Shown: positions 1 to 64,000 of the stretch, in pieces | Layout of the letters: every line of letters begins with the position of its first letter | Position numbering within the stretch: position 1 is the stretch's first letter | Source: an uncultured Gammaproteobacteria bacterium | Lineage (GTDB): Bacteria > Patescibacteriota > Microgenomatia > UBA8517 | Reading direction: 5' to 3' | Assembly (NCBI GenBank): GCA_964502815.1 | Contig: CAZCXV010000001.1 | Location: 71,907-135,906 of the forward strand | DNA length: 64,000 bases | Position numbers and translations under genes: made by a program | The notes under the pieces: generated by a model | What the model was told of the DNA's origin: nothing | The model's input: the letters and a program-made list of their open reading frames with translations, nothing else | Databases searched by the model: none

Positions 1-1
1 C

Positions 2-739
2 CTGACGGCAGGACTTGACAATTGTGTTGGTGACTATGCAATTATTTTTTCTCTCTATCTTGATCCAATCGAAATACTTCCTGAATTAATCGCAAAACTT
101 AAATCGGGGTCAAACCTGGTTATTGGCAAAATGAAAAAAAATCCTGTCAAACTTTATGGCCCATCAAAGCTAATTGTCTCGATTGCTGAAAAATTTTCCA
201 CGACCGGCTGGATATATCGGAGTAATTATACTCTTGCTTTAGATAGAAAAGCCCTAAATTCTGTCATTAGAACCAGGAGAAAAAGTAGAAATTTTAGCTA
301 TATTAATTCTCTAATTGGTCTTAAGAAATCAACATTAAGATATATGCCAATCACAAAATATAAAAACCTGATTAGACGTGAAGATTTCTTCTCACTCATC
401 ACTACTATTCTTAATACTGCCATATCAAATTCATTTAAGCCAATAAGATATCTTAGTTTAATTGGCATGCTTTTTTCTTTTTTGTATATTTTATATGTAA
501 TCATTATTCTTATCTTGTATTTTTTCTTTGACCAAAAACAACTAATTCCAAAGGGTTGGGTAACCATATCAGTAGTACTAGGAAGTATGTTTTTCCTACT
601 CTTCTCAACTCTGTCTGTAATTTCTGAATATGTAATTAGAACCCTAATTGAAACAAGACAAGAACCATTTTACTTCATCTCAGAGGAAATAAATAAAACT
701 GAAATTTTGCCTAAAAAGAAAAGATTAAATATCATTTAA
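2..739 (+). CDS. GT2 polyprenyl-phosphate glycosyltransferase (GtrB/ArnC/DPM1-like), 5'-truncated by window edge
   Basis: The frame is open from nt 2 upstream of the listed ATG, with no stop. The translated C-terminal region shows two TM helices and a …SVISEYVIRTLIE tail, typical of GtrB/CsbB-like GT2 enzymes. Only the C-terminal ~245 aa are in the window. Confidence 0.55.
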   Translation: MTAGLDNCVGDYAIIFSLYLDPIEILPELIAKLKSGSNLVIGKMKKNPVKLYGPSKLIVSIAEKFSTTGWIYRSNYTLALDRKALNSVIRTRRKSRNFSYINSLIGLKKSTLRYMPITKYKNLIRREDFFSLITTILNTAISNSFKPIRYLSLIGMLFSFLYILYVIIILILYFFFDQKQLIPKGWVTISVVLGSMFFLLFSTLSVISEYVIRTLIETRQEPFYFISEEINKTEILPKKKRLNII

Positions 740-784
740 CACTTTCACTATTGGGTTCAAATCGGGTTCTTTACATTTAATATT

Positions 785-1291
785 ATGGAAGTAAAATTTA
801 TTACAAATATGTCTATCGAAATAGTACAAAAAGTTGAAAAGAAAATTCTCTCAGGGAATTTTCAGAATGCCGAAAACGGAGAAATCATAATGAACCAACT
901 TTTCTATTTAGGTCCAAATACAATTCTCCAAACTCATTTACACACTGGTATGGATGAACATGTTGGACTCGTAGAAGGAGATAGAGTTCTTCTTTACATT
1001 CAAAATGGTAACAACAAAGCTAAAAGAATTGAACTCATAAATGGTCAAACCATTCTCATAAAAGCTAATGTAAAACATACTATAGTCAATCCAAGTAAGG
1101 AAAAAGCCACATTGGCAGCAATAGGAGTTAAGAGAAGAAAAAATGGTGTAACCGAAATGCTTAATACTGAAAACCTTGCTATTACAGATAGCTATTGGCG
1201 ATTGATTGCAGATATTGACCCATACGTTGCTGAAGAAAATTTCAACAATTACATGGAGTCATTTTCCCCTCTCAATAGTGATAGAATCTAA
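785..1291 (+). CDS. cupin-fold protein (possible sugar ketoisomerase/epimerase)
   Basis: 168 aa, His-rich β-barrel-like core (…THLHTGMDEHVGLVEGDRVLL…). Sits in a sugar-modification context. Fold assignment is by pattern only. Confidence 0.3.
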   Translation: MEVKFITNMSIEIVQKVEKKILSGNFQNAENGEIIMNQLFYLGPNTILQTHLHTGMDEHVGLVEGDRVLLYIQNGNNKAKRIELINGQTILIKANVKHTIVNPSKEKATLAAIGVKRRKNGVTEMLNTENLAITDSYWRLIADIDPYVAEENFNNYMESFSPLNSDRI

Positions 1292-1294
1292 ATT

Positions 1295-2884
1295 ATGAAG
1301 ACAGCTGTCATAGGTTACACAGGATTTGTAGGAAGTAACCTAATTAGACAACACAAATTTACAGATTTATACAACTCCCAAAACATAAATTCAATAAGAA
1401 ATAAAGCTTACGATCTAATTGTAAGTGCTGGCGCGACTGCAGACAGGAACATTGCAAATCAAAATTCCAATAAAGACTGGAGAAAAATTAAAACACTTCT
1501 GGATAATTTAAGATACGTTAAAGTCAAACATTTTATTCTGATATCCACTATCGATGTGTACCCAGACAAATCAAATGCCAATGAAGATACTCCAATAAAA
1601 GCAAAAAATTTAAAAGAAGCATATGGTAGAAATCGTTTAAAAATGGAGTTATTTGTTAAACGGAATTTTCCTAAAGTAACAATAATTCGCTGCCCAAACC
1701 TTTATGGAATAAATTTGAAAAAGAATGTGGTATTTGACTTAATTCACAATACGAACTTAGAAAAAAGGCATCGGGACAGCATGCTCCAATATTACAATTT
1801 GGATAACTTATGGAATGACATACAAGAAGCGATAAAAAACAACATTTCTACTATAAATTTATCAGTAGAACCAGTAACAATACGTGAGATCGCCAAAGCA
1901 ACAATGAATACGAAATTTACTAACATTTCCAAAGAGGCTCCCATGTTTTTAAATTTCAAATCTAAGTATGCAGACCTCTGGAAAGGTAAAAACGAATATC
2001 TATACAACAAGAAGGAAACACTTAGAGGACTCAAGAATTTTGTTTTGCAAGAAATAAAACAACTAAAGCGACCAAAGATAGCAATCTCAAATCTCGCCTG
2101 GGATCATTCAGAAGATGTGAAGGTTGTCCCTATACTGCAAAAATATAACATCAATGCAATTGAAATAGCTCCATCAAAAATTTGGCCAGATCCATCAAAA
2201 GCAAAAGTAAGCCAAATTAAAGATTATCGACAATTTTGGAATAAAAGAGGGATAGAAATAATTGCAACTACCCACCTATTATCACCTCACCCTGAGTTAA
2301 CACTTTTTGAAAACAACAAGACAAGAATAAAAAGTCTGAAATACTTAAAGAGTTTAATTAAAATATCCTCAATCCTTGGTGCCAAAGTAATGAATTTTGG
2401 TTCTCCAAAGAATCGTAGAAAAGGATCCCTAACAAACAAAGAAGCGTTTGCAATTTCTCAAAATTTTTTTTCACAAATAGCAAGGGAATGTGAGAAATAT
2501 AACATTAACTTCGCCTTTGAGCCAAACCCACCGATTTACGGAGGTGATTTTATCCATACAACCAAAGAGGCAGTATATTTAGCAAAAAAAGTAAAACATC
2601 AAAACTTTGGAGTGAACATAGATTTAAGCACAATGATTGAAAATAGGGAAGATTTCGAAAATACTATAAAACTTGCAATGCCTTACGCTAAACATTTACA
2701 TATAAGTGAACCTTATTTGGTCGCTATGCCTAAGAAAATATCTGCACATAAAATTCTTTCTCGCGCCATTGACAAAACTGGATTCACAAAATATCTGTCA
2801 ATTGAGATGGCTTTGGATAAGAAAACCAATCATCCTTTGCAAATTGAAAAGACATTAAAATTTATAACAAAAGTATATAATTAA
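1295..2884 (+). CDS. fusion protein: N-terminal NAD(P)-binding epimerase/reductase-like Rossmann domain + C-terminal xylose-isomerase-like TIM-barrel (sugar phosphate isomerase/epimerase) domain
   Basis: N-terminus MKTAVIGYTGFVGSNL carries a GxxGxxG dinucleotide-binding motif. The C-terminal ~270 aa (…ISNLAWDHSED…FAFEPNPP…NIDLSTM…) resembles TIM-barrel sugar isomerase/AP-endonuclease-2 family. 529 aa. Confidence 0.45.
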   Translation: MKTAVIGYTGFVGSNLIRQHKFTDLYNSQNINSIRNKAYDLIVSAGATADRNIANQNSNKDWRKIKTLLDNLRYVKVKHFILISTIDVYPDKSNANEDTPIKAKNLKEAYGRNRLKMELFVKRNFPKVTIIRCPNLYGINLKKNVVFDLIHNTNLEKRHRDSMLQYYNLDNLWNDIQEAIKNNISTINLSVEPVTIREIAKATMNTKFTNISKEAPMFLNFKSKYADLWKGKNEYLYNKKETLRGLKNFVLQEIKQLKRPKIAISNLAWDHSEDVKVVPILQKYNINAIEIAPSKIWPDPSKAKVSQIKDYRQFWNKRGIEIIATTHLLSPHPELTLFENNKTRIKSLKYLKSLIKISSILGAKVMNFGSPKNRRKGSLTNKEAFAISQNFFSQIARECEKYNINFAFEPNPPIYGGDFIHTTKEAVYLAKKVKHQNFGVNIDLSTMIENREDFENTIKLAMPYAKHLHISEPYLVAMPKKISAHKILSRAIDKTGFTKYLSIEMALDKKTNHPLQIEKTLKFITKVYN

Positions 2885-2893
2885 CAAATAGAA

Positions 2894-3682
2894 ATGAAAA
2901 TATATACCGCCGACTGGCAATTGCCAAAACATAAAGTAGTTGAACTACACCCAAAAAAGACACGGTACTGTATAGAAATCCCAGTAGTAAACGAGGGTAA
3001 TAAAATTAGAAAGCAGCTTGCAAAAATGAGGAACTATGCAAGACTTGCAGATATTGTGATTTTGGATGGTGGAAGCACAGATAGTTCAACTGACATAAAA
3101 TATCTCAAAAAAGTAAAAGTTAGAAGCCTACTTTTAAATACTGATACTAGTCCAGGAAAGCAAGGCAGAGATTTGAGAATGGGTTTTGCTTACGCACTTA
3201 AGCAAGGTTATGATGGAGTAATAACAATTGACGGCAACAACAAGGATGGCGTTGAAGCTATACCAAAATTTATTAAAGCACTAGATCAAGGATATGACTT
3301 TATTCAAGGCTCAAGATATATAAAAGGAGGTAAACACGAAAACACACCGATTGAGAGATATCTAGGAGGTAGATTCCTATTAACACCGATACTGAATCTT
3401 GGATCAGGGTATTTGTACACTGATACAACAAATGGATTTCGGGCTTATAGCAGAAAATACTTACTTCACCCTCAACTCAGGCCATTTAGGAAAATTTTTG
3501 TAACTTACGATCTGCTCTTTTATCTAACTGTCAGAGCTAACAGGCTCAGATTAAAAACAAAGGAAGTTCCAGTAACTAGAATCTATCCGCCTGGCAGGGT
3601 ACCAACAAAAATCATTGGGATTAAACTTCTGAATTTTGTTTTAACCGCTTTTAGAGCAGCACTTGGCGCATATAACCCTTGA
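2894..3682 (+). CDS. GT2 family glycosyltransferase (DPM1-like)
   Basis: Motifs …VILDGGSTDSSTD… and …ITIDGNNKDG…FIQGSRY… are typical of GT2 dolichyl/polyprenyl-phosphate sugar synthases. 262 aa. Confidence 0.6.
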   Translation: MKIYTADWQLPKHKVVELHPKKTRYCIEIPVVNEGNKIRKQLAKMRNYARLADIVILDGGSTDSSTDIKYLKKVKVRSLLLNTDTSPGKQGRDLRMGFAYALKQGYDGVITIDGNNKDGVEAIPKFIKALDQGYDFIQGSRYIKGGKHENTPIERYLGGRFLLTPILNLGSGYLYTDTTNGFRAYSRKYLLHPQLRPFRKIFVTYDLLFYLTVRANRLRLKTKEVPVTRIYPPGRVPTKIIGIKLLNFVLTAFRAALGAYNP

Positions 3683-3690
3683 GTAACTTT

Positions 3691-4551
3691 TCAAAGACCA
3701 AGATGTTTTTTTGTTAAAGTCCACCTCGGAATATTAGCTACATGTTTCACATATATAGCGCTTTCTGATAACTTTCCATACACAATGTAACTCTTGAGTG
3801 GACCATAGGGAGTTTCATCCAAGCACAGCTGATCCATTTCAGTTAATGGAACCGCAAGAGTACAACTTGATTCCTTTTTATCTTCTGCGTTTTCTCTGGC
3901 TTTGAGAATCTCTGTCACAGTTAGGCCTACTTCGATCAGACAATAGGCAGAAACATAGGCCATGTTAAACGCTCTCCCAAACCCCAATACTGTTATCCTG
4001 TCATTTGAGACTTTAGCACCATACTCTTCTTCAAAACCTCTAGATGCAGTTACTACAGGATTCGGATCTTCGGGTTCCGATTGTTCTTCAAAGCCAAAAG
4101 AGAGTCTTCCTTGATTTAATCCACCACTTTGAGAAATAACATTCAATAACACCTTTTTATCAGCAGTTACAATCAAACAAGCTGCGTAAAGACCGCTAGG
4201 AATCTTTGATTCCCGTGTTTTGACAAAATCCATATTCGTTTTTTGGAATAATTCAGGAGCAACGTGAGGAAAACCCCACAAGGTAAAATAATCAGTCAAT
4301 CGGGTTATAATCCTTACCTTACCATCTGCTCTTTTAATTTTCATTACAGATAATTTGTCGCCGTTAAAATCAGTAGGACGCTTCTCTTTGGTGAGCTCAT
4401 ACGCTTGTCTGAGAATTAAATTCAGCTTTAAATCAGAGATTCCCTTGATTTCAGGATTACCGGTGAGCTTTGGGTCATCTGAAATAAAAATTGAGATGTC
4501 GTTTTCTTTCCAACCAGAAATATTCTTAGTTACTATCTTTTCGTTTTTCAT
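3691..4551 (-). CDS. hypothetical protein, possibly divergent Nudix-fold hydrolase
   Basis: 286 aa. The segment G-x5-E…RGFEEEYGA partially resembles the Nudix box (REuxEExGu) but with an insertion. 26-bp overlap with the upstream galU-like gene. Confidence 0.25.
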   Translation of the reverse strand: MKNEKIVTKNISGWKENDISIFISDDPKLTGNPEIKGISDLKLNLILRQAYELTKEKRPTDFNGDKLSVMKIKRADGKVRIITRLTDYFTLWGFPHVAPELFQKTNMDFVKTRESKIPSGLYAACLIVTADKKVLLNVISQSGGLNQGRLSFGFEEQSEPEDPNPVVTASRGFEEEYGAKVSNDRITVLGFGRAFNMAYVSAYCLIEVGLTVTEILKARENAEDKKESSCTLAVPLTEMDQLCLDETPYGPLKSYIVYGKLSESAIYVKHVANIPRWTLTKKHLGL

Positions 4552-5377
4552 GCTTATTTTTAAATAGGTCCTTAAACAGCTGATTATAACTCAAGTCACT
4601 CCGATATTCAAAGAGTTCAACAAAAGTTTTGGCATAATCATATTTATTACCAGATTCAAAAAATGGTTTCCGATAAATCATTCCATAGGCCAGGTTTTTC
4701 TGACAATATGCATCAACCGCATCTTCCAATACAAATTCCCCTTTACTATTTCGAGTGCTCTTTTCAATATACTCAATAATGTCAGACTCAAGTAGATATC
4801 CATTGCCAAAACAATATGGTGAAACGGGGCCTTTATCACCCGGTTTTTCAAATATTCTTTTAACTTTAACCACATCTTTTGATATTTGTTCAACCTCAGG
4901 AACAGCATACAAATATCTTGCCCTATCAAAAAATGGAAACAAACATATAATTGGCTGATGCATTTTTTTGTATAATTTGATCATCTTTCCTATTCGATTG
5001 TCCTTTCTTAGTCCAAAACTATCCGCCCAAACTATGACAAACGGGTCATTTCCTATGTATTTTTTTGCATCAAGAATTCCTGCAGCGTTACCAATAAAGT
5101 CGTTTTTGTAAGCAACTGAGACTTTTATATTCTTTAGAATCTTTTTTAGATTCTCATCTTTAGTATTTGTAATGTAATCAAGAAGCAGTTGTTTATCTTT
5201 GCTGATAGCCAATATTAACTCTTCAATACCGTTTACCAAAGCCTCTTCCAACACATAATGAATTATTGGTTTATCAATCAAGGGAAACATTTCTTTAGGT
5301 AAAACAGAAGTAATGGGTAAGAATCGAGTTCCCAAACCACCGGCGGCAACAACTAATTTTTTCACTTTCTTTGTCAT
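4526..5377 (-). CDS. galU: UTP--glucose-1-phosphate uridylyltransferase (GalU-like sugar nucleotidyltransferase)
   Basis: N-terminal VVAAGGLGTRFLPITSVLPKEMFPL matches the GalU/sugar-1-P nucleotidyltransferase signature (AAGxGTRxLPxTKxxPKEM). 283 aa. Confidence 0.65.
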   Translation of the reverse strand: MTKKVKKLVVAAGGLGTRFLPITSVLPKEMFPLIDKPIIHYVLEEALVNGIEELILAISKDKQLLLDYITNTKDENLKKILKNIKVSVAYKNDFIGNAAGILDAKKYIGNDPFVIVWADSFGLRKDNRIGKMIKLYKKMHQPIICLFPFFDRARYLYAVPEVEQISKDVVKVKRIFEKPGDKGPVSPYCFGNGYLLESDIIEYIEKSTRNSKGEFVLEDAVDAYCQKNLAYGMIYRKPFFESGNKYDYAKTFVELFEYRSDLSYNQLFKDLFKNKHEKRKDSN

Positions 5378-5449
5378 AATGGCTATTTTTCTGCTTTACT
5401 CAACATTTTTAAACATGCTTCACAATTAAATCAACTTAATAGAAAAGAT

Positions 5450-6583
5450 TCAGTAATCTTGTTGAGTATATTCTTCAATTCCTTCCAGGATATCATAAAC
5501 ATTGTCGATCTTTCCTCCCATCACAACATGGAATCCTTTTATGCCATAATCTTTTTTAAAAAGTATTGGCCTACCATCGTTAACCTCATACTCTCTAAGC
5601 ACCGTTCGAACTTCAAAGAGAGATTGTTTATTTTCTATTCCTTTGAGTAGCGGTAAATATCTTTGAGCATCTTTAATCATAAAAATAGCATTTGACTTCT
5701 TTGTAAATTTTTCCAAATCCGGCCATTTGTCGGTCTTGCCATCATCATACCAAGTCTCGTGAACTGTATATCTGACATGATAGAGCGAATGCATATTTTT
5801 GTCCGGAAATGGTAGGGTGCCCCAAAACGGCCCGTCCATGACAGTTATGCCAATGTTTCTTAATTCCTTAGGTGCCTCATATAAAAGCATCTCTGTGAGT
5901 TCATATTTAAAGGAAAACGGTTCAAGTTTTGATGCTTTCAGAATTTTATTTATTTGTGAATAAGTACAATTGTAAACATTTTTTGCTGAAAAATTTCTAC
6001 CATTTTTTGTATTTACCAAAACTCCTTCTTTATATTGTGAAACATTTTCAACCGCATTGTTATAGAGTACTTCTATTTTTGTCTTTTCGATCCTTTCTTT
6101 TAGGATAGCTCTTAATTTTCCTGCATCGAATATTGCTTCATCGACATCAAACACATTCTCAATCAAACTTTGATTAAACAGCTTTCTGAATTTTTCATCA
6201 CTTTGTTTTATCTCACAACCAACTTGGTCACAAAACTTAACAAATTGACTGGCTGTTGTTTTCGAAATAGAAGCTCCAATTGCATATTTCATTGTCACCT
6301 TATCTGCTATAGCTTTTTTGAAGTCTTTTAAAAATAGTGGATAATTGGCATGTGATCTTGCAGCTGTCAAAAAGTTTCTGGGATAGTGATAGCCATTATG
6401 AACTCTTGCTTGATTATTGTATGAGGCTCTCTTAATTAAGTCTTCTGTCTTTTCGATTAAAAGTACCCTCGTAAAATACTTTTTGAGATAGATGGCAATC
6501 ATTGATCCAAACAAGCCACCACCGATAATTATGGCATCATAAATTTGAGCATCACTTTTTCTCACTAAACAAAAATATAACAA
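5450..6583 (-). CDS. FAD-dependent oxidoreductase
   Basis: N-terminal YDAIIIGGGLFGSMIAIYL…RVLLIEK is a Rossmann FAD-binding βαβ motif (GxGxxG followed by an acidic residue). 377 aa. Confidence 0.5.
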   Translation of the reverse strand: MLYFCLVRKSDAQIYDAIIIGGGLFGSMIAIYLKKYFTRVLLIEKTEDLIKRASYNNQARVHNGYHYPRNFLTAARSHANYPLFLKDFKKAIADKVTMKYAIGASISKTTASQFVKFCDQVGCEIKQSDEKFRKLFNQSLIENVFDVDEAIFDAGKLRAILKERIEKTKIEVLYNNAVENVSQYKEGVLVNTKNGRNFSAKNVYNCTYSQINKILKASKLEPFSFKYELTEMLLYEAPKELRNIGITVMDGPFWGTLPFPDKNMHSLYHVRYTVHETWYDDGKTDKWPDLEKFTKKSNAIFMIKDAQRYLPLLKGIENKQSLFEVRTVLREYEVNDGRPILFKKDYGIKGFHVVMGGKIDNVYDILEGIEEYTQQDY

Positions 6584-6606
6584 GCGAGAAGAAAATGCAA
6601 AACTAG

Positions 6607-7077
6607 TTAAATCGAAGTTAACTTGTCTATGTAAATTTTTAGTGAATTAATGTCGTCCTGTAAAAATCTCCACTCAGCACTATCAGAAGAAAAATTTTCT
6701 TGCAATTTTTCGATTTGAGGTATGTAAGCCTCCATTTGTTCTTTTGCACTACCAGCTTCACTTTTTAAACTCTTAGCCACTATCACCTCTGATAACTGAC
6801 CAGCAGTAGCTGAATACCTTAAAGTTGCCTTTTCAAAATAAAACATTTTTTTGTTTTCAACTATATAGGTTAATTCATCCATTCTCTTTGCAAGTAATTT
6901 ACTTAAATGAGCTGATTTTGCTTTAGCAGAGAATTTGAAGATTAATGTTACCTTTTCTTTTAATCTTTTAACTTTATAGCTCGAAGAATTATCTGGATTC
7001 ACATTTTCCTTTGCCTGAACCACTGGAGCGAAAAATAAAGGTAATAAAACCAACATTAATATCAAAAACCTTTTCAC
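6607..7077 (-). CDS. secreted hypothetical protein (signal peptide, coiled-coil; DUF5667-like)
   Basis: N-terminus MKRFLILMLVLLPLFFAPVVQA looks like a cleavable signal peptide. The rest is charged and helical. 156 aa. Confidence 0.4.
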   Translation of the reverse strand: MKRFLILMLVLLPLFFAPVVQAKENVNPDNSSSYKVKRLKEKVTLIFKFSAKAKSAHLSKLLAKRMDELTYIVENKKMFYFEKATLRYSATAGQLSEVIVAKSLKSEAGSAKEQMEAYIPQIEKLQENFSSDSAEWRFLQDDINSLKIYIDKLTSI

Positions 7078-7086
7078 AATCTTAAT

Positions 7087-7821
7087 TTACACTTTTTGAC
7101 ACGAAAACACAATATGGCTGAAGGGTTTACCTTGATGTGGATGCACAATCTTCTTAATTATATAACCGTTCTGTTTTAGTGTCTTTGTCCACCCCTTCTC
7201 ACTTCGGTACTTAATTTTTGTATCAATTAACTTCCTTTCAAAAATAACAGGTACAGTAAAAATGTCAGTCAGCCAAGTAAAAATAAATTTCCACAATGGC
7301 TTCTCTATAATCTCAGCCACTACCAACAAACCACCTTTTTCCAACTTTGTTGAAATTATCTTAAGCATTTTTTCCTGTAACTTTCTTTGGGAAAGGTGAT
7401 GCAATACATGAATTAGTAAAAAACAGTCTGCTTTTGGCAAATCTACATCTAAAATGTCAGCATTCTGGAAAGACACATTTTTAATACCCTTATGCGCCTC
7501 CTTTATTCGTTTAATGTTCAATTCGATTCCCAGTACTTTTCTCTTATTTTCAAGAATCCCTAAGTAATTTGCCAGCAGTCCGTCTCCACTACCCAAATCC
7601 ACAATGAACCCTTTTTTAGGAACTAACTCAGCGATCTCCTCAAAAGGCATATCCCAAAGTCTGATTGTTTGGAAAAGTGACGTAAATTTATCTGGAGAAT
7701 CATCATATAGCGCAAGTATGCTTTGGATTTCCCCGCTGTAAGCTGGCCTGCCAAAAAAGAAAAAGTAAACCTGAAAAAACAGTCCAACTAAAAATTTCAG
7801 AGTTTGCCCCACAAATCCCAT
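7087..7821 (-). CDS. class I SAM-dependent methyltransferase
   Basis: Motif I VDLGSGDGLLANYLG and a downstream acidic motif (…GIELN…) are present. 244 aa. Confidence 0.6.
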   Translation of the reverse strand: MGFVGQTLKFLVGLFFQVYFFFFGRPAYSGEIQSILALYDDSPDKFTSLFQTIRLWDMPFEEIAELVPKKGFIVDLGSGDGLLANYLGILENKRKVLGIELNIKRIKEAHKGIKNVSFQNADILDVDLPKADCFLLIHVLHHLSQRKLQEKMLKIISTKLEKGGLLVVAEIIEKPLWKFIFTWLTDIFTVPVIFERKLIDTKIKYRSEKGWTKTLKQNGYIIKKIVHPHQGKPFSHIVFSCQKV

Positions 7822-7868
7822 ATGTCTAGTTTACTTCAAAGTCGAAAAAGATTAAACTTCAATCCAAA

Positions 7869-8789
7869 ATGGATATTTCTGTAGTTATTCCAGTTTACAA
7901 CGAAGAGAGAAACTTAGCTCCTCTTTGCAGGAGGTTGAAATCCACATTATCAAGATTTAGCAAAAGTTATGAGGTAATTTTTATAAATGACGGTAGTAGC
8001 GACTCTTCCCTACCGGAACTGAAAAAATTAAGAAAAGCAGATCGTAAAATTAAAATTGTTAGTTTTTCAAGAAATTTCGGTCATATGGCTGCTGTCAGTG
8101 CCGGCTTAAAGGCGGCAAGCGGTAAAAAGGTAGTCGTTATGGATGCCGATTTACAAGATCCTCCTGAAGTTATTACTAAAATGTACAGCAAAGCCAAGAC
8201 AGGATATGAAGTTGTCTATGGGATAAAAGAAAAACGCAAAGAAGGCATATTTAAAAGACTTGCATTTAACCTTTTTTATCTAATTCTTGACAAAGTAACA
8301 CATCTTAAAATGCCACTCAATGCAGGCACCTTTAGTCTACTTGACCGCAAAGTGGTTGATATCTTAAACGCTCTACCTGAAAGAAACAAATACTTCAGTG
8401 GTATGCGTATTTGGGCAGGATTTTCTCAAACAGGAATTACTTACGAACGCCAAGCAAGAAAAGGTGGTAAAGCGTCGTCCTTAGGTAAATTAATAAAGCT
8501 AGCTCTTGACGGACTTCTATCATTCTCGTTTCTACCACTCAGACTAGCCAGTATGTTAGGTTTTCTTTTTTCGATTATTGCATTCATATTCATCTTCTTT
8601 GTCGCCTTTGGTAGAGTAATTCTTGGAATTGGCGTTATTGGTTGGGCATCTACCATATCAGTAATTCTTCTACTTGGAGGGATACAACTAATTACTTTGG
8701 GTATTATCGGTGAATACTTAGCACGGATATTTGATGAAGTAAAGGCCAGACCAGAATATGTAATTAAAGAAAAAATTGGTTTTAAATAA
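7869..8789 (+). CDS. GT2 polyprenyl-phosphate sugar synthase (GtrB/ArnC/CsbB-like) with C-terminal TM helices
   Basis: Motifs SVVIPVYNEE, FINDGSSDSS and MDADLQDPPE, followed by two C-terminal TM helices ending …IGEYLARIFDE. 306 aa. Confidence 0.7.
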   Translation: MDISVVIPVYNEERNLAPLCRRLKSTLSRFSKSYEVIFINDGSSDSSLPELKKLRKADRKIKIVSFSRNFGHMAAVSAGLKAASGKKVVVMDADLQDPPEVITKMYSKAKTGYEVVYGIKEKRKEGIFKRLAFNLFYLILDKVTHLKMPLNAGTFSLLDRKVVDILNALPERNKYFSGMRIWAGFSQTGITYERQARKGGKASSLGKLIKLALDGLLSFSFLPLRLASMLGFLFSIIAFIFIFFVAFGRVILGIGVIGWASTISVILLLGGIQLITLGIIGEYLARIFDEVKARPEYVIKEKIGFK

Positions 8790-8793
8790 ACGC

Positions 8794-9813
8794 TTATTTT
8801 TTCCTTAGATCATCAGATACTCTTTTAAAATCTAATATGAATTTTCTTATATTTGTCGGCTTTGAAAGATTTGTGAATACTTGTTGATCTGATACTGCTC
8901 TCAGTTTTTGAACTATAGTTCTATTTTTAAGAGTATTTGTAATGTTTGTGAGATTCCAGAAAACGGCTTTTGCGATCATTTTTGCACTCTTTAACTGTCC
9001 CTTAAGCAAAAAGGCTATAGATATACCAACAGAAAAAACAAGGTGAAGAGGTAATATATATAATAGATTTGGAAAAGATAAATTTTTAATAAGTGAAATA
9101 ATTCTATTTTTATAGTAGTGGAAGTTAATGTTACCAACGTCAAGCCTTTTAATTGTAAAACCAACTTTATGTTTTATTTTCGCTTCTGGAAAAAAGAGCA
9201 CTCGCCAACCAGCAAGCCAGACTCTCCAGCAAAAGTCACTTTCTTCAAAATATGAAACAAAATAATCGTCAAATAAACCAAGTTTATCTACAACGCTTTT
9301 TCGAATAAGCATACAAGCGCCTTTCGCAGAGAAAATTTCTTTTTCTTTCCCAAATTCAGGTGAGTCTTTTTGGCCAAAACCCCAATGCTCTAAAAAACCA
9401 ATTTTAGTAAAATACGATCCTGCGTTATCAAGGTATCCTGGTTTATCCATCATAAATATCTTTGGTTGCAAAACTCCGATTGTTTTATCGGATTCCATTT
9501 TAGAAACCAAAATATTAAGGAAATTTTTACTTACCTTAGTATCATTATTTAAAAGAAGAACATACTTCCCAGATGTTTTTTTGACACCCTGGTTGTTCGC
9601 AGGCGCAAATCCCAAGTTGTCTCTATTTTTTATAGTAACAGTTTTAATGTTTTTAGCTCTAAAGTTATCGCTCCCATCAGTAGACCCATTATCAACAACA
9701 ATAAGTTCACAATTTTTGTAGGCAATCTCTTCAAGTGAAGAAAGGCAGTCCTTAAATATCTGTCCTCCATTCCAGTTAACAATAATAATTGAAACCAATG
9801 GGTTATTTGTCAT
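8794..9813 (-). CDS. GT2 family glycosyltransferase
   Basis: Motifs VSIIIVNWNGG, VVDNGSTDGS and LLNNDT, the rhamnosyl/WcaA-like GT2 pattern. 339 aa. Confidence 0.6.
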   Translation of the reverse strand: MTNNPLVSIIIVNWNGGQIFKDCLSSLEEIAYKNCELIVVDNGSTDGSDNFRAKNIKTVTIKNRDNLGFAPANNQGVKKTSGKYVLLLNNDTKVSKNFLNILVSKMESDKTIGVLQPKIFMMDKPGYLDNAGSYFTKIGFLEHWGFGQKDSPEFGKEKEIFSAKGACMLIRKSVVDKLGLFDDYFVSYFEESDFCWRVWLAGWRVLFFPEAKIKHKVGFTIKRLDVGNINFHYYKNRIISLIKNLSFPNLLYILPLHLVFSVGISIAFLLKGQLKSAKMIAKAVFWNLTNITNTLKNRTIVQKLRAVSDQQVFTNLSKPTNIRKFILDFKRVSDDLRKK

Positions 9814-10657
9814 AACTTTTAAACATTCTGAAAAAAGTATTTAGAGTTTCAAGAACACCCACTGCACTCATAAAGCCAAATCCGGCAGCAAAGGTTTCTA
9901 AAGTACGTACAAAGAGAAATGGTATAGAGACAAAAGGATTGGTTAAAAATTTTTTCCAATTCTTAAGATAGGCACGTCGTACAATCAGTATACCCTGTTT
10001 TCTGATTAACTCTGGGTGTTTTTGAGCATACGTCGCACTTTTATTCGCGTAATAATACTTTTTTGCTAACTGCTTTAACAGTGTAAGCTGGTGTTCGTGG
10101 TGAAGAATATATTTTTTAGCCCATCCAATCGAATGCTTTTTGGCTATTCGATGTGGTAAATCATAATCCTCTGTCCCAGTTAAATTCTTGTCATATCCAC
10201 CAAATTGCTCAAAAACTTTCTTTTCAAAAAACCTCGCTACTTCGATTGTCTGATCTCCCATATACATTTCTCTTTCAAACCGTCTTATTTTTGCCATGAA
10301 ATTATTCCCAACTGTTTTTTCTGGAACAATTAATGCTTTATTAGCATTGATGTTTGTAATACAACTTTCCACAACCTCTGGTGTTAACTCCATATCTGCG
10401 TCGAGAACGAGAACATATTTACCATTTGCTCTCGAGACTCCAAAATTCCTCTGGACGCTCCTTTCCGCATGCTTTCTGGCAAACACTTGATCAGCTAGTT
10501 TTCTGGCAATCTCTACAGTTCTATCGCTTGATCCGTCATCAACTACAATAGATTCAACATACGGGTACGTCTGTCTTTGAACAGATTCCAAAAATCTTTT
10601 GATGTTTTTCTCCTCATTGAAGGCTGCAACAACGATTGAAACGAGCGGTTTATTCAT
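9803..10657 (-). CDS. GT2 family glycosyltransferase
   Basis: Motifs VSIVVAAFNEEKNI, VVDDGSSDRT and LDADME. 284 aa. Confidence 0.6.
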   Translation of the reverse strand: MNKPLVSIVVAAFNEEKNIKRFLESVQRQTYPYVESIVVDDGSSDRTVEIARKLADQVFARKHAERSVQRNFGVSRANGKYVLVLDADMELTPEVVESCITNINANKALIVPEKTVGNNFMAKIRRFEREMYMGDQTIEVARFFEKKVFEQFGGYDKNLTGTEDYDLPHRIAKKHSIGWAKKYILHHEHQLTLLKQLAKKYYYANKSATYAQKHPELIRKQGILIVRRAYLKNWKKFLTNPFVSIPFLFVRTLETFAAGFGFMSAVGVLETLNTFFRMFKSYDK

Positions 10658-10699
10658 CTTATGCTATTTTACATTAAAGTTGTAGTATAATTCGACCAG

Positions 10700-11647
10700 A
10701 TGACAACTACTACCCCAAACATTTCCTTTATTATCCCAGCCAAAAATGAGGCAGAATCACTTCCGAAGTTATATAGCGAGATTATTTTAGAAGTAAGAAG
10801 ACTGAAGGAAAGCTATGAAATCATCTTTATTGACGACGGGTCAACCGATGAGACCTTTGCAGTTCTTAAAAAGCTTTATGCAAAAGACAAACAAGTAAGA
10901 CTAATTCGCCACAGAGGAAACTGGGGAAAGGCTGCTGCCTTACAAAACGGGTTTCAGATGTCTAGAGGTAACATTTTAATTACCCTTGATGCTGACTTAC
11001 AAGATAATCCCGCTGACATCGAAAAGTTTCTGAAAAAACTTGAGGCAGGTTATGATTTAATCGTTGGTTGGAAAAAAACAAGACATGATCCAATAAGCAA
11101 AATTATATCGTCAAGAGTTTTTAACAAAACTGTAGCCCTATTAACCAAAACCAATCTTCACGATATCAACTGCGGATTCAAGGCTTTTAGAAGGCAAGTT
11201 GTCGAAAATATTGACCTTTACGGAGAACTTTTCCGTTTCTTTCCAATATTGGCAGCTAAACAAAACTTTAAAGTCGGTGAAGTTATTGTTCATCACCGTC
11301 CAAGAAAATTTGGTAAATCCAAATTTGGCTTCGAAAGAAGCATTAAAGGCTTTTTAGACCTCTTAACTATTATATTCTTGACCAATTATACCAAAAAACC
11401 GGGACATTTCTTTGGCATGTTTGGTATGGCGTCATTTGGTTTAGGATTCTTGATCGGTCTTTACATTGTCTATCTTCGTGTCATAACTGGAACTATCCAA
11501 TACAGACATCCACTACTTTTTCTAGGAATGCTTCTTATGATAATAGGTGTGCAGTTGGTTTCAACTGGTCTTCTAGCTGAAATGTTTACCAGCTTCTCAC
11601 AAAGAAGAGGTAATTCTAAAAACTACATTAGTGAAATATTAAAGTAG
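10700..11647 (+). CDS. GT2 polyprenyl-phosphate sugar synthase (GtrB/ArnC-like) with C-terminal TM helices
   Basis: Motifs ISFIIPAKNE, FIDDGSTDET and LDADLQDNP, followed by two C-terminal TM helices. 315 aa. Confidence 0.7.
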   Translation: MTTTTPNISFIIPAKNEAESLPKLYSEIILEVRRLKESYEIIFIDDGSTDETFAVLKKLYAKDKQVRLIRHRGNWGKAAALQNGFQMSRGNILITLDADLQDNPADIEKFLKKLEAGYDLIVGWKKTRHDPISKIISSRVFNKTVALLTKTNLHDINCGFKAFRRQVVENIDLYGELFRFFPILAAKQNFKVGEVIVHHRPRKFGKSKFGFERSIKGFLDLLTIIFLTNYTKKPGHFFGMFGMASFGLGFLIGLYIVYLRVITGTIQYRHPLLFLGMLLMIIGVQLVSTGLLAEMFTSFSQRRGNSKNYISEILK

Positions 11648-11657
11648 GTATAGAAAT

Positions 11658-12365
11658 ATGATCATCTCTCACAAGCACAAGTATATTTTCATAAAGCCAA
11701 AAAAAGTTGCTGGAACAAGTATTGAAATTGCATTTAGTAAGTATCTAGGAGAAAAGGATATCATGCCTGCGCTTACCAGCTATTCCAAATCCCACGACAA
11801 AGATGAATATGATCATAAAGCTCGAAACTCAAACGGATTCTATGACCATACGCCACCAGAGAGAATAAAAAAGCAAATAGGCGAAAAGCTTTGGAACAAG
11901 TACTTCAAAGTTACTGCTATTAGAAATCCCTGGGATCTTGTGGTTTCCAGTTATTTTTGGGAATTAAACAAGAAAGTTAGTTTAAAGGATTATTTCAAAG
12001 TAGTAAATTTGAAAGCTTTAATTTTTGATTATTTAAAGGACTTTAGAAAAATCAGAAGACCAATGAACTTTACAAGTTACATCAAAAATCTGCCCAAATC
12101 ATACGTTAATACAAATTACTACTTTGACTCTAAAGGCAAACCGCTAGCAAACTACTTCATTCGATACGAAAATCTAGAAAACGATTTCAAAAAAGTTTGC
12201 AAAAAAATTGGCATTCCAGCAGAGACGCTTCTTTCCTTAAAATCTAAAACCAGAAACTCTAAGAAACACTACTCGGTCTATTATACAAAAGAAACCAGAG
12301 ATATAGTAGCCAAGATATTTGAAAAAGAAATAACTTACTTTAAGTACAAATTCGAGGCTAAGTGA
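11658..12365 (+). CDS. PAPS-dependent sulfotransferase family protein (putative carbohydrate sulfotransferase)
   Basis: A 5'-PSB-like P-loop KPKKVAGTSIE (PKxGTT-type) and a 3'-PB-like VTAIRNPWDLVVSSYF (RDPxxRxxSxY-type). Both motifs in the correct order and spacing for Sulfotransfer_2-type enzymes. 235 aa. Confidence 0.5.
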   Translation: MIISHKHKYIFIKPKKVAGTSIEIAFSKYLGEKDIMPALTSYSKSHDKDEYDHKARNSNGFYDHTPPERIKKQIGEKLWNKYFKVTAIRNPWDLVVSSYFWELNKKVSLKDYFKVVNLKALIFDYLKDFRKIRRPMNFTSYIKNLPKSYVNTNYYFDSKGKPLANYFIRYENLENDFKKVCKKIGIPAETLLSLKSKTRNSKKHYSVYYTKETRDIVAKIFEKEITYFKYKFEAK

Positions 12366-12375
12366 ACTAGCCATA

Positions 12376-14778
12376 TTACCAAAACTTTTTTATTCTTGCC
12401 TTATAAATATCGACTTCTACAGGATAAGCAAGACAGCCAAGTTTGAATACCGGATTTTTTAATCCTAGAGTGGGCAGTTTGATTGCATATTCTCTAGATA
12501 TTCCATCTGGAATAAGTTGAAATTTTTTCTGATCCCTACCATGACTTTGACTTTCCCAAATAACACAAGCAGAGATACCCTCTTTCATGTAATTTGCCAA
12601 TGAGTCTCGCTCTCTAGAGTTGTTAATATACTTATAGGGACTGTTCATTACATAACCGAGTTTATCAAGATCTAGCTGGACATACTTCGGATCTAAAAGG
12701 ATAATTTCTTGAATTCGTGGTGCGTCAGATTGTGTTTCAGTAACTGTCAGGGTTAGAGTTTTTACCCGCTGTGAAGGAAAAAATATTTTAGCCAAACCAT
12801 CCATGCCCTTGGCATATACATATTCTGTCGGTTTACCATTTATAGCAATATCAAAACCGGTAGGTTTATGGGGTGAATTTTGGAAAAACGCAAATCCTCT
12901 CAAAGTCACTGGATTATTAAACTCAACGTCTATTTTGGGGTAATTTCCGTCGTACCAACTAGCCCGATCATACTCCCAATAGGTTGAATCATCTGCATCA
13001 AAGGCCGCTGAAATTTCATGTTTGAATTTGAAATCCCCTGACAATTTACTAATTTTTTGCCTTATTTTTTTAGAGTCAGTCAAAAGATCGTAATAATAAT
13101 TGATATCTGGAATATAATTGCCTACTCCTCCGTGGCTATATGGCAACGGGAATTCAAACATACTAGCCTTTAGTGTCAAATATACTGTTGAGGGTATATT
13201 TGAATTAAATTTCTGGAGTTTAAATTCTGGTTCTGTGTTTTTGCCAACCCAAGTGCCGCTATTTGCATCCTGGAAAATTTCGGTTTCATAATGCTTACTT
13301 ATATCTTCTACCACCTCATTTTCACTATCCTCAGAAAACAACTCTTTTTTTAGATTTTCAGTTGTATCTATTAAATTGTTTTTCTGATAATAGTAACTAA
13401 AAAACTTATCTCGGACAATGCTTCCTCGTTTCCAATAGTCTATTAGTGTTTCGCTATCTGTTAATAATTCAAAATCGTCTATGTTAGCTTTAAGCGCGTA
13501 ACCAATAGAGGCTTTTGACGGGTAATGACCCACCCTTGTCAGCTCTCCGATTCCTCCAGGACCACGAGGGCCATCCAAAAAAATTACACTGCCCTTAGAT
13601 AACGTTGGGGAATATTTTTTCAACCCTTCGAAAAAATTATGCTTATTTATGCTTATTTGGGTGAGAGTATCTAGATATCTTGAAGTTAAAAAAACATTAG
13701 TTATTACTATTACAATCAATAGCCATTTAGTAATTTCTCTATGCTTGAAGGAAAACGCTCCAAGCAAAAATAAAAAACCGGGATAGAAATAGTAAAAATG
13801 CCTATCCTCTCTACCGATCCACGAAGGTGTTACCATTGCCTTAGGAATAAATTGACCAATAATCCACACTAAGGAAAAAAGTGATAACAATAATATCCTT
13901 TTATTGTTTCGGTTAACAAATGCATAGATAGCACCAGTCAACATTAAAGTTAGTCCTACCAAATATCTCAACCTTTCTGTATATAAAAAACTTAATACCT
14001 CAGGGGTATAGTCTTGCAACCTTTCGGGAATAAGGAAAAAGCTAACAGACGCAAGAAGGTGCTTGAATTTGAGAAATAAATAACTAAACGTTATTTCAGT
14101 ACTTGGCACACTCTTTGTAAAAGTCAGTATTTCTCCACTTTCTGTGTAGGGTAGATATAAATACGTGCGAAAAGTTAATAAACAAAATATCACAATCAAC
14201 AATAACTTGTTTTTCTGCTTAATCTTAAAATCAAGGAGTAACAGCAAGAAGGGGAAAATCAGCAATATATGCCCAGTCGAAAAAACTGTAAAGTATTCCA
14301 AGGAGAAGAAATATACACCAACAGCAACCAAATGATAAAACACTCTCTTATCTTTTGGAAATGAAAGGAACATTAAACTTAAGAGCGACAAGCTAATAGC
14401 AACATTGGCAAGCAAAGCATAGTATCCCAAGACAACATCCTCTCCTCCCATACTCACTAAACCTAAAGCCAATAAAAGTGCAATTGTCTGATTAAAATAT
14501 TTTTTTGAAAAAAGATAAAAAGTAAAACCAAGGACAATTCTAGACAAAAAAGAAAGAGTAAAAAATATCCTGGGCTCATCACCAAAAAATGAATACAAAC
14601 TATTTAGTACAGGACAGATAGTTTTAAAAGGCCAGAGGAACGGACAAATTTGATGTACACCATTGTAGGCCATAGTAAAGGCATCTCCAAAATAATAAAA
14701 GTCTAAAGATTTGTTAATAGCCATGAAGGCAACAACAGCTATTAGTATCGGGGCCAACAGTCTCTTAACCAAATACAT
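12376..14778 (-). CDS. large polytopic membrane protein (GT-C-like) with C-terminal discoidin/F5-8 type C-like carbohydrate-binding domain
   Basis: 800 aa. The N-terminal ~400 aa is multi-TM. The C-terminal soluble part contains …NPVTLRGFAFFQNSPHKPTGFDIAINGKPTEYVYA…, resembling discoidin domains. Confidence 0.35.
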   Translation of the reverse strand: MYLVKRLLAPILIAVVAFMAINKSLDFYYFGDAFTMAYNGVHQICPFLWPFKTICPVLNSLYSFFGDEPRIFFTLSFLSRIVLGFTFYLFSKKYFNQTIALLLALGLVSMGGEDVVLGYYALLANVAISLSLLSLMFLSFPKDKRVFYHLVAVGVYFFSLEYFTVFSTGHILLIFPFLLLLLDFKIKQKNKLLLIVIFCLLTFRTYLYLPYTESGEILTFTKSVPSTEITFSYLFLKFKHLLASVSFFLIPERLQDYTPEVLSFLYTERLRYLVGLTLMLTGAIYAFVNRNNKRILLLSLFSLVWIIGQFIPKAMVTPSWIGREDRHFYYFYPGFLFLLGAFSFKHREITKWLLIVIVITNVFLTSRYLDTLTQISINKHNFFEGLKKYSPTLSKGSVIFLDGPRGPGGIGELTRVGHYPSKASIGYALKANIDDFELLTDSETLIDYWKRGSIVRDKFFSYYYQKNNLIDTTENLKKELFSEDSENEVVEDISKHYETEIFQDANSGTWVGKNTEPEFKLQKFNSNIPSTVYLTLKASMFEFPLPYSHGGVGNYIPDINYYYDLLTDSKKIRQKISKLSGDFKFKHEISAAFDADDSTYWEYDRASWYDGNYPKIDVEFNNPVTLRGFAFFQNSPHKPTGFDIAINGKPTEYVYAKGMDGLAKIFFPSQRVKTLTLTVTETQSDAPRIQEIILLDPKYVQLDLDKLGYVMNSPYKYINNSRERDSLANYMKEGISACVIWESQSHGRDQKKFQLIPDGISREYAIKLPTLGLKNPVFKLGCLAYPVEVDIYKARIKKFW

Positions 14779-15571
14779 ATTCTTTGAATCTGAAGAAATA
14801 CCTTCCTAAGGATCTAAATTCTTTAACTGCCTTTCTTGTTGGAAACGAGAAATATCTTCCTCCTTTGTTGGTTATTGTTTTAGTTTTCTTGTTTGCAATT
14901 TCTTCAATCGCTTCACTTAGGATGGTAGATCCGACTTCAACACAACGCCAATAAAGCGAATCTTCCGTATCGGTTTTGCTAATTTCAACTTTTTTCCTTT
15001 TTATAATTTCTCCCGTATCTATGCCCTTATTTATATAGTGAACACTTATCCCAGAATATTTTTCTTTATTCACGATTGACCAAAATATCGGACTTATTCC
15101 TTTATAATCTGGTAAGTATGCTGGGTGAACATTAATCACTCCCAACTTTGGAATCCTAATAACTGGCTCCTTTAAGATTTGACTAAAAAGTACTGATATC
15201 ACCAGATCTGGCTTCTGTTTTCTAATTAGTTTGATTGACTCAATTGAGTTAATATTTGCAATCGATATCACTTTTATACCTTTATTGCTCGCTTGAGATT
15301 TATAGCTAAAAAATTTATTAGCCTTCAAAAATCCAAATAAGGAGATCATTGATGATAACTGTCTATATATTTGCAGCTTAATCAATTGATTAATAACATA
15401 ACTAAACCCAGATGTTTTCAAATAAAAAGCTAGGGTCTGAAAATTACTTTTATTCTTCAGTTGTGTTGACGGTTCGATTATTAGTTTTATCTGCGTTCCA
15501 TAAGTAGCAATCAAATCCTTCAGAATCTTGTTCGCATAAACATGGTTTACTGTTAATACTATTATTTTCAT
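14765..15571 (-). CDS. formyltransferase family protein (sugar N-formyltransferase / ArnA-FT / Fmt-like)
   Basis: …GVINVHPAYLPDYKGISPIFWSI… matches the formyl_trans_N HxSLLPxxRG-type motif. 268 aa. Adjacent to a GT2 gene. Confidence 0.6.
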   Translation of the reverse strand: MKIIVLTVNHVYANKILKDLIATYGTQIKLIIEPSTQLKNKSNFQTLAFYLKTSGFSYVINQLIKLQIYRQLSSMISLFGFLKANKFFSYKSQASNKGIKVISIANINSIESIKLIRKQKPDLVISVLFSQILKEPVIRIPKLGVINVHPAYLPDYKGISPIFWSIVNKEKYSGISVHYINKGIDTGEIIKRKKVEISKTDTEDSLYWRCVEVGSTILSEAIEEIANKKTKTITNKGGRYFSFPTRKAVKEFRSLGRYFFRFKEYVFG

Positions 15572-15574
15572 TGT

Positions 15575-16303
15575 CTATCTAGGCAAATTCTTACTAAAAA
15601 GCCACAGTTTTTTAAAATAATCAATACTATCAGATACTAAATTGACAGAAGATTGCTTCTCAGGTTTTCTTAGATATATTACTGGAATTTCTGAAACGAC
15701 AAGTCCAGCCCAAACGCTTCTGGTTACGATTTCAGTATCAAAAAACCAACGCCGGTCTTCAATTTTCGAAAGTATCGGGAGAATTTTTTTCCTATTAAAA
15801 AATTTAAATCCTGCCTCGGTATCCTTAAGCTTTATTCCAAGCAACTTATGAACGAGAAAAACATAGCCCTTGCTTAAAACAGCACGGATCAAGTTTGTAG
15901 CACCAACTGTATATATTCGTGTTGCAACAGCTAAATCAGCTCCAGATTTAATATCTGAAACAAACTCTGGAATATGTACTGGAGCTAACTCTAAATCAGT
16001 ATCAATATAACCTACAATCTCACCGCGAGCTTTCTCAATCGCGTCAATTACCGTTCCCCCTCTACCTTTGTTTCGTTTGTGAAAAAACGCTCGCACTCGC
16101 TTATCAGTTTTTGCAAAATCTGAAAATACTTCTGGTGTTGAATCTTTGCTTTTATCATCAAAAAGTATCATTTCCCAAGAGTACCTTGTACTTTCAAGAA
16201 TTCTTTTAACTTTATTAAGATTTTCCAAAAGTCCATCACCTTCATTGTAACCAGTTAATATCACTGAAAGATCTATTATTTTTGTCTTGCTCTTACTCCG
16301 CAT
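15575..16303 (-). CDS. GT2 family glycosyltransferase (DPM1/ArnC-like, short form)
   Basis: Motifs LSVILTGYNEGDGL, LFDDKSKDST and YIDTDLE. 242 aa with no predicted C-terminal TM helix. Immediately downstream of the formyltransferase. Confidence 0.55.
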   Translation of the reverse strand: MRSKSKTKIIDLSVILTGYNEGDGLLENLNKVKRILESTRYSWEMILFDDKSKDSTPEVFSDFAKTDKRVRAFFHKRNKGRGGTVIDAIEKARGEIVGYIDTDLELAPVHIPEFVSDIKSGADLAVATRIYTVGATNLIRAVLSKGYVFLVHKLLGIKLKDTEAGFKFFNRKKILPILSKIEDRRWFFDTEIVTRSVWAGLVVSEIPVIYLRKPEKQSSVNLVSDSIDYFKKLWLFSKNLPR

Positions 16304-16325
16304 GTCAGGTTATTATACACTAAAC

Positions 16326-17150
16326 ATGAAATGCTTTGTCTGCAAGAAAAATAGCTGGGAAAGTCACTACAAGGATCTTTTCCGATGTAGTAACTGCGGC
16401 TTTATAAGAGCTAAAGAAATATATTTTAAGATTAAACCTGAAGAGGTTTATGGCAAGGATTACTTTGACAAAGGACAATATGCAAATTACAAAAAAGAGA
16501 GACTGGCACTGGAACAAAATTTTAAGAACCGCTTGAAGGATATCATAAAACATAAAAGGGAAGGAAAACTTTTGGAAATAGGTTGTGCATATGGATATTT
16601 TCTAAATTTGGCCAAAAAAAATTTCATAATTAGCGGTATTGATGTAAATTCTCAAACAACTAACATTGCTAGTAAATTAACAGGGATAAAAACCCTAACT
16701 GGTGATTTTTTAACTCAAAAATTTTCTAAAAATACCTTTGATGTTGTTTCTCTTTTTGATACAATTGAACACCTTCAAAAACCAAAAGCATATCTTGAGA
16801 AAATACATACACTGTTAAAACCTGGTGGAATTGTGGCAATAGAAACGGGAGACATTGACAGTTTATTAGCTAAAGTTCAAAAAGAGAGATGGAGATTAAT
16901 AGATCCAAGTGTCCACCTTACTTACTTTAGTACCAAAACACTTAGAAATTTACTCGAAAACACCGGCTACCGTATTTTGTCAATAAAAAAAGTTTCCTTT
17001 GCAAGGTCACTTATTCAAATAACCTATCGACTCGGAATAAATAATATATTACGTCATTTAAAATTGAATTTTTTAGAAAAGTTTATTAGTAATAAAAACA
17101 TTAGCATTAATACTTATGACATCATTTTTGTAATCGCACAAAAACAATGA
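16326..17150 (+). CDS. class I SAM-dependent methyltransferase with N-terminal CxxC…CxxC zinc ribbon
   Basis: MKCFVCKK…CSNCGF zinc ribbon, then LLEIGCAYGYFLNL (motif I). The track ORF begins at 16287 but would overlap the divergent GT2 gene. The start at 16326 (MKCFVC) is more plausible. Confidence 0.55.
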   Translation: MKCFVCKKNSWESHYKDLFRCSNCGFIRAKEIYFKIKPEEVYGKDYFDKGQYANYKKERLALEQNFKNRLKDIIKHKREGKLLEIGCAYGYFLNLAKKNFIISGIDVNSQTTNIASKLTGIKTLTGDFLTQKFSKNTFDVVSLFDTIEHLQKPKAYLEKIHTLLKPGGIVAIETGDIDSLLAKVQKERWRLIDPSVHLTYFSTKTLRNLLENTGYRILSIKKVSFARSLIQITYRLGINNILRHLKLNFLEKFISNKNISINTYDIIFVIAQKQ

Positions 17151-18052
17151 AAGCAATTTTTCACAATGATGACTTTGGCCTAACCTATGGTTTTACTGAC
17201 GCCATAAAAGATAGCTTTCAAAATGGCGTTACAACAAGTACAAGCTTAAGAACAAATGGCTTTGCTTACAAATACGCAGTTAAACTTTCCAAAGGACCGC
17301 TTAGAAAAATTGGCTTGGGTTTGCACGTTAATATTACCCAAGGAAAAGCACACACTAAAGGCGAAGTAGAAAAATTTGGTGTATATAAGTATAACTTTCG
17401 AAAACTATTTTTGAAGTTATTTGTTATGAACCTACTTAAAATGAAGCAGGGTGTTTTGCTCAAAGATCTTGAGCGAGAAATTGAAGCTCAGTTTGTAATA
17501 GTACTCAAGAAAGACAAGTTAAAAATTTCCCGAGTTGATGGCCACGATCATATACACATGATCCCTGAAGTCTTTCATATAGTTTGTAAGTTATGCAAAA
17601 AATACAACATCGGCTATATTCGCATCCCAAGAGAACCTTTTTATTTTACAGGTTTTCTGAAACAGGATCTTAAAATGATATTCAGCGACAACCTCTTGAA
17701 AGCTCTTATTTTGACTATTTTGTCTGCGGTAAACATTAAGATTGCCAAATCTTATAAACTTAAAACTGTTGACGCCTATTACGGGCTTCTTAATTCAAAC
17801 AATATGAGCTTTTTGGCCATCAATGCAGCTCTTTTGAATGCTTCAAGAAATAATTACGATACTATAGAAATTAATTCACATCCTGCAATAATTAACGATC
17901 CAAGAGATGTAAACTACGTTGACAATTTTATATCCAAATATGCCAATCTAAACACTAGAGAAATTGAACATCTAGGTCTTAAAAGTCAGTTAGTAAAGAA
18001 AACAATTAAGAAATATAAAATTAAACTGACGAACTGTGAAAATATTATTTGA
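17147..18052 (+). CDS. YdjC/ChbG/HpnK-family carbohydrate deacetylase
   Basis: N-terminal HNDDFGLTYGFTDAIKDSFQNGVTTSTSL and the later DGHDHIHM match YdjC-family metal-binding motifs. 301 aa. Confidence 0.55.
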   Translation: MKAIFHNDDFGLTYGFTDAIKDSFQNGVTTSTSLRTNGFAYKYAVKLSKGPLRKIGLGLHVNITQGKAHTKGEVEKFGVYKYNFRKLFLKLFVMNLLKMKQGVLLKDLEREIEAQFVIVLKKDKLKISRVDGHDHIHMIPEVFHIVCKLCKKYNIGYIRIPREPFYFTGFLKQDLKMIFSDNLLKALILTILSAVNIKIAKSYKLKTVDAYYGLLNSNNMSFLAINAALLNASRNNYDTIEINSHPAIINDPRDVNYVDNFISKYANLNTREIEHLGLKSQLVKKTIKKYKIKLTNCENII

Positions 18053-18665
18053 TAATATGTTCTACGAAATAATTAGAAAACTGCTTTGTCCTTTTGGAGA
18101 AATCGAAAAATTTGTTCCAGACTCTGGAAAAATACTTGACGTTGGTTGTGGACACGGAACATTTGCCAGGATTCTTTCTAGGGGCCACTATAATAGAAAA
18201 ATATTAGGAATAGACCCATCTGGTCATAAAATAGCTCTTGCCAAAAAATACTCTAATGGTTTCAAAAATGTTAAATTCGAAAAAAAGTATCTTTCACAAG
18301 TTAGAGGTAAGTACGATTGTATACTATTCATAGATGTATTGTATCTATTTCCTGATAGCGAGAAACTCGAGAGATTGAAGGAGGCTAACAAGGTTCTTAA
18401 AAAGGGTGGTACTTTATTAGTCAAGACTTCCAGTACTGAACCAAAAATACTATTCAAACTACTTCAACTTGAAGAAACCATTATGGTAAAAATTTTAGGC
18501 TATACTTATTCAGACAGGAAAGCGTTTTACTTTTCAACGATCAAGAAGCATAAAAATATAATACAACAGGCGGGATTTAAATTAATGAACTTTTCAATAT
18601 TCAAAAGCACTTTTCCCTATCGTCACCCAACTTATGTTGCACAAAAAACTAGTCAAATTAATTAG
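18036..18665 (+). CDS. class I SAM-dependent methyltransferase
   Basis: Motif I ILDVGCGHGTFARIL. 209 aa. Confidence 0.55.
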   Translation: MKILFDNMFYEIIRKLLCPFGEIEKFVPDSGKILDVGCGHGTFARILSRGHYNRKILGIDPSGHKIALAKKYSNGFKNVKFEKKYLSQVRGKYDCILFIDVLYLFPDSEKLERLKEANKVLKKGGTLLVKTSSTEPKILFKLLQLEETIMVKILGYTYSDRKAFYFSTIKKHKNIIQQAGFKLMNFSIFKSTFPYRHPTYVAQKTSQIN

Positions 18666-20094
18666 CCCAACTCTTATTATCGCTATTAGCTGGCAGATTA
18701 TACTTTTTTTTAGAATACCTACCTTTGTCTGGGAAAATGGCCTAGTTACCCCGTGGTTTATAAAAAATGGCTTAGTCATGCATAGAGATTTCGATCCTGG
18801 GGCATATTTGCCCCTTCCACAGCTTATTATTATAATTTTGGACAGAATCTTCAAAGGAAATATTCTTTTGACGGTATATATTTCCTTAATACAACCCTTA
18901 ACAGCTCTTTTTGTAGTCTACGCTATTAGCTATAAATTTATTTCAAAGAAAGCCGCATCAATAGCAAGCATCTACTTTGCAATCTGGTTTGGTTTCATTC
19001 TGAAACAAAATGTTTTTGACATTAATCTGCTAATCGGAATATTGGTATTGTTAATGATGGCCATTTTCTACATTTGGCTTGAGAAACGAAGCAACAAGCA
19101 TCTTTTCTTATTGGGATTTGTATCGTCCATAGCCTTATTTTCTCAACAGATGACTTTAGTTCCAATTAGCATTCTCTTTCTTTTAGTAATCTTTAATCTT
19201 TGGAGAAAGGTCAGAAATTATAAAAAGGTTGTCATGTCGAGTGTATGGCTTGTAGTAGGACTTGTTCCGATTACTTGTGTAGTAGTCGCGTACTTTCTTC
19301 TAAATGGGGTTTTTCGCGAATTCTTAGACGCAACAGTTCTGTATTATTTTGATACATCCCGATATCCCGCTTTCGAATTTAGTTTCAATCCACGTGATCT
19401 TATCATGCTTACAACAATGTCTATGCCTAGCTTACTTTTGCTACTAATCAATCTTAGAAAAAATAAAGAGAAAAAAACTGGCCTTTTACTGCTTATTTTC
19501 TTAACTACCTTCTCAATTTTCTTTGCAGTTTTTCACCCAAGGCGCTTTCTCTATTTATTGCCACTACAATCATTTGCAGCTGGCTGGATATTTCAACACC
19601 TCTCTGAGCTCAGAAATTGGAAAAAGAACATTACCATAATCAGTCTCATATTATTTAGCGTGTATTTAGTAATAAATATTTATCCTTGGTACAGAACTAC
19701 TATTAGTAGGGGTAGAATATATAAAAACTATGGATTGCCAGAACCAGGAGATTATGTATACGAAGCAAGTAAGTGGATCAGAGACAACTCTTCAACCAAC
19801 AGCAAAATTCATATATTAGGTCCTAACATTCTTTATTGGCAAACACAAAGACTGCCTGCAAACAAAAAAACATACTCTGCTCTTCCTTGGACATATGAAC
19901 CTTTTGAGGAAACAAAAAATCTTTTCACTCAAAATCCAGCTGATTATTGGCTTGTTGATGAGCGACTATTCGTAAGATTTACCAATTGGGGATATGAATA
20001 TCAATCCAAATTCCTCCGTGAGTTTCTTGATAATCAATATGAAAAAGTATTTAATAAAGACTGGATGTCTGTATATCAACATAAAACTCCGTGA
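18634..20094 (+). CDS. polytopic membrane protein, putative GT-C-like glycosyltransferase (paralog of 20091-21539)
   Basis: 486 aa, about 10 predicted TM helices and a C-terminal soluble domain. Shares the C-terminal YSALPW(T/H)… motif with the next gene. Confidence 0.3.
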   Translation: MLHKKLVKLISPTLIIAISWQIILFFRIPTFVWENGLVTPWFIKNGLVMHRDFDPGAYLPLPQLIIIILDRIFKGNILLTVYISLIQPLTALFVVYAISYKFISKKAASIASIYFAIWFGFILKQNVFDINLLIGILVLLMMAIFYIWLEKRSNKHLFLLGFVSSIALFSQQMTLVPISILFLLVIFNLWRKVRNYKKVVMSSVWLVVGLVPITCVVVAYFLLNGVFREFLDATVLYYFDTSRYPAFEFSFNPRDLIMLTTMSMPSLLLLLINLRKNKEKKTGLLLLIFLTTFSIFFAVFHPRRFLYLLPLQSFAAGWIFQHLSELRNWKKNITIISLILFSVYLVINIYPWYRTTISRGRIYKNYGLPEPGDYVYEASKWIRDNSSTNSKIHILGPNILYWQTQRLPANKKTYSALPWTYEPFEETKNLFTQNPADYWLVDERLFVRFTNWGYEYQSKFLREFLDNQYEKVFNKDWMSVYQHKTP

Positions 20095-21539
20095 GCAAAA
20101 CTAAACTACCCACAATTACTCTTGTTGTAGCTTTATTCTGGCACACCATGTTTTTTTTAAATTCTCCGAAGCTAACCTGGATACCAGCTTTTCTAAACAC
20201 CTGGTTTTTCGAAAAAGGACTTACCTACTATAAAGATTTCATTCAATTACATTTTCCGCTCCCCCATTTAATTGCTTATCCACTTTATAGGTTTACTAAT
20301 TGGAACATCTTGGTAGAACCACTTATGGCCTATATCATAGTCATTACCACTACTTACTTGGTATATATTCTTACAAAGAATAAAATTGGAGACATTGGTA
20401 GATCTTTAAGCTTAATATTTTTTTCTTTAACTTTCTGGAAAGCAAGTACCTGGATTCAGTATTCTGGTGAGTCAGTGATTGGAATTTTCTTAGTTGCAAG
20501 TGTCTTCTGCCTGTATACATTCTGGAAAAGTAGTAAAAGACTAAGTATTGTTTCATTCCTGTTTGGGTTTCTCTTTTCACTAAGCGTCTTGTCAGGACAA
20601 ATTGTTATTCCCACCATTACCTCGCTTGTAGTTTTATACATTCTTTTGCTTCTTAAAAAAGATCTAACGAAAAAGGAAACAATAATGACTTTTCTTAGTT
20701 TGTGCCTCGGGTTAATAATTCCATTTACAATAATCTCGCTATATTTTGTGAGTAAAACTGCATTTAATGACTTCTTTTTCTGGAACATACCTTATTATTT
20801 AACTTACGCCAAACTAGCTCGAGAAAACAGTTCCAGCTTACCCTGGGCTGAAATATTCTTTTTCTTTTCACCAGCTATTCTCTTGACAATTTTAGCGATC
20901 ACTTCAAAAAAGAAAGATTTTTTAAGTATTATTTTGATTTGCGCTTCTCTTCCTTCAATTTACTTTATAGTCAAAAGTATTTTTCATCCCCACCACCTTC
21001 TTTTCGTTCTACCAATCCTAGCAATTTGTTTAGGAAAATCAATAGATCTAATTGAACAAAAAAAACAAATTATCATTTCTGCCATTTTTTTATTATTCAT
21101 TTTTGCCTATGCAGTACTCAATTTACTTCCTTGGCATATATATCGAATCAAACAAGGCGACAGGAATTATAATGATATCTCAACAGAAAAAAATACTGTT
21201 GAATTTACTCTTTGGCTAAAAGCGAATATCGGTAATAAAAAAACAACTGTTGTCGGTGACCCGATGTTATACTACTATGCAAACTTAACGCCTGCTAATA
21301 AGTACTATTCTGCCCTACCTTGGCACTTCTTGCCCATTGAAAAGACAGCCAAGGAGTTTGAATACAAACCTCCAGAGTATTGGATTATAGATATAAACTA
21401 CTTAAAGCGTTTTGATGGTCCCTGGAAAGCAACCAAAGTAAGACAATTTATTTCTAACAAGATAGATGACTGTTGCAGCTTAATTTACGAAAATCCACCT
21501 TGGCAAGTCTGGAAAGCTAATCCAAATACCAAACTTTAA
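20091..21539 (+). CDS. polytopic membrane protein, putative GT-C-like glycosyltransferase (paralog of 18634-20094)
   Basis: 482 aa. Same architecture and shared motifs (…HFPLPHLIAYPLYRF… and YYSALPWHFLP). 4-bp overlap with the upstream gene. Confidence 0.3.
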   Translation: MSKTKLPTITLVVALFWHTMFFLNSPKLTWIPAFLNTWFFEKGLTYYKDFIQLHFPLPHLIAYPLYRFTNWNILVEPLMAYIIVITTTYLVYILTKNKIGDIGRSLSLIFFSLTFWKASTWIQYSGESVIGIFLVASVFCLYTFWKSSKRLSIVSFLFGFLFSLSVLSGQIVIPTITSLVVLYILLLLKKDLTKKETIMTFLSLCLGLIIPFTIISLYFVSKTAFNDFFFWNIPYYLTYAKLARENSSSLPWAEIFFFFSPAILLTILAITSKKKDFLSIILICASLPSIYFIVKSIFHPHHLLFVLPILAICLGKSIDLIEQKKQIIISAIFLLFIFAYAVLNLLPWHIYRIKQGDRNYNDISTEKNTVEFTLWLKANIGNKKTTVVGDPMLYYYANLTPANKYYSALPWHFLPIEKTAKEFEYKPPEYWIIDINYLKRFDGPWKATKVRQFISNKIDDCCSLIYENPPWQVWKANPNTKL

Positions 21540-23478
21540 CACTCTTTTTGTTCAAACAATTGAGGTTGTCGTCAACAGGGAATAAACTAACTTGTTTTGC
21601 TTTCACTCCAGCGAAGAAATAGCTAAACTTTTTCTCAATAAAGTTATTATCTCTTCCGATCTGAGGCGAACCAATCCAATCTTTTTGACGGTACCAATTT
21701 TTGCCATCTGTAGTTGTTTGAACAAAAATCGGAATTTTAGTTTCGCAGCTTGTGTTTAAATTTGCCTCTAACCTAGACAAAACGACTTCTTGGGCTAAAT
21801 TTATAATCAACTTATCTTCATTAATTTCAATTGTCACATTGTTTAACGGTTTCTCAAGCTTTTTATACTCTTCTTTAGTGTGTTCCATGTCATTTTTCCA
21901 TATTTTCAAAACCGGTACTTCATCAACTTTTACCTCGTAGACAGGGATTAATAATTTATCAACATATTCCCACGCATAATGATAATCTCTAGTCTCAAAT
22001 CGATAATAAACTTCCATCAGATATTCACCTTTTCTTTGGATACCAGAAAAATAAGCGTTATTGTAATCAATATCTTTCCTCAGCTTGAACAGGGGAATGT
22101 TTGAGGTCGCTCCTTGAATTAGTGCCAACTTTTCTCCAGAAGAGGAGTTTTTATTAATCCATTCAATTCCTTCCTTGTAAGCATTCCCGAATGTATTTCC
22201 TGAAGCAGGTATGTTTTTTTTGTATGCTCCCGATAATCCACCTATCAAAAAATTAAAATAAGTATTTTCATACGGATGGTATTTTACGAGCGGAAGGACT
22301 AAAACAACACTGCTTATACAAAGCAATAAGATACCTCCAATCAGGCCAGCTCTCCTTAACATCTTTACTCTTAACCACTCTGCTCCCAATCCGGCCAACA
22401 AGGTCATTGGAGGAATATATTCCAATATTTGTCTTGCTCCACCATAAATAGCAAATCGCGACCAGGTTACTCGAGCTATTGGAGCAATAAGCCAGAAAAT
22501 TAGGAGGGTCAGAATTGCCCTTTTGCTTTCAAGATGTTTCTTGATAGTAAACAAACCAAACGCAAGAAAAAGAAGAGTTAAGAGATTTGTTGTCAATATG
22601 ATCCATACAAATGGGTAAAGGTTAACAGGACCAAATGTAAAGCCTGGTTGGTAAACGATATTCGTTCCCTCAGTTTCGTAATATTGTAATGTTTTTGCGA
22701 TATTACCAAGAGGATCGCTCCAAAGATACGGCCATGATAAAATAAATATCCCAATGATTACCAGAGAGGAAATAATTAGATAAGATATTGTTTTTTTTGA
22801 AATAATAAAATCGAATTTATTCTTATCTTTCAAAAAAAGGTATAAAATCCAAGGCCCGAGTATAAATACTGTAAACAAGATGTTTAACTTTATGCTCATA
22901 GATATGCCTGCACATATCGCCCCCAGCAACAACAAGGTAGCCTTTCTTTTTTTAACAGCGTTAAACAGAAAATATAAAAAACCGACAAAAAAGGCAGTTT
23001 GTGGGACATCTTTCACATTAAAATGCGACTCTGCCCAAAAAAGTGGGTACGTAAACAACAACAATGAGGAGAAAATTGCTGGCCAGACACCAAAATTTTC
23101 ATAAGCGAAAAGAAAAGTAAAAAAGACTATCAATGCTGCCGTAAATACTATAAATAAGTTGTATGCTTCAATGTCACCTATAATTCTTAACTCCTGGAAA
23201 AAGACTCTATTGAAAGTAGCCATAAGAATATCTCCTAGTGGGGGATGTCCCATATCTTGGTCTTTTAGCTTTTTTCCAGTATGCAAAACGTCATTGGTTT
23301 GATAAAAACTATATGTATTTTTAAACGTTTCTTCACCCGTTAAATAATATTGTAGATAGGTTTGCCCTCTTCTAAAATGAACAGGTGAATCCCAAGATAT
23401 CCAATAATCGTTGAGGGTTGCAATACCAACAATCAAAAAAATAGACGAGATACAAAATGCCAGAGCAACTTTTTTCAT
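21517..23478 (-). CDS. GT-C-like membrane glycosyltransferase with C-terminal discoidin-like domain (paralog of 28724-30691)
   Basis: Conserved GHPPLGDIL…IGDIEAYNLFIV block shared with 28724-30691. Multi-TM. The C-terminal ~200 aa is soluble. Start placed at MKKVALAF (ATGA overlap with the upstream stop) rather than the track ATG at 23526. Confidence 0.4.
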   Translation of the reverse strand: MKKVALAFCISSIFLIVGIATLNDYWISWDSPVHFRRGQTYLQYYLTGEETFKNTYSFYQTNDVLHTGKKLKDQDMGHPPLGDILMATFNRVFFQELRIIGDIEAYNLFIVFTAALIVFFTFLFAYENFGVWPAIFSSLLLFTYPLFWAESHFNVKDVPQTAFFVGFLYFLFNAVKKRKATLLLLGAICAGISMSIKLNILFTVFILGPWILYLFLKDKNKFDFIISKKTISYLIISSLVIIGIFILSWPYLWSDPLGNIAKTLQYYETEGTNIVYQPGFTFGPVNLYPFVWIILTTNLLTLLFLAFGLFTIKKHLESKRAILTLLIFWLIAPIARVTWSRFAIYGGARQILEYIPPMTLLAGLGAEWLRVKMLRRAGLIGGILLLCISSVVLVLPLVKYHPYENTYFNFLIGGLSGAYKKNIPASGNTFGNAYKEGIEWINKNSSSGEKLALIQGATSNIPLFKLRKDIDYNNAYFSGIQRKGEYLMEVYYRFETRDYHYAWEYVDKLLIPVYEVKVDEVPVLKIWKNDMEHTKEEYKKLEKPLNNVTIEINEDKLIINLAQEVVLSRLEANLNTSCETKIPIFVQTTTDGKNWYRQKDWIGSPQIGRDNNFIEKKFSYFFAGVKAKQVSLFPVDDNLNCLNKKSVKVWYLD

Positions 23479-24014
23479 CTTAAGTATTGTATTTCTGGAT
23501 ATTTGTTTTCTCCCAAACCAGAACAAAGAACTGGAATTTCGGCACGTGGATAGTAAGAAACATTTGAGGAATTCTCCTGAACATTATTCAGCCAAAAATA
23601 CTGTGCTTTTGAAAGGCACTTTTCTGCTTCAGTAAGATTTGTCATTTTCGAGTGGTAAAATCCTGAAACTTTGCCGTTTTCCAAGTTGAATTGTGCAACT
23701 GCTACATCAACGGTTACTCTGGCAAAATCTAAATTTTCATTATCGATACCAATTACAAATATCTTGCTGCCGTCTTTGATAATTTGCACATCTTGCAAAT
23801 CTACAGTTTCACTTCTTTGGCTCCCGTCAACACGCCAAAAAACTTGAAGATTTGAAATACCAAGAACTTGAAATCCATATAACGTTAATGGAATTTCAAT
23901 TCTTTTGTCGTCAACAATTGCATTATATTCGATCTTTGCCCCAGGCCAGCCTTGGTGTTTTCCAGCATAGGCAGATTTTAACGTGTCCTCCAAAAAACTA
24001 GTCTGTCGATTCAT
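23475..24014 (-). CDS. hypothetical protein
   Basis: The track ORF is 23475-24137, but its first 41 codons overlap the SGNH hydrolase gene. An ATGA overlap at 24011-24014 suggests a start at MNRQTSF. No recognisable domain. Confidence 0.25.
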   Translation of the reverse strand: MNRQTSFLEDTLKSAYAGKHQGWPGAKIEYNAIVDDKRIEIPLTLYGFQVLGISNLQVFWRVDGSQRSETVDLQDVQIIKDGSKIFVIGIDNENLDFARVTVDVAVAQFNLENGKVSGFYHSKMTNLTEAEKCLSKAQYFWLNNVQENSSNVSYYPRAEIPVLCSGLGENKYPEIQYLR

Positions 24015-25090
24015 ATTATCGTACAAAAATATCTTTTGGGTAGCCAAACCGTTTTTAATGTCAAAATAAGCCCAGCTAAGTGGTAAACGAGTAATAGCGC
24101 TATACCTTTCAAGGTTTGAATCTTCTGCAAGTACCATTGAAGAAAGTTCAATCGCTGGCTCTTTTGGGTTAGTAGTTTTCTTTCCATTAAAGTATCTGAA
24201 ACATATTCCCCAGCAAGTTTGTTTGCATAAAATGATGGATGCTGGTCATTCGGATTTAAAACCAATAGTTTTTTATCTTCTACTCCTTTGAATTTCTCAT
24301 ACAAATCGATTACTTTGATGTTGTTATTGCTTGCTAAGGTTGATATCGTTTCGTGAAAAAAACTGAATTGATAATTACGATTAGGATTCAATGCATCATA
24401 TTGAGGAAAAACAACTAAAACCGGTGTTGCATTTATTTTCTTTACAGAATTGGAAAACATTTCCAGAAGTTGTTTAGTACGGTCATATTCCCCACTGCCC
24501 AAAGTATATGCTTTTTTAACCTCTGACATAGTTTTGTTTCCAGATTTAACCTTTTCTATCATGCCATGTGTCAACCAATAGATTCGCAGTGAACGAACTA
24601 ATTTACTTTTTACATATTTTGGTGGAAATTCTTTAAACACAAAATCTTGAGCATTTATCCCAATTAGCACCAAATCTGGATTAAAAGCAAGGCCTTCATC
24701 ATTAAGACGAGTCAGTTCGGTTTCAAAATTAAAGCCTGGTCTAGCTGCGTTAATTATCTCAACATTTGAAAATCCATACTGTTTCACAAGATATTCCTTC
24801 ATTACCTCAGGAAATGACTGCCCTTTTTCAAGATACCATCCGTAAGTATATGAATCGCCTAAGATATATATTCGGATCGTATCCTTATTTTTTTCTATTT
24901 TTACCTCTTTCTCCCAATAGCCAAAATTATTTAAAACTACGTTTTTCGACAACCAGTCAAAATCGTTTCTTTTGTACCTGGGATCAAGAAATGGTGGGTG
25001 CCAAAATATCCTCAGTAGAACCTCTACAAACAGAAGAACTGCAAGTGTAACTCCAAATATTTTCAAAAGTTTCAAATAGAGAGCTTTCAT
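24011..25090 (-). CDS. membrane-anchored SGNH/GDSL-family hydrolase
   Basis: An N-terminal TM helix, then the block I motif IYILGDSYTYG and a C-terminal DQH (DxxH) catalytic motif. 359 aa. Paralog of 32118-33209. Confidence 0.5.
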   Translation of the reverse strand: MKALYLKLLKIFGVTLAVLLFVEVLLRIFWHPPFLDPRYKRNDFDWLSKNVVLNNFGYWEKEVKIEKNKDTIRIYILGDSYTYGWYLEKGQSFPEVMKEYLVKQYGFSNVEIINAARPGFNFETELTRLNDEGLAFNPDLVLIGINAQDFVFKEFPPKYVKSKLVRSLRIYWLTHGMIEKVKSGNKTMSEVKKAYTLGSGEYDRTKQLLEMFSNSVKKINATPVLVVFPQYDALNPNRNYQFSFFHETISTLASNNNIKVIDLYEKFKGVEDKKLLVLNPNDQHPSFYANKLAGEYVSDTLMERKLLTQKSQRLNFLQWYLQKIQTLKGIALLLVYHLAGLILTLKTVWLPKRYFCTII

Positions 25091-26169
25091 TTGATTAAGA
25101 ATGGCTTGACTAACCTTGCCACCTTAATTACCTCACTGTCAGTTACAACAGCGTCCAGTGGCAATGTGGCTACTTTATCTCCGACGTATTCTGTAACAGG
25201 CAATTTTTTAGTCCGATATTTCTCAAAAGCTGGCTGCAGGTGTAAAGGTGTAAAATGAAATGAACAACCAACTCCATTCTTTTTCATATGCTCAAAAAAT
25301 TTATCTCTATCTTTAACCAATACAGGGTACAAATGCAGACCTTTGTTATCAAGATCTAGCAGTTTATTATATAAATTTACAACATGAGTTCTCCTTTTCA
25401 GAAACCCGTTAAGCCTTTTCAACTGTACTCTGCCTAAAGCCGAGTTAATATCCGTCGTGTTAACCTTATATCCTGGAAATTCGACTGTGTAAATCCATTT
25501 TGAATTAAGATTGTATCGTTTCCAAGCATCTTTAGATAATCCATGCAATCTCGCTTTCCGAAACCAATCTGCAACTTTATCATCTGATGTAGTAAGCATT
25601 CCACCTTCACCAGTGGTCATGTTTTTTGTTGCATAAAATGAGTATGCAGTTGCAAACGCCTTGTTATTGTCACAACCACTTTCTGTCAAATGTGCACTAT
25701 CTTCAATTACTGGAATCTCTGTCTTTATTTTTGCTTTATTTGCTGCGTAATGGACTGGGATTACCGCCTTGGTTTTTCGAGATAATACCGATTCAAGTGA
25801 TTTCTGGTCCATAGTAAAGGTATCTTCATTGATATCAGCAAAAACAGGTGTCGCTCCAACATGGACAATAACACTTACGGAGGAAGCAAAAGTAAACGAA
25901 GGCACTATTACCTCATCACCTGGCCCAACGTTCAAAGCTTTCAAAGCAAGGAATAGAGCAGAGGTAGCACTGTTAACCGCCACTGCGTGTTTAGCGCCAA
26001 CATATCTTGCAAATTCATCCTCAAATTTTAACGTCTCATGTCCCATGGTCAACCAACCGCTTTTGAGCACTCTAGTAACGGCATTTATCTCTGCCTTTCT
26101 TATAGAAGCTCTGGTCAATGGTATTTGCTTCATATTCTTTACGATAAACCTCATTAACTTGCCACCCAT
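25087..26169 (-). CDS. DegT/DnrJ/EryC1/StrS-family PLP-dependent sugar aminotransferase
   Basis: …FEDEFARYVGAKHAVAVNSATSALFLALKAL… plus the PLP-lysine region SFYATKNMTTGEGGM. 360 aa. Confidence 0.7.
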   Translation of the reverse strand: MGGKLMRFIVKNMKQIPLTRASIRKAEINAVTRVLKSGWLTMGHETLKFEDEFARYVGAKHAVAVNSATSALFLALKALNVGPGDEVIVPSFTFASSVSVIVHVGATPVFADINEDTFTMDQKSLESVLSRKTKAVIPVHYAANKAKIKTEIPVIEDSAHLTESGCDNNKAFATAYSFYATKNMTTGEGGMLTTSDDKVADWFRKARLHGLSKDAWKRYNLNSKWIYTVEFPGYKVNTTDINSALGRVQLKRLNGFLKRRTHVVNLYNKLLDLDNKGLHLYPVLVKDRDKFFEHMKKNGVGCSFHFTPLHLQPAFEKYRTKKLPVTEYVGDKVATLPLDAVVTDSEVIKVARLVKPFLIK

Positions 26170-27569
26170 TTAAGATAAGGTGTGTATTTCTTTAATATTT
26201 GATAAATCTTTCTATTATCTCCAATTTCTGACGCCATTAATAGATCTGTCAAGTCCTCATCTTGAAAAATTTTACCATTTTTGTTTTTTGCCATTCTAAT
26301 TCTATCAATTGACGTTTTAACAACATTTTCCTCATCGTTAAACAACTCTTCTGACATCTTTTCTCCTGGCCTAACACCAGTATAGTTGATTTTTATTTCT
26401 TCGTCCGGAATAAAACCAGCAAGTCTAATCATTGTTCGCGCGAGATTATCTATCTTTATTTGTTCACCCATATCTAGAACAAAAACTTCTCCACCTGTAC
26501 TTAAAATCGAAGCATGCAACACTAGCTGAACCGCCTCAGGAATAGACATAAAATAACGGATCATTCTTTTATCTGTGACAGTTACTGGTCCTCCCTTTGC
26601 TATTTGTCTTTTAAACGTCGGGACAACACTTCCTACGCTTCCAAACACATTACCAAATCTAACAGCACAGTATTGAGTTCTATTTTTGTTATTAAACCCG
26701 GAAATAATCTTTTCACCCACTAGTTTCGTCGCTCCCATAATACTTGTTGGATTAACGGCTTTATCTGTTGATAAGTAAACAAATTTCTCTACTCCCCTTT
26801 CATATGCCGCTCTAGCTACATTGTGGGTACCAGCGACATTGTTTTTGATGGCTTCTTCGGGAAATATTTGCATCAGTGGTACATGTTTGTAGGCCGCAGC
26901 ATGAAAAACAATTTCAGGATTGTATTCTCTCATGACTTCGTACAACTTTTTATAGTCTCGAATGTTTGCAATTGAGTAATAAATACGATCTTTGTATTCC
27001 TTGAGTTCGACTCCAAGCTCATATAAACCATTTTCAGACCAATCAAGCGCAATAATCTTTTTTGGATTGCAAGATACTAGTTGCCTGCAGATCTCAGACC
27101 CAATCGATCCAGCTGCTCCAGTTATTAGGATTGTTTTGTTTTTAAATTTCTTTTTGAATAACTCTACACTTGATTTCAAAATAGCTCTACCTAAAATGTC
27201 TTCTACTTGTATTTCTCTTACTTGCTGTAGTTTTACTTTGCCTTCAACTATTTCCGAGAGTCTAGGAATGATTTTGAACTGTACTTTAACTTCCCTGCAC
27301 AAATCTATGATTCTCCTGACCGTTTCACCCTCACCTGAAGGAATAGCTATAAACACTTCGTTAATATGATATTTACTAATAAGCTGTGGAAGTTCGTTTG
27401 TATTACCCAAGACATTAAAGGAATTAATTTTTTGCTTTTGTTTTTTTGGGTCGTCATCAACAAGGCCAATTATTTCGTAAAAGTTAGGTAAATTCTTTAC
27501 TATTTCATCAACCAATTCTTGACCAGCAACTCCTGCACCAACAATTAATATTTTTTGTTTTTCTCTCAT
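26154..27569 (-). CDS. polysaccharide biosynthesis protein, NDP-sugar 4,6-dehydratase (CapD/PglF/WbpM-like)
   Basis: Two Rossmann motifs (ILIVGAGVAGQELV and KTILITGAAGSIGSEICRQLV). 471 aa, the size and architecture of CapD-like dehydratases. Confidence 0.65.
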   Translation of the reverse strand: MREKQKILIVGAGVAGQELVDEIVKNLPNFYEIIGLVDDDPKKQKQKINSFNVLGNTNELPQLISKYHINEVFIAIPSGEGETVRRIIDLCREVKVQFKIIPRLSEIVEGKVKLQQVREIQVEDILGRAILKSSVELFKKKFKNKTILITGAAGSIGSEICRQLVSCNPKKIIALDWSENGLYELGVELKEYKDRIYYSIANIRDYKKLYEVMREYNPEIVFHAAAYKHVPLMQIFPEEAIKNNVAGTHNVARAAYERGVEKFVYLSTDKAVNPTSIMGATKLVGEKIISGFNNKNRTQYCAVRFGNVFGSVGSVVPTFKRQIAKGGPVTVTDKRMIRYFMSIPEAVQLVLHASILSTGGEVFVLDMGEQIKIDNLARTMIRLAGFIPDEEIKINYTGVRPGEKMSEELFNDEENVVKTSIDRIRMAKNKNGKIFQDEDLTDLLMASEIGDNRKIYQILKKYTPYLKWVAS

Positions 27570-28720
27570 ATCTTCCTTGTCAACGTTAGAAATTTATCAA
27601 CACTACCCTCTACACTAAAATCCCTAGCCGCTTCTTTTGTATTACTGGAAAATTCTTGAATTTTCTCTTTTGACTCCAACAATTCTACTATGATTTTTGC
27701 CAAATCACTAGAGTCTTCTTTCTTAAAGGTGTAACCCACTTTATATTTACGAACTAAATAACTTAAATCTGGTAGATCTGAGGCGATAATAGGCGTACCA
27801 CTCTTCATAGCTTCCGAGAAAACAAGCGGTATGCTATCGCTTCTTGATGGAATGACTAACATATGAGCTTCTGAAAGTATATCCGAAATTTTCTTTGGTT
27901 CCGAAATATTTCCGTAAAAATCGACAAAGGCTGTAATTTTTTGTTTTCTTGCCTCCTCTTTCAGGGAATTTAGAAGTGATCCGTCACCAATGAAATTTAT
28001 CTTGAATCTGTAAAGCTGTGTTTTTATTTTCAATATTGCTGCTAAAAATACATCCGGACCTTTTACTCTTTCCATTCGGCCAAGAAAAGTTAGAACTATC
28101 TTCTTCTTAAACGTTTTTTTCTTATTTATTTCGGAAGAAGGCATTTTGCTAGCCGACGGAAGGAAAATAACTTCCCTATTTGCAAGTTCCTCGGTCCTTT
28201 GTTTAAGATCAATACCGTCTGCAAACACATATTCCGCCTGTTTGAGAATAAGTGCTATAACTTGACGAACAATCGGAAACTTTCCATAAACATATATATC
28301 TGACCCTAGAACCCACACACTATATGGTAAACCAAACCGTATCCTTAACCATAACGTAAACAATCCAGCCGGAAATGCCCACATAGCTAAGGTAGTTTTA
28401 ATATTTCGATTAGTCTTAATGAATTTTTCTGCTTTAACAAAACCATTTAAGAATGAGAAAACATAGTTAAAATAATCGACAGGATTATAAAATGAAAAAT
28501 ATCCAAGTTTTTTTTTGCCTAACCAAGTAATAAAAGTTGTATTAACATTACCCACTCTATTGACGTGTGTATCGCCACCTAAACAAAAGATGTTTACTTT
28601 TATGTATTTTGCCAGCTCCGAAGTAAAATCATAAACAAAAATTCCAGCGTCCTTTCTTTCTTTCGGATTCGATGGAAAATTATGTGTGACAACTCCGATT
28701 TCAACTACTTTTTGTTTCAT
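27566..28720 (-). CDS. GT4 family glycosyltransferase (GT-B)
   Basis: C-terminal …PSRSDSIPLVFSEAMKSGTPIIASD… is an EX7E-type motif. 384 aa. Confidence 0.55.
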   Translation of the reverse strand: MKQKVVEIGVVTHNFPSNPKERKDAGIFVYDFTSELAKYIKVNIFCLGGDTHVNRVGNVNTTFITWLGKKKLGYFSFYNPVDYFNYVFSFLNGFVKAEKFIKTNRNIKTTLAMWAFPAGLFTLWLRIRFGLPYSVWVLGSDIYVYGKFPIVRQVIALILKQAEYVFADGIDLKQRTEELANREVIFLPSASKMPSSEINKKKTFKKKIVLTFLGRMERVKGPDVFLAAILKIKTQLYRFKINFIGDGSLLNSLKEEARKQKITAFVDFYGNISEPKKISDILSEAHMLVIPSRSDSIPLVFSEAMKSGTPIIASDLPDLSYLVRKYKVGYTFKKEDSSDLAKIIVELLESKEKIQEFSSNTKEAARDFSVEGSVDKFLTLTRKI

Positions 28721-28723
28721 TTC

Positions 28724-30691
28724 TTACTCGAGAGTCCAAAGATAAATCTTATTGCTCCTTAAAATGCAAGAATTTACTTTTGGTGCTTTGATTCTAACAT
28801 ATCTAGCTTTCTTTGCTGCTAAGAATAATGTCTCAGTAGAATCAATAGGTTCGTAATTAGTTACCTGATTTCCTGGTATAGTATCTGGTTCAGATTTCCA
28901 ATTTACTAAATCGCTTGACAGTTCAACAACTGAAAAATTGTTACTACAATCAACGATAGAAGGAATCTCTGCATATAATCTAGTAATCCTTTTTTCACTT
29001 CCCAAATCAATATAAATAGTGTTATCTATATTCTTAGGCAACAATTCATGTCTAGTTTCATTTTTACGCAATTCTTCCACTACATGGTCGGGATCATTCT
29101 TCCATATCTTAGCTAAAGCGACACCATCTACTGAAACTTCGTGGACGGGGGTCAAAAATGTTTCGATATAATCCCAACCATATGGATAAAGCCTAACTGG
29201 GTCATTATGAGTCAACTCTACCATGTATTCACCTTTTTGAAATATTCCACTCCAATTTAAGTTAGAAAAATCAATATCTTGCCTTAATTGTATAGTTGGT
29301 ATATTAGTCATCGTCCCTTGAACCAGAGCTATTCTCGCATTTTGCTCAGCATTATTATTCAACCATTGTGCTGCCTGAAAATAAGCGTTACCGAAACTGT
29401 TTCCCCAGTAAGGTATATTCCTTTGTACTGCTCCACGAATTCCCCCCACCAGAAAATTAAAGTAGACGTTCTGATTTGGATGAAGTTTGAAAAGTGAATA
29501 TACGGTAGGTAAAAAAAGAGAAGACAAAAGTATGGCGGCTAGAATAACAGTTTTTTTATAGGCTTTAACTCGAGCAAATATTTCGCTAATCCCAAATCCT
29601 ACCATTAATGCTAGCGCTGGAATAAACTCCATTATTTGCCTCACCCCTCCATAAATTGAGGCTCCAGGGACAGAAACCCGTAATATTGGTATTACCATCC
29701 ACAAAAGCCACAATACTGTCGCCTTGTTTTTACCCTTATCTTTTAAAACACAAACCATGCCAATTAATGCCAATGGCAATAACACTGGCGGAGTAGTGAT
29801 AATAATCCAGATCAAAGGATAACCATTGAACCCACCAGGTAAGATAAACCTGCTTTGGACATTTGATTCGGTTCCAATTTCTTTATAGTAACTCACAACA
29901 GACAACAAATTACCCAATGGGTCTTGCCATAAATATGGCCAAAAAAGAAACAGTATTGCCAGAGAAATTGCAGGAATTACTAAAAGTGAAATGATATATT
30001 TTTTAGCACTACGAAAGTTTTTCTTAAAGTAAAATAGCAAAAAGGGAAATATAATAAACGGCAGAAAAACAATATTAAACTTTATCCCTAAGGCTAATCC
30101 AGACGTCATAGCCGCAATAAACAGTAGATATGGTTTTCTTTTTTTAATAGCACGCCAAATTATAAATATTGTCAGAGAGTAAAACAGCGTCTGCGGCGGA
30201 TCTTTGATATTAAAGTGTGACTCAGCAAAAAATAACGGATAAGTTGACAATGCTATCTGGGAAAATATTGCTCCAATTAACCCAATCTCTTGATAAGCAA
30301 ATATCCCAATAAGGAGTACTAACAAAGCTGATGACAAAACAATAAACAAGTGATGGGCTTCAATATCACCCATAAGTCCTAGTTTCTGATAAAAAACTAT
30401 ATTAGTAAAAGCTGAAAGTATGCCATTTATTGGTGGATGACCCCCATCATCCTCTAAAAAATAACTTGCATTTTGAATATCACTTTGAAAATAACCTCTC
30501 TCCCCTTGTAAATCCTTGTAATCTTTATTGCCAGTTGTTAATAAATGAAAGTAAGCATGTCCTCTACGTAGGTGAATTGGGGTGTCCCAAGATATTCCAT
30601 AGTCAGATAACGTTCCAACACTAACTATGAAGAACAACAATGGAATAAGAAAAACTAAAAACTTGCTTTTGAGTTTTAGTATTGAATTCAC
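28724..30691 (-). CDS. GT-C-like membrane glycosyltransferase with C-terminal discoidin-like domain (paralog of 21517-23478)
   Basis: GHPPINGIL…MGDIEAHHLFIV block. Multi-TM with a C-terminal soluble domain. 655 aa. Confidence 0.4.
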   Translation of the reverse strand: MNSILKLKSKFLVFLIPLLFFIVSVGTLSDYGISWDTPIHLRRGHAYFHLLTTGNKDYKDLQGERGYFQSDIQNASYFLEDDGGHPPINGILSAFTNIVFYQKLGLMGDIEAHHLFIVLSSALLVLLIGIFAYQEIGLIGAIFSQIALSTYPLFFAESHFNIKDPPQTLFYSLTIFIIWRAIKKRKPYLLFIAAMTSGLALGIKFNIVFLPFIIFPFLLFYFKKNFRSAKKYIISLLVIPAISLAILFLFWPYLWQDPLGNLLSVVSYYKEIGTESNVQSRFILPGGFNGYPLIWIIITTPPVLLPLALIGMVCVLKDKGKNKATVLWLLWMVIPILRVSVPGASIYGGVRQIMEFIPALALMVGFGISEIFARVKAYKKTVILAAILLSSLFLPTVYSLFKLHPNQNVYFNFLVGGIRGAVQRNIPYWGNSFGNAYFQAAQWLNNNAEQNARIALVQGTMTNIPTIQLRQDIDFSNLNWSGIFQKGEYMVELTHNDPVRLYPYGWDYIETFLTPVHEVSVDGVALAKIWKNDPDHVVEELRKNETRHELLPKNIDNTIYIDLGSEKRITRLYAEIPSIVDCSNNFSVVELSSDLVNWKSEPDTIPGNQVTNYEPIDSTETLFLAAKKARYVRIKAPKVNSCILRSNKIYLWTLE

Positions 30692-30713
30692 GATTAATAT
30701 TATAGCTTAAAAC

Positions 30714-31280
30714 TTAGCGAAGCTTCTCAAGAAGTGATGCTATGTGTTCCAAGTCAGAATTAAGTAAAGACTTTTGATTCTCTGGAACTTTACCATTTAT
30801 GAATTTTAACAAAGCCGCTTGTTTTTCGAGTGATGAAATAAACCTATCTTTAAGGTTACTATTAGATTGTCCTGATTCTTCAACCTTCTTCAACAAAGAA
30901 ATCACTTTATCTCTTTTTTGACGCGCATCACTTAATGTTTCTTTTGCGTTTGCATAATCTGCATCATTAATCAACTTTTCCGCTTCGACAATTCTTTTTT
31001 CCACTAAAACTATATTGTAGTCAGTTTTTTTATAATTACTAAAAATCACTAACTCTCTCAATTGCTCTTTAAGTAGCTTGAGAGGATAGATTGCGTTCCC
31101 TCTAGTTTTGCCTGCTGCAATAGGCCAAAACATCTCAAAAGAGCTAACTTCTGCCTTTTTTTCTTCGGGGGTTGGTGATTGAGAAAAAACCAAACTATAG
31201 TTAGGAACTACAACTAAAGCAATAAATCCAAACAGTAAAAGTAAACTTAGCAAACCTCTAACTCTTAACATAAAGACCAT
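30714..31280 (-). CDS. hypothetical secreted/membrane-anchored coiled-coil protein (DUF5667-like)
   Basis: N-terminal hydrophobic anchor, then a charged helical region. 188 aa. Confidence 0.3.
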   Translation of the reverse strand: MVFMLRVRGLLSLLLLFGFIALVVVPNYSLVFSQSPTPEEKKAEVSSFEMFWPIAAGKTRGNAIYPLKLLKEQLRELVIFSNYKKTDYNIVLVEKRIVEAEKLINDADYANAKETLSDARQKRDKVISLLKKVEESGQSNSNLKDRFISSLEKQAALLKFINGKVPENQKSLLNSDLEHIASLLEKLR

Positions 31281-32052
31281 TATAGGAGATGTAGAGAGAA
31301 GGTGTCAATATACGGAAAAAGAAACTATTATCCAAATAATTAACCATTTTCAGTAAACTCTTGATTCCAGAAGGAAACAATTTACCGATTAACATCAAAA
31401 CTGGAAAGAGCAATGTAAAAATGGGTATTGCTTCTTTTTTTACAATTTTAATACCAACTGACTTTGCCAATATTTCAATATCTTTTGGTGAAAAACTTAC
31501 AGCCGGAATTTCCCTATTTTTTTTTCCTCTTAACTTACTTACCAAACCTCCAAGGGTAACCAAGAAATAACCAAATGGTTCCCTTTCAATGATTACTATT
31601 TTTCCACCAGGCTTTAGCACTCTGGCTATTTCTGAAAAGACTTTCTTCTGTTCCTTTTTTTTCACTACATACATCAGTACAGTAACAATATATATTTGAT
31701 CAAACACGGAATTCTTAAAAGGCAGTGAAACAGCACTTGCTACGTAAGCTTTTCCTCTGGGGGACAATTTTCTATTAAAAATAGAGACATAATTTGAAGC
31801 AACGTCTACACCCACAACTTGAGAGCTGGGAAATTTCATTAAGATCTTCTCTGCAAGTCTTCCGTAACCACAACCAATTTCTAAAACTTTAGATTTTTTA
31901 GCCTTAATCGGTGCCATGACCTTTTTGGCCATCCAATCATCAAGATACATATTAACTTCCTTAGGAAACGACTTTGGCAGTACTCCTTCAATCAAGTCTT
32001 TATACTTTCTGCTTCTTTCTTCCCAAGCTGTTTTAATTTCAGTACTCTGCAT
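31258..32052 (-). CDS. class I SAM-dependent methyltransferase with C-terminal TM segment
   Basis: Motif I VLEIGCGYGRLAEKIL. A C-terminal hydrophobic helix. 264 aa. Confidence 0.55.
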   Translation of the reverse strand: MQSTEIKTAWEERSRKYKDLIEGVLPKSFPKEVNMYLDDWMAKKVMAPIKAKKSKVLEIGCGYGRLAEKILMKFPSSQVVGVDVASNYVSIFNRKLSPRGKAYVASAVSLPFKNSVFDQIYIVTVLMYVVKKKEQKKVFSEIARVLKPGGKIVIIEREPFGYFLVTLGGLVSKLRGKKNREIPAVSFSPKDIEILAKSVGIKIVKKEAIPIFTLLFPVLMLIGKLFPSGIKSLLKMVNYLDNSFFFRILTPSLYISYNGLYVKS

Positions 32053-32067
32053 TTATGAAAAGTGTCC

Positions 32068-32097
32068 TTGAATATCTGTGGACAACTAAAATATAAT
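32068..32097 (+). promoter_or_regulatory. candidate sigma70-like promoter (TTGAAT-18 nt-TATAAT) for the SGNH hydrolase gene
   Basis: TTGAAT at 32068-32073 and TATAAT at 32092-32097, with an 18-nt spacer, about 20 nt upstream of the ATG at 32118. Chance matches are frequent in AT-rich DNA. Confidence 0.25.
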
Positions 32098-32117
32098 TCA
32101 AAAAACCACAAGATACA

Positions 32118-33209
32118 ATGGTGTTAAGAATAATCAGAAATTGCTTGATCTGGGTAGGCAGAGTAACAACTAAAATAGTTTTAATTAGTTTGCCTTCTTT
32201 TTTTATTGCTTTCATATTTCTTGAGGTTATTACTAGACTCATTTTGACCGCCAGCGATTCTCCAAAAGTAGCTTTTAACCCAACGCTAGGAATGATATAT
32301 AAGCCAAGTCAAAATGGGAAATATATAAAAGGTACAGAAATGAAAGCTATCTATAAAATAAATAACGAAGGCTGGAATTCCACACACAATTACAAAACTG
32401 ACAAAGCCAGTGAAACTTTAAGAGTTGCAGTTGTGGGGGATTCTTTTGTCGAAGCGTTTCAGGTTGATTATGACAAATCATATCCTTATGTTCTGGAAAA
32501 TCATTTAAAAGAAAGCGGCATAAAAAGCGAAATTTATTCATTTGGACATTCAGGGTCAAACCTGGTTCACTATTTAGAAACCTTAAAATATGTCGATCAA
32601 CATTTCAAACCCGACTTGTACATCGTCAATATTGTTGACAATGATTTTAAAGAAAGTTTCTATGGCATAGCTAGAAAAGATAATTGGTCTGTAACCCTAG
32701 CAAATACAAAAATAGATCAGATTTCTCCCCAGGAAAGCAAAAATTTGCTTGTTAAACAAATTGCCAGAACTTCAGCTTTTATAAGATATCTAACTATCAA
32801 TCTTGATGTTATCAATAACTCAAAAATCGCAAACAAAATATTTTATTCTGATTTGAAAAATTACAAACAGGATGTTTATCGTCCTGATATCCATGATATG
32901 GAAATTGTCGTTTCCTGGGTTTTGGACGAATACAAAAAGGCAAGTAATTCAAACTTGGTCCTAGTTCTGGATGCAAACACTAAATACCAAGATCCAGAAT
33001 ACCCAGCATATCGAGCACTTATCACTAAGCTCTCAAGAGAAAAACAAATAGATCTGATCGACCTTGAAGGTCCCTTTAAGCATGACCAAAACCCAGATGA
33101 TTTTATATGGAAAGGTGACTACCATTGGACAGAAAAAGGGCATAAATTAGTTGCAGATAGTTTATTCAACTGGATGACTACCACTAAATATCTTACTAAT
33201 CAGCACTAA
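32118..33209 (+). CDS. membrane-anchored SGNH/GDSL-family hydrolase
   Basis: An N-terminal TM helix, then VAVVGDSFVEAF (block I) and a C-terminal DYHW (DxxH). 363 aa. Paralog of 24011-25090. Confidence 0.5.
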   Translation: MVLRIIRNCLIWVGRVTTKIVLISLPSFFIAFIFLEVITRLILTASDSPKVAFNPTLGMIYKPSQNGKYIKGTEMKAIYKINNEGWNSTHNYKTDKASETLRVAVVGDSFVEAFQVDYDKSYPYVLENHLKESGIKSEIYSFGHSGSNLVHYLETLKYVDQHFKPDLYIVNIVDNDFKESFYGIARKDNWSVTLANTKIDQISPQESKNLLVKQIARTSAFIRYLTINLDVINNSKIANKIFYSDLKNYKQDVYRPDIHDMEIVVSWVLDEYKKASNSNLVLVLDANTKYQDPEYPAYRALITKLSREKQIDLIDLEGPFKHDQNPDDFIWKGDYHWTEKGHKLVADSLFNWMTTTKYLTNQH

Positions 33210-34298
33210 ACTCAGTTGTCTAGACTTTTCCCAAGTAAAGTTCTTACTCCAGGCTAGCGCCCCTTTGGCTAAGAATGCAAATCTATTTTTGTCAGTTACT
33301 AGGTCATGTATTTGTTGCGCTAACATCTGAGGTGTATTTTCTCTACAAATTATCCCGCTTAATCCATCTTTTATTGAATCAATAAGTCCTTGGGAATTGT
33401 AGGCAACGACAGGAGTTCCAACAGCATTGGCTTCAATGTTAACCAAACCCCAGCCTTCACGAATTGATGGATTCACCATAACATGACTTTTAGCCAAAAG
33501 AACAAACTTGTCCTCCTGATTAACAAAGCCAAAAAATTTAACCCGCTTGGTTAATCCTAAGCTTGCAGTCATTTTTTTGAGAAATTCAACATAGTCACGA
33601 TCTCCCTTGCCAACAACCCAAAACTGATAATCATCGTTTTTACCAAGAATGGAAAATACTTTTATGGCATCTTCAATACCTTTATCTTTTGCCAAAGCTC
33701 CCAGAAAAATGATTGTTTTCTTTTTTTCTTTTGCAGGTAATTTTTTCGGCAAATTCAAAATAACTCCATGTGGAACTATGATAATATTTTTTTCTTCAAT
33801 ACCCACATTTAGTAATTCCTTTTTGGCTGATTCAGATCCAGTCATAAACGGAACATCTTTATAAAAAAGAAAGAATAATGGTTCAACAATAAAACCTATT
33901 GGTCCCAAAATATAATTTAGGCCCAAGGGTAATGGGTATTTAAACCATACCTCTCTGGTTAGTTCTTGAATAACGGCCAACTTTGGCTTTCTTACATATA
34001 GTGGCGTAAAGAATGACCAACCATGGAATTGATCAATCACCAAATCAAATCTTTCGTGTTTACTAAATGAGTACCAAAAAAATGCCATCAGTTGAACAGT
34101 CAAATATTGACTTCCTTTTCTGAGAATTTTCACGCCGTCTAAATTTTCCTTATCTAAAGCTCCTGGAAAAGTTGAAGTAAACAAAGTTACACTATGTCCT
34201 GCCTCGATCCAACCCTTCATGTGTTCATGCATCACCTGCTCTGCTCCCCCTGCAAGGGGGTGCTTCGGATCACGCCAGGAAAAAACTAAAATATTCAT
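33162..34298 (-). CDS. GT4 family glycosyltransferase (GT-B)
   Basis: N-terminal GGAEQVMHEHMKGWIEAGHSV and a C-terminal GT4 motif …PSIREGWGLVNIEANAVGTPVVAY…. 378 aa. Confidence 0.6.
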   Translation of the reverse strand: MNILVFSWRDPKHPLAGGAEQVMHEHMKGWIEAGHSVTLFTSTFPGALDKENLDGVKILRKGSQYLTVQLMAFFWYSFSKHERFDLVIDQFHGWSFFTPLYVRKPKLAVIQELTREVWFKYPLPLGLNYILGPIGFIVEPLFFLFYKDVPFMTGSESAKKELLNVGIEEKNIIIVPHGVILNLPKKLPAKEKKKTIIFLGALAKDKGIEDAIKVFSILGKNDDYQFWVVGKGDRDYVEFLKKMTASLGLTKRVKFFGFVNQEDKFVLLAKSHVMVNPSIREGWGLVNIEANAVGTPVVAYNSQGLIDSIKDGLSGIICRENTPQMLAQQIHDLVTDKNRFAFLAKGALAWSKNFTWEKSRQLSLVLISKIFSGSHPVE

Positions 34299-34299
34299 C

Positions 34300-35070
34300 T
34301 TAGTTTACTAACCAATTCTCTCTGTTCCTATCATCATAATAATGAAGAATTTTAAGTCTATAAAAAACAGCCAATGTATCCCAAGCCATTTTAAAAATTG
34401 TTGACCATCTGATGTGCGACGTTCTCTCATCAAAATGAACTTCTATCGGTCCTTCAAAAATGCGTTTGAAACCTAAATATTTAGCAACAGCCAATATTTC
34501 TATATCCATCGCATATCTTTTAACCAATAACCTTGGAAGAATTTTTTCGATTACTTCCCTGCGAAAAATCTTTATTCCACTTTGAGTGTCAGTTAATGGT
34601 AATCCGAAGAGTATTTTCACCCCAAAATGATAACCAATACTAAAAATATGCCTTAAAGGCGGATAATTCACCTGTGACACTGGGTGTCTTTTGGAACCAA
34701 CAATGATGTCAGCATTATACCAATCCATATGTGCCATGAGCATCATTATACCCTTAGGAGAAATATCCATCCCAGCATCTAAAAATGATATTAAACTTCC
34801 CTGTGCCTTACTCATTCCATATCTGACAGCATAACCTTTACCAGCATTATCTGGGTATGCAAATATTTTTATGTGCTGTGATTTTACTTTTCTGGCCTCT
34901 TTGTCTGACTGGTCCAGTCTACCGTCAACCACACAAATGATCTCATAATCATAGTCACGGGCTAATCCTTTCGCCACAGTTCTATCAATATTCTCAAGAT
35001 CTTTCTTAATTGTTTTTTCTTGTTTATATGTGGGGACAATTATTGACAATAATTTCTTATTTTCCACCAT
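34300..35070 (-). CDS. GT2 family glycosyltransferase
   Basis: Motifs LSIIVPTYKQEKTI, VVDGRLDQSD and LDAGMD. 256 aa. Confidence 0.55.
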   Translation of the reverse strand: MVENKKLLSIIVPTYKQEKTIKKDLENIDRTVAKGLARDYDYEIICVVDGRLDQSDKEARKVKSQHIKIFAYPDNAGKGYAVRYGMSKAQGSLISFLDAGMDISPKGIMMLMAHMDWYNADIIVGSKRHPVSQVNYPPLRHIFSIGYHFGVKILFGLPLTDTQSGIKIFRREVIEKILPRLLVKRYAMDIEILAVAKYLGFKRIFEGPIEVHFDERTSHIRWSTIFKMAWDTLAVFYRLKILHYYDDRNRENWLVN

Positions 35071-36322
35071 ATACCTTTACCCTTCTTTTTTGCATTTGAG
35101 AAAAAATTAGATAGAGTATCAAAAACACTAATAATACCGATACGCTAGTCAATGATATTTGAATTATTTGTAATATACTACCATGAAAGAACCATATTCC
35201 TACAACCTGTGCAATAACGGCGAGTAGTGGCAACAGTACGATTTTCGTACGATTAACCGAAAGTAAAAAATTCACAAGTATATAGCAGGTTGTATAGACA
35301 CCAATAAACATCCCCATCCAAACCAACTCACGACTTGCAGCTAAGTATTTTTGGCCATATAAAGTTCCAATTGCAATTTCTGGGAAAAACTTATAAAAGA
35401 GAACTATAATTCCTGATATACTTGCCGTTGCGATAAATGAAACAATAAAAATAAGCCGATATTTCTCCCCTCTTGACCTGTTGCCTACTACAATTGGAAA
35501 CATAGTTGCTGTTATGGGTTGAGCCGCAAAATAGACAATTTTGCCCAACATTGAAAGCGAAGCAAAGAGACCAGCTTCAAATTCTGGTAGAAAATGTCTG
35601 GCAAGCATAATATCAACAGAAAAAATAGCTGTGAACGCTAATGCTTGAATAAGAACAGGAAGCGCGTACTTCAAGAACCTCACAATCTCAAAGTTTGCTT
35701 TGATCTTCTTTGAACTAAAAGTATTTCCTTTCAATTTAACTGTAACAATATAAGTAATCAAAAGTCCTAGAAGCATTCCTCCCATTGCGCCAGAAACCGA
35801 AAACCCCAATAGGACAAAGATAACGCCAAATGCTAATTTTAGAAATGCTGAAACGAAATTTGGGATAACAACACCTCTAAATCTAAGTATCCCCTGCATT
35901 GAGGCTTGCTCAACCAATATTATTAAGGAAAAAAAGAGCATTGGCCCAACAAATATAATGTTAACTATATCCTTTACATGTAAAAACCAAGCTATGAGGG
36001 GTGAAATAAAAACTGTCAATAGTGATGAACTAATTGCCAATTTCCACACAAACTGTCTAATGGTTACATAAATATTGGCTCTCTCTTTATTATCTTTTGC
36101 CTCAGATATAAATTTAACGATTGCAAAACTTGAGGAAATCGGCACGATCGCAATTAAATAAAGGATTGAAAATATACTAGCAAGTATTCCATATTCTCCC
36201 ACGCTTAAAAGCCTTCCCATGACAAAATGGTAGGTAAAACTCAAGACATTAGTCGCCATTCCACCAACAAACATGACAAAACTACCCGAAAACAATGGAT
36301 GAGAAATTATTTTTTTGATCAT
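35057..36322 (-). CDS. MOP-superfamily oligosaccharide flippase (Wzx/MurJ-like polysaccharide biosynthesis protein)
   Basis: 421 aa, about 12 predicted TM helices. The N-terminal FVGGMATNVLSFTYHFVMGRLLSVGEYGIL is typical of the Wzx/PST family. Confidence 0.5.
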   Translation of the reverse strand: MIKKIISHPLFSGSFVMFVGGMATNVLSFTYHFVMGRLLSVGEYGILASIFSILYLIAIVPISSSFAIVKFISEAKDNKERANIYVTIRQFVWKLAISSSLLTVFISPLIAWFLHVKDIVNIIFVGPMLFFSLIILVEQASMQGILRFRGVVIPNFVSAFLKLAFGVIFVLLGFSVSGAMGGMLLGLLITYIVTVKLKGNTFSSKKIKANFEIVRFLKYALPVLIQALAFTAIFSVDIMLARHFLPEFEAGLFASLSMLGKIVYFAAQPITATMFPIVVGNRSRGEKYRLIFIVSFIATASISGIIVLFYKFFPEIAIGTLYGQKYLAASRELVWMGMFIGVYTTCYILVNFLLSVNRTKIVLLPLLAVIAQVVGIWFFHGSILQIIQISLTSVSVLLVFLILYLIFSQMQKRRVKVYGGK

Positions 36323-36325
36323 AAG

Positions 36326-37462
36326 TTAGCTTAACCAAAAGCCTCTGGCAAACAGACTTAATGATACAGCTTGAAGTAAAATTAACAAAGCCACAACTAG
36401 ATAGCTAAGGTATTTTGGCCACCTTATTAAGTAGATAGTCATCATCATAAATAGAGGAAAGGCAGCTAAAACATACCTCGGCATCGAAGAAAAACTTCCC
36501 GAAAAAGTCGGAATTAAATAAGTTAAGAAAGAAAATACAACATAATCAAGCCTGACCTTTTTAAAAGACACAATTATAAGTAATAAAAACAAGTTTGCTA
36601 TTCCAAATTCCAATACAGTTGTAAATACAACCGGGAAGTAGCCCCATGACAAATTAGGGAGAATCTTAAAAATGTATCTGTAAAAAACTTGGGGGAGAAA
36701 AATCAAACTTGCAGATCTTTGATCTCCAAAAATGGAAATTGTATTCAAGAAGTTTATTGGGTCTCCAGTTATCCTATATAGGTAAATCATATATATTCCC
36801 AAACCTAAAGGAATTAAAAAAAGAGTAACTAAATACCTTGGGTCTTTCTTTTTAAGAAAATCAAAAAATAAACTAGGAAATAAAGATAGGCCTACGATTC
36901 TGGTTGCAGACAAAAGCCCTCCAAAAATACCAGCAAGCAAATATTTTTGCTTTCTAAAAAAATAAAAAGACCACACTGAAAGTAGCAAAAACAAACTTTC
37001 TGTGTAGAAAGCTGCAAAATAAAATGCGGTTGGAAAAGCCAAAAGCAAAACTATTGTAAGCTTTGCAGTTTTCTCATCAAATTCAAGCTTTATTAGTTTC
37101 CATAAGCCAATTAAGGCTACGAGAAACGCTAGATTAGAAACTACTAAGCCAGTAAAGGCTATATTTCCTAAAGATTTTGGTAGTAGGTTACTAATAAAAC
37201 TTACTATTTTTGGATATAAAGGAAAATAGAAATATTGCAAATTTTTGTATCCATTCTGAGAAATGGATAGATAATGTTCACCATCAAAATTTACCCAACT
37301 CCAAAAATATGGTTTCGCTTGGTAATTATTTTTTCCTCCTCCCAAAAAATTAGCCTGCAATGGCACAAAATTGACTGCTAAAAACAAAACTGCAAACAAG
37401 GCCAGTCGCCAAAAAAGAAATGAAAACAGTGGAAATTTGTAATTATTTAGAAGCTTTTTCAT
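36326..37462 (-). CDS. GT-C mannosyltransferase, PIG-V/Gpi18-like (Mannosyl_trans2 family)
   Basis: …WVNFDGEHYLSISQNGYKNLQYFYFPLYP… matches the PIG-V family signature (WDxxHYxxIAxxGY…AFFPL.P). Multi-TM. 378 aa. Confidence 0.45.
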   Translation of the reverse strand: MKKLLNNYKFPLFSFLFWRLALFAVLFLAVNFVPLQANFLGGGKNNYQAKPYFWSWVNFDGEHYLSISQNGYKNLQYFYFPLYPKIVSFISNLLPKSLGNIAFTGLVVSNLAFLVALIGLWKLIKLEFDEKTAKLTIVLLLAFPTAFYFAAFYTESLFLLLSVWSFYFFRKQKYLLAGIFGGLLSATRIVGLSLFPSLFFDFLKKKDPRYLVTLFLIPLGLGIYMIYLYRITGDPINFLNTISIFGDQRSASLIFLPQVFYRYIFKILPNLSWGYFPVVFTTVLEFGIANLFLLLIIVSFKKVRLDYVVFSFLTYLIPTFSGSFSSMPRYVLAAFPLFMMMTIYLIRWPKYLSYLVVALLILLQAVSLSLFARGFWLS

Positions 37463-38534
37463 AGGTCAAATATGTTTGTTTGGCAGTTTTTTCCCAGGAA
37501 AATTGCTTCAATCTCTCTTTTCCTTTGGCTATAAGCTCATTTCTAAGTTTTTTGTCACTTGCTAGCTGCTTAATTTTATCAGCTAAATCCTTATAGTCAT
37601 TTGGATCTGCATATAGGCAGGCTTGTCCTCCTACTTCAACCAAGACTTGAGTTTTACTGGCAACTACCGGTAAATCCATAGAGAAAGCTTCCAACAAAGG
37701 CAAACCAAAGCCTTCATATAAGGATGGCTGACAGTAAAGAGTTGCAAGCTGCATTACCGCGCCTAAATCATTAACTGAAACAAAACCAAGCCTGTAGACC
37801 TCTTTATTGTTTTTTATTGCTTTAAAAATACTCTTGTAGTGAGCTAGTTGGGGGTGAGGCTTATTTAGAACAAATCTAAGGTAGTCCATTGGTCCTTTTA
37901 GAAGTCTTAAGTCTTGACCAAGGTTTTCAATTTCCCTGGCCTGCTTGCCAACAATAACTAGGGAAATATGCGCAAATTTACAAGCTTTTATTAAGTTAGG
38001 GATATTTTTATTGTAATTAATATCTCCTATATAAAGGACAAATTTTTCTGGCAAATTGAATTTCTTCTTAACTTCCTGAAGTTTCTCTGGAGAATGTTTT
38101 TTTAGGCCCTTTTGGGGACCTAAATAAACTACCTCAACCTTATTTGGGTCAACTCCCATAAATCTAACAATATCTTTCTTGGAAGTTTGGGAATCAGTCA
38201 AAATGATTTTTGCGCCTTGGGCTTTTTTCTTTTGAGACATGAATCTTAATTTCCCCTTTAGTCCTGGTGGGTAGTTTTTGGGGTAGATAAGGGGGATTAG
38301 GTCGTGGATAGTTATTACATAATTTACACTTTCAATATTGTTTGGAAAAGTGTTTACAAAGGGATTAAAGTGAGGGATGTGAATTAAGTCATATTTCATA
38401 AGGTCTGCAAAGTCCACATCTATCTCCTCTACCCTTGACCCTAAGGCCGAAATTAAGTTTTTGGTGTAAAAACCTACCCCCCTGATGGCATGGCCAGACT
38501 TTGTTGGTCCTGCATCAATGGCAACTTTCAGCAT
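37443..38534 (-). CDS. GT4 family glycosyltransferase (GT-B)
   Basis: …QPSLYEGFGLPLLEAFSMDLPVVASKT… is an EX7E motif. 363 aa. Confidence 0.6.
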   Translation of the reverse strand: MLKVAIDAGPTKSGHAIRGVGFYTKNLISALGSRVEEIDVDFADLMKYDLIHIPHFNPFVNTFPNNIESVNYVITIHDLIPLIYPKNYPPGLKGKLRFMSQKKKAQGAKIILTDSQTSKKDIVRFMGVDPNKVEVVYLGPQKGLKKHSPEKLQEVKKKFNLPEKFVLYIGDINYNKNIPNLIKACKFAHISLVIVGKQAREIENLGQDLRLLKGPMDYLRFVLNKPHPQLAHYKSIFKAIKNNKEVYRLGFVSVNDLGAVMQLATLYCQPSLYEGFGLPLLEAFSMDLPVVASKTQVLVEVGGQACLYADPNDYKDLADKIKQLASDKKLRNELIAKGKERLKQFSWEKTAKQTYLTYEKASK

Positions 38535-38539
38535 ATTTT

Positions 38540-39223
38540 TTATTTGTCCATCTCCTTGGCGTAATCTGGGGAATAAATTTCAATTTCACCTTGATAGCTA
38601 CCTTCCTTAATAATTTGCACTAACTTACTTGCCACCCATTGGGGAGTTAAGTAAGCCTTACCTTGCAGACTCTCCTTTTCTTTTTGGCTTAAAGTCATTG
38701 GGCCAAATTCTGTCAACACACTACCAAGAGTTATCAAAACAACATGGATATTTGTCCCATCAAACTCTTTTGCTAAAGTTAAAGACATTCCCCGAAGGCC
38801 AAATTTAGATGTACAGTAAGGTAGTCTATCTGCAACTGCAGTTACACCCATACCTGAGCCAAGATTAACCACAACAGCTTCCTTCGACTTAGTTAGTCCT
38901 GGAAGTAAATACTTAGTTGTCAAAAATGGCGCTGTTAAATTAAGTTTTAGCGATATATTCCAATCTTCCAAATTAGTATCCTCTATCGTTTTATATATTC
39001 CAACACCAGCAGCATTAATCAAGCCATCTATGATTGGATACTTAGTTAAGATTTGTTCACAAACTTGAGCAATTTGGCTCGGGTCAGTTAAATCACACTT
39101 AAACTCTGAACTCCTAGATATGGGGATTATAAAGGCACCCTCTTGTTGTAAAACCTTGGCAATTTCACTACCTATTCCTCCAGTCGCCCCCGCCAAAACT
39201 ATTTTCTTGCCTTTAAGGTCCAT
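38540..39223 (-). CDS. SDR-family oxidoreductase (short-chain dehydrogenase/reductase)
   Basis: KKIVLAGATGGIGSEIAKVL (TGxxxGxG). 227 aa. Confidence 0.55.
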   Translation of the reverse strand: MDLKGKKIVLAGATGGIGSEIAKVLQQEGAFIIPISRSSEFKCDLTDPSQIAQVCEQILTKYPIIDGLINAAGVGIYKTIEDTNLEDWNISLKLNLTAPFLTTKYLLPGLTKSKEAVVVNLGSGMGVTAVADRLPYCTSKFGLRGMSLTLAKEFDGTNIHVVLITLGSVLTEFGPMTLSQKEKESLQGKAYLTPQWVASKLVQIIKEGSYQGEIEIYSPDYAKEMDK

Positions 39224-39226
39224 AAA

Positions 39227-40132
39227 TTATTCTCCCCCAATATTATTAGTATAATACTTAAAATAGGCTAGAGGAAAATGCCAAGCAGAGAGAACTGACC
39301 ACAAAAATCCTCTTATGCCATCCTTAAAGCCTGCATGCCTTATATAAAGACTTAAAAAAGTGGTTGTTGACTTTATTAGCATAAAGAAAATTAGATTTCC
39401 TAGATTCTTTTTTAGTTTTTGCTCTTTCCACTGCAAGGCTGTAAAAGAAGTGTATCTATTCGCCCGGTCAAAATACCTTTTTAGGCTTGGTGAATCATAA
39501 TGCAGCAAGTCATGTGTCAACCAACCAACTTCTCCTTTCATCCACATTATTTGTTCATGAACTGACCTAGCTGGAAGTCCTGCCTTGCCGTTTTTAATTA
39601 GCCTAATTACAGCATCAGGGTAAACACCAGCATGAATAAGGGGCTTACCTAAAAACATGTTTCTTCTTGGCACAAAGAACGCTACTATTTCACCCGTCTT
39701 TTGTCCTAATGTTCCATATTTTTCCTCAATAACTTTTTGATGCCTCATAAAAAGCTGCCATTTCTTTTTGTTTTCTTGTTTTTTTGTCTTTATTTGCTGA
39801 TAATCCATACTGATTACCCCAAGTATCTCTTTAGCTAGTTCTGGGCTAACTACTTCATCTGCATCAAGCTGCAAGATCCATTCTCCGTTTGCCTTATCAA
39901 TGGCTATCTGCTTAGTTATATGAAAGTTTTCATGGTGTGGTTCTTCAAATACTTTAGCGCCATAAGTTTTGGCAATCTCTACTGTCTTATCTTCAGAATA
40001 TTCATTAACAACAATTAGCTCGTCAGCAATGTCTTTGACTGCCTCAAGACATCTACCAAGATTTTGCTCTTCGTTTCTAACAGCCAAAACTACCGAAAGT
40101 TTTATTTTTTTAACTTCATTGTCTTTATTCAT
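39227..40132 (-). CDS. GT2 family glycosyltransferase
   Basis: Motifs LSVVLAVRNEEQNL and LQLDADEVV. 301 aa. Confidence 0.55.
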   Translation of the reverse strand: MNKDNEVKKIKLSVVLAVRNEEQNLGRCLEAVKDIADELIVVNEYSEDKTVEIAKTYGAKVFEEPHHENFHITKQIAIDKANGEWILQLDADEVVSPELAKEILGVISMDYQQIKTKKQENKKKWQLFMRHQKVIEEKYGTLGQKTGEIVAFFVPRRNMFLGKPLIHAGVYPDAVIRLIKNGKAGLPARSVHEQIMWMKGEVGWLTHDLLHYDSPSLKRYFDRANRYTSFTALQWKEQKLKKNLGNLIFFMLIKSTTTFLSLYIRHAGFKDGIRGFLWSVLSAWHFPLAYFKYYTNNIGGE

Positions 40133-40137
40133 GTTTT

Positions 40138-41805
40138 TTAATTTACAACTATTTGAAAATACAAATGGCCGTTTGAGCCATAGATATTTTTAACAATATT
40201 TGCTTCATCAGGAATTTCCTCATCAGTGCCAATAATTAAACTATTTGGGTTTTCTGGACGCATTTGGTCAAAATCTATTGAAGTAAACTCATATTTGTCG
40301 AATTTTCTGACAGTTGAAAAACCATAGCCATCTCTAGATGTTAAGCTGTGATCTTTTTGAAATTTCTGGGGAGAATACTTCTGGTAAAAAAGAAAGAGGA
40401 TATATGGTTGGTCATATCTATCGGTAATCATCACTTTATTGTATTTGTCCTGATTTTTAGAAACATAATCAACTAATTCTTCCAAACCATACTGGGAAGA
40501 GAAAGTATATTCTTTGGCTAAGTGAACATAATACATATGAAGGTATCTGGCAAAACTCCATACAAGTATCAATACTAATGCAGCGTAACTTAAACTGAGA
40601 ATTTTTTTATTTTTTAGAACAACTCTCAACCATCTTCCTATACTAAAGAAACCAAAAGCACTAATAATAGTTATCGGAAGAACCATATTTTGTGACCTTA
40701 AGGCATGCGGCGACTGGAAAGTTAAAGCAGCAGCACTCGGAGCAACCAAAAACCAATAAATAACAAATAACCAGCCTTTGGTATTTTTCTTAGCACTAAT
40801 GCTTTTAACAATTGCAGTCAAACCAACTAAGATGAAAACAACTTCAACAAGATACAACTGCCCCGTTTCTGGTACTCTATTTCTCTGTATCTCATCCCCT
40901 GACAAAAACAAAAATTCACCATAATAATGTTGACTCCAATTATAGAAAAAGGCCAAGCCATAATTAACCAACTTATTGTGTGTCAATTTAGCAAATTTGC
41001 TTTGATAGCTGGTGTGTTCTCCCCGCTGTTCTTCTACTCTGGCAATGGGGCCACTATCTGCAAACAAACCAACACCACTAACTCTGGATGTAATTGCCGG
41101 TTTGGTTAAATCCAAGGCCAAAGGTAGCAAAAGAATTATTCCAACAATCACACCAATAACTAATTTCTTAATGTTTGGCCAGATATTTTTGAAGTAAATT
41201 ACAAACAGGCCCAAGCCCAAAAGAGGAACAATTATTCTGGCAGAATGATAGGTATATAAAGAGAGAACAAAGAAAAGGACCGACAGCAGCAAATATTTGA
41301 GATTTAACTTTCTAGACACTGCTTCTAAAAAGAAATACACTCCCGAGGCCATCAGAAAGCAGGCAAAGTTTACTTCCCAGCCACCTCTAGAAAAGTGAAT
41401 ATGCCAAGGAGAAATGGCCAAAAATAAAGCAGACATTAAAGCCAGATTCTCATTATCAAAAAGTCTTTTAACAAGACGGTAAAGCACAAAAACGGTCAGT
41501 ACTCCGGCAAGTGCCCCAGGTATTCTTACCGCCCAAATATTTAAGCCAAAAAGCTTCACAAATGGCATGACTACATAGAAGAAAAACCCCGGCTTGTAGT
41601 CATTAAAAGATTGGAAATGTACTGGCCAAGAGTTGCCGTGCTCATCTTTGCTAGTTTCCAAAAGCGAGTAAACATTGTAGCCAATCGCTACTTCATCGGC
41701 GTTTAAAGCAGGCAAACTGCCTAGACTATAAAACCTCAAGACAAAAGCAAGCATTAAGATACAAATTAAAAGTAGTTTTTGGTTAGCAAATATTTTTTTA
41801 AACAT
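40138..41805 (-). CDS. GT-C glycosyltransferase, PMT/ArnT-like (GT39/GT83, PMT_2 family), paralog 1 of 7
   Basis: Loop-1 DE motif …LNADEVAIGYNVYSLLETSKDE…. Second motif ISPWHIHFSRGGWE. About 11 TM helices and a C-terminal periplasmic domain. 555 aa. Confidence 0.6.
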   Translation of the reverse strand: MFKKIFANQKLLLICILMLAFVLRFYSLGSLPALNADEVAIGYNVYSLLETSKDEHGNSWPVHFQSFNDYKPGFFFYVVMPFVKLFGLNIWAVRIPGALAGVLTVFVLYRLVKRLFDNENLALMSALFLAISPWHIHFSRGGWEVNFACFLMASGVYFFLEAVSRKLNLKYLLLSVLFFVLSLYTYHSARIIVPLLGLGLFVIYFKNIWPNIKKLVIGVIVGIILLLPLALDLTKPAITSRVSGVGLFADSGPIARVEEQRGEHTSYQSKFAKLTHNKLVNYGLAFFYNWSQHYYGEFLFLSGDEIQRNRVPETGQLYLVEVVFILVGLTAIVKSISAKKNTKGWLFVIYWFLVAPSAAALTFQSPHALRSQNMVLPITIISAFGFFSIGRWLRVVLKNKKILSLSYAALVLILVWSFARYLHMYYVHLAKEYTFSSQYGLEELVDYVSKNQDKYNKVMITDRYDQPYILFLFYQKYSPQKFQKDHSLTSRDGYGFSTVRKFDKYEFTSIDFDQMRPENPNSLIIGTDEEIPDEANIVKNIYGSNGHLYFQIVVN

Positions 41806-41813
41806 ATCTTAAG

Positions 41814-43514
41814 TTATTCTTTCACCTCCACTATCTTGAAAGCTGTATCTTTACCATTCAAGTATTTTATCTCTTTTATAAGCTTAAACTCTGTTTGACT
41901 TACAGAGTCTGCATCTGGAATTCTAACAGTATCCCCCACTATCAGATTTCCCTTGTCACCTCTATTTACTGACCAATCAATGGCTCCAAAAACAATATTC
42001 TCAAGTTTTTCCACTTGGCCAACATCCCCTGTTTCACTTTCTATAAGCTTTGAAATTGCCTGATATTTGGCGGGATCATATTTTTGGTAGAAAAGAAAAT
42101 AAATATATGGCTGGGCATAGCTTTGTTGCACCAAAACTTTCTGGTAGTTATTTTGAATAGGTATTACTGTTTCAACAATTTGCTTGTAGCCATATTCCCA
42201 GTATTTAGAATCATGTTTTGGCAAATGGACAAAGTAGGCATCTATAAAGTAAACAAAATTGCCTACATAAAAGAATATTGCAAAAACAAAGACTAAGCTC
42301 CTAAGGACAGGTAACTTTAAGCTTTTAAGTGCATTAAAAATCCAAACCAAACCAAAGCTGTTTATTACTATCATTGGAATCAACATATTGAAAGATCTGA
42401 CTGCATGCACCTGATCCCGCGACAGGGCTGCAGACAAAGGCGCCAGAAGCATCCACAGGAGAATAAATAGTTTTTCCCGACTCATTTTCTCTCTCAAGAA
42501 AAAGATTAAGCCAGAGATCAATAAAAACATGTCGGCAATTAAAAATTCTCCCTGATTAGGTGGAGAATGTCTGGGATTTTGCCAGTCTCCATAGAAAAAT
42601 AAAAATCTGGCTGAAAAATGATTGAAATATCTTCCCAATACCCCTCTTAAAAAGTTATAGCCTTCTGAGTGAAAAAGATAATAGTCTAAACTCCCAATTT
42701 TTTCTCCTCCTTGATGCAAAAATGTCTGGATGTATTCTTGTGGTCTTGGATATGAAAAGACACTAAAAACAGCCAATCTCCCAGTCTTACCTGAAAAAAG
42801 ACTTAGAATAATTGGTAAGGAAACTAAAAATCCAATGAAAACTGGAACGAGTAAGCCTTTGGCTTTTAACTTGAACAAATCTCTCCAATACAAAAGCGTT
42901 AACACTATAATCACAATGCCAGTAGAAAGCTTTGCGCCTTGATAGGTAACAAATGTTAAGGCAAAAAAAGCTGCCGAGAGCATTAGATATTTTTGCTTGT
43001 CTAAACCGGCGAAGAAGAAATAAATACCTGCTAAAGTAAGCGTTAAAGCCAAATTTATTTCCCAAGCACCTCTGGAAAAATGAATATGCCAAGGAGAAAT
43101 GGCCAAAAGCAATCCTACCACCAATGAATAAACATTTTTAGCCTTTTGGTCTTCGTTTGCAAAAAGCTTTCTAACTATTAAATACACTAAATAGACAGCA
43201 ACAATTCCAGAAATGGCACTAGGAAGTCTAACTGCTGTTTCATTTAAGCCAAAAATAACCACAAAAGGAACAGTTGCATAAATATATAGCCCTGGCTTAT
43301 AGTCGCCAAATGACTTAAAAATAATTGGCATGAACTTTCCATATTCATCTTTGCCAGTTTTTAAAATCGAGTAAGCATTATAACCAAGAGAAGCCTCATC
43401 GGGCGTCAGATGTGGAGGAACATTTGCTAAGTTATACAATCTTAAAAAAGATGCCAATAAAATAATTACAACCAGAAGAGTTTTACTGTCCGCAAATTTC
43501 TTAAGTTTAATCAT
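41814..43514 (-). CDS. GT-C glycosyltransferase, PMT/ArnT-like (GT39/GT83), paralog 2 of 7
   Basis: Motifs …LTPDEASLGYNAYSILKTGKDE… and ISPWHIHFSRGAWE. 566 aa. Confidence 0.6.
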   Translation of the reverse strand: MIKLKKFADSKTLLVVIILLASFLRLYNLANVPPHLTPDEASLGYNAYSILKTGKDEYGKFMPIIFKSFGDYKPGLYIYATVPFVVIFGLNETAVRLPSAISGIVAVYLVYLIVRKLFANEDQKAKNVYSLVVGLLLAISPWHIHFSRGAWEINLALTLTLAGIYFFFAGLDKQKYLMLSAAFFALTFVTYQGAKLSTGIVIIVLTLLYWRDLFKLKAKGLLVPVFIGFLVSLPIILSLFSGKTGRLAVFSVFSYPRPQEYIQTFLHQGGEKIGSLDYYLFHSEGYNFLRGVLGRYFNHFSARFLFFYGDWQNPRHSPPNQGEFLIADMFLLISGLIFFLREKMSREKLFILLWMLLAPLSAALSRDQVHAVRSFNMLIPMIVINSFGLVWIFNALKSLKLPVLRSLVFVFAIFFYVGNFVYFIDAYFVHLPKHDSKYWEYGYKQIVETVIPIQNNYQKVLVQQSYAQPYIYFLFYQKYDPAKYQAISKLIESETGDVGQVEKLENIVFGAIDWSVNRGDKGNLIVGDTVRIPDADSVSQTEFKLIKEIKYLNGKDTAFKIVEVKE

Positions 43515-45222
43515 ATTTGTAATTTTTTAGTATTTCAAAAGCCGGCTTGCCATTTAGAAAATTGATTGTTTTAATGTCTATCCAACTGCCCCCGATGTCA
43601 CTTCCAGGTGATGTAATTAATAAACACCTAAGGTGTTCACAGTTTACTTCAACTTTACTCTCGGTAACAAACTTTTGACCAACTTCAGAGCCGATATCCC
43701 AGTCATTTACAAAGTAAAATTTATCAAAACTATCAACCCAATACCAATTGGATTGATAGAAACGATTTAGATTCAAATCAGATCTATATTTAGCAGGATC
43801 CCAAGGCCAGTAAAAAAGAATAAATTCGTGTGGCTCACCATATTTTTTAGTAATAATTATTTTATCGTAATTTTGATAGTTCTCCTTTAAATAAGTAGTC
43901 AGTTCTTTGTATCCATACTGCCATGACCAAGAATAATCATTAGCATAGCTTGTTATGTATTTTGCAGAATAAAGACCCAGGCTAATTAGTAAAATACCTA
44001 AATAAGTAGCTGTAAAAAGTTTAACTTTCAAGTTGTTCCTTTTCACCAAAAAATCTACAATTCCAAAAAAACCAAATGCAGATAAGATCTCTGGAAGAGG
44101 TAGCAGAGCAGAAGATCTCAACACTGCATATCTTTCTTGAGTAATACTAGCTGGAATTGGAGCCAGAAGAAGCCAGATTAGAACTAAACGATAATCTTTA
44201 TTTATTCTTGCTTTCTTAAATAGAATTACTAAACCAAAATAGAAGAAAGGTAAGTTTATAAGATACAAAAGACCATGACCCGGTAAACTAAATTGATACT
44301 GTGTTCCGCCTGTCAAAAACAAAAACTGGGGCGAGAAATAATCCAGATAGTTTTTGCCAAATTCTTTTAAAAAATAGACTGGCCGGTTGTAAATTAGTTT
44401 ACTTACCTCACTCGGCAACTTTGACTGTTGTCTATTCTCGATAATTTTGGCAACTGCGCCTTCATCAATCAAAAAAACCATATTGGATCTAGCCCTAGCG
44501 GTTGGCGAGAAAAGAATAAAAGGCAGTGGAATGAAAAATAGTGCCAATAAAACAATCATTGGAAGTATACCTCTTGCCTTAGTTTTTAACTGGGATAATA
44601 TTTCTTGACGATATGTAAAGATCACAAGAAATAACAGAAGTGGAGAAAATATCCTAGTTGTATGATATGAAAAAAGTGTTAAGCCAAAGCTTAGGGCAGC
44701 CAAAAGTAAAAAGATTCTATTTTTACTTCTCTGTACAAATAAAGCTGCCGCAGTGGTCAAAAAGAAAATTGCCAAGTTTGATTGCAGGACAAATCTTGAT
44801 GTAAACAAAGTCCAGGGGTCAACTGCAACAAGCAAACTTGCGAGAAATCCATACTTTTTTTTCTTAGTTAAGCCTACTGTAAAGAAATAAGTTCCCAAGA
44901 CTGTCCCTACTCCTAAAAGCGCATGTGGGAATCTAATCCCAAACTCGTTTAGGCCAAAAACTACAATTGAGGGAATTGTTAGATATAAATTTAGAGGCAA
45001 AGGATAGTCCCCATACGCACGAAAATTAGTAATAGGTAAAGTTTGTCCCCATTCATCTTTACCCGTTTTTAAAATTGAGTAAGCATTATATCCATGGCTT
45101 ACTTCATCCCAATTCAGGCTTACCGGAAATTTTCCTAAAAAGGTGAATCTCAAGATACCGGCCAAAATAATAATTAAAACTAACAGACTATTGTTGTTAA
45201 TTAAGTTTCTTATATTTTTCAT
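43507..45222 (-). CDS. GT-C glycosyltransferase, PMT/ArnT-like (GT39/GT83), paralog 3 of 7
   Basis: Motifs …LNWDEVSHGYNAYSILKTGKDE… and VDPWTLFTSRF. 571 aa. 8-bp overlap with the upstream paralog. Confidence 0.55.
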   Translation of the reverse strand: MKNIRNLINNNSLLVLIIILAGILRFTFLGKFPVSLNWDEVSHGYNAYSILKTGKDEWGQTLPITNFRAYGDYPLPLNLYLTIPSIVVFGLNEFGIRFPHALLGVGTVLGTYFFTVGLTKKKKYGFLASLLVAVDPWTLFTSRFVLQSNLAIFFLTTAAALFVQRSKNRIFLLLAALSFGLTLFSYHTTRIFSPLLLFLVIFTYRQEILSQLKTKARGILPMIVLLALFFIPLPFILFSPTARARSNMVFLIDEGAVAKIIENRQQSKLPSEVSKLIYNRPVYFLKEFGKNYLDYFSPQFLFLTGGTQYQFSLPGHGLLYLINLPFFYFGLVILFKKARINKDYRLVLIWLLLAPIPASITQERYAVLRSSALLPLPEILSAFGFFGIVDFLVKRNNLKVKLFTATYLGILLISLGLYSAKYITSYANDYSWSWQYGYKELTTYLKENYQNYDKIIITKKYGEPHEFILFYWPWDPAKYRSDLNLNRFYQSNWYWVDSFDKFYFVNDWDIGSEVGQKFVTESKVEVNCEHLRCLLITSPGSDIGGSWIDIKTINFLNGKPAFEILKNYKYD

Positions 45223-46828
45223 TTGTTTTAAACTTTGTATATAAAGCCAAGAAAAGTAAAATTGAGAACAGGCTTAGGTAATTACCAATTTTTCTGTATA
45301 GCGTATCTTCAAATTTTAAAACAATCTCACCTTCTGTTTCTTCGATTTCAATCAATCCATCCCTTGCTGGAGTCGTTTTAAGTTTTTTGCCATTTGAATA
45401 TGCCTGCCAACCTGGAAAGTAGTTGACCGGAAATGCTATTTTTCCGTAAGAATCAGAAACATTGTAAACAATCTCGTTTGATTTTTTGTCAACCAGTGTC
45501 TGGCCGCCAAAACTCTCAGGTGCGATCTTGTTAGGTATGACCGGAGAATATATTGGCCAGTAATCGCCTACCGAAGCGTGTTTTTGTTCTTCCAAGAGTC
45601 CTCCTGATGATAAATCAGTATCTGAATAATTGTGCCAAATATCCGGCCTGAAGTAAGAGGAGTTCAAAACAAAAAGCCCAACCATAATTGCAACCAGACT
45701 TGGAATTGTAAGTTTTCTTGGCAGTACTTTTATAAATACGCCTGATGCTAAACTCAAAGCAAAAACTAAGATACCCAAGAATCGCCATGGGAACTGAATA
45801 AAAGACATTTGGTAGATATAGTCCCAAACGACAATAGATCTATTGTTAATTAGAAAGACAATTACAATACTTATTAGTATTAAAACAACAAAATCTTTGT
45901 ATTCCCAGAGCTTTCTTTTGAAGAATAAGACTATTCCAGTTGCAGCTGGAATAAGCCACTGGAAAAAGCCGATTGAAATATTTAGGTCATCATCTGATCC
46001 AAATAAAGAAGCGCCATAACCCCAATTAACTGAAAAAAGAAGCTGTTTTATGCCTGCAAAATGACCTCTAAAGTTAAAATAGCCTTTAATGGTGTTATCA
46101 AGCGAAACATATTTTGACTCAAAGACAATCGGTAAAACGTAAAAACTCACTATTCCAAGAGACAGTAATCCCGCCAAAAAAATTGCACCTACAGTCTTGA
46201 TCTTTCTATATATAACCAATCTGTAAATCATCCAAATTGTCAAGAAAGGCATAAATAAAACAAATGAGAGATTGTGGTTAAGTATTAGAAATGCCAAAAA
46301 CAAACTAAACAACATTAGATCACTTTTCTTCTTCGCCTTTAGATATTTTTCCAAAAACAAAATAATCAATGGATAGAAAACAAAGCTCAGACTTTCTGGA
46401 AGCGCTCCTCTGACCCAAACATCAACTGCTCTATAGGGCGCATAAAGATATATAGCAGCACTTAAGAATGCCGAATATTTACTACCCCACATTTCACGAG
46501 CCAAAAAATACATCGCTACAGCAGAACCTATTAAAGAAAAAATAAAGAGAAGCTTAAGACTATCAACCAAGGAAAAGCCCAATAAGTGAAAAATTTCCCC
46601 GAAAGCATATGACAATTGACCATAGAAGACAAACAGTGGTTCGCCGTAACCCAGACCTACATCAGGTGACCAACGGCAAGGCAGTTGTAAGTCCTTGACA
46701 CATTTATCAAACTCAAAAAGCCTAAAAAAGTGAAAGTCTTGCATGGAAAATATGCCTGGCTTAAGCATTAAGTAAAACGTTGGAATAGACAAAAGAATAA
46801 TTAGTCCAAAAAATAAAAACTTTTTCAT
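45197..46828 (-). CDS. polytopic membrane protein, GT-C-like (family distinct from the PMT-like paralogs)
   Basis: 543 aa, about 13 TM helices. No DE…LKTGKDE motif. Embedded inside the PMT-like tandem array with 26-bp and 4-bp overlaps. Confidence 0.3.
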   Translation of the reverse strand: MKKFLFFGLIILLSIPTFYLMLKPGIFSMQDFHFFRLFEFDKCVKDLQLPCRWSPDVGLGYGEPLFVFYGQLSYAFGEIFHLLGFSLVDSLKLLFIFSLIGSAVAMYFLAREMWGSKYSAFLSAAIYLYAPYRAVDVWVRGALPESLSFVFYPLIILFLEKYLKAKKKSDLMLFSLFLAFLILNHNLSFVLFMPFLTIWMIYRLVIYRKIKTVGAIFLAGLLSLGIVSFYVLPIVFESKYVSLDNTIKGYFNFRGHFAGIKQLLFSVNWGYGASLFGSDDDLNISIGFFQWLIPAATGIVLFFKRKLWEYKDFVVLILISIVIVFLINNRSIVVWDYIYQMSFIQFPWRFLGILVFALSLASGVFIKVLPRKLTIPSLVAIMVGLFVLNSSYFRPDIWHNYSDTDLSSGGLLEEQKHASVGDYWPIYSPVIPNKIAPESFGGQTLVDKKSNEIVYNVSDSYGKIAFPVNYFPGWQAYSNGKKLKTTPARDGLIEIEETEGEIVLKFEDTLYRKIGNYLSLFSILLFLALYTKFKTNEKYKKLN

Positions 46829-48438
46829 TTTGAAACTATGACAACGGCTGGATCACCATTTGGATAATTAATTGTCTCTAGCGTGGTCACTGTCATACCT
46901 TGAAAATCATCTATCTTGCCAATCAAGTAGGTATCTTCAGCCAAGTCGTCGCCTTCAATATCTTTAAAGGTGTACTTGCCAAGTTTATATTCAGGCATTT
47001 GATCTACCCAATTAACGTCGCTTTCTTTATACCTCCAATCTTTGGAATAGTTTTGATAAACAGCTGGATCAATTCTTTGTGCAAAAGCTGTATATATGTG
47101 CGGCTCGGACAAAGATTTATCAACAATTACCTTATTGCCGTCATTTGGCAGTTTTTCCAGAGCTTCGAGTCGGCCATACAACATAGCTTTTGCAGTTTTA
47201 TGTTGTGATTCAATAAAGTAATCTTCCAAGAAGAATACAACAGAAATAAACATTACTAAGCTAAAGACATAGATTACTAACTTATATTTCTTGAGGAAAG
47301 TGAAAAAATAATAAGCTCCGACTCCCAATAAAATCTCAATAGACGGCATCATAATTGCTGCTCTATTGGCAGAATAGCCCACGCCAGTTGCCAATGAAGT
47401 TGGTATCACAGAGAGAAGCATCCAGAGAACAAGAAATACCAACCACTTTCTTGCGCTTTTGTTGTCATCTTTGGAAAATGCCTTCCCTAAAAACAAAACA
47501 AAGAGAATACTAAACCAATACAACACACCCCTACCTGGAATCATGCCATATGTGGCTTCGTTTGGACCATTAGCAAATAGAAATTGGGGGGATAAATAAG
47601 TGACATAGTTGCCAGCAAACCTTTCCACAAAAACCAAGTATTTATTGTGAAAAATCCTCGACAGTGCATAAACTTGTGTTCCATACAAACTCTTTCTTTG
47701 GTTAAAAGCTTCTTCCAAAGCACCTTGCGTAATGCTTCTTTCAGCAACCCTTGCCCCAGCACCTGCAAAAAAAGTATAAACAGTGAGTAGTATAAAGCCA
47801 GAAAAGGCAATTATTGCAACAAGTATGTCTTTGTTTGGTTTTATTAGATAACCTTTCAATTCTTGCCATTGAAGTACTACCAAAGTTAAAAGAATAAAAG
47901 GTGTAACAACTTTTGCCGAGTGGTAGCTAAACAAATTCAAACCCATAATAATAGCAGCAAGGCTAAATTTCTTGTTTAAGAAAAAAAGTACCCCAAGCGG
48001 CAGAAAGAAGGTTGTTAAATTTGCTTCAAATGCCCCTCTTGAGAGCATGATATGCCATGGAGAAATGGCTAACATTAGGCTTGCAAAAAGAGCGACACCT
48101 TCTTTTTTGAAGAGTTTTTTAGATAGTAAATAGACAACTACTACTGCAAATGATCCCAAAAGTGCATTTGGCAGCCTAACTGCAAATTTAGTCAAGCCAA
48201 AAAGAAAAATAAAAGGAACTGTCAAATAGGTATATAAAGGTGATTTATAGTCTCCGAAAGATTCAAAAACCAAAGGCCAAGATTTTCCCCATTGATCTTT
48301 GCCTGTTTTCAAAAGTGAATAGGCATCGTAGCCAAAAGAAGCCTCGTCAGGTGTAAAGCCAGTTGGGTGAGTTGTCAAGCCAATAATCCTTGCCACCAAG
48401 CCAACTATACATATGCCAATCAAAAGCCACTTGTGCAT
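46825..48438 (-). CDS. GT-C glycosyltransferase, PMT/ArnT-like (GT39/GT83), paralog 4 of 7
   Basis: Motifs …FTPDEASFGYDAYSLLKTGKDQ… and ISPWHIMLSRGAFE. 537 aa. Confidence 0.6.
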   Translation of the reverse strand: MHKWLLIGICIVGLVARIIGLTTHPTGFTPDEASFGYDAYSLLKTGKDQWGKSWPLVFESFGDYKSPLYTYLTVPFIFLFGLTKFAVRLPNALLGSFAVVVVYLLSKKLFKKEGVALFASLMLAISPWHIMLSRGAFEANLTTFFLPLGVLFFLNKKFSLAAIIMGLNLFSYHSAKVVTPFILLTLVVLQWQELKGYLIKPNKDILVAIIAFSGFILLTVYTFFAGAGARVAERSITQGALEEAFNQRKSLYGTQVYALSRIFHNKYLVFVERFAGNYVTYLSPQFLFANGPNEATYGMIPGRGVLYWFSILFVLFLGKAFSKDDNKSARKWLVFLVLWMLLSVIPTSLATGVGYSANRAAIMMPSIEILLGVGAYYFFTFLKKYKLVIYVFSLVMFISVVFFLEDYFIESQHKTAKAMLYGRLEALEKLPNDGNKVIVDKSLSEPHIYTAFAQRIDPAVYQNYSKDWRYKESDVNWVDQMPEYKLGKYTFKDIEGDDLAEDTYLIGKIDDFQGMTVTTLETINYPNGDPAVVIVSK

Positions 48439-50084
48439 TAATTAAGTATAGCTTGGGTTCTGATGATATAAAAGGCTGGTTCCCCACTAGGAGCAAAAAT
48501 CGTTTTATCCAGCCTAAGTTTAGGATCTCCGGAGAATTCTGATGGATACAGTCTAGCTGCAGGAAAAATGAAAATCGTGCCTGTGCTTCCACGTTCACTT
48601 GGCCAATCAACTTGTCTAAATTCAAACCGACCAACTTTTTCTGGCCTTATTTCAGCAGGATTTTGATAATAATCTTTGCTAGGAAGTAAATTAGCAGCCT
48701 GTGTTTGGTAAGCTTTCATTGGCACTATCTGATAGAAAAGCAGATTAATATAACTTTCAGTACGGGCATCGTCGATAACGACTCTTAAATTATCTGGTTG
48801 AGTTTTTAGATAGCCAGCAATTTGCTTGTAGCCATAATCCCAATCACGCCAGTAAAATACTGGTGTAAACTTTAGTAAGCTAAACATAAAGGTAGAAACT
48901 GAAAACAAAGTCACGATAACGTAAGAAATGGTTGCAAGTTTTTTCAGTTTAGTTGTCATTTGTAGCGCTTGATAAATACCAATTGCAATTATTATTGAAA
49001 CAGGCAACCAGAAAAGAATTGACCTATAAGTATGGAAAGGGTCACGCGTTAGGGCAGCAGGCAATGGTCCAAGAAAAAGCCAAATCAGTAAATACTTCTT
49101 GTTTTGCAAAAAACTATGCTTTATACCAAACTTGTTTTTGAGAATTGTCCACAAGCCGATAATGAAAAAAGGCAATTGCCAGAAATAGAAGACACTGAAG
49201 TTTGGCAACCTTCTTTGAACATTATAGTCTCCCTGCCAAAAAATATTTGCTGGAGAAAAATAATGCAAATATAAAGATAGGATTTCCCTGGGTACCAGGT
49301 AGAACTTTTGCCAATCTCCCGAATCGCTTCTGTAGCCAGGAACTGGCATGCTACTAGAAAAAATACTTACTCCCACTGCCCGGTGATAACCTGCAGCTTT
49401 AGTGGTCAAGCTCAAAACTGGAAGGTAGAGAACTATTGCCAAAACCGCTCCAACTATCCAAAGCTTCCACTTTTTCCACCAAGCTTTTTCTAGAATTATT
49501 GATATGGCAATAAATAAAGGTGCCACCGGTCTTGGAGCTTGATAACTATACATTGACAAAACAAAAGCAATAATGCTTAGTAAAAACCATTTATTTAGGT
49601 TTGACTGCTTAAACTTCAGCCAAAGATAAACTCCAAAAGCAAAAAACAGTAGTGATAAATTACCTTCAAAAGCCCCTCTACTATAAAAAATTGCCCACGG
49701 AGAAGTGGCTACAATCAAGGCAGAAATTAGACCAATTACTGGATTGTTAGTAATTTTCTTGGTCAACAAATAAGCAAGGTAGGTAAGTGCCACTCCAGAC
49801 AGGGCTGATAAAAATATGGCCGAAAATTCATTTGGTCCAAAGATGGCAAAAATAGGAACTGAAAGATAAACATAGGCAGGCATAAAAAATACTTCAAACG
49901 ACCTAAAAATGATTGGGTATTTTTGGCCAAACTCATCCGCTCCGGTTTTTAAGATCGACCAACTGTTAAAGCCCAAGGCAGCTTCATCTCTAAAAAAACC
50001 TAAGTCTGCAGACCCAAGATGGTAAAAACGCAAAACAATAGCCAGTGAAATAATTAGAAGTAATAACTTATTGTTAGACATCAT
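48438..50084 (-). CDS. GT-C glycosyltransferase, PMT/ArnT-like (GT39/GT83), paralog 5 of 7
   Basis: Motifs …FFRDEAALGFNSWSILKTGADE… and TSPWAIFYSRGAFE. 548 aa. TAATG 1-nt stop/start overlap with the downstream paralog. Confidence 0.6.
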   Translation of the reverse strand: MMSNNKLLLLIISLAIVLRFYHLGSADLGFFRDEAALGFNSWSILKTGADEFGQKYPIIFRSFEVFFMPAYVYLSVPIFAIFGPNEFSAIFLSALSGVALTYLAYLLTKKITNNPVIGLISALIVATSPWAIFYSRGAFEGNLSLLFFAFGVYLWLKFKQSNLNKWFLLSIIAFVLSMYSYQAPRPVAPLFIAISIILEKAWWKKWKLWIVGAVLAIVLYLPVLSLTTKAAGYHRAVGVSIFSSSMPVPGYRSDSGDWQKFYLVPREILSLYLHYFSPANIFWQGDYNVQRRLPNFSVFYFWQLPFFIIGLWTILKNKFGIKHSFLQNKKYLLIWLFLGPLPAALTRDPFHTYRSILFWLPVSIIIAIGIYQALQMTTKLKKLATISYVIVTLFSVSTFMFSLLKFTPVFYWRDWDYGYKQIAGYLKTQPDNLRVVIDDARTESYINLLFYQIVPMKAYQTQAANLLPSKDYYQNPAEIRPEKVGRFEFRQVDWPSERGSTGTIFIFPAARLYPSEFSGDPKLRLDKTIFAPSGEPAFYIIRTQAILN

Positions 50085-50088
50085 TAAT

Positions 50089-50664
50089 CTACCTATTAAG
50101 GGTAATTACGATAAATAAAACTATTTCAAGCGCTGAAAATAACCCCAAAGCGATTTTTCCCTTTAAAGGCCAGGTAAAAACTCTTTGCAATCCCAATGCC
50201 ATAACCAAAATAAACGGAAGAGAAAGAAAAATTGTTTGATTAAAGTCCCGCCACTTGAACAAAAAAACAAACAGAAGTAAAACACTAGTAGTAGTTAAAA
50301 GAAAATTTTTATATTTTTTTATACTTTTACTTGTAAAACCAACCATCATCAAAACTAATTGAAAAACAAAGAACTTTTGTTTTTCTTCAATGCCAACTCT
50401 TTCTCTCGGATGACCTATAAAAAAATAGTTGCCAATGTCCAAGTTCTCCATAACAACAGCAAGTCTTTGGGCAACAAACTTTGTCGGCCAATTAATGAAA
50501 ATGGAATTTAGTGGACCAGGTTGTACTTTCCCCCTTTCCCAAACCACCTCAGTTCTAGCTTGTTGAATATCTTTGTTGAGTTCTAAATTAAACATCTCCT
50601 TTGGAATAGGAGCATACCAAAACCAAGGCGTCAAAAGAATCACTAATAAAGTAGCCAATATCAT
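50089..50664 (-). CDS. small polytopic membrane protein, paralog of the C-terminal half of 52644-53480 (GT39-associated accessory protein)
   Basis: 191 aa. Shares the …NYFFIGHPRE… / …NYFFGFQPRQ… motif and following TM helices with 52644-53480. Directly upstream of a PMT-like gene. Confidence 0.35.
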   Translation of the reverse strand: MILATLLVILLTPWFWYAPIPKEMFNLELNKDIQQARTEVVWERGKVQPGPLNSIFINWPTKFVAQRLAVVMENLDIGNYFFIGHPRERVGIEEKQKFFVFQLVLMMVGFTSKSIKKYKNFLLTTTSVLLLFVFLFKWRDFNQTIFLSLPFILVMALGLQRVFTWPLKGKIALGLFSALEIVLFIVITLNR

Positions 50665-50683
50665 CTAACAATTATGATACGAT

Positions 50684-51370
50684 ATGTGGATGAAATTGTC
50701 TGTAGTTATTCCAGTTCTCAACGAAGAAAAAACGATAAATAAAATACTCATTAAAGTTCTAAAACAAAAAAGCGCTGTTGAAGTAATTGTTATAGATGAT
50801 GGATCGACGGATAGGACGCTAGAAGTTTTAAAGAACTTCAGCAAAACAAATAAAAAAATAAAACTTCTTCGCCACAAAAAAAACTTAGGCAAGGGAGCGG
50901 CAGTGATCAACGGATTGAAAAAAGTAAGTTCGGACTATCTATTAATTCAAGATGCCGATTTAGAGTACAATCCTGATGAGTATATCAAGCTTGTGTCTAA
51001 GGTTAGTGCCGACACAGTTGTCTATGGATCAAGAATGATAAAAAAGAACACCCATGCTTATGAAAGAACATATATCGGAAACCTTGTTCTCACTTATATC
51101 TGCAATTTTCTTTTTGGAACAAAGCTAACGGATTCTTATACTTGCTACAAACTGTTGCCCACAAAGATTGCAAAAAAACTAAATCTTAAATCTCAAGGGT
51201 TTGAGTTGGAAGCAGAGATTACTGCTAAGCTTGCCAAAAAGAAAATTAATATATTTGAAGTCCCAATTTCATACTCACCACGAAAATACGAAGAAGGCAA
51301 AAAAATAAAAGCGCTTGATGCCCTTAAGGGAGTATTTACCTTATTAAGGATTAAGTTTACAAATTACTAG
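50684..51370 (+). CDS. GT2 polyprenyl-phosphate sugar synthase (DPM1-like, soluble short form)
   Basis: Motifs LSVVIPVLNEEKTI, VIDDGSTDRT and QDADLEYNPDEY. 228 aa. The start may be the second ATG (MKLSVVIP, 50690). Confidence 0.6.
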   Translation: MWMKLSVVIPVLNEEKTINKILIKVLKQKSAVEVIVIDDGSTDRTLEVLKNFSKTNKKIKLLRHKKNLGKGAAVINGLKKVSSDYLLIQDADLEYNPDEYIKLVSKVSADTVVYGSRMIKKNTHAYERTYIGNLVLTYICNFLFGTKLTDSYTCYKLLPTKIAKKLNLKSQGFELEAEITAKLAKKKINIFEVPISYSPRKYEEGKKIKALDALKGVFTLLRIKFTNY

Positions 51371-52620
51371 TATTTACTTCTTTTCCAAATGACCAAAATA
51401 GCTACAAAGACTATTAAGTTTATACTCGCCAAAATATAAGACAACGGAGAGTTTATCAAAATATTCTCCAAAAAAGGCAATGGTGGTACCCAGAAAAGAT
51501 GATATAAGTTAACTAAGTTTGAAAGTGACAAAAAGACAAGTGGAATCAGCCAAATCGGATTCAAACCAACTAACAGCGTTACATAGGGGAAAAATGGATA
51601 AAGATAGCGTTCATGAATTCTGGTCATAAAAAGAAATGAAGTTAATGAAATCACTACTAAAATAGTAAATACTTTTTTTTCACTAATTTTTTTCATTAAA
51701 TAAAAAGAAGAAAATGCAATTACTGAAAGAAGGGTTATTATTCCCCAAACTCTTGCCGACAAGCCAAGATACGCGGCGGAATCCAAAGTCTTTCCTGAGT
51801 CGACCAGCCACCAAAAATTGAAGGTATTGGCCGTTAGTGAGCCAATTTCGCCTGGGAAAAATTTCTGGGTATACAGGTTGTATAAATAGATTGGCAGGTC
51901 AAAAGCGGGATGAAACCAAACAGCAATTGCAATCACAACCAAACAACTTAAAGCACATGCTTTCAGCCAAGTGTTAAATTTGTATTTTTGGAGTAAAGCA
52001 ATTGCAAAAATACTTGGAACAAAAATAGCCAATGAACCTTTAAACAGCAAAGATAAGACAGTGAAAACACCAGCTTTGACCAGTTTTTTATCCATTAAAG
52101 CAACAATTGCAACAAGTCCCAGTAAGTTAACTGTTGCATCAGTTTGACCCCAAAGAGCTGAGTTGTACCAAATTACTGGATTAAAAAGCCAAAGAAGGGA
52201 GATCTTCTCCCCTATTTTTTTCTTCCCCTTTTTAGAAAAAAATTTATATAAAACCACAGCTATTAAAAAGTCAGCGATTATTGCCGGGGTTTTAACCAAC
52301 AAATCCATGCCTTTCAGTTCCCAAAACCAAATAAATGAAGATGGAAAAAATGCAAGCTTGGCATTAAGATCCCAAGAGATATCGGCAACTGTTTTATAAA
52401 CAAACGACGTTAGAGAAAAAAGCAAAATATAGAGTGGTGGCTGATTGGGAGCCGAAAATGGCCAGGCTTTACCATCGTAATAATTTACCAACCCTCTTGA
52501 AACCGCCTCATTCCCCCAGGAGATGTTATTGTTTAAATCACCATGATGAGCTTGAAAAACAAGCCAAATTCGAAAGATGAAGGCAAGTATCACTAAAAAC
52601 AGCAGCAATTTTCTATTCAT
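51367..52620 (-). CDS. polytopic membrane protein, GT-C-like (DUF2029/GT87-like?)
   Basis: 417 aa, about 11 TM helices. N-terminal loop with HHGDLNN…YYDGKAW… and a WGQTD segment. Family assignment is tentative. Confidence 0.3.
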   Translation of the reverse strand: MNRKLLLFLVILAFIFRIWLVFQAHHGDLNNNISWGNEAVSRGLVNYYDGKAWPFSAPNQPPLYILLFSLTSFVYKTVADISWDLNAKLAFFPSSFIWFWELKGMDLLVKTPAIIADFLIAVVLYKFFSKKGKKKIGEKISLLWLFNPVIWYNSALWGQTDATVNLLGLVAIVALMDKKLVKAGVFTVLSLLFKGSLAIFVPSIFAIALLQKYKFNTWLKACALSCLVVIAIAVWFHPAFDLPIYLYNLYTQKFFPGEIGSLTANTFNFWWLVDSGKTLDSAAYLGLSARVWGIITLLSVIAFSSFYLMKKISEKKVFTILVVISLTSFLFMTRIHERYLYPFFPYVTLLVGLNPIWLIPLVFLSLSNLVNLYHLFWVPPLPFLENILINSPLSYILASINLIVFVAILVIWKRSKY

Positions 52621-52643
52621 CTGCTAAAATTGTATCATTATCC

Positions 52644-53480
52644 ATGTTTAAAAAACGATTTTTTATAATCTCTCTAATACTGATTTATTGGCCTTTAAGT
52701 ATCTTTTTTGCCAACACTCCAAAGGATTTCCTAAATTATCTCTTGCCAACCTTATTAATTCTGATAGCCTATCTACTCTACAGAAGAAAAAACCAGTATT
52801 ATCTTGTTCCCACACTAGCTATTCCTTTTATTCAACCAAAATTAGCTGTTTTACCTTTAGTATTTGTGATAATTGATGGTATTTATTCTTTTAAATCGAA
52901 AAAGAAAATCAATAAATTTGTTATTATTGCTTCTCTAATTATTCTAATGCTCTTTTTTAAGCCTTTTAGAAACCAAAGCATCTTTGTAACTGACAATAAT
53001 TCTAAACAAGAAGTTATTCAAAAAATACATTTATATCCAAACATTCCACTAGCCAGACTATTTCAAAATAAAGCCAGAATTTACCTTGATAAATTAAACA
53101 ACAATTTTTTCTCCCTGACTGACCCAAGCAATTACTTCTTTGGCTTCCAACCAAGACAAATTAGCCTAAACAATCAAAATTTGGATAAATATCCATTTTT
53201 AACACTCATTCCTTTTCTTTTTGGCACCTATTATTTTGGCAAAAATAAAAACTTAAAGTTTATTTTAATAACTTTTATAGGATCAATCCTCACTCTATCT
53301 CTACTAACAAATTTTGACCGGCATGACTTTATCTTATGGCTACCAATAAGCTTAGTTATTATCTTTGGCTTAGACAAACTGGAAAGTAAACTGGCTAACA
53401 AAACTAAATATTTCAATTTTATTTTTGTTCTTTTCGGCATCGCCCAGTTACTCAGATTATTTGTCCAATATTTGAAATAA
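52644..53480 (+). CDS. polytopic membrane protein; C-terminal half paralogous to 50089-50664 (GT39-associated accessory protein)
   Basis: 278 aa. Shared NYFFG.QPR motif and TM topology. Stop is 1 nt before the start of the PMT-like gene 53482. Confidence 0.35.
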   Translation: MFKKRFFIISLILIYWPLSIFFANTPKDFLNYLLPTLLILIAYLLYRRKNQYYLVPTLAIPFIQPKLAVLPLVFVIIDGIYSFKSKKKINKFVIIASLIILMLFFKPFRNQSIFVTDNNSKQEVIQKIHLYPNIPLARLFQNKARIYLDKLNNNFFSLTDPSNYFFGFQPRQISLNNQNLDKYPFLTLIPFLFGTYYFGKNKNLKFILITFIGSILTLSLLTNFDRHDFILWLPISLVIIFGLDKLESKLANKTKYFNFIFVLFGIAQLLRLFVQYLK

Positions 53481-53481
53481 T

Positions 53482-55137
53482 ATGAAGAAACTATTCCCAC
53501 TATTTTTAGTATTCACAGCAATAGCAATTGCCACTGTTACCAGATTTTATCTCCTAGGCATTGCTCCAGCAGGCCTATATCTTGATGAAGCCGGTCAAGG
53601 TTATAGCGCCTACTCAATTTTAAAAACCGGTAAAGATGAATTTGGCAAAGCATTTCCAATTGTCTTTAGATCATTTACTGATTTTAAAACCCCTATTTAC
53701 ATTTATTTAATAGTTCCCCTTATAAATATCTTTGGACTTACAAAATTTACAGTTAGATTTCCATCTTTTTTCTTTAGCATCCTTACTTTTCCAATTCTAT
53801 ATTTCTTAATCAAAGAGATAACTGACAAGAAGATTTCGACAGTTGTTGCGGTAACTACCTCTTTTCTATTTGCCATCTCTCCTTGGCACATTCTTTTTGG
53901 CAGAACTAACTTCGAATGCAATGTGGCCTTGTTTTTCTTTCTGACAGGAGTTTTACTATTTTACAAAGCTTTAAAAAGACCTTATTTACTCATGTTATCG
54001 GCAGTCTTCTTTGCCATAGCCATTCCCGCCTACCATGCTCAAAGGATCATTACTCCTCTAATGCTTCTAGCTTTGTTTTTTAGATACAAAAGCACTCTTT
54101 TAACAAAAACACATTTCAAGTACTTGATAATTGGTTGTATCTTGGGGCTTATCATTAGTCTACCAACGCTTTCTATTGCCAACTCTTCTGGCTTTTTAGC
54201 TAGAGCTAGCGGCTTAAATATTGTTTCACATTCCAGACAAAAACCAGCAGGTTACCTGGAAGACTATCAAGGACTATTGTCACCTATTGTCAACAGTTCC
54301 CTACTTTTAACTACCAGGGAATTTCTAGCACTATATCTTTCCTATTTCTCCCCCAGAAATATGTTTATCTTGGGGGACTCGGGACTAAGAAGCTCCTTTC
54401 CCGAACTGTCAACTTTCTTTCTTTGGCAGTTTCCGTTCTATATTTATGGCTTATATCTTTTAGTTAAAAGAAAAGATTTAGGCGAGCTGAAGTTTTTCAC
54501 CCTTGCTCTTCTTTTAATCTCACCTCTTCCTGCAAGCTTAACCCGTGATCCTTATTCAACCATTAGATCTTTGCAGATGGTGATTCCACAAAACTTAGTT
54601 ATTGGCCTGGCAATAGCTGATGTTTATCACAGACTGACAAAAACCAAAAAACTGATTTTCTACACAGTTTCACTTCTGGTAATTATTTACTCACTAGCAA
54701 AACTGTATAGCTCTGTAATTGTCTTGAATGAGTACTACCGAGGCCAACTCTGGAATTATGGCTGGGAAGAGGCAATACAAACAATAAACACCTTAAACAA
54801 GAACCTTCCAATTATCGTAGATAATTCCAGAGATGAGCCATATATTCATCTTTTGTTTTTCCTAAAGTATGACCCAGCAAAATATCAGCAAGACAACAAC
54901 GAAGTAAAAGAAAGCGAATACTACACTAATATGGCCAACGACAAAGAAAAACAGATAGGTATGATCGTCACCAGGTCAATCAATTGGGAAAAGGATTTGT
55001 TGCAAGAACAATACTTAATTGGAGATGAACTGGCAATTTCGGTTGGCCAAATAAAAGAGCATAACCTAACTTTGATAAAAGAGATAAAATACCCAGATGG
55101 AAATGTTGCCTTGAGAATTACAAAAACCAATCCCTAA
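53482..55137 (+). CDS. GT-C glycosyltransferase, PMT/ArnT-like (GT39/GT83), paralog 6 of 7
   Basis: Motifs …LYLDEAGQGYSAYSILKTGKDE… and ISPWHILFGRTNFE. 551 aa. Confidence 0.6.
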   Translation: MKKLFPLFLVFTAIAIATVTRFYLLGIAPAGLYLDEAGQGYSAYSILKTGKDEFGKAFPIVFRSFTDFKTPIYIYLIVPLINIFGLTKFTVRFPSFFFSILTFPILYFLIKEITDKKISTVVAVTTSFLFAISPWHILFGRTNFECNVALFFFLTGVLLFYKALKRPYLLMLSAVFFAIAIPAYHAQRIITPLMLLALFFRYKSTLLTKTHFKYLIIGCILGLIISLPTLSIANSSGFLARASGLNIVSHSRQKPAGYLEDYQGLLSPIVNSSLLLTTREFLALYLSYFSPRNMFILGDSGLRSSFPELSTFFLWQFPFYIYGLYLLVKRKDLGELKFFTLALLLISPLPASLTRDPYSTIRSLQMVIPQNLVIGLAIADVYHRLTKTKKLIFYTVSLLVIIYSLAKLYSSVIVLNEYYRGQLWNYGWEEAIQTINTLNKNLPIIVDNSRDEPYIHLLFFLKYDPAKYQQDNNEVKESEYYTNMANDKEKQIGMIVTRSINWEKDLLQEQYLIGDELAISVGQIKEHNLTLIKEIKYPDGNVALRITKTNP

Positions 55138-55141
55138 ATTC

Positions 55142-55163
55142 ATTTAGTTCCAGTAAACTAAAT
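55142..55163. terminator. short AT-rich hairpin between convergent PMT-like genes (possible bidirectional terminator)
   Basis: atttagtt-ccagta-aactaaat, an 8-bp stem and 6-nt loop between the stops at 55137 (+) and 55163 (-). Weak, AT-only stem. Confidence 0.2.
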
Positions 55164-56884
55164 TATTCATTTTTCCCGGAAAAAATATAAAATGCTGGTT
55201 CTCCAGAAGGATAGGTAATGGCTTTAATAAGTTTTAAGTCTGCCGGTGTTCTTTCTGGTTCCAGTATCAAGTTAACATTCACTTCTTTTGCAGATGCCAG
55301 ATACAAAGTTTTACTATCCAATACTTTTCCCCAGTCATACAAACCACCAACAGGCGAGCCAAAGTAGAATTTATTAATATGCGATACCTTTCCAAAACCA
55401 GCAAGTTCTACATCCCGCCCTATTGGGAAATCTTTCTGCCAGGAAGATGGATCGTATTGATATAAACTTGCAAAAAATATCCATGGTGGTTCGCCTCTAG
55501 TTGAAATTGCAACTTTGTCATAGTTTCCATCAATCTCATTTACAGACTGGATTGCCTGTTTAAAGCCTGCATGCCACCACCTTTCACTATACGTAGGATT
55601 ATGCACCCAGTAATTGTGTTGATATGAGAAAAAGAATAAAGCGAAAATAAATACATAGCCAGCCATGGCAAGTTTTCTGTACTTTTTGTTTTTAACTAGG
55701 TTTAGGCCTTCCAGAATTCCATATGAAACTAATATTGCTAAGGCTGGCAACATCAAGATAAGTCTGGTGGCATGATTGCCACCATCTCTGGTAATTGCTG
55801 CTGGGACGATTGAGGCTAAGGCTAGAAAGCCAATAACCAATTTTAGTTTTGTACTTATACTTTTGCTAGCAAAGAAAAGCACTATACCAAAAAGCAAGGC
55901 CACTGCCTCTATTTTGTAAAATAACCCCATACCCTCAATAGTGTGCCTAGGGTTTGGATCCCCACTATTAAATAAGAAGTCAGCAGAAAAAGGCTGGAGA
56001 TAGTTATTTAATACCTTTTCTCCCCAGAAAGTAAATTTATTGTGCACAAGTCTATCTAGTTTGGTTGGATTTAGGCCAGTTCCAGTTTCTCCCCTGGCTC
56101 TGGCGTCAATTCCTCTGGCAGTTCCTACTTCTGGTTCAGTTGTTGGGTCGCTAAAAACACTAATATAGCCAAACCTTTGGGCTCCACCTCCAAACACTGT
56201 ACTGTAAGCAATTGGCCCTCCCACTACTAAAAAGGCAATCAAAGCAAAAACTAAGTATTTCACTTTTACCTTAAATATTTCTTGCCTGTAAAGAAGAAAC
56301 AAAAACACCAATAGAAGTGGTGTAAACAGTTTTGCAGTACTATAAACCCAAGGGGTGAGCCCAAAACAAACCGCCGAAAGCCAAAAATGCTTTCCATCTT
56401 CTTTTAAGCCTTTAAACAAGAAATACAATCCCAAAATCAAAAAAAATAGAAGTTGAGTTACTTCAAAACCGGCTCGGGAATATTGAATATGCCAAGGAGA
56501 AAAAGTTAAAACTACTGCAGCCAAAAGCGCCCACTTCTCACTGCCAAAAAGTTGTTTTACCAGTAAATAAAGTGCATAAATTCCAAGTATGCCAAAAATG
56601 GCAGCTGGCAGCCTTACACCATATTCACTTAAACCAAAAACAGCAACTGTTGGCACAGCAGAGTACAAATATAATGGTGTTCGCCACTCAGCCAGTGAAT
56701 GAAAATGAAGTGGCATAAAGTTGCCATAGTAGTCTTTTCCAGTTTTTAAAATTGAATAGGCTTGATAGCCAACATCCAACTCATCACCAAACATACTCAC
56801 TGGAACTTTATCTAGAGCAGACATTCTTAGGAAGGTTGCAATAACTAGAATAGTTAGAAGTATCCAAGAAGATTTAATTTTCAT
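55163..56884 (-). CDS. GT-C glycosyltransferase, PMT/ArnT-like (GT39/GT83), paralog 7 of 7
   Basis: Motifs …MFGDELDVGYQAYSILKTGKDY… and FSPWHIQYSRAGFE. Start placed at MKIKSSWILL (ATGA overlap with the upstream GT2 stop), which matches the N-terminal length of the paralogs. The track ATG is at 56917. Confidence 0.55.
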   Translation of the reverse strand: MKIKSSWILLTILVIATFLRMSALDKVPVSMFGDELDVGYQAYSILKTGKDYYGNFMPLHFHSLAEWRTPLYLYSAVPTVAVFGLSEYGVRLPAAIFGILGIYALYLLVKQLFGSEKWALLAAVVLTFSPWHIQYSRAGFEVTQLLFFLILGLYFLFKGLKEDGKHFWLSAVCFGLTPWVYSTAKLFTPLLLVFLFLLYRQEIFKVKVKYLVFALIAFLVVGGPIAYSTVFGGGAQRFGYISVFSDPTTEPEVGTARGIDARARGETGTGLNPTKLDRLVHNKFTFWGEKVLNNYLQPFSADFLFNSGDPNPRHTIEGMGLFYKIEAVALLFGIVLFFASKSISTKLKLVIGFLALASIVPAAITRDGGNHATRLILMLPALAILVSYGILEGLNLVKNKKYRKLAMAGYVFIFALFFFSYQHNYWVHNPTYSERWWHAGFKQAIQSVNEIDGNYDKVAISTRGEPPWIFFASLYQYDPSSWQKDFPIGRDVELAGFGKVSHINKFYFGSPVGGLYDWGKVLDSKTLYLASAKEVNVNLILEPERTPADLKLIKAITYPSGEPAFYIFSGKNE

Positions 56885-57678
56885 CCAAATAATTGTAGCA
56901 CTTTTTGCCTGGTCCAAAGAACGAAGTTAAACAAATAATGACCAAGTAAACCATGATAAATTTTACTTGAAGGAATTAATCTTCGCCATTGATTTTCACT
57001 GTCGGCCAGTTTCCTACCACTTGCTCCGTGATGATGAACAACTTCTGACGATGGCAGATAGTATATTTTCATACCTTTTCTTTTTATTTGCCTGCAGTAA
57101 TCAAAATCTTCAAAAAACATAAAGTATTTTTCATTCAGCCCGCCTACTTCTTTCAGCGTCTTTGGAGTAATTAAAAATGATGCCATGACAGCAACTTCCA
57201 CTTCTGAAGGACTTTCTCCCTCAGGGACATATTTATCCAAAATATGTTTTCGTCCCAACCAATATTGTTTTATTGCTCTTTCAACTGTTGGAAATCTAAA
57301 TATCGATGCCTGAAATGAGCCATCAATATTTAGTAGTCTTGAAGCCACAGCTCCAGCATCGGGAGTCCTTTTGGCAAAGTCTATTAGATTTTGTATTGAA
57401 TCTTTTTTTACTTCAGTGTCAGAATTCAAAAGTAGAACATATTCACCCTTGGCTTTTTTAATCCCCAAATTATTTCCCTTGGCAAAGCCCAAATTTTTAT
57501 CTGCTTCAATTAAGGTAATATTCCTGTTTTCTCTTAATTTTTCAAGTGATCCATCACTTGAGCCATTGTCTATAACTATCACTTCAAACTCTTCTTTTGG
57601 GGAAAACTTATAGATAGAAGTAAGGCAGGCTAGAGTTAGGTCTTTAGTATTAAAGTTGACTATTATGATGGAAACCAT
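56881..57678 (-). CDS. GT2 family glycosyltransferase
   Basis: Motifs VSIIIVNFNTKDLT, VIDNGSSDGS and LLNSDTEV. 265 aa. Confidence 0.6.
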   Translation of the reverse strand: MVSIIIVNFNTKDLTLACLTSIYKFSPKEEFEVIVIDNGSSDGSLEKLRENRNITLIEADKNLGFAKGNNLGIKKAKGEYVLLLNSDTEVKKDSIQNLIDFAKRTPDAGAVASRLLNIDGSFQASIFRFPTVERAIKQYWLGRKHILDKYVPEGESPSEVEVAVMASFLITPKTLKEVGGLNEKYFMFFEDFDYCRQIKRKGMKIYYLPSSEVVHHHGASGRKLADSENQWRRLIPSSKIYHGLLGHYLFNFVLWTRQKVLQLFG

Positions 57679-57687
57679 ACATCTAGT

Positions 57688-58584
57688 TTAACTAAATTTA
57701 GCAAAAATTGCTTCGTCTGAAATAGTTGCGTCTTTTTTCTCTCTTCTTCTAAGTTTTGACACTAAGCCAAATTTTAGAAGAGCGAGAAGAAAAATCCTCG
57801 CGTAACCTGGATGTCTTAATATTCTTTTTAGAAGTCCCTGAATATGTTTTCTAAATATTCGTTGGCTGGTTATGTTTTTCCAAATCGTTAGAAGCTCGTT
57901 TCTTTGCCTAATTGAAAGGACATAGCTTGTTTTAAGTTTCGAAATAACTGCTTCATGTTCATGGACTACTTTTGCATTTGGCTCCCACAAAAGCTTGTAG
58001 CCTCTTTTTTGAGCTCTATATGAAAGATCAACATCTTCCCAGTAAAAAGGCGACAGCAGTTTTTCATCTAACCCCCCAAGTTTCATCCAAATGCTTCTTT
58101 TAAAAACCCCGCTTCCTCCACTTATCCAAAAGGAATTAGTTGCCTTGTCTGTTTCCTTGCCTGGAATGAAATTAATAAAACCCCCTTTAAAACTGGCTCC
58201 AGCTGGACCAAAGCCTTTTTCGTGCAAAGAAACACCAAACACTTTTTCATTGCCAAAATGTGGCAAAACAAATTGCAGGAAATCTTCTGTCACCGAAACG
58301 TCGGTATTAAGAAGACACAAAAGCTCGCTCTTGGCAGCTCTAGCACCAGTATTGACTGTTGCAGAAAAGCCTCTGTTTTTAGTGTGCTTGATGAGCCTAA
58401 TTTTGTCTTTAAAGTTTTTAAGCAAAAAATCGAGCGAATTGTCTGTTGATTTATCATCAATAATAATTATTTCCTGAATATTATTTTTTTTGTTTTCCAA
58501 AGCTTTAACTACCGATAGCAGATGTTTTGGCATAATACTCTCGCCGTTAAAATTTGGGATAATTATTGACACCGAGTTAATCAT
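57688..58584 (-). CDS. GT2 family glycosyltransferase
   Basis: Motifs VSIIIPNFNGES, IIDDKSTDNS and LLNTDVSV. 298 aa. Confidence 0.6.
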   Translation of the reverse strand: MINSVSIIIPNFNGESIMPKHLLSVVKALENKKNNIQEIIIIDDKSTDNSLDFLLKNFKDKIRLIKHTKNRGFSATVNTGARAAKSELLCLLNTDVSVTEDFLQFVLPHFGNEKVFGVSLHEKGFGPAGASFKGGFINFIPGKETDKATNSFWISGGSGVFKRSIWMKLGGLDEKLLSPFYWEDVDLSYRAQKRGYKLLWEPNAKVVHEHEAVISKLKTSYVLSIRQRNELLTIWKNITSQRIFRKHIQGLLKRILRHPGYARIFLLALLKFGLVSKLRRREKKDATISDEAIFAKFS

Positions 58585-59246
58585 ATTTTTCTGGCCTTCA
58601 CTATGTTTAGCATACCCAAGATAAACTTATCGTCTCTTTCAACTTTTAAGCCCGACTTTGCAACCACCTTGGCTAAAGGGTTTTCTTTTGAAAAAGACTG
58701 AACATGACAGTCTTTCCAAATTCTAGCCCACCAAAACTTTGTTACAAAGCCCCAAATAATTGAGAACAATAAATTGTCAGAAGGTACTAAAAAAATTGCA
58801 TAACCACCTTTTTTCAAGACTCTTTTTACTTCTCTAAAAACAATTAAGGGCTCAAAAACATGTTCTAAAACTTCCAGGGCAAAAACAGCATCAAATGAAT
58901 TGGCTGGAAAATCCAATTCATGAGCGTCGCCCGTCTTAAATTGCATTTTTTTGTTTTTCTGCCAGTGATTATTGGCCCAGGAGACAGAAGATTTCAAGAC
59001 ATCAATACCAATCAAGCTTTTGGCCTTAGTTCTGTCTAAAATAACTTTACTAAAAACTCCATCTGCAGAACCAATATCCAAAACCTTCCCACTTTTAGTT
59101 ACCTCAATCAATTCTCCAACTTTCTTGAATCGTCTTTGATGCCAATATCTTTGCAAAATATTTCTTTTGATTGAAGCATAATACCAATCAGGCGGAACAT
59201 TTTCATGCAGCTGGCTTGCATTTCTGGTAGTTTTACTATTTGCCAT
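58581..59246 (-). CDS. class I SAM-dependent methyltransferase
   Basis: Motif I VLDIGSADGVFSKVIL. Downstream …ALEVLEHV…. 221 aa. Confidence 0.55.
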   Translation of the reverse strand: MANSKTTRNASQLHENVPPDWYYASIKRNILQRYWHQRRFKKVGELIEVTKSGKVLDIGSADGVFSKVILDRTKAKSLIGIDVLKSSVSWANNHWQKNKKMQFKTGDAHELDFPANSFDAVFALEVLEHVFEPLIVFREVKRVLKKGGYAIFLVPSDNLLFSIIWGFVTKFWWARIWKDCHVQSFSKENPLAKVVAKSGLKVERDDKFILGMLNIVKARKI

Positions 59247-59248
59247 CT

Positions 59249-60790
59249 TTAGTTTCTTTGTCTGTATTGAATAATTAGTTCTCCCCAGTTTTTCTCCTCA
59301 ATTAACTTGGAGTGAACATTTTCTTCTCCAACAGTTAAGCCTAGGTATTGTACTGGAATGCCCCCCATAGGTTCCAGTATCAAAAAGTATTTTTCAGTCG
59401 AGTCTTTTGTCTTTGCTAGTCCCCCAAGCTGACCTATTTGATCTCTGCCGTGCCACTCGGGCAGATAATCATATTTCTCTTGACCGTGCCATTTATACAA
59501 AAAATCCCAAACAATATTAACCCATAGTGGACTAGTCAAAGAGTTAATACTAAAAGATTCGCCTCCCGCCTTTTCATATGTGTAATCAACAGCATCTAAT
59601 TGCTTAGAGAGAAGCATATCTTTTTGGATGGCAAACAAAGTACTACCTCGGGAGTTTTCGCGAAGAATTAGAGATAAATTGCCAAAGATTAAAATAAGGA
59701 TAACTGCAATTGATACCAGTTTATATCTACTCCACCAGTTAGAAAGATAAATACCTAAAAGAATAGAAACGGCAGGACCTATGCCAACCATTAAAAATGG
59801 CGTACTCACCCCACCAACGGTCACGACCGTCAAGTGACTGAAAAGCCAGGTTGCCAAAAACGGCTGCCAAGAAACTAACTGGAGTTTCTCCTTTTTTCTA
59901 TCTTTGCTCCAACTAACTAAGCCAACAAGAATAAGGATAATTACAAATCCACCGCCATAGCCAATATTTCCAGGATAGCTATTAAAGGCAAAAATTCTAC
60001 CTACTTGGTTAAGGTATAAAGTAAGATAGTCGCCAAGAGATTTTGCATAGGCAAGATTTGTGTCACTGGAAACAACAAGTCCCTTCAAGCCTTCAATTCC
60101 TTTAAAGCCAAATTTAATTTCATTTAGGATCATTGTTGAAACTGAAATGAGCAATGTGAAGAGAAAGACAGAAATTTGCTTTCTGGAAATATTTTTTCTG
60201 GCAACATATGTCCAAATAGCAACTGGCACCATATGGTAAGCAAGAAAAATCTCTGACTGAATAGAAAGACCAAGACCAAGAGCGCAGAGAATTGACCCGA
60301 GGAGTTTTTTCTTTGAATCAGTTGACCAAAGCCAAAGACCTAAATACATTAAGGGGACTGTAAATACCGCTGGTGTTGGATTAGATAACCAAGTGGCATA
60401 TTGGCTTGCCTCAAAAGAGATAGCAAACAAAAAAGATGCCAAAAGCGCAGTCCAAACTTTTTTAGTCATCAAGTAAGCAAGCGCAAATATTAGTAAGACA
60501 GTTGCAGTATTTACAAAAGCTATCCAATAAGCTGCAACAATTGGACTACCTTTACCGACTAAATAGGCTGGAGCTAATAGATAATAATAAAATACGCCGT
60601 GATACAGCCCCGGCTGAGAAGCAGGTGGGCCTTGTATTTTTAGATCTCCGCCAAGAATTTGTCCGGTAATCGTTGCATCTCTTGCCTGGTCGTAGCCAAA
60701 AGTCAGTGCATTTTGGGGTAAAAACATAACCCTTAATAAATACGCCAGAATAAAAACGAAAAAAAGACCCAACCAGGCCAACCTAGTCAT
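59249..60790 (-). CDS. polytopic membrane protein, possible GT-C superfamily member
   Basis: 513 aa, about 12 TM helices. N-terminal loop …TFGYDQARDA… and a C-terminal soluble tail. No confident family match. Confidence 0.25.
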   Translation of the reverse strand: MTRLAWLGLFFVFILAYLLRVMFLPQNALTFGYDQARDATITGQILGGDLKIQGPPASQPGLYHGVFYYYLLAPAYLVGKGSPIVAAYWIAFVNTATVLLIFALAYLMTKKVWTALLASFLFAISFEASQYATWLSNPTPAVFTVPLMYLGLWLWSTDSKKKLLGSILCALGLGLSIQSEIFLAYHMVPVAIWTYVARKNISRKQISVFLFTLLISVSTMILNEIKFGFKGIEGLKGLVVSSDTNLAYAKSLGDYLTLYLNQVGRIFAFNSYPGNIGYGGGFVIILILVGLVSWSKDRKKEKLQLVSWQPFLATWLFSHLTVVTVGGVSTPFLMVGIGPAVSILLGIYLSNWWSRYKLVSIAVILILIFGNLSLILRENSRGSTLFAIQKDMLLSKQLDAVDYTYEKAGGESFSINSLTSPLWVNIVWDFLYKWHGQEKYDYLPEWHGRDQIGQLGGLAKTKDSTEKYFLILEPMGGIPVQYLGLTVGEENVHSKLIEEKNWGELIIQYRQRN

Positions 60791-63155
60791 ATAGCCAAGT
60801 ATACCCCAAAGCTAACAGCAAAATCAGCACTGAAAATAGACTAATTTTTAATCCCAGATAAAAAGAATTTGGTTGATATACAAATCTGACTATATGTTTT
60901 CCTGGGGGAATGACAACTGCCCTGTAATTATAATTTGCCTTATAGATTTCTGTTTCTTTGTCATCAACAAATGCTTGCCAATCAGGATAAAATGCTTCAG
61001 ACACAAATAATAGCCCCGCTTTTTCAGTTTCAACATTGAGAATACTTCTCTGAGGGGAATAATTTAGATATTCTACTGTTGATTTTGCAAACCGGAAATC
61101 CTTTGCTAGTTCGAGATCTTTTTCCAAAACTATCTTTTTGGAATAGGGATAGTTTACCTGAAGCAACTTTTCTAAAGCTTTCTTTCCATCCGATTCTATT
61201 TCCCAATCGTAAACCATAAAAGCCCTATTAAGAGCAGTTGTACTTTCTAAAACTGCAACGCTTTTGTCCTCAAAGGCAATATTAAATCTTTTAGTATCAA
61301 ACCTTTCAGGGATTTTTCCCTCAGGAGATGGTTTGCCACTAGAATCTTCTTTTAAAACTAAATAGTATTTGGTATTTACCAAATCAAGAAGTGGTGAGAC
61401 ATCATTATCTACTATGCCATATCTACCAACCGGATGAGACTCGGCAGTTCCACTATTGATAGCTGAAACAAATCTAGAAATACCCAGAGGATGAAAAGTA
61501 TCATAACCCTCTACCGTCTCCAAACCATATGCCATCCTGATATTTGAAGGAATTACTTTTGCCCCTGTTGTCCTAAAAGGTTTTTCTTGTGCCATCAAAA
61601 ATGAAATAACCGGAGTTTGTGGATAGATAAAGTCCCTTGGCGAGAATGGCGTGAACTTAAATGCAAAATAGAAAAGCTCCAAAATACAAAGGCCGATCAA
61701 CAATATTTTCAACCGTGTCAAAAACATAATTACAAAAAAAGACAAAACCAAGACACCAAAAGGCAAAAGCAAATTCCTGGCTGCGGTCCTAAAAACATCA
61801 ATTCCTCCGTGAGTAATAATTCCTTTTAAGCTAAAGGCATAAACTCCGAAGCCAACTAGCAATAAAAGAAGAACAGCAACAACCAAGATTTTGTATTTGT
61901 TTTTTATTTTTGCCTCAAGAACATCAAAACCGAAACCAGCCAACAGAGCACCAGCTGCAGTAAATAGTATAGTTGCCCGATGTGCAGAGTTTGCCTTCAT
62001 GCCAAGAATATCATTGGACCAAATAAACGTTGATAATGGAGTTGGAAAAGACAACAACAGGGAAACTACCATTAACAGAAAACTAAAGAATATTTCTTTT
62101 TTCATCTTTATTTTCACCAGAGAAACCATTGACAAAATAAAAGCTACAACGCCAATATAACCAGTATTTGAGGTGTAGTCTTGTGGCCCCCAATAATTTC
62201 TTGTCGAGTGATTACCAAAGAAGTCTGAAGAAATGAATGTAATAACCTTTTGCCAAGGCAGGAATGCCCAAGCAAAAGGATGGGGTTCAAAACTTCTTTG
62301 GGAATTTTTGATAAGTTCTAAAGAAGGTAATATTTGAACAGCAGAAAGTCCTAGAGAAAATAGACAAAATACTGCTAATAAAGCTGTTTTTGAAATTATT
62401 TGTTTATCTTTCCAAACTCTCACCAGCCACAAAAGTCCCATGGCAACAGCGGCATAAACACTGGTTTGGGTATAGCCAGAAAAAAATTGTAATGCCAAAA
62501 AGACAGACAACAATACTCCGTCAGAAAATTTCTTTTTTGTCAAAAGTCTGTCTTCAAACAATAAAACCAAAGGAATAAAGGCAGAAGCTAGAGTATGACC
62601 ATTCCACTGAGAAAAAATAATATTGTAGCCGGAAAAAGCAAAGACAATTCCTCCAAGAATTGCTCCAAGTTTTGATACTTTCCAATACCTTAAAAGAAAA
62701 TAGGTAAATGCTGCAGCCAATAGATGCTGCAATATTATCTGCATGCTCCAAGCAGTTGTTTTATCGAAAAGAAAGTACAAAAAACTGGTAGGTGAAAAGG
62801 GAGCTGACTGAAAATTGGCTAAAAGCGGCGAACCAGTCAAAATATAGGGATTCCACAAAGGCCAAATTCCTTGTTTGAAAAGTTCCATTGCAAATGTCTG
62901 CATTGGATAGGTATAAGAAACAACATCTGTAGTAATAGGGTTTTTTACAGGAACACCGGCAACATATCCCCATTTGTAGTCAAGCCAGGGGTAATAAACA
63001 CCAACAATAAAATCTCCAGGCAAAGGAACTTGGTTTTTTAAGATTACTTTCCAAAAGAAAGACAGGACTATTAAAATAAGTACAAAGATTGGAAGTAGAA
63101 ACTTAAAGAAGCGCGAGTAGTTCTTTTTCAAATCTTGCATAGCTAAATTTATCAC
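60783..63155 (-). CDS. YfhO-family membrane glycosyltransferase (GT-C-like)
   Basis: 790 aa polytopic protein. N-terminal …GDFIVGVYYPWLDYKWGYVAGVPVKNP…FAMELFKQGIWPLWNPYILTGSPLLANFQSAPFSP… resembles the conserved YfhO N-terminal region. Recognition is from memory, so moderate. Confidence 0.45.
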   Translation of the reverse strand: MINLAMQDLKKNYSRFFKFLLPIFVLILIVLSFFWKVILKNQVPLPGDFIVGVYYPWLDYKWGYVAGVPVKNPITTDVVSYTYPMQTFAMELFKQGIWPLWNPYILTGSPLLANFQSAPFSPTSFLYFLFDKTTAWSMQIILQHLLAAAFTYFLLRYWKVSKLGAILGGIVFAFSGYNIIFSQWNGHTLASAFIPLVLLFEDRLLTKKKFSDGVLLSVFLALQFFSGYTQTSVYAAVAMGLLWLVRVWKDKQIISKTALLAVFCLFSLGLSAVQILPSLELIKNSQRSFEPHPFAWAFLPWQKVITFISSDFFGNHSTRNYWGPQDYTSNTGYIGVVAFILSMVSLVKIKMKKEIFFSFLLMVVSLLLSFPTPLSTFIWSNDILGMKANSAHRATILFTAAGALLAGFGFDVLEAKIKNKYKILVVAVLLLLLVGFGVYAFSLKGIITHGGIDVFRTAARNLLLPFGVLVLSFFVIMFLTRLKILLIGLCILELFYFAFKFTPFSPRDFIYPQTPVISFLMAQEKPFRTTGAKVIPSNIRMAYGLETVEGYDTFHPLGISRFVSAINSGTAESHPVGRYGIVDNDVSPLLDLVNTKYYLVLKEDSSGKPSPEGKIPERFDTKRFNIAFEDKSVAVLESTTALNRAFMVYDWEIESDGKKALEKLLQVNYPYSKKIVLEKDLELAKDFRFAKSTVEYLNYSPQRSILNVETEKAGLLFVSEAFYPDWQAFVDDKETEIYKANYNYRAVVIPPGKHIVRFVYQPNSFYLGLKISLFSVLILLLALGYTWLYD

Positions 63156-64000
63156 TTTCTTGTCTTACCTGCCTGGCAAGATCACGCATTTTTTTGTTAT
63201 CTGCTAATAGTTTCTCAGTTAATTGGGTCAATTCTCCTTCTTTTTGCCAAAGAAATCCTGAGTAATTATTTTTGACAATCTCCTTGTGACCACCTGCTGT
63301 ATAAACCAGAGGGATACAACCTGCTGCCATTGCTTCAACTAAAGAAATGCCAAAGTGCTCAACTTGCTTTGGATTTCTGTGTTCGTCAACGCCGAAGCCA
63401 GCTGCAGACCAAAAAAAAATAGAACTGCCTACTAAGCTTTTCAAGTCTTTAAAACTTGGACTTTCAATTATTTTAATAGGATAAGTTTTGGCAGCTTCCT
63501 TCAATTTGGTAAGAAAATCTCCCGCACCAACCTCTACTCCACCAGCAAGAATTAGTTTCCAATCAATATGACCATTGTCATGAAACCTTTTAAAAGCTTC
63601 AATTAAGATATCTTGTCTTTTTGACTGAGTTAGTTGGGAAAACCTACCGACATAAATTATTTGGTTTTCCTTTTTCAAAGCTTTAAATTTGGCTACATCA
63701 ACAGGAGGATATAGGACAACACTATCAATGTTGTATTCTTCATCAACTATTTTCTTGGTGAAGTTTGAATTGCAAATAATTTTGTTTATCCTAAAAAACT
63801 TCATTTTATTGAGGAGAGTATTACCATTGACATCGTTAAATGGAAATTGAAAGTGTAGAAAGTTTTTGCGAGCTTTTAAAGTTGGCACACTGCCATCAGA
63901 CACCCAAAACATCAGATCATAGCCATCTCCTCTTTTAGTATCAGGAACAATATTAATATTAGAAAGATTCAAACCAAATCTATCCTCAAGCTTCTTTTTG
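63103..64000 (-). CDS. GT4 family glycosyltransferase (GT-B), 5'-partial (N-terminus beyond window end)
   Basis: C-terminal GT4 motif …GISLVEAMAAGCIPLVYTAGGHKEIV…. The frame stays open upstream of the listed ATG to the window edge (…KKKLEDRFGLNLSN…), so the gene likely continues past nt 64000. Confidence 0.5.
   Translation of the reverse strand, partial: KKKLEDRFGLNLSNINIVPDTKRGDGYDLMFWVSDGSVPTLKARKNFLHFQFPFNDVNGNTLLNKMKFFRINKIICNSNFTKKIVDEEYNIDSVVLYPPVDVAKFKALKKENQIIYVGRFSQLTQSKRQDILIEAFKRFHDNGHIDWKLILAGGVEVGAGDFLTKLKEAAKTYPIKIIESPSFKDLKSLVGSSIFFWSAAGFGVDEHRNPKQVEHFGISLVEAMAAGCIPLVYTAGGHKEIVKNNYSGFLWQKEGELTQLTEKLLADNKKMRDLARQVRQESDKFSYARFEKELLALL

Follow-up and report, generated by a model that had tools for sequence, protein, structure and literature searches.

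The question raised by this locus is what a bacterium might assemble with 33 glycosyltransferase genes among 57. We analyzed a 64-kb stretch of DNA, referred to as the window, in which 57 non-nested ORFs, none shorter than 100 amino acids, code for ~99% of the length (Table 1). The mean gene size is about 1.1 kb, which does not agree with the short genes described in an earlier note on this DNA. The 43 same-strand junctions include six ATGA/GTGA overlaps, one TAATG, 16 other overlaps as counted from longest-ORF starts, and 16 gaps of at most 10 nt. All three stop codons are in use, and therefore the code is the standard one.

Table 1. Genes of the window with positions, strands and supporting matches.
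Gene	Product	Position	Strand	Evidence
g01	GtrB/PgfS-like GT2, C-terminal part, 2 TM helices, truncated by window edge	2..739	+	
g02	Cupin-domain protein, sugar-nucleotide modification candidate	785..1291	+	Pfam Cupin_2 E 2.7e-5, sub-cut-off
g03	Partial SDR epimerase/dehydratase domain fused to xylose-isomerase-like TIM barrel	1295..2884	+	Pfam Epimerase, AP_endonuc_2; weak scores to NCBIfam sugar-epimerase families
g04	Short GT2, weakly DPM1/AglJ/PpgS-like, 1 C-terminal TM helix	2894..3682	+	PF00535 28.8 bits; NCBIfam AglJ, DPhHxTase, PpgS
g05	Soluble protein, no assigned family	3691..4551	-	Zero matches in Pfam and NCBIfam
g06	GalU-like sugar-1-phosphate nucleotidyltransferase	4526..5377	-	PF00483; TIGR01099 galU 144 bits, sub-cut-off
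g07	FAD-dependent oxidoreductase (DAO family)	5450..6583	-	PF01266 E 3e-15
g08	DUF5667 protein, N-terminal signal or TM helix	6607..7077	-	PF18915
g09	SAM methyltransferase	7087..7821	-	Methyltransf_11 and related families
g10	GtrB/PgfS/ArnC-type polyprenyl-phosphate glycosyltransferase, GT2, 2 C-terminal TM helices	7869..8789	+	PF00535 111 bits
g11	GT2, rhamnosyltransferase/PgaC-like class	8794..9813	-	
g12	GT2	9803..10657	-	
g13	ArnC/GtrB-type polyprenyl-phosphate glycosyltransferase, GT2, 2 C-terminal TM helices	10700..11647	+	PF00535 121 bits
g14	Sulfotransferase	11658..12365	+	PF03567 31.2 bits (cut-off 22 bits)
g15	GT-C-like membrane protein, at least 8 TM helices, C-terminal discoidin/CBM32 domain	12376..14778	-	
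g16	Sugar-type N-formyltransferase	14765..15571	-	PF00551
g17	Soluble GT2, catalytic domain PgfS/ArnC/DPM1-like	15575..16303	-	
g18	SAM methyltransferase	16287..17150	+	
g19	YdjC-family carbohydrate deacetylase	17147..18052	+	PF04794 141 bits; HpnK, ChbG matches
g20	SAM methyltransferase	18036..18665	+	
g21	GT-C-like, family C	18634..20094	+	PMT_2 E 9e-4, sub-threshold
g22	GT-C-like, family C, g21 paralogue	20091..21539	+	28% identity to g21, E 5e-40
g23	GT-C (PMT_2), family B	21517..23526	-	40% identity to g29
g24	Soluble protein, no assigned family	23475..24137	-	179 aa as called on ENA contig
g25	SGNH/GDSL hydrolase, N-terminal TM helix	24011..25090	-	
g26	DegT/PglE/ArnB-type sugar aminotransferase	25087..26169	-	PF01041 307 bits
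g27	PglF/PseB-type UDP-GlcNAc 4,6-dehydratase	26154..27569	-	PF02719 381 bits; PseB 206 bits
g28	GT4	27566..28720	-	PF00534
g29	GT-C (PMT_2), family B, weak C-terminal discoidin-like domain	28724..30691	-	
g30	DUF5667 protein	30714..31280	-	
g31	SAM methyltransferase	31258..32052	-	
g32	SGNH hydrolase, weak AlgX-like match	32118..33209	+	
g33	GT4, conserved core	33162..34298	-	
g34	Short GT2, conserved core, weakly PgfS/PpgS-like	34300..35070	-	
g35	Wzx-type (MOP) flippase, conserved core, 10 TM helices	35057..36322	-	PF13440, PF01943
g36	PIG-V-like GT-C, conserved core	36326..37462	-	NFDGEHY motif; PF04188 in orthologues
g37	GT4, conserved core	37443..38534	-	
g38	Short-chain dehydrogenase	38540..39223	-	
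g39	GT2, conserved core	39227..40132	-	
g40, g41, g42	Family-A GT-Cs (PMT_2/PMT), DE motif after TM1, conserved array heart	40138..45222	-	
g43	YfhO-type GT-C	45197..46828	-	PF09586 48.6 bits
g44, g45	Family-A GT-Cs	46825..50084	-	
g46	4-TM protein, directly upstream of g45	50089..50664	-	
g47	Soluble AglJ/DPM1-like GT2	50684..51370	+	PF00535 123 bits; AglJ 118 bits
g48	ALG6/PIG-M-like GT-C	51367..52620	-	
g49	7-TM protein, directly upstream of g50	52644..53480	+	
g50	Family-A GT-C	53482-55137	+	
g51	Family-A GT-C	55163-56917	-	
g52, g53	Two GT2s, rhamnosyltransferase/MftF-like class	56881..58584	-	
g54	SAM methyltransferase	58581..59246	-	
g55	Divergent GT-C, YDQARD after TM1	59249..60790	-	Weak PMT match; profile-profile
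g56	YfhO-type GT-C, 790 aa	60783..63155	-	PF09586 82.8 bits
g57	GT4, short N-terminal half, start uncertain	63103..63972	-	PF00534 82.5 bits

A recount reproduced the glycosyltransferase density reported earlier, giving 12 GT2, 4 GT4 and 17 GT-C-fold membrane proteins. Curated Pfam cut-offs were passed by 26 of these 33, and the seven below them draw their support from the profiles of their orthologues, from profile-profile comparison or from a structure model. Pfam, NCBIfam and structural evidence all support the glycosylation call. Glycosyltransferases make up roughly 1-2% of the genes in typical genomes, and the content of the window is far above this share. Every sugar-modifying enzyme listed earlier was found with Pfam or NCBIfam, namely five SAM methyltransferases, a sulfotransferase, a formyltransferase, a DegT aminotransferase, a PglF/PseB-type dehydratase, a YdjC deacetylase and two SGNH hydrolases, together with one Wzx. 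Judged by its gene content, the window appears to be almost wholly a cell-surface glycan-assembly locus. Parts of the same region are contained in independent assemblies (ENA, JGI, Logan). The abundance of glycosyltransferases in CPR bacteria in general has already been reported; our literature search yielded no description of these GT-C arrays.

The GT-C genes of the window form about eight families, and 11 of the 17 passed the Pfam cut-offs for PMT_2, PMT or YfhO. Family A comprises seven paralogues with a mutual identity of only 26-35%, in which D39 and E40 are invariant and form, after TM1, the acidic DE motif of the first outer loop. The predicted structure of g41 (pLDDT 86.5) matched STT3, ArnT, AglB and PglB at E-values of about 1e-8, and Pmt4 was also among its matches. 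Even the nearest known structures are distant from family A (TM about 0.5 at 10-15% identity), and its donor and acceptor are therefore not readable from homology. The AF2 model of g48 (pLDDT 89) aligned with ALG6 at a TM of 0.71, and the g48 profile matched GPI mannosyltransferase I (E 3.7e-8), while PIG-V (PF04188) was matched by 13 of 31 g36 orthologues (best E 1.3e-11). Using hhalign, family A was linked to the families of g55 (98.9%, E 2.5e-17), g15 (97.9%) and g21/g22 (family C, 95.4%). After TM1, g15 carries D32 and g22 has no acidic residue. The g15 protein alone gave no Pfam match; among 30 members of its family, which is rare (104 representatives), F5_F8_type_C was found in 12 and PMT_2 and CBM_AftD in six each, and the g15 profile matched CBM32 domains in the PDB. 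Weak similarity to family A was also seen in g46, which resembles the middle of these proteins and lacks the catalytic loop, and in g49, which is collinear with family-A columns 124-398 and lacks the DE loop. Taken together, the g41 and g48 models, the acidic motif after TM1 and the profile-profile links support the predicted GT-C fold.

The same matches could indicate a PMT-type general protein O-glycosylation, in which sugars would be transferred from polyprenyl-P-sugar to Ser/Thr of secreted proteins, with one paralogue per substrate class. S-layer proteins, pilins and wall-associated proteins are the substrates envisaged. Although the PMT/PMT_2 matches, the DE motif and the presence of STT3, PglB and Pmt4 among the structural matches are in line with this reading, true PMTs are only remotely similar to family A (TM about 0.3-0.43). 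Orthologues of the family-A proteins are labelled 'glycosyltransferase family 39' by NCBI annotators, and streptococcal PgfS/PgfM provide a precedent; however, the GT-Cs are conserved together with Wzx, GT4s, GT2s and ALG6/PIG-like GT-Cs, which are lipid-linked-glycan enzymes in known systems. Moreover, the C-terminal CBM32/discoidin domains of g15 and g29 suggest glycan rather than peptide acceptors, and no acceptor protein was identified. We consider protein O-glycosylation of this type quite improbable.

Searched against GTDB genomes, the profile of the seven family-A GT-Cs retrieved 579 relatives, the best 80 of which all belong to Patescibacteria/Microgenomates MAGs, with Woesebacteria as the closest (homologues 50-65% identical), followed by Blackburn-, Ames-, Shapiro-, Collier- and Levybacteria. 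The NCBI names of the top matches of g41 and g48 concur with this placement. Homologue taxonomy supports the earlier guess of a CPR/Patescibacteria lineage, the window itself carrying no marker genes (no rRNA, tRNA or ribosomal-protein genes), and makes an uncultured, ultra-small, Microgenomates/Woesebacteria-like groundwater bacterium the probable source.

Across Microgenomates, the order GT4-GT2-Wzx-GT-C-GT4-(SDR)-GT2-GT-C x4-5 ... GT-C recurs. The gene order g33...g53 is kept in relatives, where orthologues are 45-65% identical as compared to 26-35% among the paralogues. Among the 80 best related loci, g42-g41-g40-g39 are adjacent in 51, g39 is the best match in 69 and g48 in 37, and g51 orthologues occur in 51. 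The g44 gene is widely conserved and g45 is specific to this lineage. Each related locus holds several GT-Cs, typically 5-10 per full ~21-kb locus, and g30 orthologues adjoin the core cluster in relatives. Throughout the class, the array paralogues keep the same order and have 1:1 orthologues. This favours a single conserved multi-step pathway over interchangeable parallel modules; the fixed order is equally compatible with paralogues serving different acceptors.

This conservation also bears on the possibility that the locus is a horizontally acquired, strain-variable O-antigen/capsule-like island under diversifying selection, e.g., by phage or host switching. Strain variation is hinted at by an 86.7-kb ENA contig that stops inside g23 and encodes some proteins differing from those of the window, and g45, g46, g47, g49 and g50 are rare, being the best match in 0-11 of the 80 best related loci. 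However, lineages from Woesebacteria to Shapiro- and Collierbacteria share the order of the core and its 1:1 orthologues, GC is even along the window (0.32-0.38), and the window contains no integrase, transposase or tRNA gene. An acquired island is highly improbable, and for the core it is already largely refuted. On the question of native or acquired origin that had been raised before, conserved synteny and even GC favour a native locus, which was probably inherited across the whole Microgenomates lineage.

Among the GT2 genes, 11 of 12 passed the PF00535 cut-off, and PF00534 is present in all four GT4 genes. Since the reading frame of g01 is already open at window base 2, this gene is counted as the twelfth, edge-cut GT2; it aligns with positions 158-304 of 308 of NCBIfam PgfS (E 5.6e-8). 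Over its full length g10 matched PgfS (247 bits) and also ArnC (173 bits), both under the equivalog cut-off, and the top NCBIfam match of g13 was ArnC (174.5 bits, full length, under the cut-off). The GtrB/ArnC-like GT2s with C-terminal TM helices, at least three in the earlier note, are g01, g10 and g13, and short DPM1/AglJ/PpgS-like GT2s are present as g04, g17, g34 and g47. The last of these is a candidate polyprenyl-P-hexose synthase within the GT-C array.

In the Gtr, CsbB-GtcA-YfhO and PgfS-PgfM systems, such a GT2 acts with a flippase and a GT-C, and the earlier note had proposed several parallel three-component systems. On this model, each system would add a single sugar to its own acceptor. 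The model is supported in part, as its synthases and GT-Cs do exist: three TM-anchored and four short GT2s stand beside about eight GT-C families, two YfhO-type proteins among them, and the module L described below is conserved as a separate unit. Of its flippases, none of the GtrA, ArnE/F or GtcA type was detected in the window with Pfam or NCBIfam, and Wzx (g35) is the sole flippase found; the TM-anchored synthases, moreover, lie 30-40 kb away from the main array. The arrangement of seven family-A paralogues, whose order is fixed and ancient, beside Wzx, GT4 and GT2 genes is typical of oligosaccharide assembly, not of single-sugar decoration. A sequential outer-face assembly line fits this order better, and we regard independent decoration systems as unlikely.

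Module L (about 8.8-21.5 kb) is conserved as a block on an independent contig, L089, which includes an orthologue of the g14 sulfotransferase and on which the g16 homologue, a formyltransferase, is fused to the GT-C/CBM32 homologue of g15 (protein P0142). In the window, g16 overlaps g15 by 14 nt; it matches ArnA-FT, Fmt and dTDP-sugar formyltransferase, with the catalytic motif present. Module L may constitute an Arn-like branch that handles a modified amino sugar; this sugar would be supplied by the nearby 4,6-dehydratase g27 and aminotransferase g26 and formylated by g16 in physical coupling with g15. The GT2s g13 (GtrB/ArnC-type) and g17 (DPM1-type) would serve this branch, possibly together with g19 as a candidate deacetylase or deformylase, two methyltransferases, the sulfotransferase and the GT-Cs g21 and g22.

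Overall, we see about an even chance that the window represents a glycan-assembly locus of the cell envelope that is native to a Woesebacteria-like Microgenomates CPR bacterium, has been inherited vertically and comprises two or more conserved modules. Pfam thresholds were not reached in the window by any initiating phosphoglycosyltransferase (WecA/PglC type), Wzy polymerase, WaaL/PglL ligase or STT3/PglB-family OTase, so that the proposed pathway either lacks its first and last steps or has the genes for them at another place. In module R (about 33-58.6 kb), the cytoplasmic GT4s g33 and g37 and the GT2s g34 and g39 would assemble a polyprenyl-linked oligosaccharide, which Wzx would flip to the outer face. 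There, a series of outward-facing GT-Cs, comprising g36 (PIG-V-like), g40-g42, g44 and g51 (PMT_2 type), g43 (YfhO) and g48 (ALG6/PIG-M-like), may extend or transfer the glycan. As donors they would use polyprenyl-phosphate monosaccharides, which DPM1/GtrB-type GT2s would make, g47 locally and g01, g10 and g13 elsewhere in the window; a flippase for such monosaccharide donors was not found there. The gene identities, the folds, the lineage, the conserved order and the fusion are results of the analysis, whereas we infer the lipid carrier, the membrane topology, the order of action and the sugars, as well as the acceptor, which may be a secondary wall polymer, a lipoglycan or a surface glycoprotein. 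The logic of module R can be likened to that of the eukaryotic ALG or the mycobacterial LM/LAM pathways.

An ORF listing of the window yielded 57 non-nested ORFs of at least 100 aa (g01-g57), which cover 99% of the 64 kb, and the GC content was even throughout (0.32-0.38). No tRNA genes, rRNA or Rfam matches were found in a tRNA scan and an Rfam scan of the window. The stop codons TAA, TGA and TAG were used 34, 14 and 9 times, respectively; since all three are in use, an alternative code was rejected in favor of the standard genetic code. The 43 same-strand junctions comprised 6 ATGA/GTGA overlaps, 1 TAATG, 16 other overlaps (counted with longest-ORF starts) and 16 gaps of at most 10 nt. Stop usage and junction counts thus bear out the standard code and the tight gene coupling described in an earlier note on this DNA; the short genes it described were not found, the mean gene measuring about 1.1 kb.

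In a Pfam scan of all 57 proteins, the PF00535 cut-off was exceeded by 11 GT2 genes. A twelfth GT2, g01, has a frame open from window base 2 and aligns with the C-terminal half of the PgfS/ArnC profiles, two TM helices included, which identifies it as a GtrB-type GT2 cut short at the window edge. PF00534 marks four GT4 genes. Five methyltransferases, a sulfotransferase, a formyltransferase, a DegT aminotransferase with a PglF/PseB-type dehydratase, a YdjC protein, two SGNH hydrolases and a Wzx flippase (g35; PF13440 and PF01943, 10 TM helices) were confirmed, and further genes encode a GalU-like nucleotidyltransferase, an FAD oxidoreductase, an SDR, a cupin, an epimerase/TIM-barrel fusion and two DUF5667 proteins. 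With Pfam as a proxy for CAZy families GT2, GT4 and GT39-GT83, the curated cut-offs of PF00535, PF00534 and PF13231/PF02366/PF09586 were passed by 26 of the 33 glycosyltransferase ORFs. The gene content first read from the sequence (12 GT2, 4 GT4, about 17 GT-C-like proteins, the modifying enzymes and Wzx) is hence upheld by Pfam, profile and model evidence, with 11 GT-Cs assigned by Pfam cut-offs and six by orthologue, profile or model links.

The window DNA matches groundwater metagenome contigs (ENA PRJNA292723, JGI, Logan). An assembly chimera was rejected because three independent assemblies span 1.6-9.2, 21.5-36 and 48-61 kb, and a mobile element because the window holds no integrase or transposase. 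An 86.7-kb ENA contig (L001) ends inside g23, and several of its proteins differ from those of the window, which suggests co-occurring strain variants. The coordinates of individual features are collected in the table. The g03 fusion adjoins the cupin, the GalU-like nucleotidyltransferase and the FAD oxidoreductase, and may form with its neighbors an unusual sugar-nucleotide tailoring set. In g05, a stretch picked out by eye (G...E...RGFEEEYGA) is presumably Nudix-box-like. At g57, a gene whose start may be misplaced or which may be truncated or frameshifted, the last 28 nt of the window contain an in-frame stop. The DUF5667 proteins could serve as acceptor, scaffold or chain-length factor; orthologues of one of them, g30, recur beside the conserved core in the related loci L006, L011, L032 and L034.

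Coordinates and properties of individual features of the window and of the related groundwater contig L089
Feature	Position	Strand	Description
g03	1295-2884	+	partial SDR epimerase/dehydratase (residues 23-155) joined to complete xylose-isomerase-like TIM barrel (residues 281-526)
g05	3691-4551	-	286 aa, no family match
DUF5667 protein	6607-7077	-	N-terminal TM/signal segment and helical body
DUF5667 protein	30714-31280	-	N-terminal TM/signal segment and helical body
g15	12376-14778	-	GT-C; discoidin/CBM32-type C-terminal domain, clear in its family
g16 and g15	12376-15571	-	g16 directly upstream of g15, 14-nt overlap
g22	20091-21539	+	GT-C; WIPA after TM1
g24/g25	23475-25090	-	127-nt overlap is a longest-ORF artefact; ENA call for g24 is 179 aa
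g29	28724-30691	-	GT-C; discoidin/CBM32-type C-terminal domain, weak
g46	50089-50664	-	4 TM helices, no family; directly upstream of g45
g49	52644-53480	+	7 TM helices, no family; directly upstream of g50
g57 (GT4)	63103-63972	-	289 aa, TTG start; full C-terminal Rossmann half, very short N-terminal half
g22 orthologue	L089:418-1806		WIPA after TM1
P0142	L089:6255-9413		1,052 aa; closest relative of g15

GT-C enzymes are expected to be polytopic with about 7-13 TM helices, and a hydropathy scan gave 6-10 TM segments for each of the 17 candidates; AF2 modeled g41 and g48 each as a membrane bundle made up of helices only. Pfam cut-offs for PMT_2, PMT or YfhO were passed by 11 polytopic proteins. 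Among the remaining six, g21, g36 and g55 gave sub-threshold Pfam matches, and g15, g22 and g48 gave none. Orthologues of g36 matched PIG-V (PF04188; 13 of 31, best E 1.3e-11) and PMT_2 (7 of 31). Searched against the PDB, an orthologue profile of g48 retrieved GPI mannosyltransferase I (E 3.7e-8); sequence searches of the PDB with the profiles of g36, g21/g22 and g55 retrieved nothing. The g48 model (pLDDT 89.3, pTM 0.90) found its best structural match in yeast ALG6 (E 3.9e-6, TM 0.71), followed by PIG-U, GPI-MT-I, ALG3, ArnT, ALG9 and STT3. Profile alignment with hhalign linked the g15, g55 and g21/g22 families to family A, the PMT_2/PMT-type GT-Cs, with probabilities of 97.9, 98.9 and 95.4%, respectively; confident links came from family-level profiles only, and g22, g55, g46 and g49 aligned weakly with family A when run as single sequences in hhalign. 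Among 30 relatives of g15, PMT_2 was matched by 6, F5/8-type-C by 12 and CBM_AftD by 6. The discoidin/CBM32-type ends of the g15 family and, weakly, of g29 recall the architecture of mycobacterial AftD and suggest glycan acceptors.

All GT-C candidates except g22 carry an acidic residue after TM1, in the first extracytoplasmic loop. In family A, D39/E40 are invariant, and the D32/D33 pair of the g15 family, of which D32 is invariant and D33 near-invariant, falls on this DE motif in the profile alignment. The corresponding motifs are NFDGEHY in g36, HGD in g48, YDQARD in g55, SWD in g23/g29 and D-F in g43/g56. Where g22 and its orthologue on contig L089 have WIPA, g21 and its orthologue have WE/WD; judged from these motifs, the g22 lineage may lack catalytic activity and act as a partner to g21.

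All-against-all BLASTP grouped the candidates into family A (g40, g41, g42, g44, g45, g50 and g51; 26-35% identical), family B (g23 and g29; 40%), family C (g21 and g22; 28%), a YfhO pair (g43 and g56) and the singletons g15, g36, g48 and g55. The GT-C duplications are old and not recent tandem copies. Public annotation calls family-A orthologues "glycosyltransferase family 39" or "ArnT family". The g41 model (pLDDT 86.5) matched STT3, ArnT, AglB, PglB, ALG12, Pmt4, AftA and Emb about equally, at a TM of about 0.5 and 10-15% identity. Family A thus lacks a close characterized neighbor among GT-Cs, and its donor and acceptor cannot be read from homology. A PMT-like general protein O-glycosylation system would be in line with Pmt4 as one of the matches of the g41 model and with PMT_2 and PMT as the Pfam families of family A, but we consider this reading quite improbable. 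The small membrane proteins g46 and g49 share an 'NYFF.G..PR' stretch and lie next to the sister GT-Cs g45 and g50, respectively. Both gave a weak collinear alignment with the middle of family-A GT-Cs (hhalign 19 and 48%), in which TM1 and the DE loop are missing, and may represent non-catalytic, truncated partner subunits of a two-gene module that was duplicated.

When one genome of each GTDB species was scanned with the family-A profile, 579 relatives emerged, none of them a self match at 100%. All of the 80 best belong to Patescibacteria of the Microgenomates group, including placeholder-titled MAGs with the same synteny; Woesebacteria are closest among them (50-65% identity), followed by Blackburn-, Ames-, Shapiro-, Collier- and Levybacteria. 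The names that NCBI gives to the best g41 and g48 matches (Microgenomates, Woesebacteria or Patescibacteria) agree. Homologue taxonomy and synteny in the best 80 relatives thus support the CPR/Patescibacteria lineage proposed in the earlier note and allow it to be narrowed to Woesebacteria-like Microgenomates. A Microgenomates-type array at 50-62% identity also occurs in many MAG records that go by the title 'uncultured Gammaproteobacteria bacterium' (binchicken / SRP*_co* TPA; L006, L008, L011, L013, L019, L020 and others), and such records include chromosomes of only 0.62 and 0.81 Mb. Because of the shared synteny and these chromosome sizes, the titles were treated as placeholders, and they look like taxonomic placeholders or mislabels.

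Several GT-Cs were present at every one of the 80 best loci, typically 5-10 per full locus of about 21 kb. By best-hit mapping, the preserved order is g33(GT4)-g34(GT2)-g35(Wzx)-g36-g37(GT4)-(g38)-g39(GT2)-g40-g41-g42-(g43)-g44 ... g48-g51-(g52-g53). Core orthologues are 45-65% identical, and the order is still recognizable at 36-41% in Shapiro- and Collierbacteria. The genes g42-g41-g40-g39 were adjacent and collinear in 51 of the 80 best loci; contig ends interrupt many of these loci. Since orthologues are much closer to each other than paralogues are, the array is older than the divergence of these lineages. An acquired variable island would account for the only genes rare among the 80 best loci (g45, g46, g47, g49 and g50), which look like a lineage-specific addition; given the conserved order, the identity of the core orthologues and the even GC content, such an origin is very improbable indeed. 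The question whether the locus is native or acquired is answered by the same observations: it is native and ancient, and typical of its lineage rather than an oddity of one genome.

The window contains several candidates for polyprenyl-phosphate-sugar synthases. The g10 protein matched positions 1-304 of 308 of PgfS with 247 bits (equivalog cut-off 500), and g13 matched positions 6-295 of 316 of ArnC, its best NCBIfam match, with 174 bits (equivalog cut-off 529); g01, cut by the window edge, matched only the C-terminal part of the family profile. Each of the three has two C-terminal TM helices. Going by their sequences, g01, g10 and g13 are of the GtrB/ArnC/PgfS type, but are not PgfS or ArnC themselves. 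An AglJ-like GT2, g47, lies within the array, and g01, g04, g17 and g34 are weaker synthase candidates.

The best explanation of the locus, to which we give an even chance of being correct, is a sequential assembly line on the outer face of the membrane. The fold and family identities, the catalytic-loop motif, the lineage, the conserved order and the fusion described below were read directly, and the steps follow the established behavior of the enzyme families. GT4 and GT2 enzymes would assemble a polyprenyl-linked oligosaccharide in the cytoplasm, and Wzx would flip it to the outer face. There, the GT-Cs would extend or transfer it with polyprenyl-P-monosaccharides made by DPM1/GtrB-type GT2s; the use of polyprenyl-phosphate-linked donors by the GT-Cs on the extracytoplasmic face is predicted from family behavior only. 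The product would then be tailored by the methyl-, sulfo-, formyl- and acyl-modifying enzymes. An initiating phosphoglycosyltransferase, Wzy, ligase or OTase was not found within the window and may be encoded elsewhere in the genome.

The earlier note had instead proposed several parallel three-component systems. The GtrB/PgfS-type synthases and the GT-Cs of that model are present, but the flippase is missing: no Pfam or NCBIfam match to GtrA/GtcA (PF04138) or ArnE/F was obtained in the 57 ORFs, a result to be read with the caveat that g46 and g49 are unclassified. An unlisted flippase gene would find no space in DNA that is 99% coding. A fixed order of paralogues would also fit paralogues serving different acceptors. 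On balance, parallel systems are supported in part but appear unlikely. The sequential outer-face route may be extended, more tentatively, to an ancient class-wide assembly line in which the Wzx flip is followed by at least eight ordered GT-C steps that build one large, conserved and heavily tailored envelope glycan, a route that would correspond, in bacteria with genomes below 1 Mb, to the ER dolichol pathway or to mycobacterial LAM synthesis, with an Arn-like branch in which a cytoplasmic formyltransferase is physically coupled to its GT-C. Some of these GT-Cs are remotely related to ALG6, PIG-M and PIG-V, and the glycan would be methylated, sulfated, N-formylated or N-acylated; as for its form, lipoglycan, wall polymer and glycoprotein glycan are all conceivable. 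If this is true, the class-wide glycan would be a prime candidate for the CPR-host attachment interface.

The putative Arn-like branch, a second conserved module beside the core array, lies at 8.8-21.5 kb. Its GT-C g15 comes close to being an orphan: among 1.84 billion proteins, its family has 104 representatives. In P0142, which is 40% identical to g15, a formyltransferase domain homologous to g16 is fused N-terminally to a g15-like GT-C/CBM32 membrane protein. The groundwater contig that encodes P0142 also shares the neighboring genes of this region: two family-C GT-Cs, a methyltransferase, YdjC, a second methyltransferase, a GT2, the fusion protein, a GtrB-like GT2, two more GT2s and a sulfotransferase. 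The formyltransferase motif N-x-H ... D is retained in g16. Together with the nearby DegT and 4,6-dehydratase genes, this region resembles, by analogy, the Arn pathway in the kinds of its parts.

CPR/Patescibacteria are thought to live attached to host cells, and their surface chemistry is essentially unknown. In the present case, about 64 kb of a Microgenomates genome are devoted to a single glycosylation locus; as related complete chromosomes measure only 0.6-0.9 Mb, the locus would by inference take up 7-10% of the genome. The conserved core offers a concrete, bounded gene set for the question of CPR cell-surface make-up, and the divergent GT-C families and the formyltransferase::GT-C fusion add to a superfamily with few characterized bacterial members. 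A full-text search of the open-access literature found no description of the conserved GT-C arrays, the two modules or the fusion. Abundant glycosyltransferases, possibly for attachment, have been documented in CPR and DPANN organisms (2025 mBio paper, PMC12153355). As this abundance is already known, the locus overturns nothing, and its parts are all of known kinds (GtrB/PgfS-type synthases, PMT_2, YfhO and PIG/ALG-like GT-Cs, Wzx, DegT/PglF tailoring enzymes).

Compared with the Arn pathway, which adds L-Ara4N to lipid A (PmrHFIJKLM), the window shares an ArnB-like DegT aminotransferase (g26), a formyltransferase like the N-terminal domain of ArnA (g16), an ArnC-like GT2 (g13), a candidate de-N-acylase (g19) and a GT-C (g15). 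However, the ArnA decarboxylase domain, a NodB-type ArnD (PF01522) and ArnE/F are absent from the window, and a YdjC protein occupies the position expected of ArnD. The GT-C g15 bears CBM32 and cannot be counted as an ArnT equivalog, the dehydratase belongs to the PglF/PseB (UDP-GlcNAc) type, and in P0142 the formyltransferase is fused to the GT-C. A complete Arn set was not found, and all scores lie below the equivalog cut-offs. Lipid A synthesis is not known from CPR bacteria.

With the three-component systems GtrA/GtrB/GtrX, CsbB-GtcA-YfhO and streptococcal PgfS-PgfM1/PgfM2, the window shares GtrB/PgfS-type GT2s with two C-terminal TM helices, and YfhO-type and PMT_2-type GT-Cs occur in the same locus. 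Those systems have one or two GT-Cs, whereas the window has 17, and these form a fixed conserved array that also includes Wzx, GT4 and additional GT2 genes; the window lacks a GtrA/GtcA flippase, and its NCBIfam scores stay below the equivalog cut-offs.

The assembly of mycobacterial and corynebacterial arabinogalactan and LM/LAM (Emb, AftA-D, MptA-C, PimE; DPA/PPM donors) employs many outer-face GT-Cs on polyprenyl-P-sugar donors, as is likewise proposed for the window. Some of these GT-Cs have C-terminal carbohydrate-binding modules; the g15 family matches CBM_AftD, and the fold matches include AftA, Emb and AftD. The relation is at the level of fold only and to another lineage, and the window packs its GT-Cs in one locus with Wzx; DprE1/E2, a PPM synthase equivalog and galactan machinery were not identified in the window.

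The eukaryotic and archaeal dolichol pathway (ALG GT4s, RFT1, DPM1/ALG5, ALG3/9/12/6/8/10, STT3) and the GPI mannosyltransferases show the same division of labor as the window genes: cytoplasmic GT4 and GT2 enzymes, a MOP-type flippase, DPM1-like donor synthases and far-side GT-Cs. The fold of g48 leads to yeast ALG6, its profile to GPI mannosyltransferase I, and the g36 orthologues to PIG-V. These likenesses are analogy and remote homology only, and no STT3-family OTase passes the threshold in the window.

Finally, Wzx/Wzy clusters for O-antigen or capsule share with the window Wzx, GT4 and GT2 enzymes, sugar-nucleotide tailoring and O-acyl/SGNH enzymes. The window differs in that Wzy, Wzz/PCP, WaaL and an initiating phosphoglycosyltransferase were not detected and that GT-Cs dominate; moreover, the core of the window is not hypervariable but conserved across a class.

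Follow-up and report, generated by a model that had tools for sequence, protein, structure and literature searches.

A predicted PAPS-dependent sulfotransferase of the PF03567 family within a conserved Woesebacteria-type glycan island

The animal enzymes of the PF03567 family, among them heparan sulfate 2-O-sulfotransferase and the chondroitin/dermatan sulfotransferases (CHST), are Golgi type II membrane proteins. NodH works together with dedicated PAPS-synthesis genes. Lechner, Wieland and Sumper reportedly described, in 1985, sulfated dolichyl-phosphate oligosaccharides in the N-glycosylation of Halobacterium salinarum. For the Woesebacteria-type CPR group, we know of no experimental work on the chemistry of the envelope. 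The defining features of PF03567 are a PSB lysine on a strand-loop-helix and a PB serine on a strand-turn-helix, and a His base has been described for PF03567 and PF00685 enzymes (PMC11625862). The bacterial carbohydrate sulfotransferases that have been characterised, NodH (PF13469), Stf0 and the Mesorhizobium KpsS, use PAPS to sulfate hydroxyl groups of sugars in glycolipids or oligosaccharides, and archaeal PF03567 candidates are uncharacterised (PMC11625862). In cyanobacteria, genes of PF03567, PF00685 and PF13469 lie mostly inside polysaccharide clusters (PMC8205485). In the literature that we searched, CPR bacteria and sulfotransferases were found mentioned jointly in a single paper, and there only in passing.

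Here we analyse a gene that very probably encodes a soluble PAPS-dependent sulfotransferase of a very large and already catalogued family, and that lies within a conserved sugar-assembly cluster of a Woesebacteria-type bacterium with a tiny genome. Since this family is very large and already recognised by Pfam and by NCBI annotation, our finding is an annotation-level insight with a testable hypothesis, and neither a new kind of enzyme nor a new mechanism.

The protein, its fold and its PAPS-binding residues

The gene occupies positions 11658..12365 on the plus strand of the window, by which we mean the whole stretch of 64,000 nucleotides that was analysed. In the ORF listing of the window, an ATG opens a frame of 235 aa at this position, and the start is backed by an N-terminus shared among homologues: MI[IV]SH was found in 74/74 aligned homologues, and the alignment began at M1 in 129 of 140 relatives that were found independently, without a word index. 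The protein matched the Pfam HMM of PF03567 (Sulfotransfer_2) at 31.2 bits, above the gathering score of 22 (E 3.1e-7), and the match ran end to end (residues 2-231; profile positions 4-252 of 252). A search of the NCBIfam models with the same protein gave no match. When a profile of the subfamily was compared with PDB sequences, weak PB-region matches to cytosolic SULTs were obtained (E 0.06), and the HS2ST and CHST chains were not reached; the corresponding search with the single sequence returned a Csm5 match alone, which we judged spurious. Neither a TM-like segment nor a signal peptide was found in the protein (max KD19 0.56), and we therefore regard it as cytoplasmic. A promoter/terminator scan around the gene yielded 5 promoter-like sites, compared with 7.5 expected from shuffles.

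The AF2 model of the protein was confident (pLDDT 93.6, pTM 0.90). In a Foldseek search against the PDB, the best 50 matches were all PAP(S)-binding sulfotransferases, with probabilities up to 0.99 and TM scores of 0.35-0.50, and the top match was 3rnl at a probability of 0.99. A viral structure library gave 16 matches at E <= 0.001 (best E 1.8e-8), of which 13 are annotated as sulfotransferases and two are nameless, the sole named exception being Gp5.1 of Roseobacter phage SIO1. The least conserved and least confident part of the model was the substrate-binding part at residues ~105-160, with a pLDDT of 70-87.

Both elements that would bind PAPS are present, and in the expected order. The 5'-PSB element, KPKKVAGTSIE (aa 13-23; 11694..11726, plus strand), contains K16 as the conserved PSB lysine; in the model, its loop at residues 13-18 is preceded by a strand (9-12) and followed by a helix (19-27). 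The 3'-PB element, VTAIRNPWDLVVSSYF (aa 85-100; 11910..11957, plus strand), falls on a strand (83-88), a turn and a helix (91-104). K16 is kept in 74/74 homologues and 140/140 relatives and S21 in 74/74 and 135/140, while G19 and T20 are each conserved at 88% or more; R89, N90, P91 and S97 were each found in all 140 relatives. Position 94 is more variable, with K in 50, R in 33, L in 15 and M in 11 of these relatives, such that the Leu94 found here is a minority variant. Between the two elements lies His64 (11847..11849, plus strand), which is conserved in 74/74 homologues and 139/140 relatives and sits in a loop preceding helix 67-74. We consider it a candidate catalytic base, because PF03567 and PF00685 enzymes use a His in this role (PMC11625862). 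In the C-terminal part, a basic pair, K195 and R199 (12240..12254, plus strand), is conserved as well (72/74 and 132/140 for K195; 73/74 and 132/140 for R199), and may possibly provide extra PAPS contacts.

These results bear on an earlier sequence-only reading, in which the 235-aa frame and the two motifs were pointed out and a sulfotransferase was proposed. The frame and the order of the motifs are as described there, and two of the checks that it suggested, an HMM search and a structure prediction, returned the Sulfotransfer_2 profile over its whole length and the sulfotransferase fold, respectively. Its assignment of the PB element to an RDPxxRxxSxY pattern holds for R89, P91, S97 and Y99 and fails at the central Arg, which is Leu94 in this protein. 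Its argument from rarity proved weaker than it was put: the prokaryotic subfamily to which the protein belongs, here called MIISH, comprises 32,392 cluster representatives from bacteria, archaea and CPR, 2,617 of them at E <= 1e-30, and homologues are already annotated automatically.

Identity to hundreds of bacterial, archaeal and CPR proteins ranged from 30 to 70%. Homologues on Woesebacteria-type contigs are full-length at 56-70% identity with every catalytic and PAPS-contact residue intact, which argues for purifying selection. Relatives at 42-48% identity come from CPR, DPANN, Gammaproteobacteria and Methanosarcinales, a spread that suggests horizontal transfer; cyanobacterial homologues reach 32-35%, and the best match in a scan of species-representative genomes was 48% identical. 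Most homologues carry a precomputed PF03567 match, and NCBI names them "sulfotransferase family 2 domain-containing protein". To our knowledge, and in the literature that we read, no member of the subfamily has been characterised biochemically, and function is predicted for all of them.

The sugar-assembly island around the gene

Upstream of the sulfotransferase gene lies a block of four GT2 genes. GT2a (7869..8789, plus strand) is a polyprenyl-phosphate sugar synthase of the PgfS/GtrB type, scoring 246.9 bits against the NCBIfam PgfS model, below its cut-off. GT2b (8794..9813) and GT2c (9803..10657), both PF00535, are on the minus strand. GT2d (10700..11647, plus strand; PF00535, 5e-35) is a polyprenyl-phosphate sugar synthase of the ArnC/GtrB type that carries a TM hairpin in its C-terminal part, with TM-like segments at 237 and 269. 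Its matches in the PDB search included ArnC (9hwj, E 4.6e-41 over residues 7-313) and GtrB (5eke, 2.6e-30), and the GtrB-like GT2 that the sequence-only reading had placed upstream is thus borne out as a full-length ArnC/GtrB-like protein. GT2d ends 10 nt before the sulfotransferase gene on the same strand, and is its probable operon partner.

Downstream, a gene for a polytopic membrane protein of 800 aa (12376..14778, minus strand) converges on the sulfotransferase gene, with a gap of 10 nt. In this protein, an N-terminal half containing ~8 or more hydrophobic segments is combined with a C-terminal beta-sandwich, which is possibly discoidin-like (F5_F8_type_C, E 0.041, 14.4 bits, below the gathering score of 28.2). 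It gave no Pfam GT-C match and no PDB sequence match, a homology search with it found two relatives only, and its AF2 model, built on a shallow alignment, had a pLDDT of 50 overall and of 65-90 at residues ~600-710; the GT-C-like character that the sequence-only reading gave it is therefore putative. The gene overlaps by 14 nt with one for a sugar N-formyltransferase-like protein (14765..15571, minus strand; PF00551, 4.3e-29), similar to the N-domain of ArnA and to Fmt, whose matches in the PDB were Fmt, ArnA and sugar N-formyltransferases. In two relatives (P0142 and L090), the formyltransferase and the membrane protein form a single fused protein. Further along the island, a DegT/ArnB-like aminotransferase is encoded at 25087..26169.

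The island is collinear with that of Woesebacteria GW2011_GWB1_45_5 and with three further contigs, and the sulfotransferase gene is kept in all of them, which brings to five the independent contigs that have it in this island (the window, L001, L090, L091 and L092). In each case it directly follows a co-directional GT2 of the GtrB/ArnC type, with either a 10-nt gap or a 4-nt overlap. The identity of this GT2 varies, being GT2d in the window and the orthologue of GT2a (59-62% identity) in the other four; orthologues of GT2b and GT2c, in the same order, are 61-62% identical in L001 and 39-57% in L090. Because the partner changes between genomes, a fixed enzyme pair is unsupported, and we rejected the idea of a dedicated GT2-sulfotransferase pair. 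In the family at large, a glycosyltransferase (GT2, GT4 or ELM1-like) was found within 5 kb at 39 or more of 73 non-redundant loci, a lower bound since only three GT profiles were used in this search. The position of the gene in a conserved sugar-assembly cluster can reasonably be taken as a hint that surface sugars are sulfated.

Proposed role, PAPS supply and competing readings

We propose, with a probability of about 0.65, that the protein is a soluble PF03567 sulfotransferase that works in the cytoplasm, depends on PAPS and acts on a sugar at the cytoplasmic face. Homology suggests that the 5'-phosphosulfate is held by K16, T20 and S21 of the PSB loop and the 3'-phosphate by R89 and S97 of the PB turn-helix. 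H64 would deprotonate the hydroxyl of the acceptor, followed by in-line sulfuryl transfer and release of PAP. Judging from the genomic context, the acceptor would be a sugar handled at the cytoplasmic face. It may be a nucleotide sugar; a more attractive candidate is the sugar that the neighbouring ArnC/GtrB-like GT2 would link to polyprenyl phosphate. Most likely, then, a sugar precursor or a lipid-linked sugar is sulfated before export. Flipping across the membrane would follow, and one of the many GT-C-type enzymes of the island would transfer the sulfated sugar on the outer side, to yield a sulfated surface glycoconjugate. Going further, we suggest tentatively, and as a rather doubtful extension, that in Woesebacteria-type CPR bacteria the sugar to be sulfated at the cytoplasmic face is linked to polyprenyl phosphate, that it is possibly a formamido or amino sugar, and that it reaches the cell surface by a GT-C route resembling that of Arn. 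The surface glycoconjugates of these ultra-small episymbionts would then be sulfated and polyanionic.

The source of PAPS would be either a host or sat and cysC encoded in another part of the genome. In the 64 kb window, searches found no gene for PAPS supply (sat, cysC or cysD/N) and none for PAP removal (cysQ or NrnA); ~130 kb of Woesebacteria-type loci likewise yielded no sat, cysC, cysD/N or cysQ. Family members of Bacillus, Neobacillus and Sporolactobacillaceae have sat (PF01747) and cysC (PF01583) at a distance of 1-4 kb, and at one Bacillales locus (L030) a cysQ-like phosphatase gene (PF00459) is also near; this linkage supports dependence on PAPS. Within CPR, 9.6 kb separate a sulfotransferase homologue of Kerfeldbacteria (locus L009) from an ATP-sulfurylase-type PUA_2 domain. 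A search with this N-terminal fragment of the Kerfeldbacteria ATP sulfurylase returned only 12 proteins, all of them short PUA_2 proteins and none bearing a CPR name. According to He et al. (2021), dozens of genomes from CPR and DPANN encode sat, cysC and cysN; their supplementary METABOLIC tables contain rows for sat and cysC, and the CPR genes were read there as sulfate reduction (PMC7906910). Some Patescibacteria genomes have been reported without sat, cysC and cysN (PMC12239599).

The reading that competes most directly with a sugar acceptor accepts a real PAPS-dependent sulfotransferase, but assumes that it modifies a small metabolite, a membrane lipid or a protein residue, and that its place in the island reflects gene mobility. 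The gene has indeed moved within the orthologous cluster, from one GT2 to another, and no GT could be recognised within 5 kb at 34 of the 73 family loci. A further Woesebacteria locus (L005) carries two tandem homologues outside any large glycan island, adjoining a HAD hydrolase, a pyridoxal-dependent decarboxylase and a nucleotidyltransferase, with a single GT4 ~3.4 kb off; the low conservation and confidence of the substrate-binding residues would also suit another acceptor. Against this stand the recurrence of the gene in the same island in five contigs, tightly behind a polyprenyl-phosphate sugar synthase each time, the fact that the count of GT-near loci is only a minimum, and the prevalence of cyanobacterial PF03567 genes in polysaccharide clusters (PMC8205485). 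We hold a non-glycan acceptor to be unlikely. Less probable still, and in our view quite improbable, is an intact enzyme that is idle or host-dependent in a reduced genome that makes no PAPS, having been gained recently without function or drawing on scavenged PAPS. The lack of sat, cysC and cysQ in the window and the related loci, the Patescibacteria reported without sat, cysC and cysN (PMC12239599), and the mixed phyla of the 42-48% relatives would be compatible with such a history. Against it speak the purifying selection indicated by the Woesebacteria-type homologues, the dozens of CPR/DPANN genomes that encode sat, cysC and cysN (PMC7906910) and the Kerfeldbacteria contig that holds both a homologue and the ATP-sulfurylase-type N-domain.

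The chemistry itself could also differ from sulfation by PAPS. APS or another activated sulfate might serve as donor, or the fold might be used in a dehydratase-like manner as in retinol dehydratase, which is among the PDB fold matches; Leu94 stands in for the central Arg in the PB motif, and the function of the subfamily is a predicted one. Nevertheless, R89 and S97, the predicted ligands of the 3'-phosphate, are invariant, which favours PAPS over APS, and the Bacillales linkage includes cysC, an APS kinase gene, beyond sat alone. We regard a different donor or chemistry as very improbable. Finally, chance motifs in an unrelated P-loop-like protein would be in keeping with the modest PF03567 score, the negative NCBIfam search and the single-sequence PDB search that gave Csm5 alone. 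This explanation is effectively refuted: the whole-protein match above the Pfam cut-off, together with motifs that fall on the expected secondary structure, places them beyond chance, fold searches return nearly only sulfotransferases, the PAPS-binding residues are conserved in the 140 relatives of a family with thousands of close cluster representatives, and family genes are linked to sat, cysC and cysQ.

If the preferred reading, sulfation of a cytoplasmic-face sugar, is right, the surface glycans of a CPR bacterium would carry sulfate esters, and the resulting surface charge could matter for attachment to the host. For sat and cysC, as reported from CPR genomes, a role would also emerge, namely the supply of PAPS for sulfation.

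Comparison with known systems

The 235-aa protein is a direct member of the prokaryotic "sulfotransferase family 2" MIISH subfamily, with the same invariant residues, and shows no essential difference from it; what sets this copy apart is its place in a Woesebacteria-type island. With the animal PF03567 enzymes it shares the HMM, passed above its gathering score, and the PSB lysine and PB serine on their respective elements; its invariant His would be the likely base. In contrast to them, it is predicted to be soluble and cytoplasmic, is much shorter, and has Leu in place of the central Arg of PxxRxxS. NodH, Stf0 and KpsS belong to other Pfam families with other PSB motifs (RxG in NodH, PMC11625862) and occur in unrelated contexts, although the dedicated PAPS genes of NodH parallel the sat-cysC linkage of the MIISH family in Bacillales.

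Among bacterial glycan clusters, the synechan (xss) cluster of Synechocystis PCC 6803 likewise contains sulfotransferase genes, xssA and xssE, within a cluster for an extracellular glycan (PMC8205485). The xss cluster, however, encodes a repeat-unit system of the Wzx/Wzy type that is backed by genetics (PMC8205485), whereas the island described here is predicted to combine polyprenyl-phosphate monosaccharide synthases with GT-C-type transferases.

The flanking genes follow a logic similar to that of the Arn pathway of L-Ara4N lipid A (ArnB, ArnA, ArnC and ArnT), with GT2d, the formyltransferase, the DegT/ArnB-like aminotransferase and the membrane protein that is fused to the formyltransferase in relatives as the corresponding parts. 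This suggests a formamido or amino sugar on polyprenyl phosphate that would be transferred outside the membrane. By their sequences, these genes are nevertheless Arn-like and not members of the pathway, scoring far below the NCBIfam equivalog cut-offs (174.5 of 529 bits for ArnC, 102.9 of 777 for ArnA and 271.8 of 631 for ArnB). CPR bacteria are not known to have lipid A, and the Arn pathway itself has no sulfotransferase. The order of events that we propose has a precedent in the pathway reported for Halobacterium salinarum, in which the glycan is sulfated on the cytoplasmic side while still lipid-linked and is transferred by a GT-C enzyme afterwards; it differs in being an archaeal dolichol pathway.

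Fold, cofactor-binding residues and spread of the family

The sulfotransferase gene was confirmed as read from the sequence (ATG at 11658, stop codon ending at 12365, + strand, 235 aa). Homologues were first gathered via shared exact words, and residues were recounted on 140 further cluster representatives from an exhaustive HMMER search. The start codon is credible, since MI[IV]SH opens 74 of 74 aligned homologues and the alignment begins at residue 1 in 129 of the 140 relatives, a set found without the word index. In line with the sequence-only reading, which had placed the protein among Sulfotransfer_2-type enzymes, hmmscan against Pfam gave a Sulfotransfer_2 (PF03567) score of 31.2 bits against a gathering score of 22 (E 3.1e-7), in a single alignment of residues 2-231 to profile positions 4-252 of 252. 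Sulfotransfer_1 scored slightly below its cut-off, and an NCBIfam scan of the protein returned no matching model.

Sequence searches of the PDB yielded weak matches of the 3'-phosphate-binding (3'-PB) stretch to cytosolic SULTs and were otherwise uninformative. We then found that the best 50 PDB Foldseek matches of an AlphaFold2 model (74-sequence alignment, mean pLDDT 93.6, pTM 0.90) were all PAP(S)-binding sulfotransferases, among them 3rnl (bacterial sulfotransferase, probability 0.99), SULT2A1, SULT1E1 and NDST1, with modest global TM-scores of 0.35-0.50. A viral structure library gave 16 matches at E <= 0.001 (best E 1.8e-8) from giant viruses and phages, comprising 13 annotated sulfotransferases, two proteins without a name and Gp5.1 of Roseobacter phage SIO1. 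Giant viruses (Megaviridae, Pithovirus, Hokovirus, Moumouvirus) and phages (Ralstonia phiRSL1, Synechococcus and Prochlorococcus cyanophages) commonly encode predicted sulfotransferases of like structure.

Both motifs named in the sequence-only reading are present, KPKKVAGTSIE at residues 13-23 and VTAIRNPWDLVVSSYF at residues 85-100. The model predicts strand 9-12, loop and helix 19-27 for the 5'-phosphosulfate-binding loop (5'-PSB), and strand 83-88, turn and helix 91-104 for the 3'-PB; this placement agrees with the published description of the PAPS-binding core (PMC11625862). The RDPxxRxxSxY pattern claimed for the second motif holds as R-x-P-x-x-x-x-x-S-x-Y, but its central arginine is Leu94. 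Among the 140 relatives, K16, R89, N90, P91 and S97 are invariant, H64 and D34 occur in 139, and K195 and R199 in 132, showing that the PAPS ligands and the candidate catalytic histidine are strongly constrained. Position 94 is K in 50, R in 33, L in 15 and M in 11 relatives, and Leu94 is a tolerated minority state. HMM match, fold, PSB lysine and PB serine all place the protein in PF03567, with the central PB arginine as the exception. The protein lacks a hydrophobic segment (maximum 19-residue Kyte-Doolittle mean 0.56). Taken together, these results show a cytoplasmic protein of Sulfotransfer_2 fold whose PAPS-binding residues are intact and whose gene resides in a conserved glycan island.

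Among proteins clustered at 50% identity, the subfamily profile matched 32,392 representatives at E <= 1e-3, falling to 17,392 with a cut-off of 1e-10 and to 2,617 with one of 1e-30. A scan of species-representative genomes gave more than 546 confirmed relatives among the matches listed, which included members of the candidate phyla radiation (CPR; Woesebacteria, Paceibacteria, Kerfeldbacteria), archaea (Methanosarcinales, Thermoplasmatota, Bathyarchaeia), Bacillus species, cyanobacteria, Alphaproteobacteria, Planctomycetes and others. Several homologues already carry the NCBI name 'sulfotransferase family 2 domain-containing protein'. The subfamily is ordinary and very widespread in prokaryotes, its function being a predicted one.

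The glycan island and the position of the gene

The entire 64-kb window consists of glycan-biosynthesis genes, a very large investment for a reduced genome. We counted at least 11 GT2, 5 GT4, 7 methyltransferases and about 14 polytopic membrane glycosyltransferases of PMT_2 or YfhO type, six of which form a single head-to-tail run (40138..50084); a DegT aminotransferase, a PglF/PseB-like dehydratase, a formyltransferase, a YdjC protein and SGNH hydrolases accompany them. Another notable stretch lies at 53482..56917, and small DUF5667 proteins are encoded at 6607..7077 and 30714..31280. The sulfotransferase is the sole member of its family in the window.

Its upstream neighbour, GT2d (10700..11647, +), is the GtrB-like GT2 that had been described: it is related over its full length to ArnC and GtrB (PDB E 4.6e-41 and 2.6e-30) and carries a C-terminal TM hairpin, which together identify it as a polyprenyl-phosphate sugar synthase. 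A gap of 10 nt separates its end from the start of the sulfotransferase gene. Downstream and convergent lies a gene for an 800-aa polytopic membrane protein (12376..14778, -), with the formyltransferase gene (14765..15571, -) upstream of it on its strand and overlapping it by 14 nt. Behind the discoidin-like label given to the 800-aa protein stands a sub-threshold Pfam match (E 0.041), with some support from a beta-sandwich modelled with moderate confidence at about residues 600-710; the model is otherwise poor (pLDDT 50). Formyltransferase and 800-aa protein are fused as one 1052-aa protein in Woesebacteria GW2011_GWB1_45_5 (L090, 13999..17157) and in the relative P0142, the two parts showing 54% and 40% identity. 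This fusion is a Rosetta-stone link from sugar N-formylation to a membrane, possibly GT-C, enzyme. A scan for promoters and terminators around the sulfotransferase gave nothing better than shuffles.

Identity to the 800-aa protein in the A2 alignment was 42% for P0142, 100% for P0136 and P0137, and 98% for P0138. On a short metagenome contig (L086 1668..3213, JGI 3300009031), a sulfotransferase 100% identical to that of the window faces a convergent neighbour of 400 aa (P0137), followed by a LemA gene in place of the remaining island. This arrangement is either a strain-level rearrangement or an assembly artefact.

Window positions 131 to about 20094 are collinear, gene for gene, with LCLA01000001 of Candidatus Woesebacteria GW2011_GWB1_45_5 (L090; 32-68% protein identity), and the same island is collinear with L001 (GCA_964587425.1). 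On this collinearity, the window probably stems from a CPR bacterium of Woesebacteria type. L090 holds a 157-aa DUF5667 homologue between GT2c and GT2d. The sulfotransferase occurs in all collinear islands at 59-64% identity, in a differing slot: after the PgfS/GtrB-like GT2a in L001, L090, L091 and L092, and after the ArnC-like GT2d in the window (blocks compared: window 7869..12365, L001 9075..13540, L090 9078..13991). In every island it is co-directional and tightly packed with the preceding GT2. Since only 4 nt separate GT2a (7869..8789, +) from GT2b (8794..9813, -) in the window, and 7 nt separate GT2d from the next gene in L090, the alternative slots leave no room for a sulfotransferase remnant. 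The sulfotransferase is an island gene without one fixed partner.

PAPS supply, family neighbourhoods and alternative readings

For 84 loci, 73 of them non-redundant, we predicted ORFs, clustered them and checked representatives against Pfam. Five of the 73 have genes for ATP sulfurylase (PF01747) and APS kinase (PF01583) at a distance of 1-4 kb from the homologue: Bacillus cytotoxicus (L013), Neobacillus drentensis (L015), B. multifaciens (L016), a Sporolactobacillaceae MAG (L030), which also has a nearby CysQ-like phosphatase (PF00459), and B. pseudomycoides (L037). These loci look like a self-contained PAPS-plus-sulfotransferase cassette, and the linkage in Bacillales independently supports PAPS use by the family. 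Against this linkage and the invariant ligands, a donor other than PAPS is improbable even with Leu94, and given the fold matches it is hardly credible that the protein is no sulfotransferase at all. No sat, cysC, cysD/N or cysQ was found in the 64-kb window, nor in related CPR loci totalling about 130 kb, barring one PUA_2 domain, and a homology search for named CPR Sat proteins found none; another study also found no PAPS-supply genes in two Patescibacteria (PMC12239599). An enzyme that is idle or host-dependent, without endogenous PAPS, would fit these absences, but sat, cysC and cysN occur in dozens of CPR/DPANN genomes (He et al. 2021, PMC7906910). PAPS-supply capacity thus exists within the radiation, and we regard such an enzyme as unlikely. 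An acceptor other than a glycan deserves the most weight among the alternatives, though it too is rather doubtful: the window is a glycan island, and a GT2, GT4 or ELM1-like gene lies within 5 kb in at least 39 of the 73 loci.

The PUA_2 domain, of ATP-sulfurylase type (1..335, E 4.5e-30), lies in Candidatus Kerfeldbacteria (L009), 9.6 kb from a sulfotransferase homologue (9929..10735, 42% identity), with UDP-glucose dehydrogenase, GT2 and GlmS genes between. This sat gene runs off the end of the fetched locus, where its N-terminal PUA_2 domain is seen.

Two or more paralogues occur in 20 of the 73 loci, and Sulfotransfer_3 and Sulfotransfer_4 families are frequent neighbours. In Planctomycetes (L040, L047, L058, L068, L078, L083) a cassette recurs, consisting of an ABC_membrane plus ABC_tran exporter, an ELM1-like gene (PF06258), Sulfotransfer_3 and then the Sulfotransfer_2-subfamily gene, with identical spacing in several loci (e.g. 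L047, L058, L068, L083). This arrangement suggests a conserved system whose exported molecule is multiply sulfated. Some Alphaproteobacteria loci likewise have ABC and ELM1-like genes close to family members. In a Gammaproteobacteria MAG (L012, 12849..14306), a 485-aa ORF is an apparent fusion of an N-terminal sulfotransferase-like part (GxxKTGTTS motif, Sulfotransfer_4-like by similarity to L031) and a C-terminal CysQ-like part, as judged by clustering and by eye; if true, it would couple sulfuryl transfer to PAP removal.

A possible reaction and its known counterparts

By homology, K16, T20 and S21 would bind the 5'-phosphosulfate and R89 and S97 the 3'-phosphate, while H64, as the general base, would promote in-line transfer of the sulfuryl group to a hydroxyl of the acceptor. 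As PAPS and enzyme are both cytoplasmic, sulfation would have to precede export. From the gene context, the most economical acceptors would be a nucleotide sugar or the polyprenyl-phosphate sugar that the adjacent GtrB/ArnC-type synthases make; the sulfated sugar, once flipped, could be attached to an acceptor at the surface by an enzyme of GT-C type. Halobacterium provides a precedent for sulfation at the lipid-linked stage. The literature linking CPR with sulfotransferases amounted to passing mention, and sulfated CPR surface glycans are a hypothetical implication little explored there.

Unlike its animal PF03567 namesakes, the window protein is short and soluble. In cyanobacteria, genes of the families PF03567, PF00685 and PF13469 are located in polysaccharide clusters (PMC8205485); the setting in the window is similar, but differs in its context of polyprenyl-phosphate monosaccharide and GT-C genes. 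The logic of the Arn pathway is mirrored in the flanking genes, all of which score far below NCBIfam equivalog cut-offs: the ArnC-like GT2 (10700..11647), the ArnA-N/Fmt-like formyltransferase (14765..15571), a YdjC-family putative deacylase (17147..18052), and an ArnB/PseC-like aminotransferase with a PseB/PglF-like 4,6-dehydratase (25087..27569). By analogy, this set resembles what might be expected for placing an amino or formamido sugar on polyprenyl phosphate.

Follow-up and report, generated by a model that had tools for sequence, protein, structure and literature searches.

In tiny uncultured bacteria, the genes for a small glycosyltransferase, a formyltransferase-fold enzyme and a large membrane glycosyltransferase form a single conserved unit. 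In the window, the whole 64,000-nucleotide stretch of DNA analysed here, the three genes are tightly packed on the minus strand and are transcribed in the order GT2s (a polyprenyl-phosphate-type GT2), FT (the formyltransferase-fold enzyme) and M800 (a GT-C protein). We propose that this cassette, with a dehydratase and an aminotransferase encoded in the same window, constitutes an Arn-like polyprenyl-phosphate route that brings an N-formylated amino sugar onto the cell surface. We put the probability of this reading at about 60%. If it is true, the logic of polymyxin resistance in gut bacteria is used here for a surface sugar. The evidence supports a likeness to Arn in shared logic, not membership of the Arn system.

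A first-pass annotation had placed a formyltransferase beside a polyprenyl-phosphate-type GT2, and this observation holds. Both open reading frames (14765-15571 and 15575-16303) are present on the minus strand, although the GT2 does not follow FT as had been written: on the coding strand it comes first. The stop of FT and the start of M800 overlap by 14 nt (the overlap sequence was inspected). The other elements cited from the window are also real, namely the DegT-family and YdjC-family genes listed below and at least 13 GT-C genes.

10700..11647, plus strand: full-length ArnC/GtrB-type GT2, 315 aa, two C-terminal TM helices (TM segments at 237-297)
12376..14778, minus strand: M800, 800 aa, GT-C-fold glycosyltransferase with a CBM32/discoidin-like domain
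14765..15571, minus strand: FT, 268 aa, stand-alone N-formyltransferase-fold enzyme of an unnamed family (PF00551)
15098..15139, minus strand: catalytic motif of FT, VINVHPAYLPDYKG, with Asn147 and His149 (direct translation)
15317..15454, minus strand: family-specific insertion of FT, about 46 aa, residues 40-85 (alignment A3, AF2 model)
15575..16303, minus strand: GT2s, 242 aa, polyprenyl-phosphate-type GT2 without transmembrane helices, first gene of the unit
16287..17150, plus strand: Methyltransf_23 methyltransferase with an N-terminal Cys4 motif, divergent from GT2s (PF13489, E 3e-26)
17147..18052, plus strand: YdjC-family deacylase in a divergent operon (PF04794, E 7e-41)
25087..26169, minus strand: DegT-family sugar C4-aminotransferase, ArnB/PseC type (PF01041, E 2e-91)
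26154..27569, minus strand: PseB/PglF/CapD-type UDP-GlcNAc 4,6-dehydratase (PF02719 Polysacc_synt_2, E 6e-114)

The formyltransferase

FT matches Pfam Formyl_trans_N at E 4.3e-29 (102 bits, cut-off 26.1) over residues 111-222. The motif quoted in the annotation is the exact translation of its minus-strand coordinates, and alignment A1 shows no substitution at N147, H149, P150, L153, P154 or G158. The Asn/His/Asp triad, which had been marked for inspection, is complete: all 24 homologues keep N147, H149 and D185, and these residues line up with the triads of ArnA, Fmt and PurN. The unnamed family comprises about 40 proteins. All of them carry the insertion, which is absent from ArnA-FT and Fmt (alignment A3) and is modelled by AF2 as two helices, 43-54 and 56-79 (pLDDT of the FT model, 93.5). 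Within it G55 is invariant and Y58 occurs in at least 90% of the family.

Could FT be a housekeeping enzyme, that is, a truncated methionyl-tRNA formyltransferase, PurN or a formyl-THF hydrolase (PurU-like, or the hydrolase domain of FDH)? Its best single-sequence matches are to the Fmt N-domain (TIGR00460, 119 bits; B. anthracis Fmt, E 5e-20), and hydrolases share the Asn/His/Asp triad. FT nevertheless passes none of the curated NCBIfam cut-offs for Fmt, ArnA or PurN, and it falls far under those for Fmt (201.5 bits) and PurN (150 bits). The domain search found neither Formyl_trans_C nor another C-terminal domain, in agreement with the annotated lack of a tRNA-binding domain; only about 45 aa follow the catalytic core. 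Nor is such a domain encoded downstream, where the next open reading frame is a membrane protein. In the tree the family forms its own clade (core bootstrap 100) apart from E. coli Fmt and PurN; the clustering with either that the annotation had named as evidence against a sugar enzyme is not seen. Finally, the family always lies in sugar-modification operons. We consider the housekeeping reading very improbable and largely refuted.

FT was also considered as an ArnA orthologue, and this assignment was rejected. Its score is 103 bits where 777 are required, it stands alone without the dehydrogenase (UDP-GlcA decarboxylase) domain, it lacks the C-terminal subdomain of ArnA-FT (about 100 aa) and it carries the insertion that ArnA-FT does not have.

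Among solved relatives, ArnA-FT tops the family profile at 114 bits, with WbkC (111) and Fmt (109) nearly equal, followed by FdtF (96) and WlaRD (86). Foldseek matches FT to Fmt, ArnA-FT and WbkC at TM scores of about 0.6-0.66. ArnA-like, WbkC-like and Fmt-like affinities of FT are thus not separable by sequence or fold. FT has its fold and catalytic triad in common with WbkC, FdtF, WlaRD, VioF, PseJ and Rv3404c, and WbkC and VioF are stand-alone enzymes of similar length. Identity to the solved nucleotide-sugar N-formyltransferases is only 17-24%, however, and the insertion, a short C-terminal tail (GGRYFSFPT...) and a DTEDSLYW motif set the family apart from them. PseJ, deposited as a formyltransferase, acts on the PseB/PseC product, a substrate of the type that we propose for FT. 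We know of no solved nucleotide-sugar N-formyltransferase for which pairing with a polyprenyl-phosphate GT2 or fusion to a GT-C has been reported.

The two glycosyltransferases of the unit

GT2s matches Pfam Glycos_transf_2 (PF00535) at E 7e-27. Its strong matches among solved structures are all polyprenyl-phosphate GT2s (GtrB, 3e-14; Pyrococcus DPMS, 1e-13; ArnC, 1e-12); the next best is chondroitin synthase at 2e-7. The DTDLE of GT2s aligns with DADLQN of ArnC. Conservation extends to R129, R140 and D161; the DxD, Arg and Asp positions match those named for ArnC, GtrB and DPMS. By alignment, GT2s has a catalytic domain of the GtrB/DPMS/ArnC type, with the juxtamembrane helices and the acceptor-phosphate arginines. 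The likeness to ArnC that had been claimed for it stands for the catalytic domain and fails for the two TM helices of ArnC: TM-segment prediction found no hydrophobic segment in GT2s, whose C-terminus falls where ArnC TM1 begins. The retained juxtamembrane helices may serve in membrane association. The GT2 at 10700-11647 does have the two helices.

M800 has about 10 TM helices in residues 1-390, followed by an extracytoplasmic CBM32/discoidin-like domain. D32, in the first loop past TM1, is invariant. Members of its family, which is detected only with the full HMMER search, match PMT_2, CBM_AftD and F5_F8_type_C. The AF2 model (pLDDT 86.7) matches AftD, ALG12, STT3, PglB, ArnT and CBM32 modules in Foldseek.

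Conserved gene context

In each of the 13 informative loci FT has a GT2s orthologue as its neighbour, and the two genes often overlap by 4 nt. The loci come from bacteria with GC contents of 32-49% and from a single archaeon. The relatives belong to Microgenomates (Patescibacteria); the hosts are probably Patescibacteria and the one archaeon, and lipid A is therefore an unlikely acceptor. An ArnB/PseC-type aminotransferase usually lies just upstream of the GT2s-FT pair: in L003, L005, L090, L091 and L092 a DegT gene borders the pair directly on that side, and in L001 and L103 one gene intervenes. A GT-C gene lies downstream of FT in the window, L001, L003, L090 and L094; in L003 the position right after FT is occupied by a YfhO-family protein. 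In L094 and L105, two independent assemblies of one relative (99.7% identical), FT and the M800-type GT-C form a single in-frame fusion. FolD, which makes N10-formyl-THF, adjoins FT in the archaeal locus (L092). Locus L104 has GT2s with DegT and SDR genes and without FT, an arrangement that ties the GT2s family to amino sugars.

A second alternative is that FT is an ordinary enzyme of the FdtF/WlaRD/VioF/WbkC type serving a conventional cytoplasmic glycosyltransferase and a Und-PP-linked repeat unit, its adjacency to GT2s and the GT-C reflecting only the density of the glycosylation island. The profile scores of short stand-alone enzymes (240-275 aa), which nearly equal that of ArnA-FT, fit this view, as do the GT4 and GT2 enzymes and the Wzx-like flippase of the island. 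Against it, FT pairs with a single GT2 orthologue group at every informative locus, with stop and start codons often overlapping, and one lineage has the FT-GT-C fusion. The aminotransferase, moreover, is of the ArnB/PseC (UDP, C4) type and not of the 3-aminotransferase type, and no FdtA/QdtA isomerase occurs in the cassette (the L003 copy is in a separate operon on the opposite strand). The ordinary reading is quite unlikely, and the dTDP 3-amino sugar product that the annotation had offered as its FdtF/WlaRD alternative is disfavoured by the aminotransferase type and the strict GT2 pairing.

The sugar

In the window the dehydratase and aminotransferase genes overlap on the same strand, 9 kb from the cassette. 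The aminotransferase scores best in NCBIfam with ArnB (272 bits) and PseC (254 bits), the dehydratase with PseB (206 bits) and FnlA (165 bits), all below cut-off. The window DegT protein is 57-66% identical to those encoded directly upstream of GT2s-FT in L003, L090 and L091. It is a probable supplier of amino sugar to the cassette, and the dehydratase is the probable first step. Because the dehydratase is PseB/PglF-like, a UDP-4-amino-4,6-dideoxy-HexNAc is a more probable sugar than Ara4N. The keto-sugar-forming SDR is not the same across loci, which leaves the identity of the sugar uncertain and perhaps variable.

The proposed route and the order of its steps

In the Arn-like route, UDP-GlcNAc would be converted to UDP-4-keto-6-deoxy-HexNAc and transaminated at C4. 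FT, with its evident fold and its triad of Asn147, His149 and Asp185, would then transfer a formyl group from N10-formyl-tetrahydrofolate to the 4-amino group of this putative substrate. By analogy with Arn, formylation would probably drive the aminotransferase equilibrium forward and make the sugar acceptable to the GT2; ArnC takes only the formylated UDP-sugar (PMC12690121). GT2s would next act at the cytoplasmic face, passing the formamido sugar of the UDP donor to polyprenyl phosphate, and the lipid-linked sugar would cross the membrane through a flippase. M800, clearly a GT-C by fold, would take it as donor and pass it to an extracytoplasmic glycan or protein, the CBM32-like domain perhaps binding the acceptor glycan.

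Does formylation precede lipid transfer? In the reverse order, GT2s would load an amino or N-acetylamino sugar on polyprenyl phosphate and FT would formylate the lipid-linked free amine before flipping; in the lineage with YdjC, the amine would arise by NaxD-like deacetylation. The helical insertion or the GT-C fusion would keep FT at the membrane. The fusion of FT to a polytopic membrane protein suits this order, and the two-helix insertion has hydrophobic faces and replaces a substrate-contacting loop of Fmt and ArnA; yet it is too weakly hydrophobic for a TM segment. GT2s precedes FT in transcription, but operon position does not set reaction order, and arnC likewise precedes arnA. YdjC enzymes act on Und-P-HexNAc (PMC11279074), and the YdjC gene is divergently adjacent to GT2s in the window, L094/L105 and L096; YdjC occurs, however, in only 3 of the 13 loci. 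L104, with GT2s and DegT and no FT, is also compatible with loading of an unformylated sugar. Against this stand the ArnC requirement given above and the use of nucleotide sugars by all characterised sugar N-formyltransferases among the solved-structure matches. We judge the reverse order unlikely.

Comparison with known systems

The Arn (Pmr) system of Enterobacteria (ArnB, ArnC, ArnA, ArnD, ArnT, ArnE/F) shares with the cassette four enzyme types: a DegT C4-aminotransferase, a polyprenyl-phosphate GT2, an N10-formyl-THF-type formyltransferase and a GT-C. The cassette order also matches E. coli arnB-arnC-arnA-arnD-arnT. M800 differs from ArnT in carrying CBM32-like domains; ArnT is among its structural matches, but the M800 family lies nearer to PMT_2 and AftD. 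Neither ArnD nor ArnE/F belongs to the cassette. The annotated Arn-like lipid-linked N-formyl-aminosugar route is therefore supported in part: it agrees with the conserved context, but FT is no ArnA orthologue, GT2s is without the ArnC helices and Ara4N is the less likely sugar. No ArnD-type deformylase is present, and YdjC, the candidate that the annotation had put forward, is absent from 10 of the 13 loci. Deformylation is accordingly not a conserved step, and without a conserved deformylase the formyl group is probably kept, unlike in Arn.

Published descriptions of three-component glycosylation systems with polyprenyl-phosphate sugars, namely GtrA/GtrB/GtrC and CsbB or GtlA with GtcA and YfhO/GtlB (PMC5836110, PMC7389260), set out a similar sequence of a cytoplasmic GT2, a C55-P-sugar, flipping and an outside GT-C. 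The cassette shares this logic of GT2 then GT-C, and the L003 YfhO-family protein recalls it. The known three-component systems transfer Glc, GlcNAc or Gal without a sugar-modifying formyltransferase or aminotransferase, and their GT2s have TM helices. No flippase for the lipid-linked sugar was identified, and no GtrA/GtcA-type gene was found; the gaps around the cassette leave no room for a small ORF.

In Francisella and Acinetobacter, FlmF2-NaxD-FlmK converts Und-P-GalNAc to Und-P-GalN and transfers it to lipid A, NaxD being the YdjC enzyme that deacetylates Und-P-GalNAc (PMC11279074). This route likewise combines a GT2, a YdjC-family deacylase and a GT-C around a lipid-linked amino sugar, but it has no formyltransferase or aminotransferase, and YdjC is not core to the cassette.

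Accessory genes and neighbours

YdjC is a lineage-specific accessory outside the conserved core, with orthologues only in L094/L105 and L096. The methyltransferase is a recurrent accessory, with orthologues of 45-51% identity in L090, where it lies between GT2s and FT, and in L094. The same island holds several further polyprenyl-phosphate GT2s and many GT-Cs, so that donor-enzyme pairings are drawn from adjacency. Among these GT2s, the one at 10700-11647 matches NCBIfam ArnC at E 2.7e-51 (174 bits, cut-off 529). Its orthologues, of 54-62% identity, lie near FT in L001, L090 and L094, and in L103 a 315-aa GT2 resembles it in position and length.

RESULTS AND DISCUSSION

A cassette conserved in bacteria and an archaeon

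Three genes on the minus strand of the window, which has a GC content of 34-35%, form what we call the cassette. They encode GT2s, a polyprenyl-phosphate-type GT2 without transmembrane (TM) helices; FT, a Formyl_trans_N protein; and M800, a GT-C protein. A second, longer GT2 is encoded nearby.

Features of the cassette region
16303..15575, minus strand: GT2s, 242 aa (ORF list; Pfam Glycos_transf_2, E = 7e-27)
15571..14765, minus strand: FT, 268 aa (ORF list; Pfam Formyl_trans_N, PF00551, E = 4e-29, residues 111-222)
14778..12376, minus strand: M800, 800 aa (ORF list; no Pfam match)
10700-11647: full-length ArnC/GtrB look-alike GT2, 315 aa (ArnC model, 174 bits; two TM helices)

FT starts 3 nt past the GT2s stop, and the M800 ATG lies within the last FT codons, giving a 14-nt overlap (ATGTATTTGGTTAA). 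The first-pass annotation had reported the FT and GT2 ORFs, which the ORF list and Pfam bear out, and an FT motif that proves to be an exact translation. It was also right that the two genes are adjacent; their order has to be reversed, as GT2s comes first in the direction of transcription. A promoter and terminator scan of 12000-18500 returned sites no more numerous than expected by chance.

A methyltransferase ORF diverges from GT2s (16287-16326 / 16303). With a TTG start it overlaps the GT2s start by 17 nt; the gene caller places its start 13 codons later, which leaves a gap of only ~22 nt between the divergent genes, so that both promoters must fall inside coding sequence. For this stretch the scan with consensus promoters was uninformative. 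Between the ArnC-like GT2 and the GT-C gene lies a sulfotransferase-family protein (11658-12365; Sulfotransfer_2, E = 3e-7), kept at 59% identity in L094/L105 (L numbers label other contigs with related loci), which hints at sulfated surface glycans.

How widely is this arrangement conserved? With duplicates set apart, 13 loci are informative: the window, L001, L003, L005, L008, L009, L090, L091, L092, L094/L105, L096, L098 and L103. A GT2s orthologue accompanies FT in all 13, at 43-61% identity (weaker in L005) and often with a 4-nt overlap; a single gene intervenes in L090 and L092. A sugar aminotransferase of the DegT family is encoded directly upstream of GT2s in L003, L090, L091 and L092, directly upstream of FT in L005, and one gene off in L001 and L103. 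These aminotransferases score best against ArnB or PseC (that of L005 against LegC), all below the NCBIfam cut-off. FT is followed by an M800-family member, as detected by a family HMM, in the window, L090, L001 and L009, by YfhO in L003 and, two genes on, by a GT87-like protein in L005. The order DegT-GT2-FT-GT-C matches that of arnB-arnC-arnA-arnD-arnT in Escherichia coli.

The only DegT gene detected in the window (25087-26169) encodes a protein that shares 57-66% identity with the DegTs encoded beside the cassette in L003, L090 and L091. It overlaps the gene for a PseB/PglF/CapD-type UDP-GlcNAc 4,6-dehydratase (PF02719, E = 6e-114). This gene context points to a putative substrate route for FT through a PseB/PglF-type dehydratase rather than through UDP-L-Ara4N. 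A pseudaminic-acid pathway was considered and rejected: the annotated ORFs include no PseG, PseI or NeuB-like gene.

L092 (7540-11624) reads DegT-GT2s-Hexapep acetyltransferase-FT and has genes for ribosomal proteins L1, L10/P0 and P1 upstream; it is an archaeal locus. Convergent with FT and right after it is FolD (methylene-THF dehydrogenase/cyclohydrolase). This enzyme makes N10-formyl-THF and would supply the formyl donor locally. Named homologues belong to Curtissbacteria, within the Microgenomates group of Patescibacteria, and to Chisholmbacteria. The window, in which no marker gene occurs, probably derives from this radiation too. The cassette is real and conserved, in Patescibacteria-type bacteria and in at least one archaeon.

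FT defines its own formyltransferase family

FT scores 102 bits against PF00551 (cut-off 26.1), which places it in the formyltransferase superfamily. Its AF2 model is confident (pLDDT 93.5, pTM 0.90), and Foldseek matches it with probability 1.00 to Fmt, ArnA-FT and WbkC (TM ~0.6-0.66). It passes no NCBIfam equivalog cut-off.

Scores of FT against NCBIfam models
fmt (TIGR00460): 119 bits; cut-off 201.5
ArnA, bifunctional (NF005998): 103 bits, residues 84-237 only; cut-off 777
PurN (TIGR00639): 80.5 bits; cut-off 150.1
dTDP-4-amino-4,6-dideoxyglucose formyltransferase: 64 bits; cut-off 238

A search of 5.8 billion proteins found ~38 full-length relatives of 263-287 aa, 33-57% identical to FT and none of them named. 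N147, H149 and D185 are invariant in an alignment of 24 family members and align with N102/H104/D140 of ArnA, N108/H110/D146 of Fmt and N106/H108/D144 of PurN (numbering of the E. coli sequences); the Asn/His/Asp catalytic triad is present. Two features set FT apart from ArnA-FT and Fmt. An insertion of ~46 aa (residues 40-85), absent from both, forms two helices in the model (43-54 and 56-79). The C-terminal subdomain of the ArnA/Fmt type is missing: FT ends ~45 aa past the core, leaving ~100 ArnA/Fmt residues without counterpart in the alignment (the ArnA subdomain spans about residues 200-304). Pfam detects no fused SDR or UDP-GlcA decarboxylase domain in FT. The tail of the family carries the motifs DTEDSLYW and GGRYFSFPT.

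Against solved structures the family profile scores highest, and nearly level, with ArnA-FT (114 bits), WbkC (111) and Fmt (109), followed by FdtF (96), PseJ (91), WlaRD (86) and PurN (~70-80). Neither single-sequence nor fold comparison assigned FT to the ArnA, WbkC or Fmt lineage. In a bootstrapped neighbor-joining tree, built without full WbkC, VioF, FdtF, WlaRD, PseJ and Rv3404c sequences, the FT family forms a clade of its own (bootstrap 100% for the core). E. coli Fmt falls outside it, as does a distinct PurN-like group; relative to ArnA-FT, the tree did not settle where the FT family belongs. FT could in principle be a conventional dTDP- or UDP-sugar formyltransferase with no relation to the GT2, a family that the FdtF and WlaRD matches bring to mind; we consider this improbable for a gene accompanied by GT2s at every informative locus.

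A housekeeping role is most improbable. FT has the catalytic triad and much of the fold in common with Fmt, and the fmt model gives its highest NCBIfam score; Pfam finds no Formyl_trans_C domain (PF02911) in it, so the original statement that FT lacks a tRNA-binding C-domain holds. Clustering with Fmt or PurN combined with a separate tRNA-binding domain was not observed. When contigs were scanned with patterns from the full FT alignment, which were generic (N[IVF]HP..LPxY), the matches, from Bacteroidota and other groups, were all Fmt-like genes of the ordinary kind and included no true family members.

A predicted polyprenyl-phosphate GT2 without TM helices

The only strong matches of GT2s among solved structures are polyprenyl-phosphate GT2s: GtrB (3e-14), Pyrococcus DPMS (1e-13) and ArnC (1e-12). 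The next match is five orders of magnitude weaker. We aligned GT2s with 11 orthologues, the 315-aa GT2 of the window and E. coli ArnC. The GT2s sequence DTDLE aligns on DADLQN of ArnC, and R129, R140 and D161, each at least 90% conserved, fall on ArnC positions for which the structural study of that enzyme describes coordination of the acceptor phosphate or the role of candidate catalytic Asp (PMC12690121).

Where, then, is the membrane anchor? No hydrophobic segment was found in GT2s, let alone two or more C-terminal TM helices. The protein terminates exactly at the start of ArnC TM1 and keeps both juxtamembrane helices; against the ArnC equivalog (NF007986) it scores 55 bits (cut-off 529). 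Given the structural matches, the aligned motifs, the end point at TM1 and the lack of a hydrophobic segment, GT2s is, on sequence grounds, a TM-less GT2 of the polyprenyl-phosphate type. Its initial description as DPM1/ArnC-like suits the catalytic domain and fails for the anchor.

With more than 230 matches, the GT2s family exceeds the FT family in size. On the Candidatus Curtissbacteria contig JANLHP010000022.1 (L104, 6001-9795) a member is paired with DegT and two SDR genes at a locus that has no formyltransferase, which shows that the link to amino sugars reaches more widely in the GT2s family than in the FT family. In L009 (12293-13681), two genes downstream of FT, a 462-aa fusion protein joins a paralogue of the small GT2 to a SAM methyltransferase domain.

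M800 and a natural FT::GT-C fusion

M800 has ~10 TM helices within residues 1-390, followed by a beta-rich domain. The protein itself matches nothing in Pfam or NCBIfam, and a word-indexed protein search returned only its own fragment and one protein of 1052 aa; a full HMMER search found ~30 full-length relatives at 24-32% identity. Within the family, some members match PMT_2 (5/21), CBM_AftD (6/21) or F5_F8_type_C (4/21). The family alignment shows an invariant Asp, D32, directly after TM1 (consensus FYFWHDDF), together with invariant cysteines. The AF2 model (pLDDT 86.7) matches AftD (3e-8), ALG12, STT3, AglB and PglB in Foldseek, as well as many CBM32 modules; ArnT (5f15; 1e-4, TMt 0.46) is one among several GT-C matches. 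The polytopic N-terminal part of M800 has the GT-C fold, with D32 as the acidic residue of the first loop outside the membrane; on its modelled structure M800 is a GT-C glycosyltransferase with a predicted lectin-like extracytoplasmic domain. BLASTP finds no similarity of M800 to the protein of 817 aa that follows FT in L001; their kinship is visible only by the family HMM.

In two contigs FT is fused in frame to an M800 homologue, giving a protein of 1052 aa with the junction ...DEYLGLKLNMKFLS...:

L094 9449-12607: FT::GT-C fusion gene (JGI contig Ga0075746_101)
L105 6255-9413: FT::GT-C fusion gene (ENA contig ERZ27254732 k141_57358)

Over 14 kb the contigs share 99.7% identity; two nucleotides distinguish the fusion ORFs, both away from the junction. 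Synteny between this relative and the window extends for ~20 kb, with amino-acid identities of 40-60%. FT represents a subfamily of formyltransferases, as yet unannotated, that is firmly linked to a polyprenyl-phosphate GT2 lacking TM helices and to a GT-C.

A proposed Arn-like route and its alternatives

In Enterobacteria, the Arn pathway employs ArnB (aminotransferase), ArnC (GT2), ArnA (formyltransferase and dehydrogenase), ArnD (deformylase), ArnT (GT-C) and ArnE/F. The Arn-like route proposed in the first-pass annotation survives as a working logic, upheld by conserved gene order, folds and motifs; membership in the Arn families does not. FT fails the ArnA equivalog score and lacks the C-terminal subdomain and dehydrogenase domain of that enzyme, GT2s fails the ArnC score and lacks the TM helices, and the Pfam annotations of the 13 loci, the window among them, contain neither an ArnD-type deformylase (CE4, PF01522) nor a gene resembling ArnE/F. 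A deacylase of the YdjC family (17147-18052, plus strand) had been put forward as a candidate deformylase. Its presence in 3 of the 13 loci (the window, L094/L105 and L096) does not fit a conserved ArnD equivalent; it may be a lineage-specific extra outside the core. The cassette would also work like the three-component GtrB/CsbB-YfhO systems.

The best-supported reading of the cassette is an Arn-like route in five steps. A dehydratase and the aminotransferase would make a UDP-4-amino sugar, in the window most likely UDP-4-amino-4,6-dideoxy-HexNAc. FT would formylate its amine with N10-formyl-THF, GT2s would load the sugar onto polyprenyl phosphate, some flippase would carry the lipid-linked sugar across the membrane, and the GT-C would transfer it to an extracytoplasmic acceptor. 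Folds, catalytic motifs, gene linkage and the fusion are observed. From these we infer the substrates, the order of the second and third steps, and the acceptor.

In the Arn pathway (summarized in PMC12650200), ArnC takes only the formylated sugar (PMC12690121), which offers a rationale for the strict pairing of FT with GT2. The main rival to the five-step route reverses the order, with FT acting at the membrane after lipid loading. The FT::GT-C fusion and the helical insertion of FT would both allow this, and NaxD, which acts on Und-P-GalNAc, provides a YdjC precedent (PMC11279074); we nonetheless rate it as unlikely. A bolder idea, tentative and with a somewhat small chance of being right, is that GT2s, FT and the GT-C form one membrane-bound assembly: FT, with its two-helix insertion, would dock the GT2 while tethered to the GT-C or, as in L094 and L105, fused to it, and might formylate the amino sugar at the membrane, perhaps while that sugar sits on polyprenyl phosphate and not on UDP. 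If so, Patescibacteria and some DPANN-like archaea would have surface glycans that permanently bear formamido sugars, FT would add a new class of substrates to those of formyltransferases, and a DPM1-like GT2 would be anchored in a new way.

Patescibacteria (CPR) and DPANN archaea are episymbionts that rely on cell-cell contact, yet to our knowledge almost nothing is established about the chemistry of their surfaces. The five-step route makes a testable prediction for the surface, a formamido 6-deoxy-amino sugar carried there on polyprenyl phosphate. It would extend the Arn logic (aminate, formylate, load onto lipid, transfer outside) beyond lipid A modification in Proteobacteria. That logic is familiar; what is new are the taxa, the likely sugar and the fusion, all directly testable. 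The catalogue of enzymes gains an unannotated formyltransferase subfamily, a family of predicted TM-less polyprenyl-phosphate GT2s and a new GT-C family, and the natural fusion is a handle on the coupling between sugar tailoring in the cytoplasm and transfer outside the membrane.

The surrounding glycosylation island

All 64 kb of the window belong to a single glycosylation island. At least 13 membrane glycosyltransferases of the GT-C type (PMT_2, YfhO and M800 types) are encoded in it, in the stretches 28724-63155 (for example 40138-50084, 53482-56917 and 60783-63155) and 18634-23526; six paralogous genes of ~550 aa stand in tandem at 40138-50084 (minus strand). The island is also rich in GT2, GT4 and methyltransferase genes and encodes DUF5667 proteins. 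At 1295-2884, adjoining a cupin and a nucleotidyltransferase, a 529-aa protein joins an NAD-dependent epimerase/dehydratase domain to a TIM barrel that resembles xylose isomerase (AP_endonuc_2), perhaps an uncommon fusion that modifies sugars.

In several loci the cassette has genes for membrane-anchored SGNH/GDSL hydrolases as neighbours:

Window 24011-25090 and 32118-33209
L003 13421-14353
L005 7685-9079
L009 16256-18013
L094 231-1853

With their esterase or O-acyl-transfer folds they were set aside as deformylases; they may O-acylate or de-acylate the glycan.
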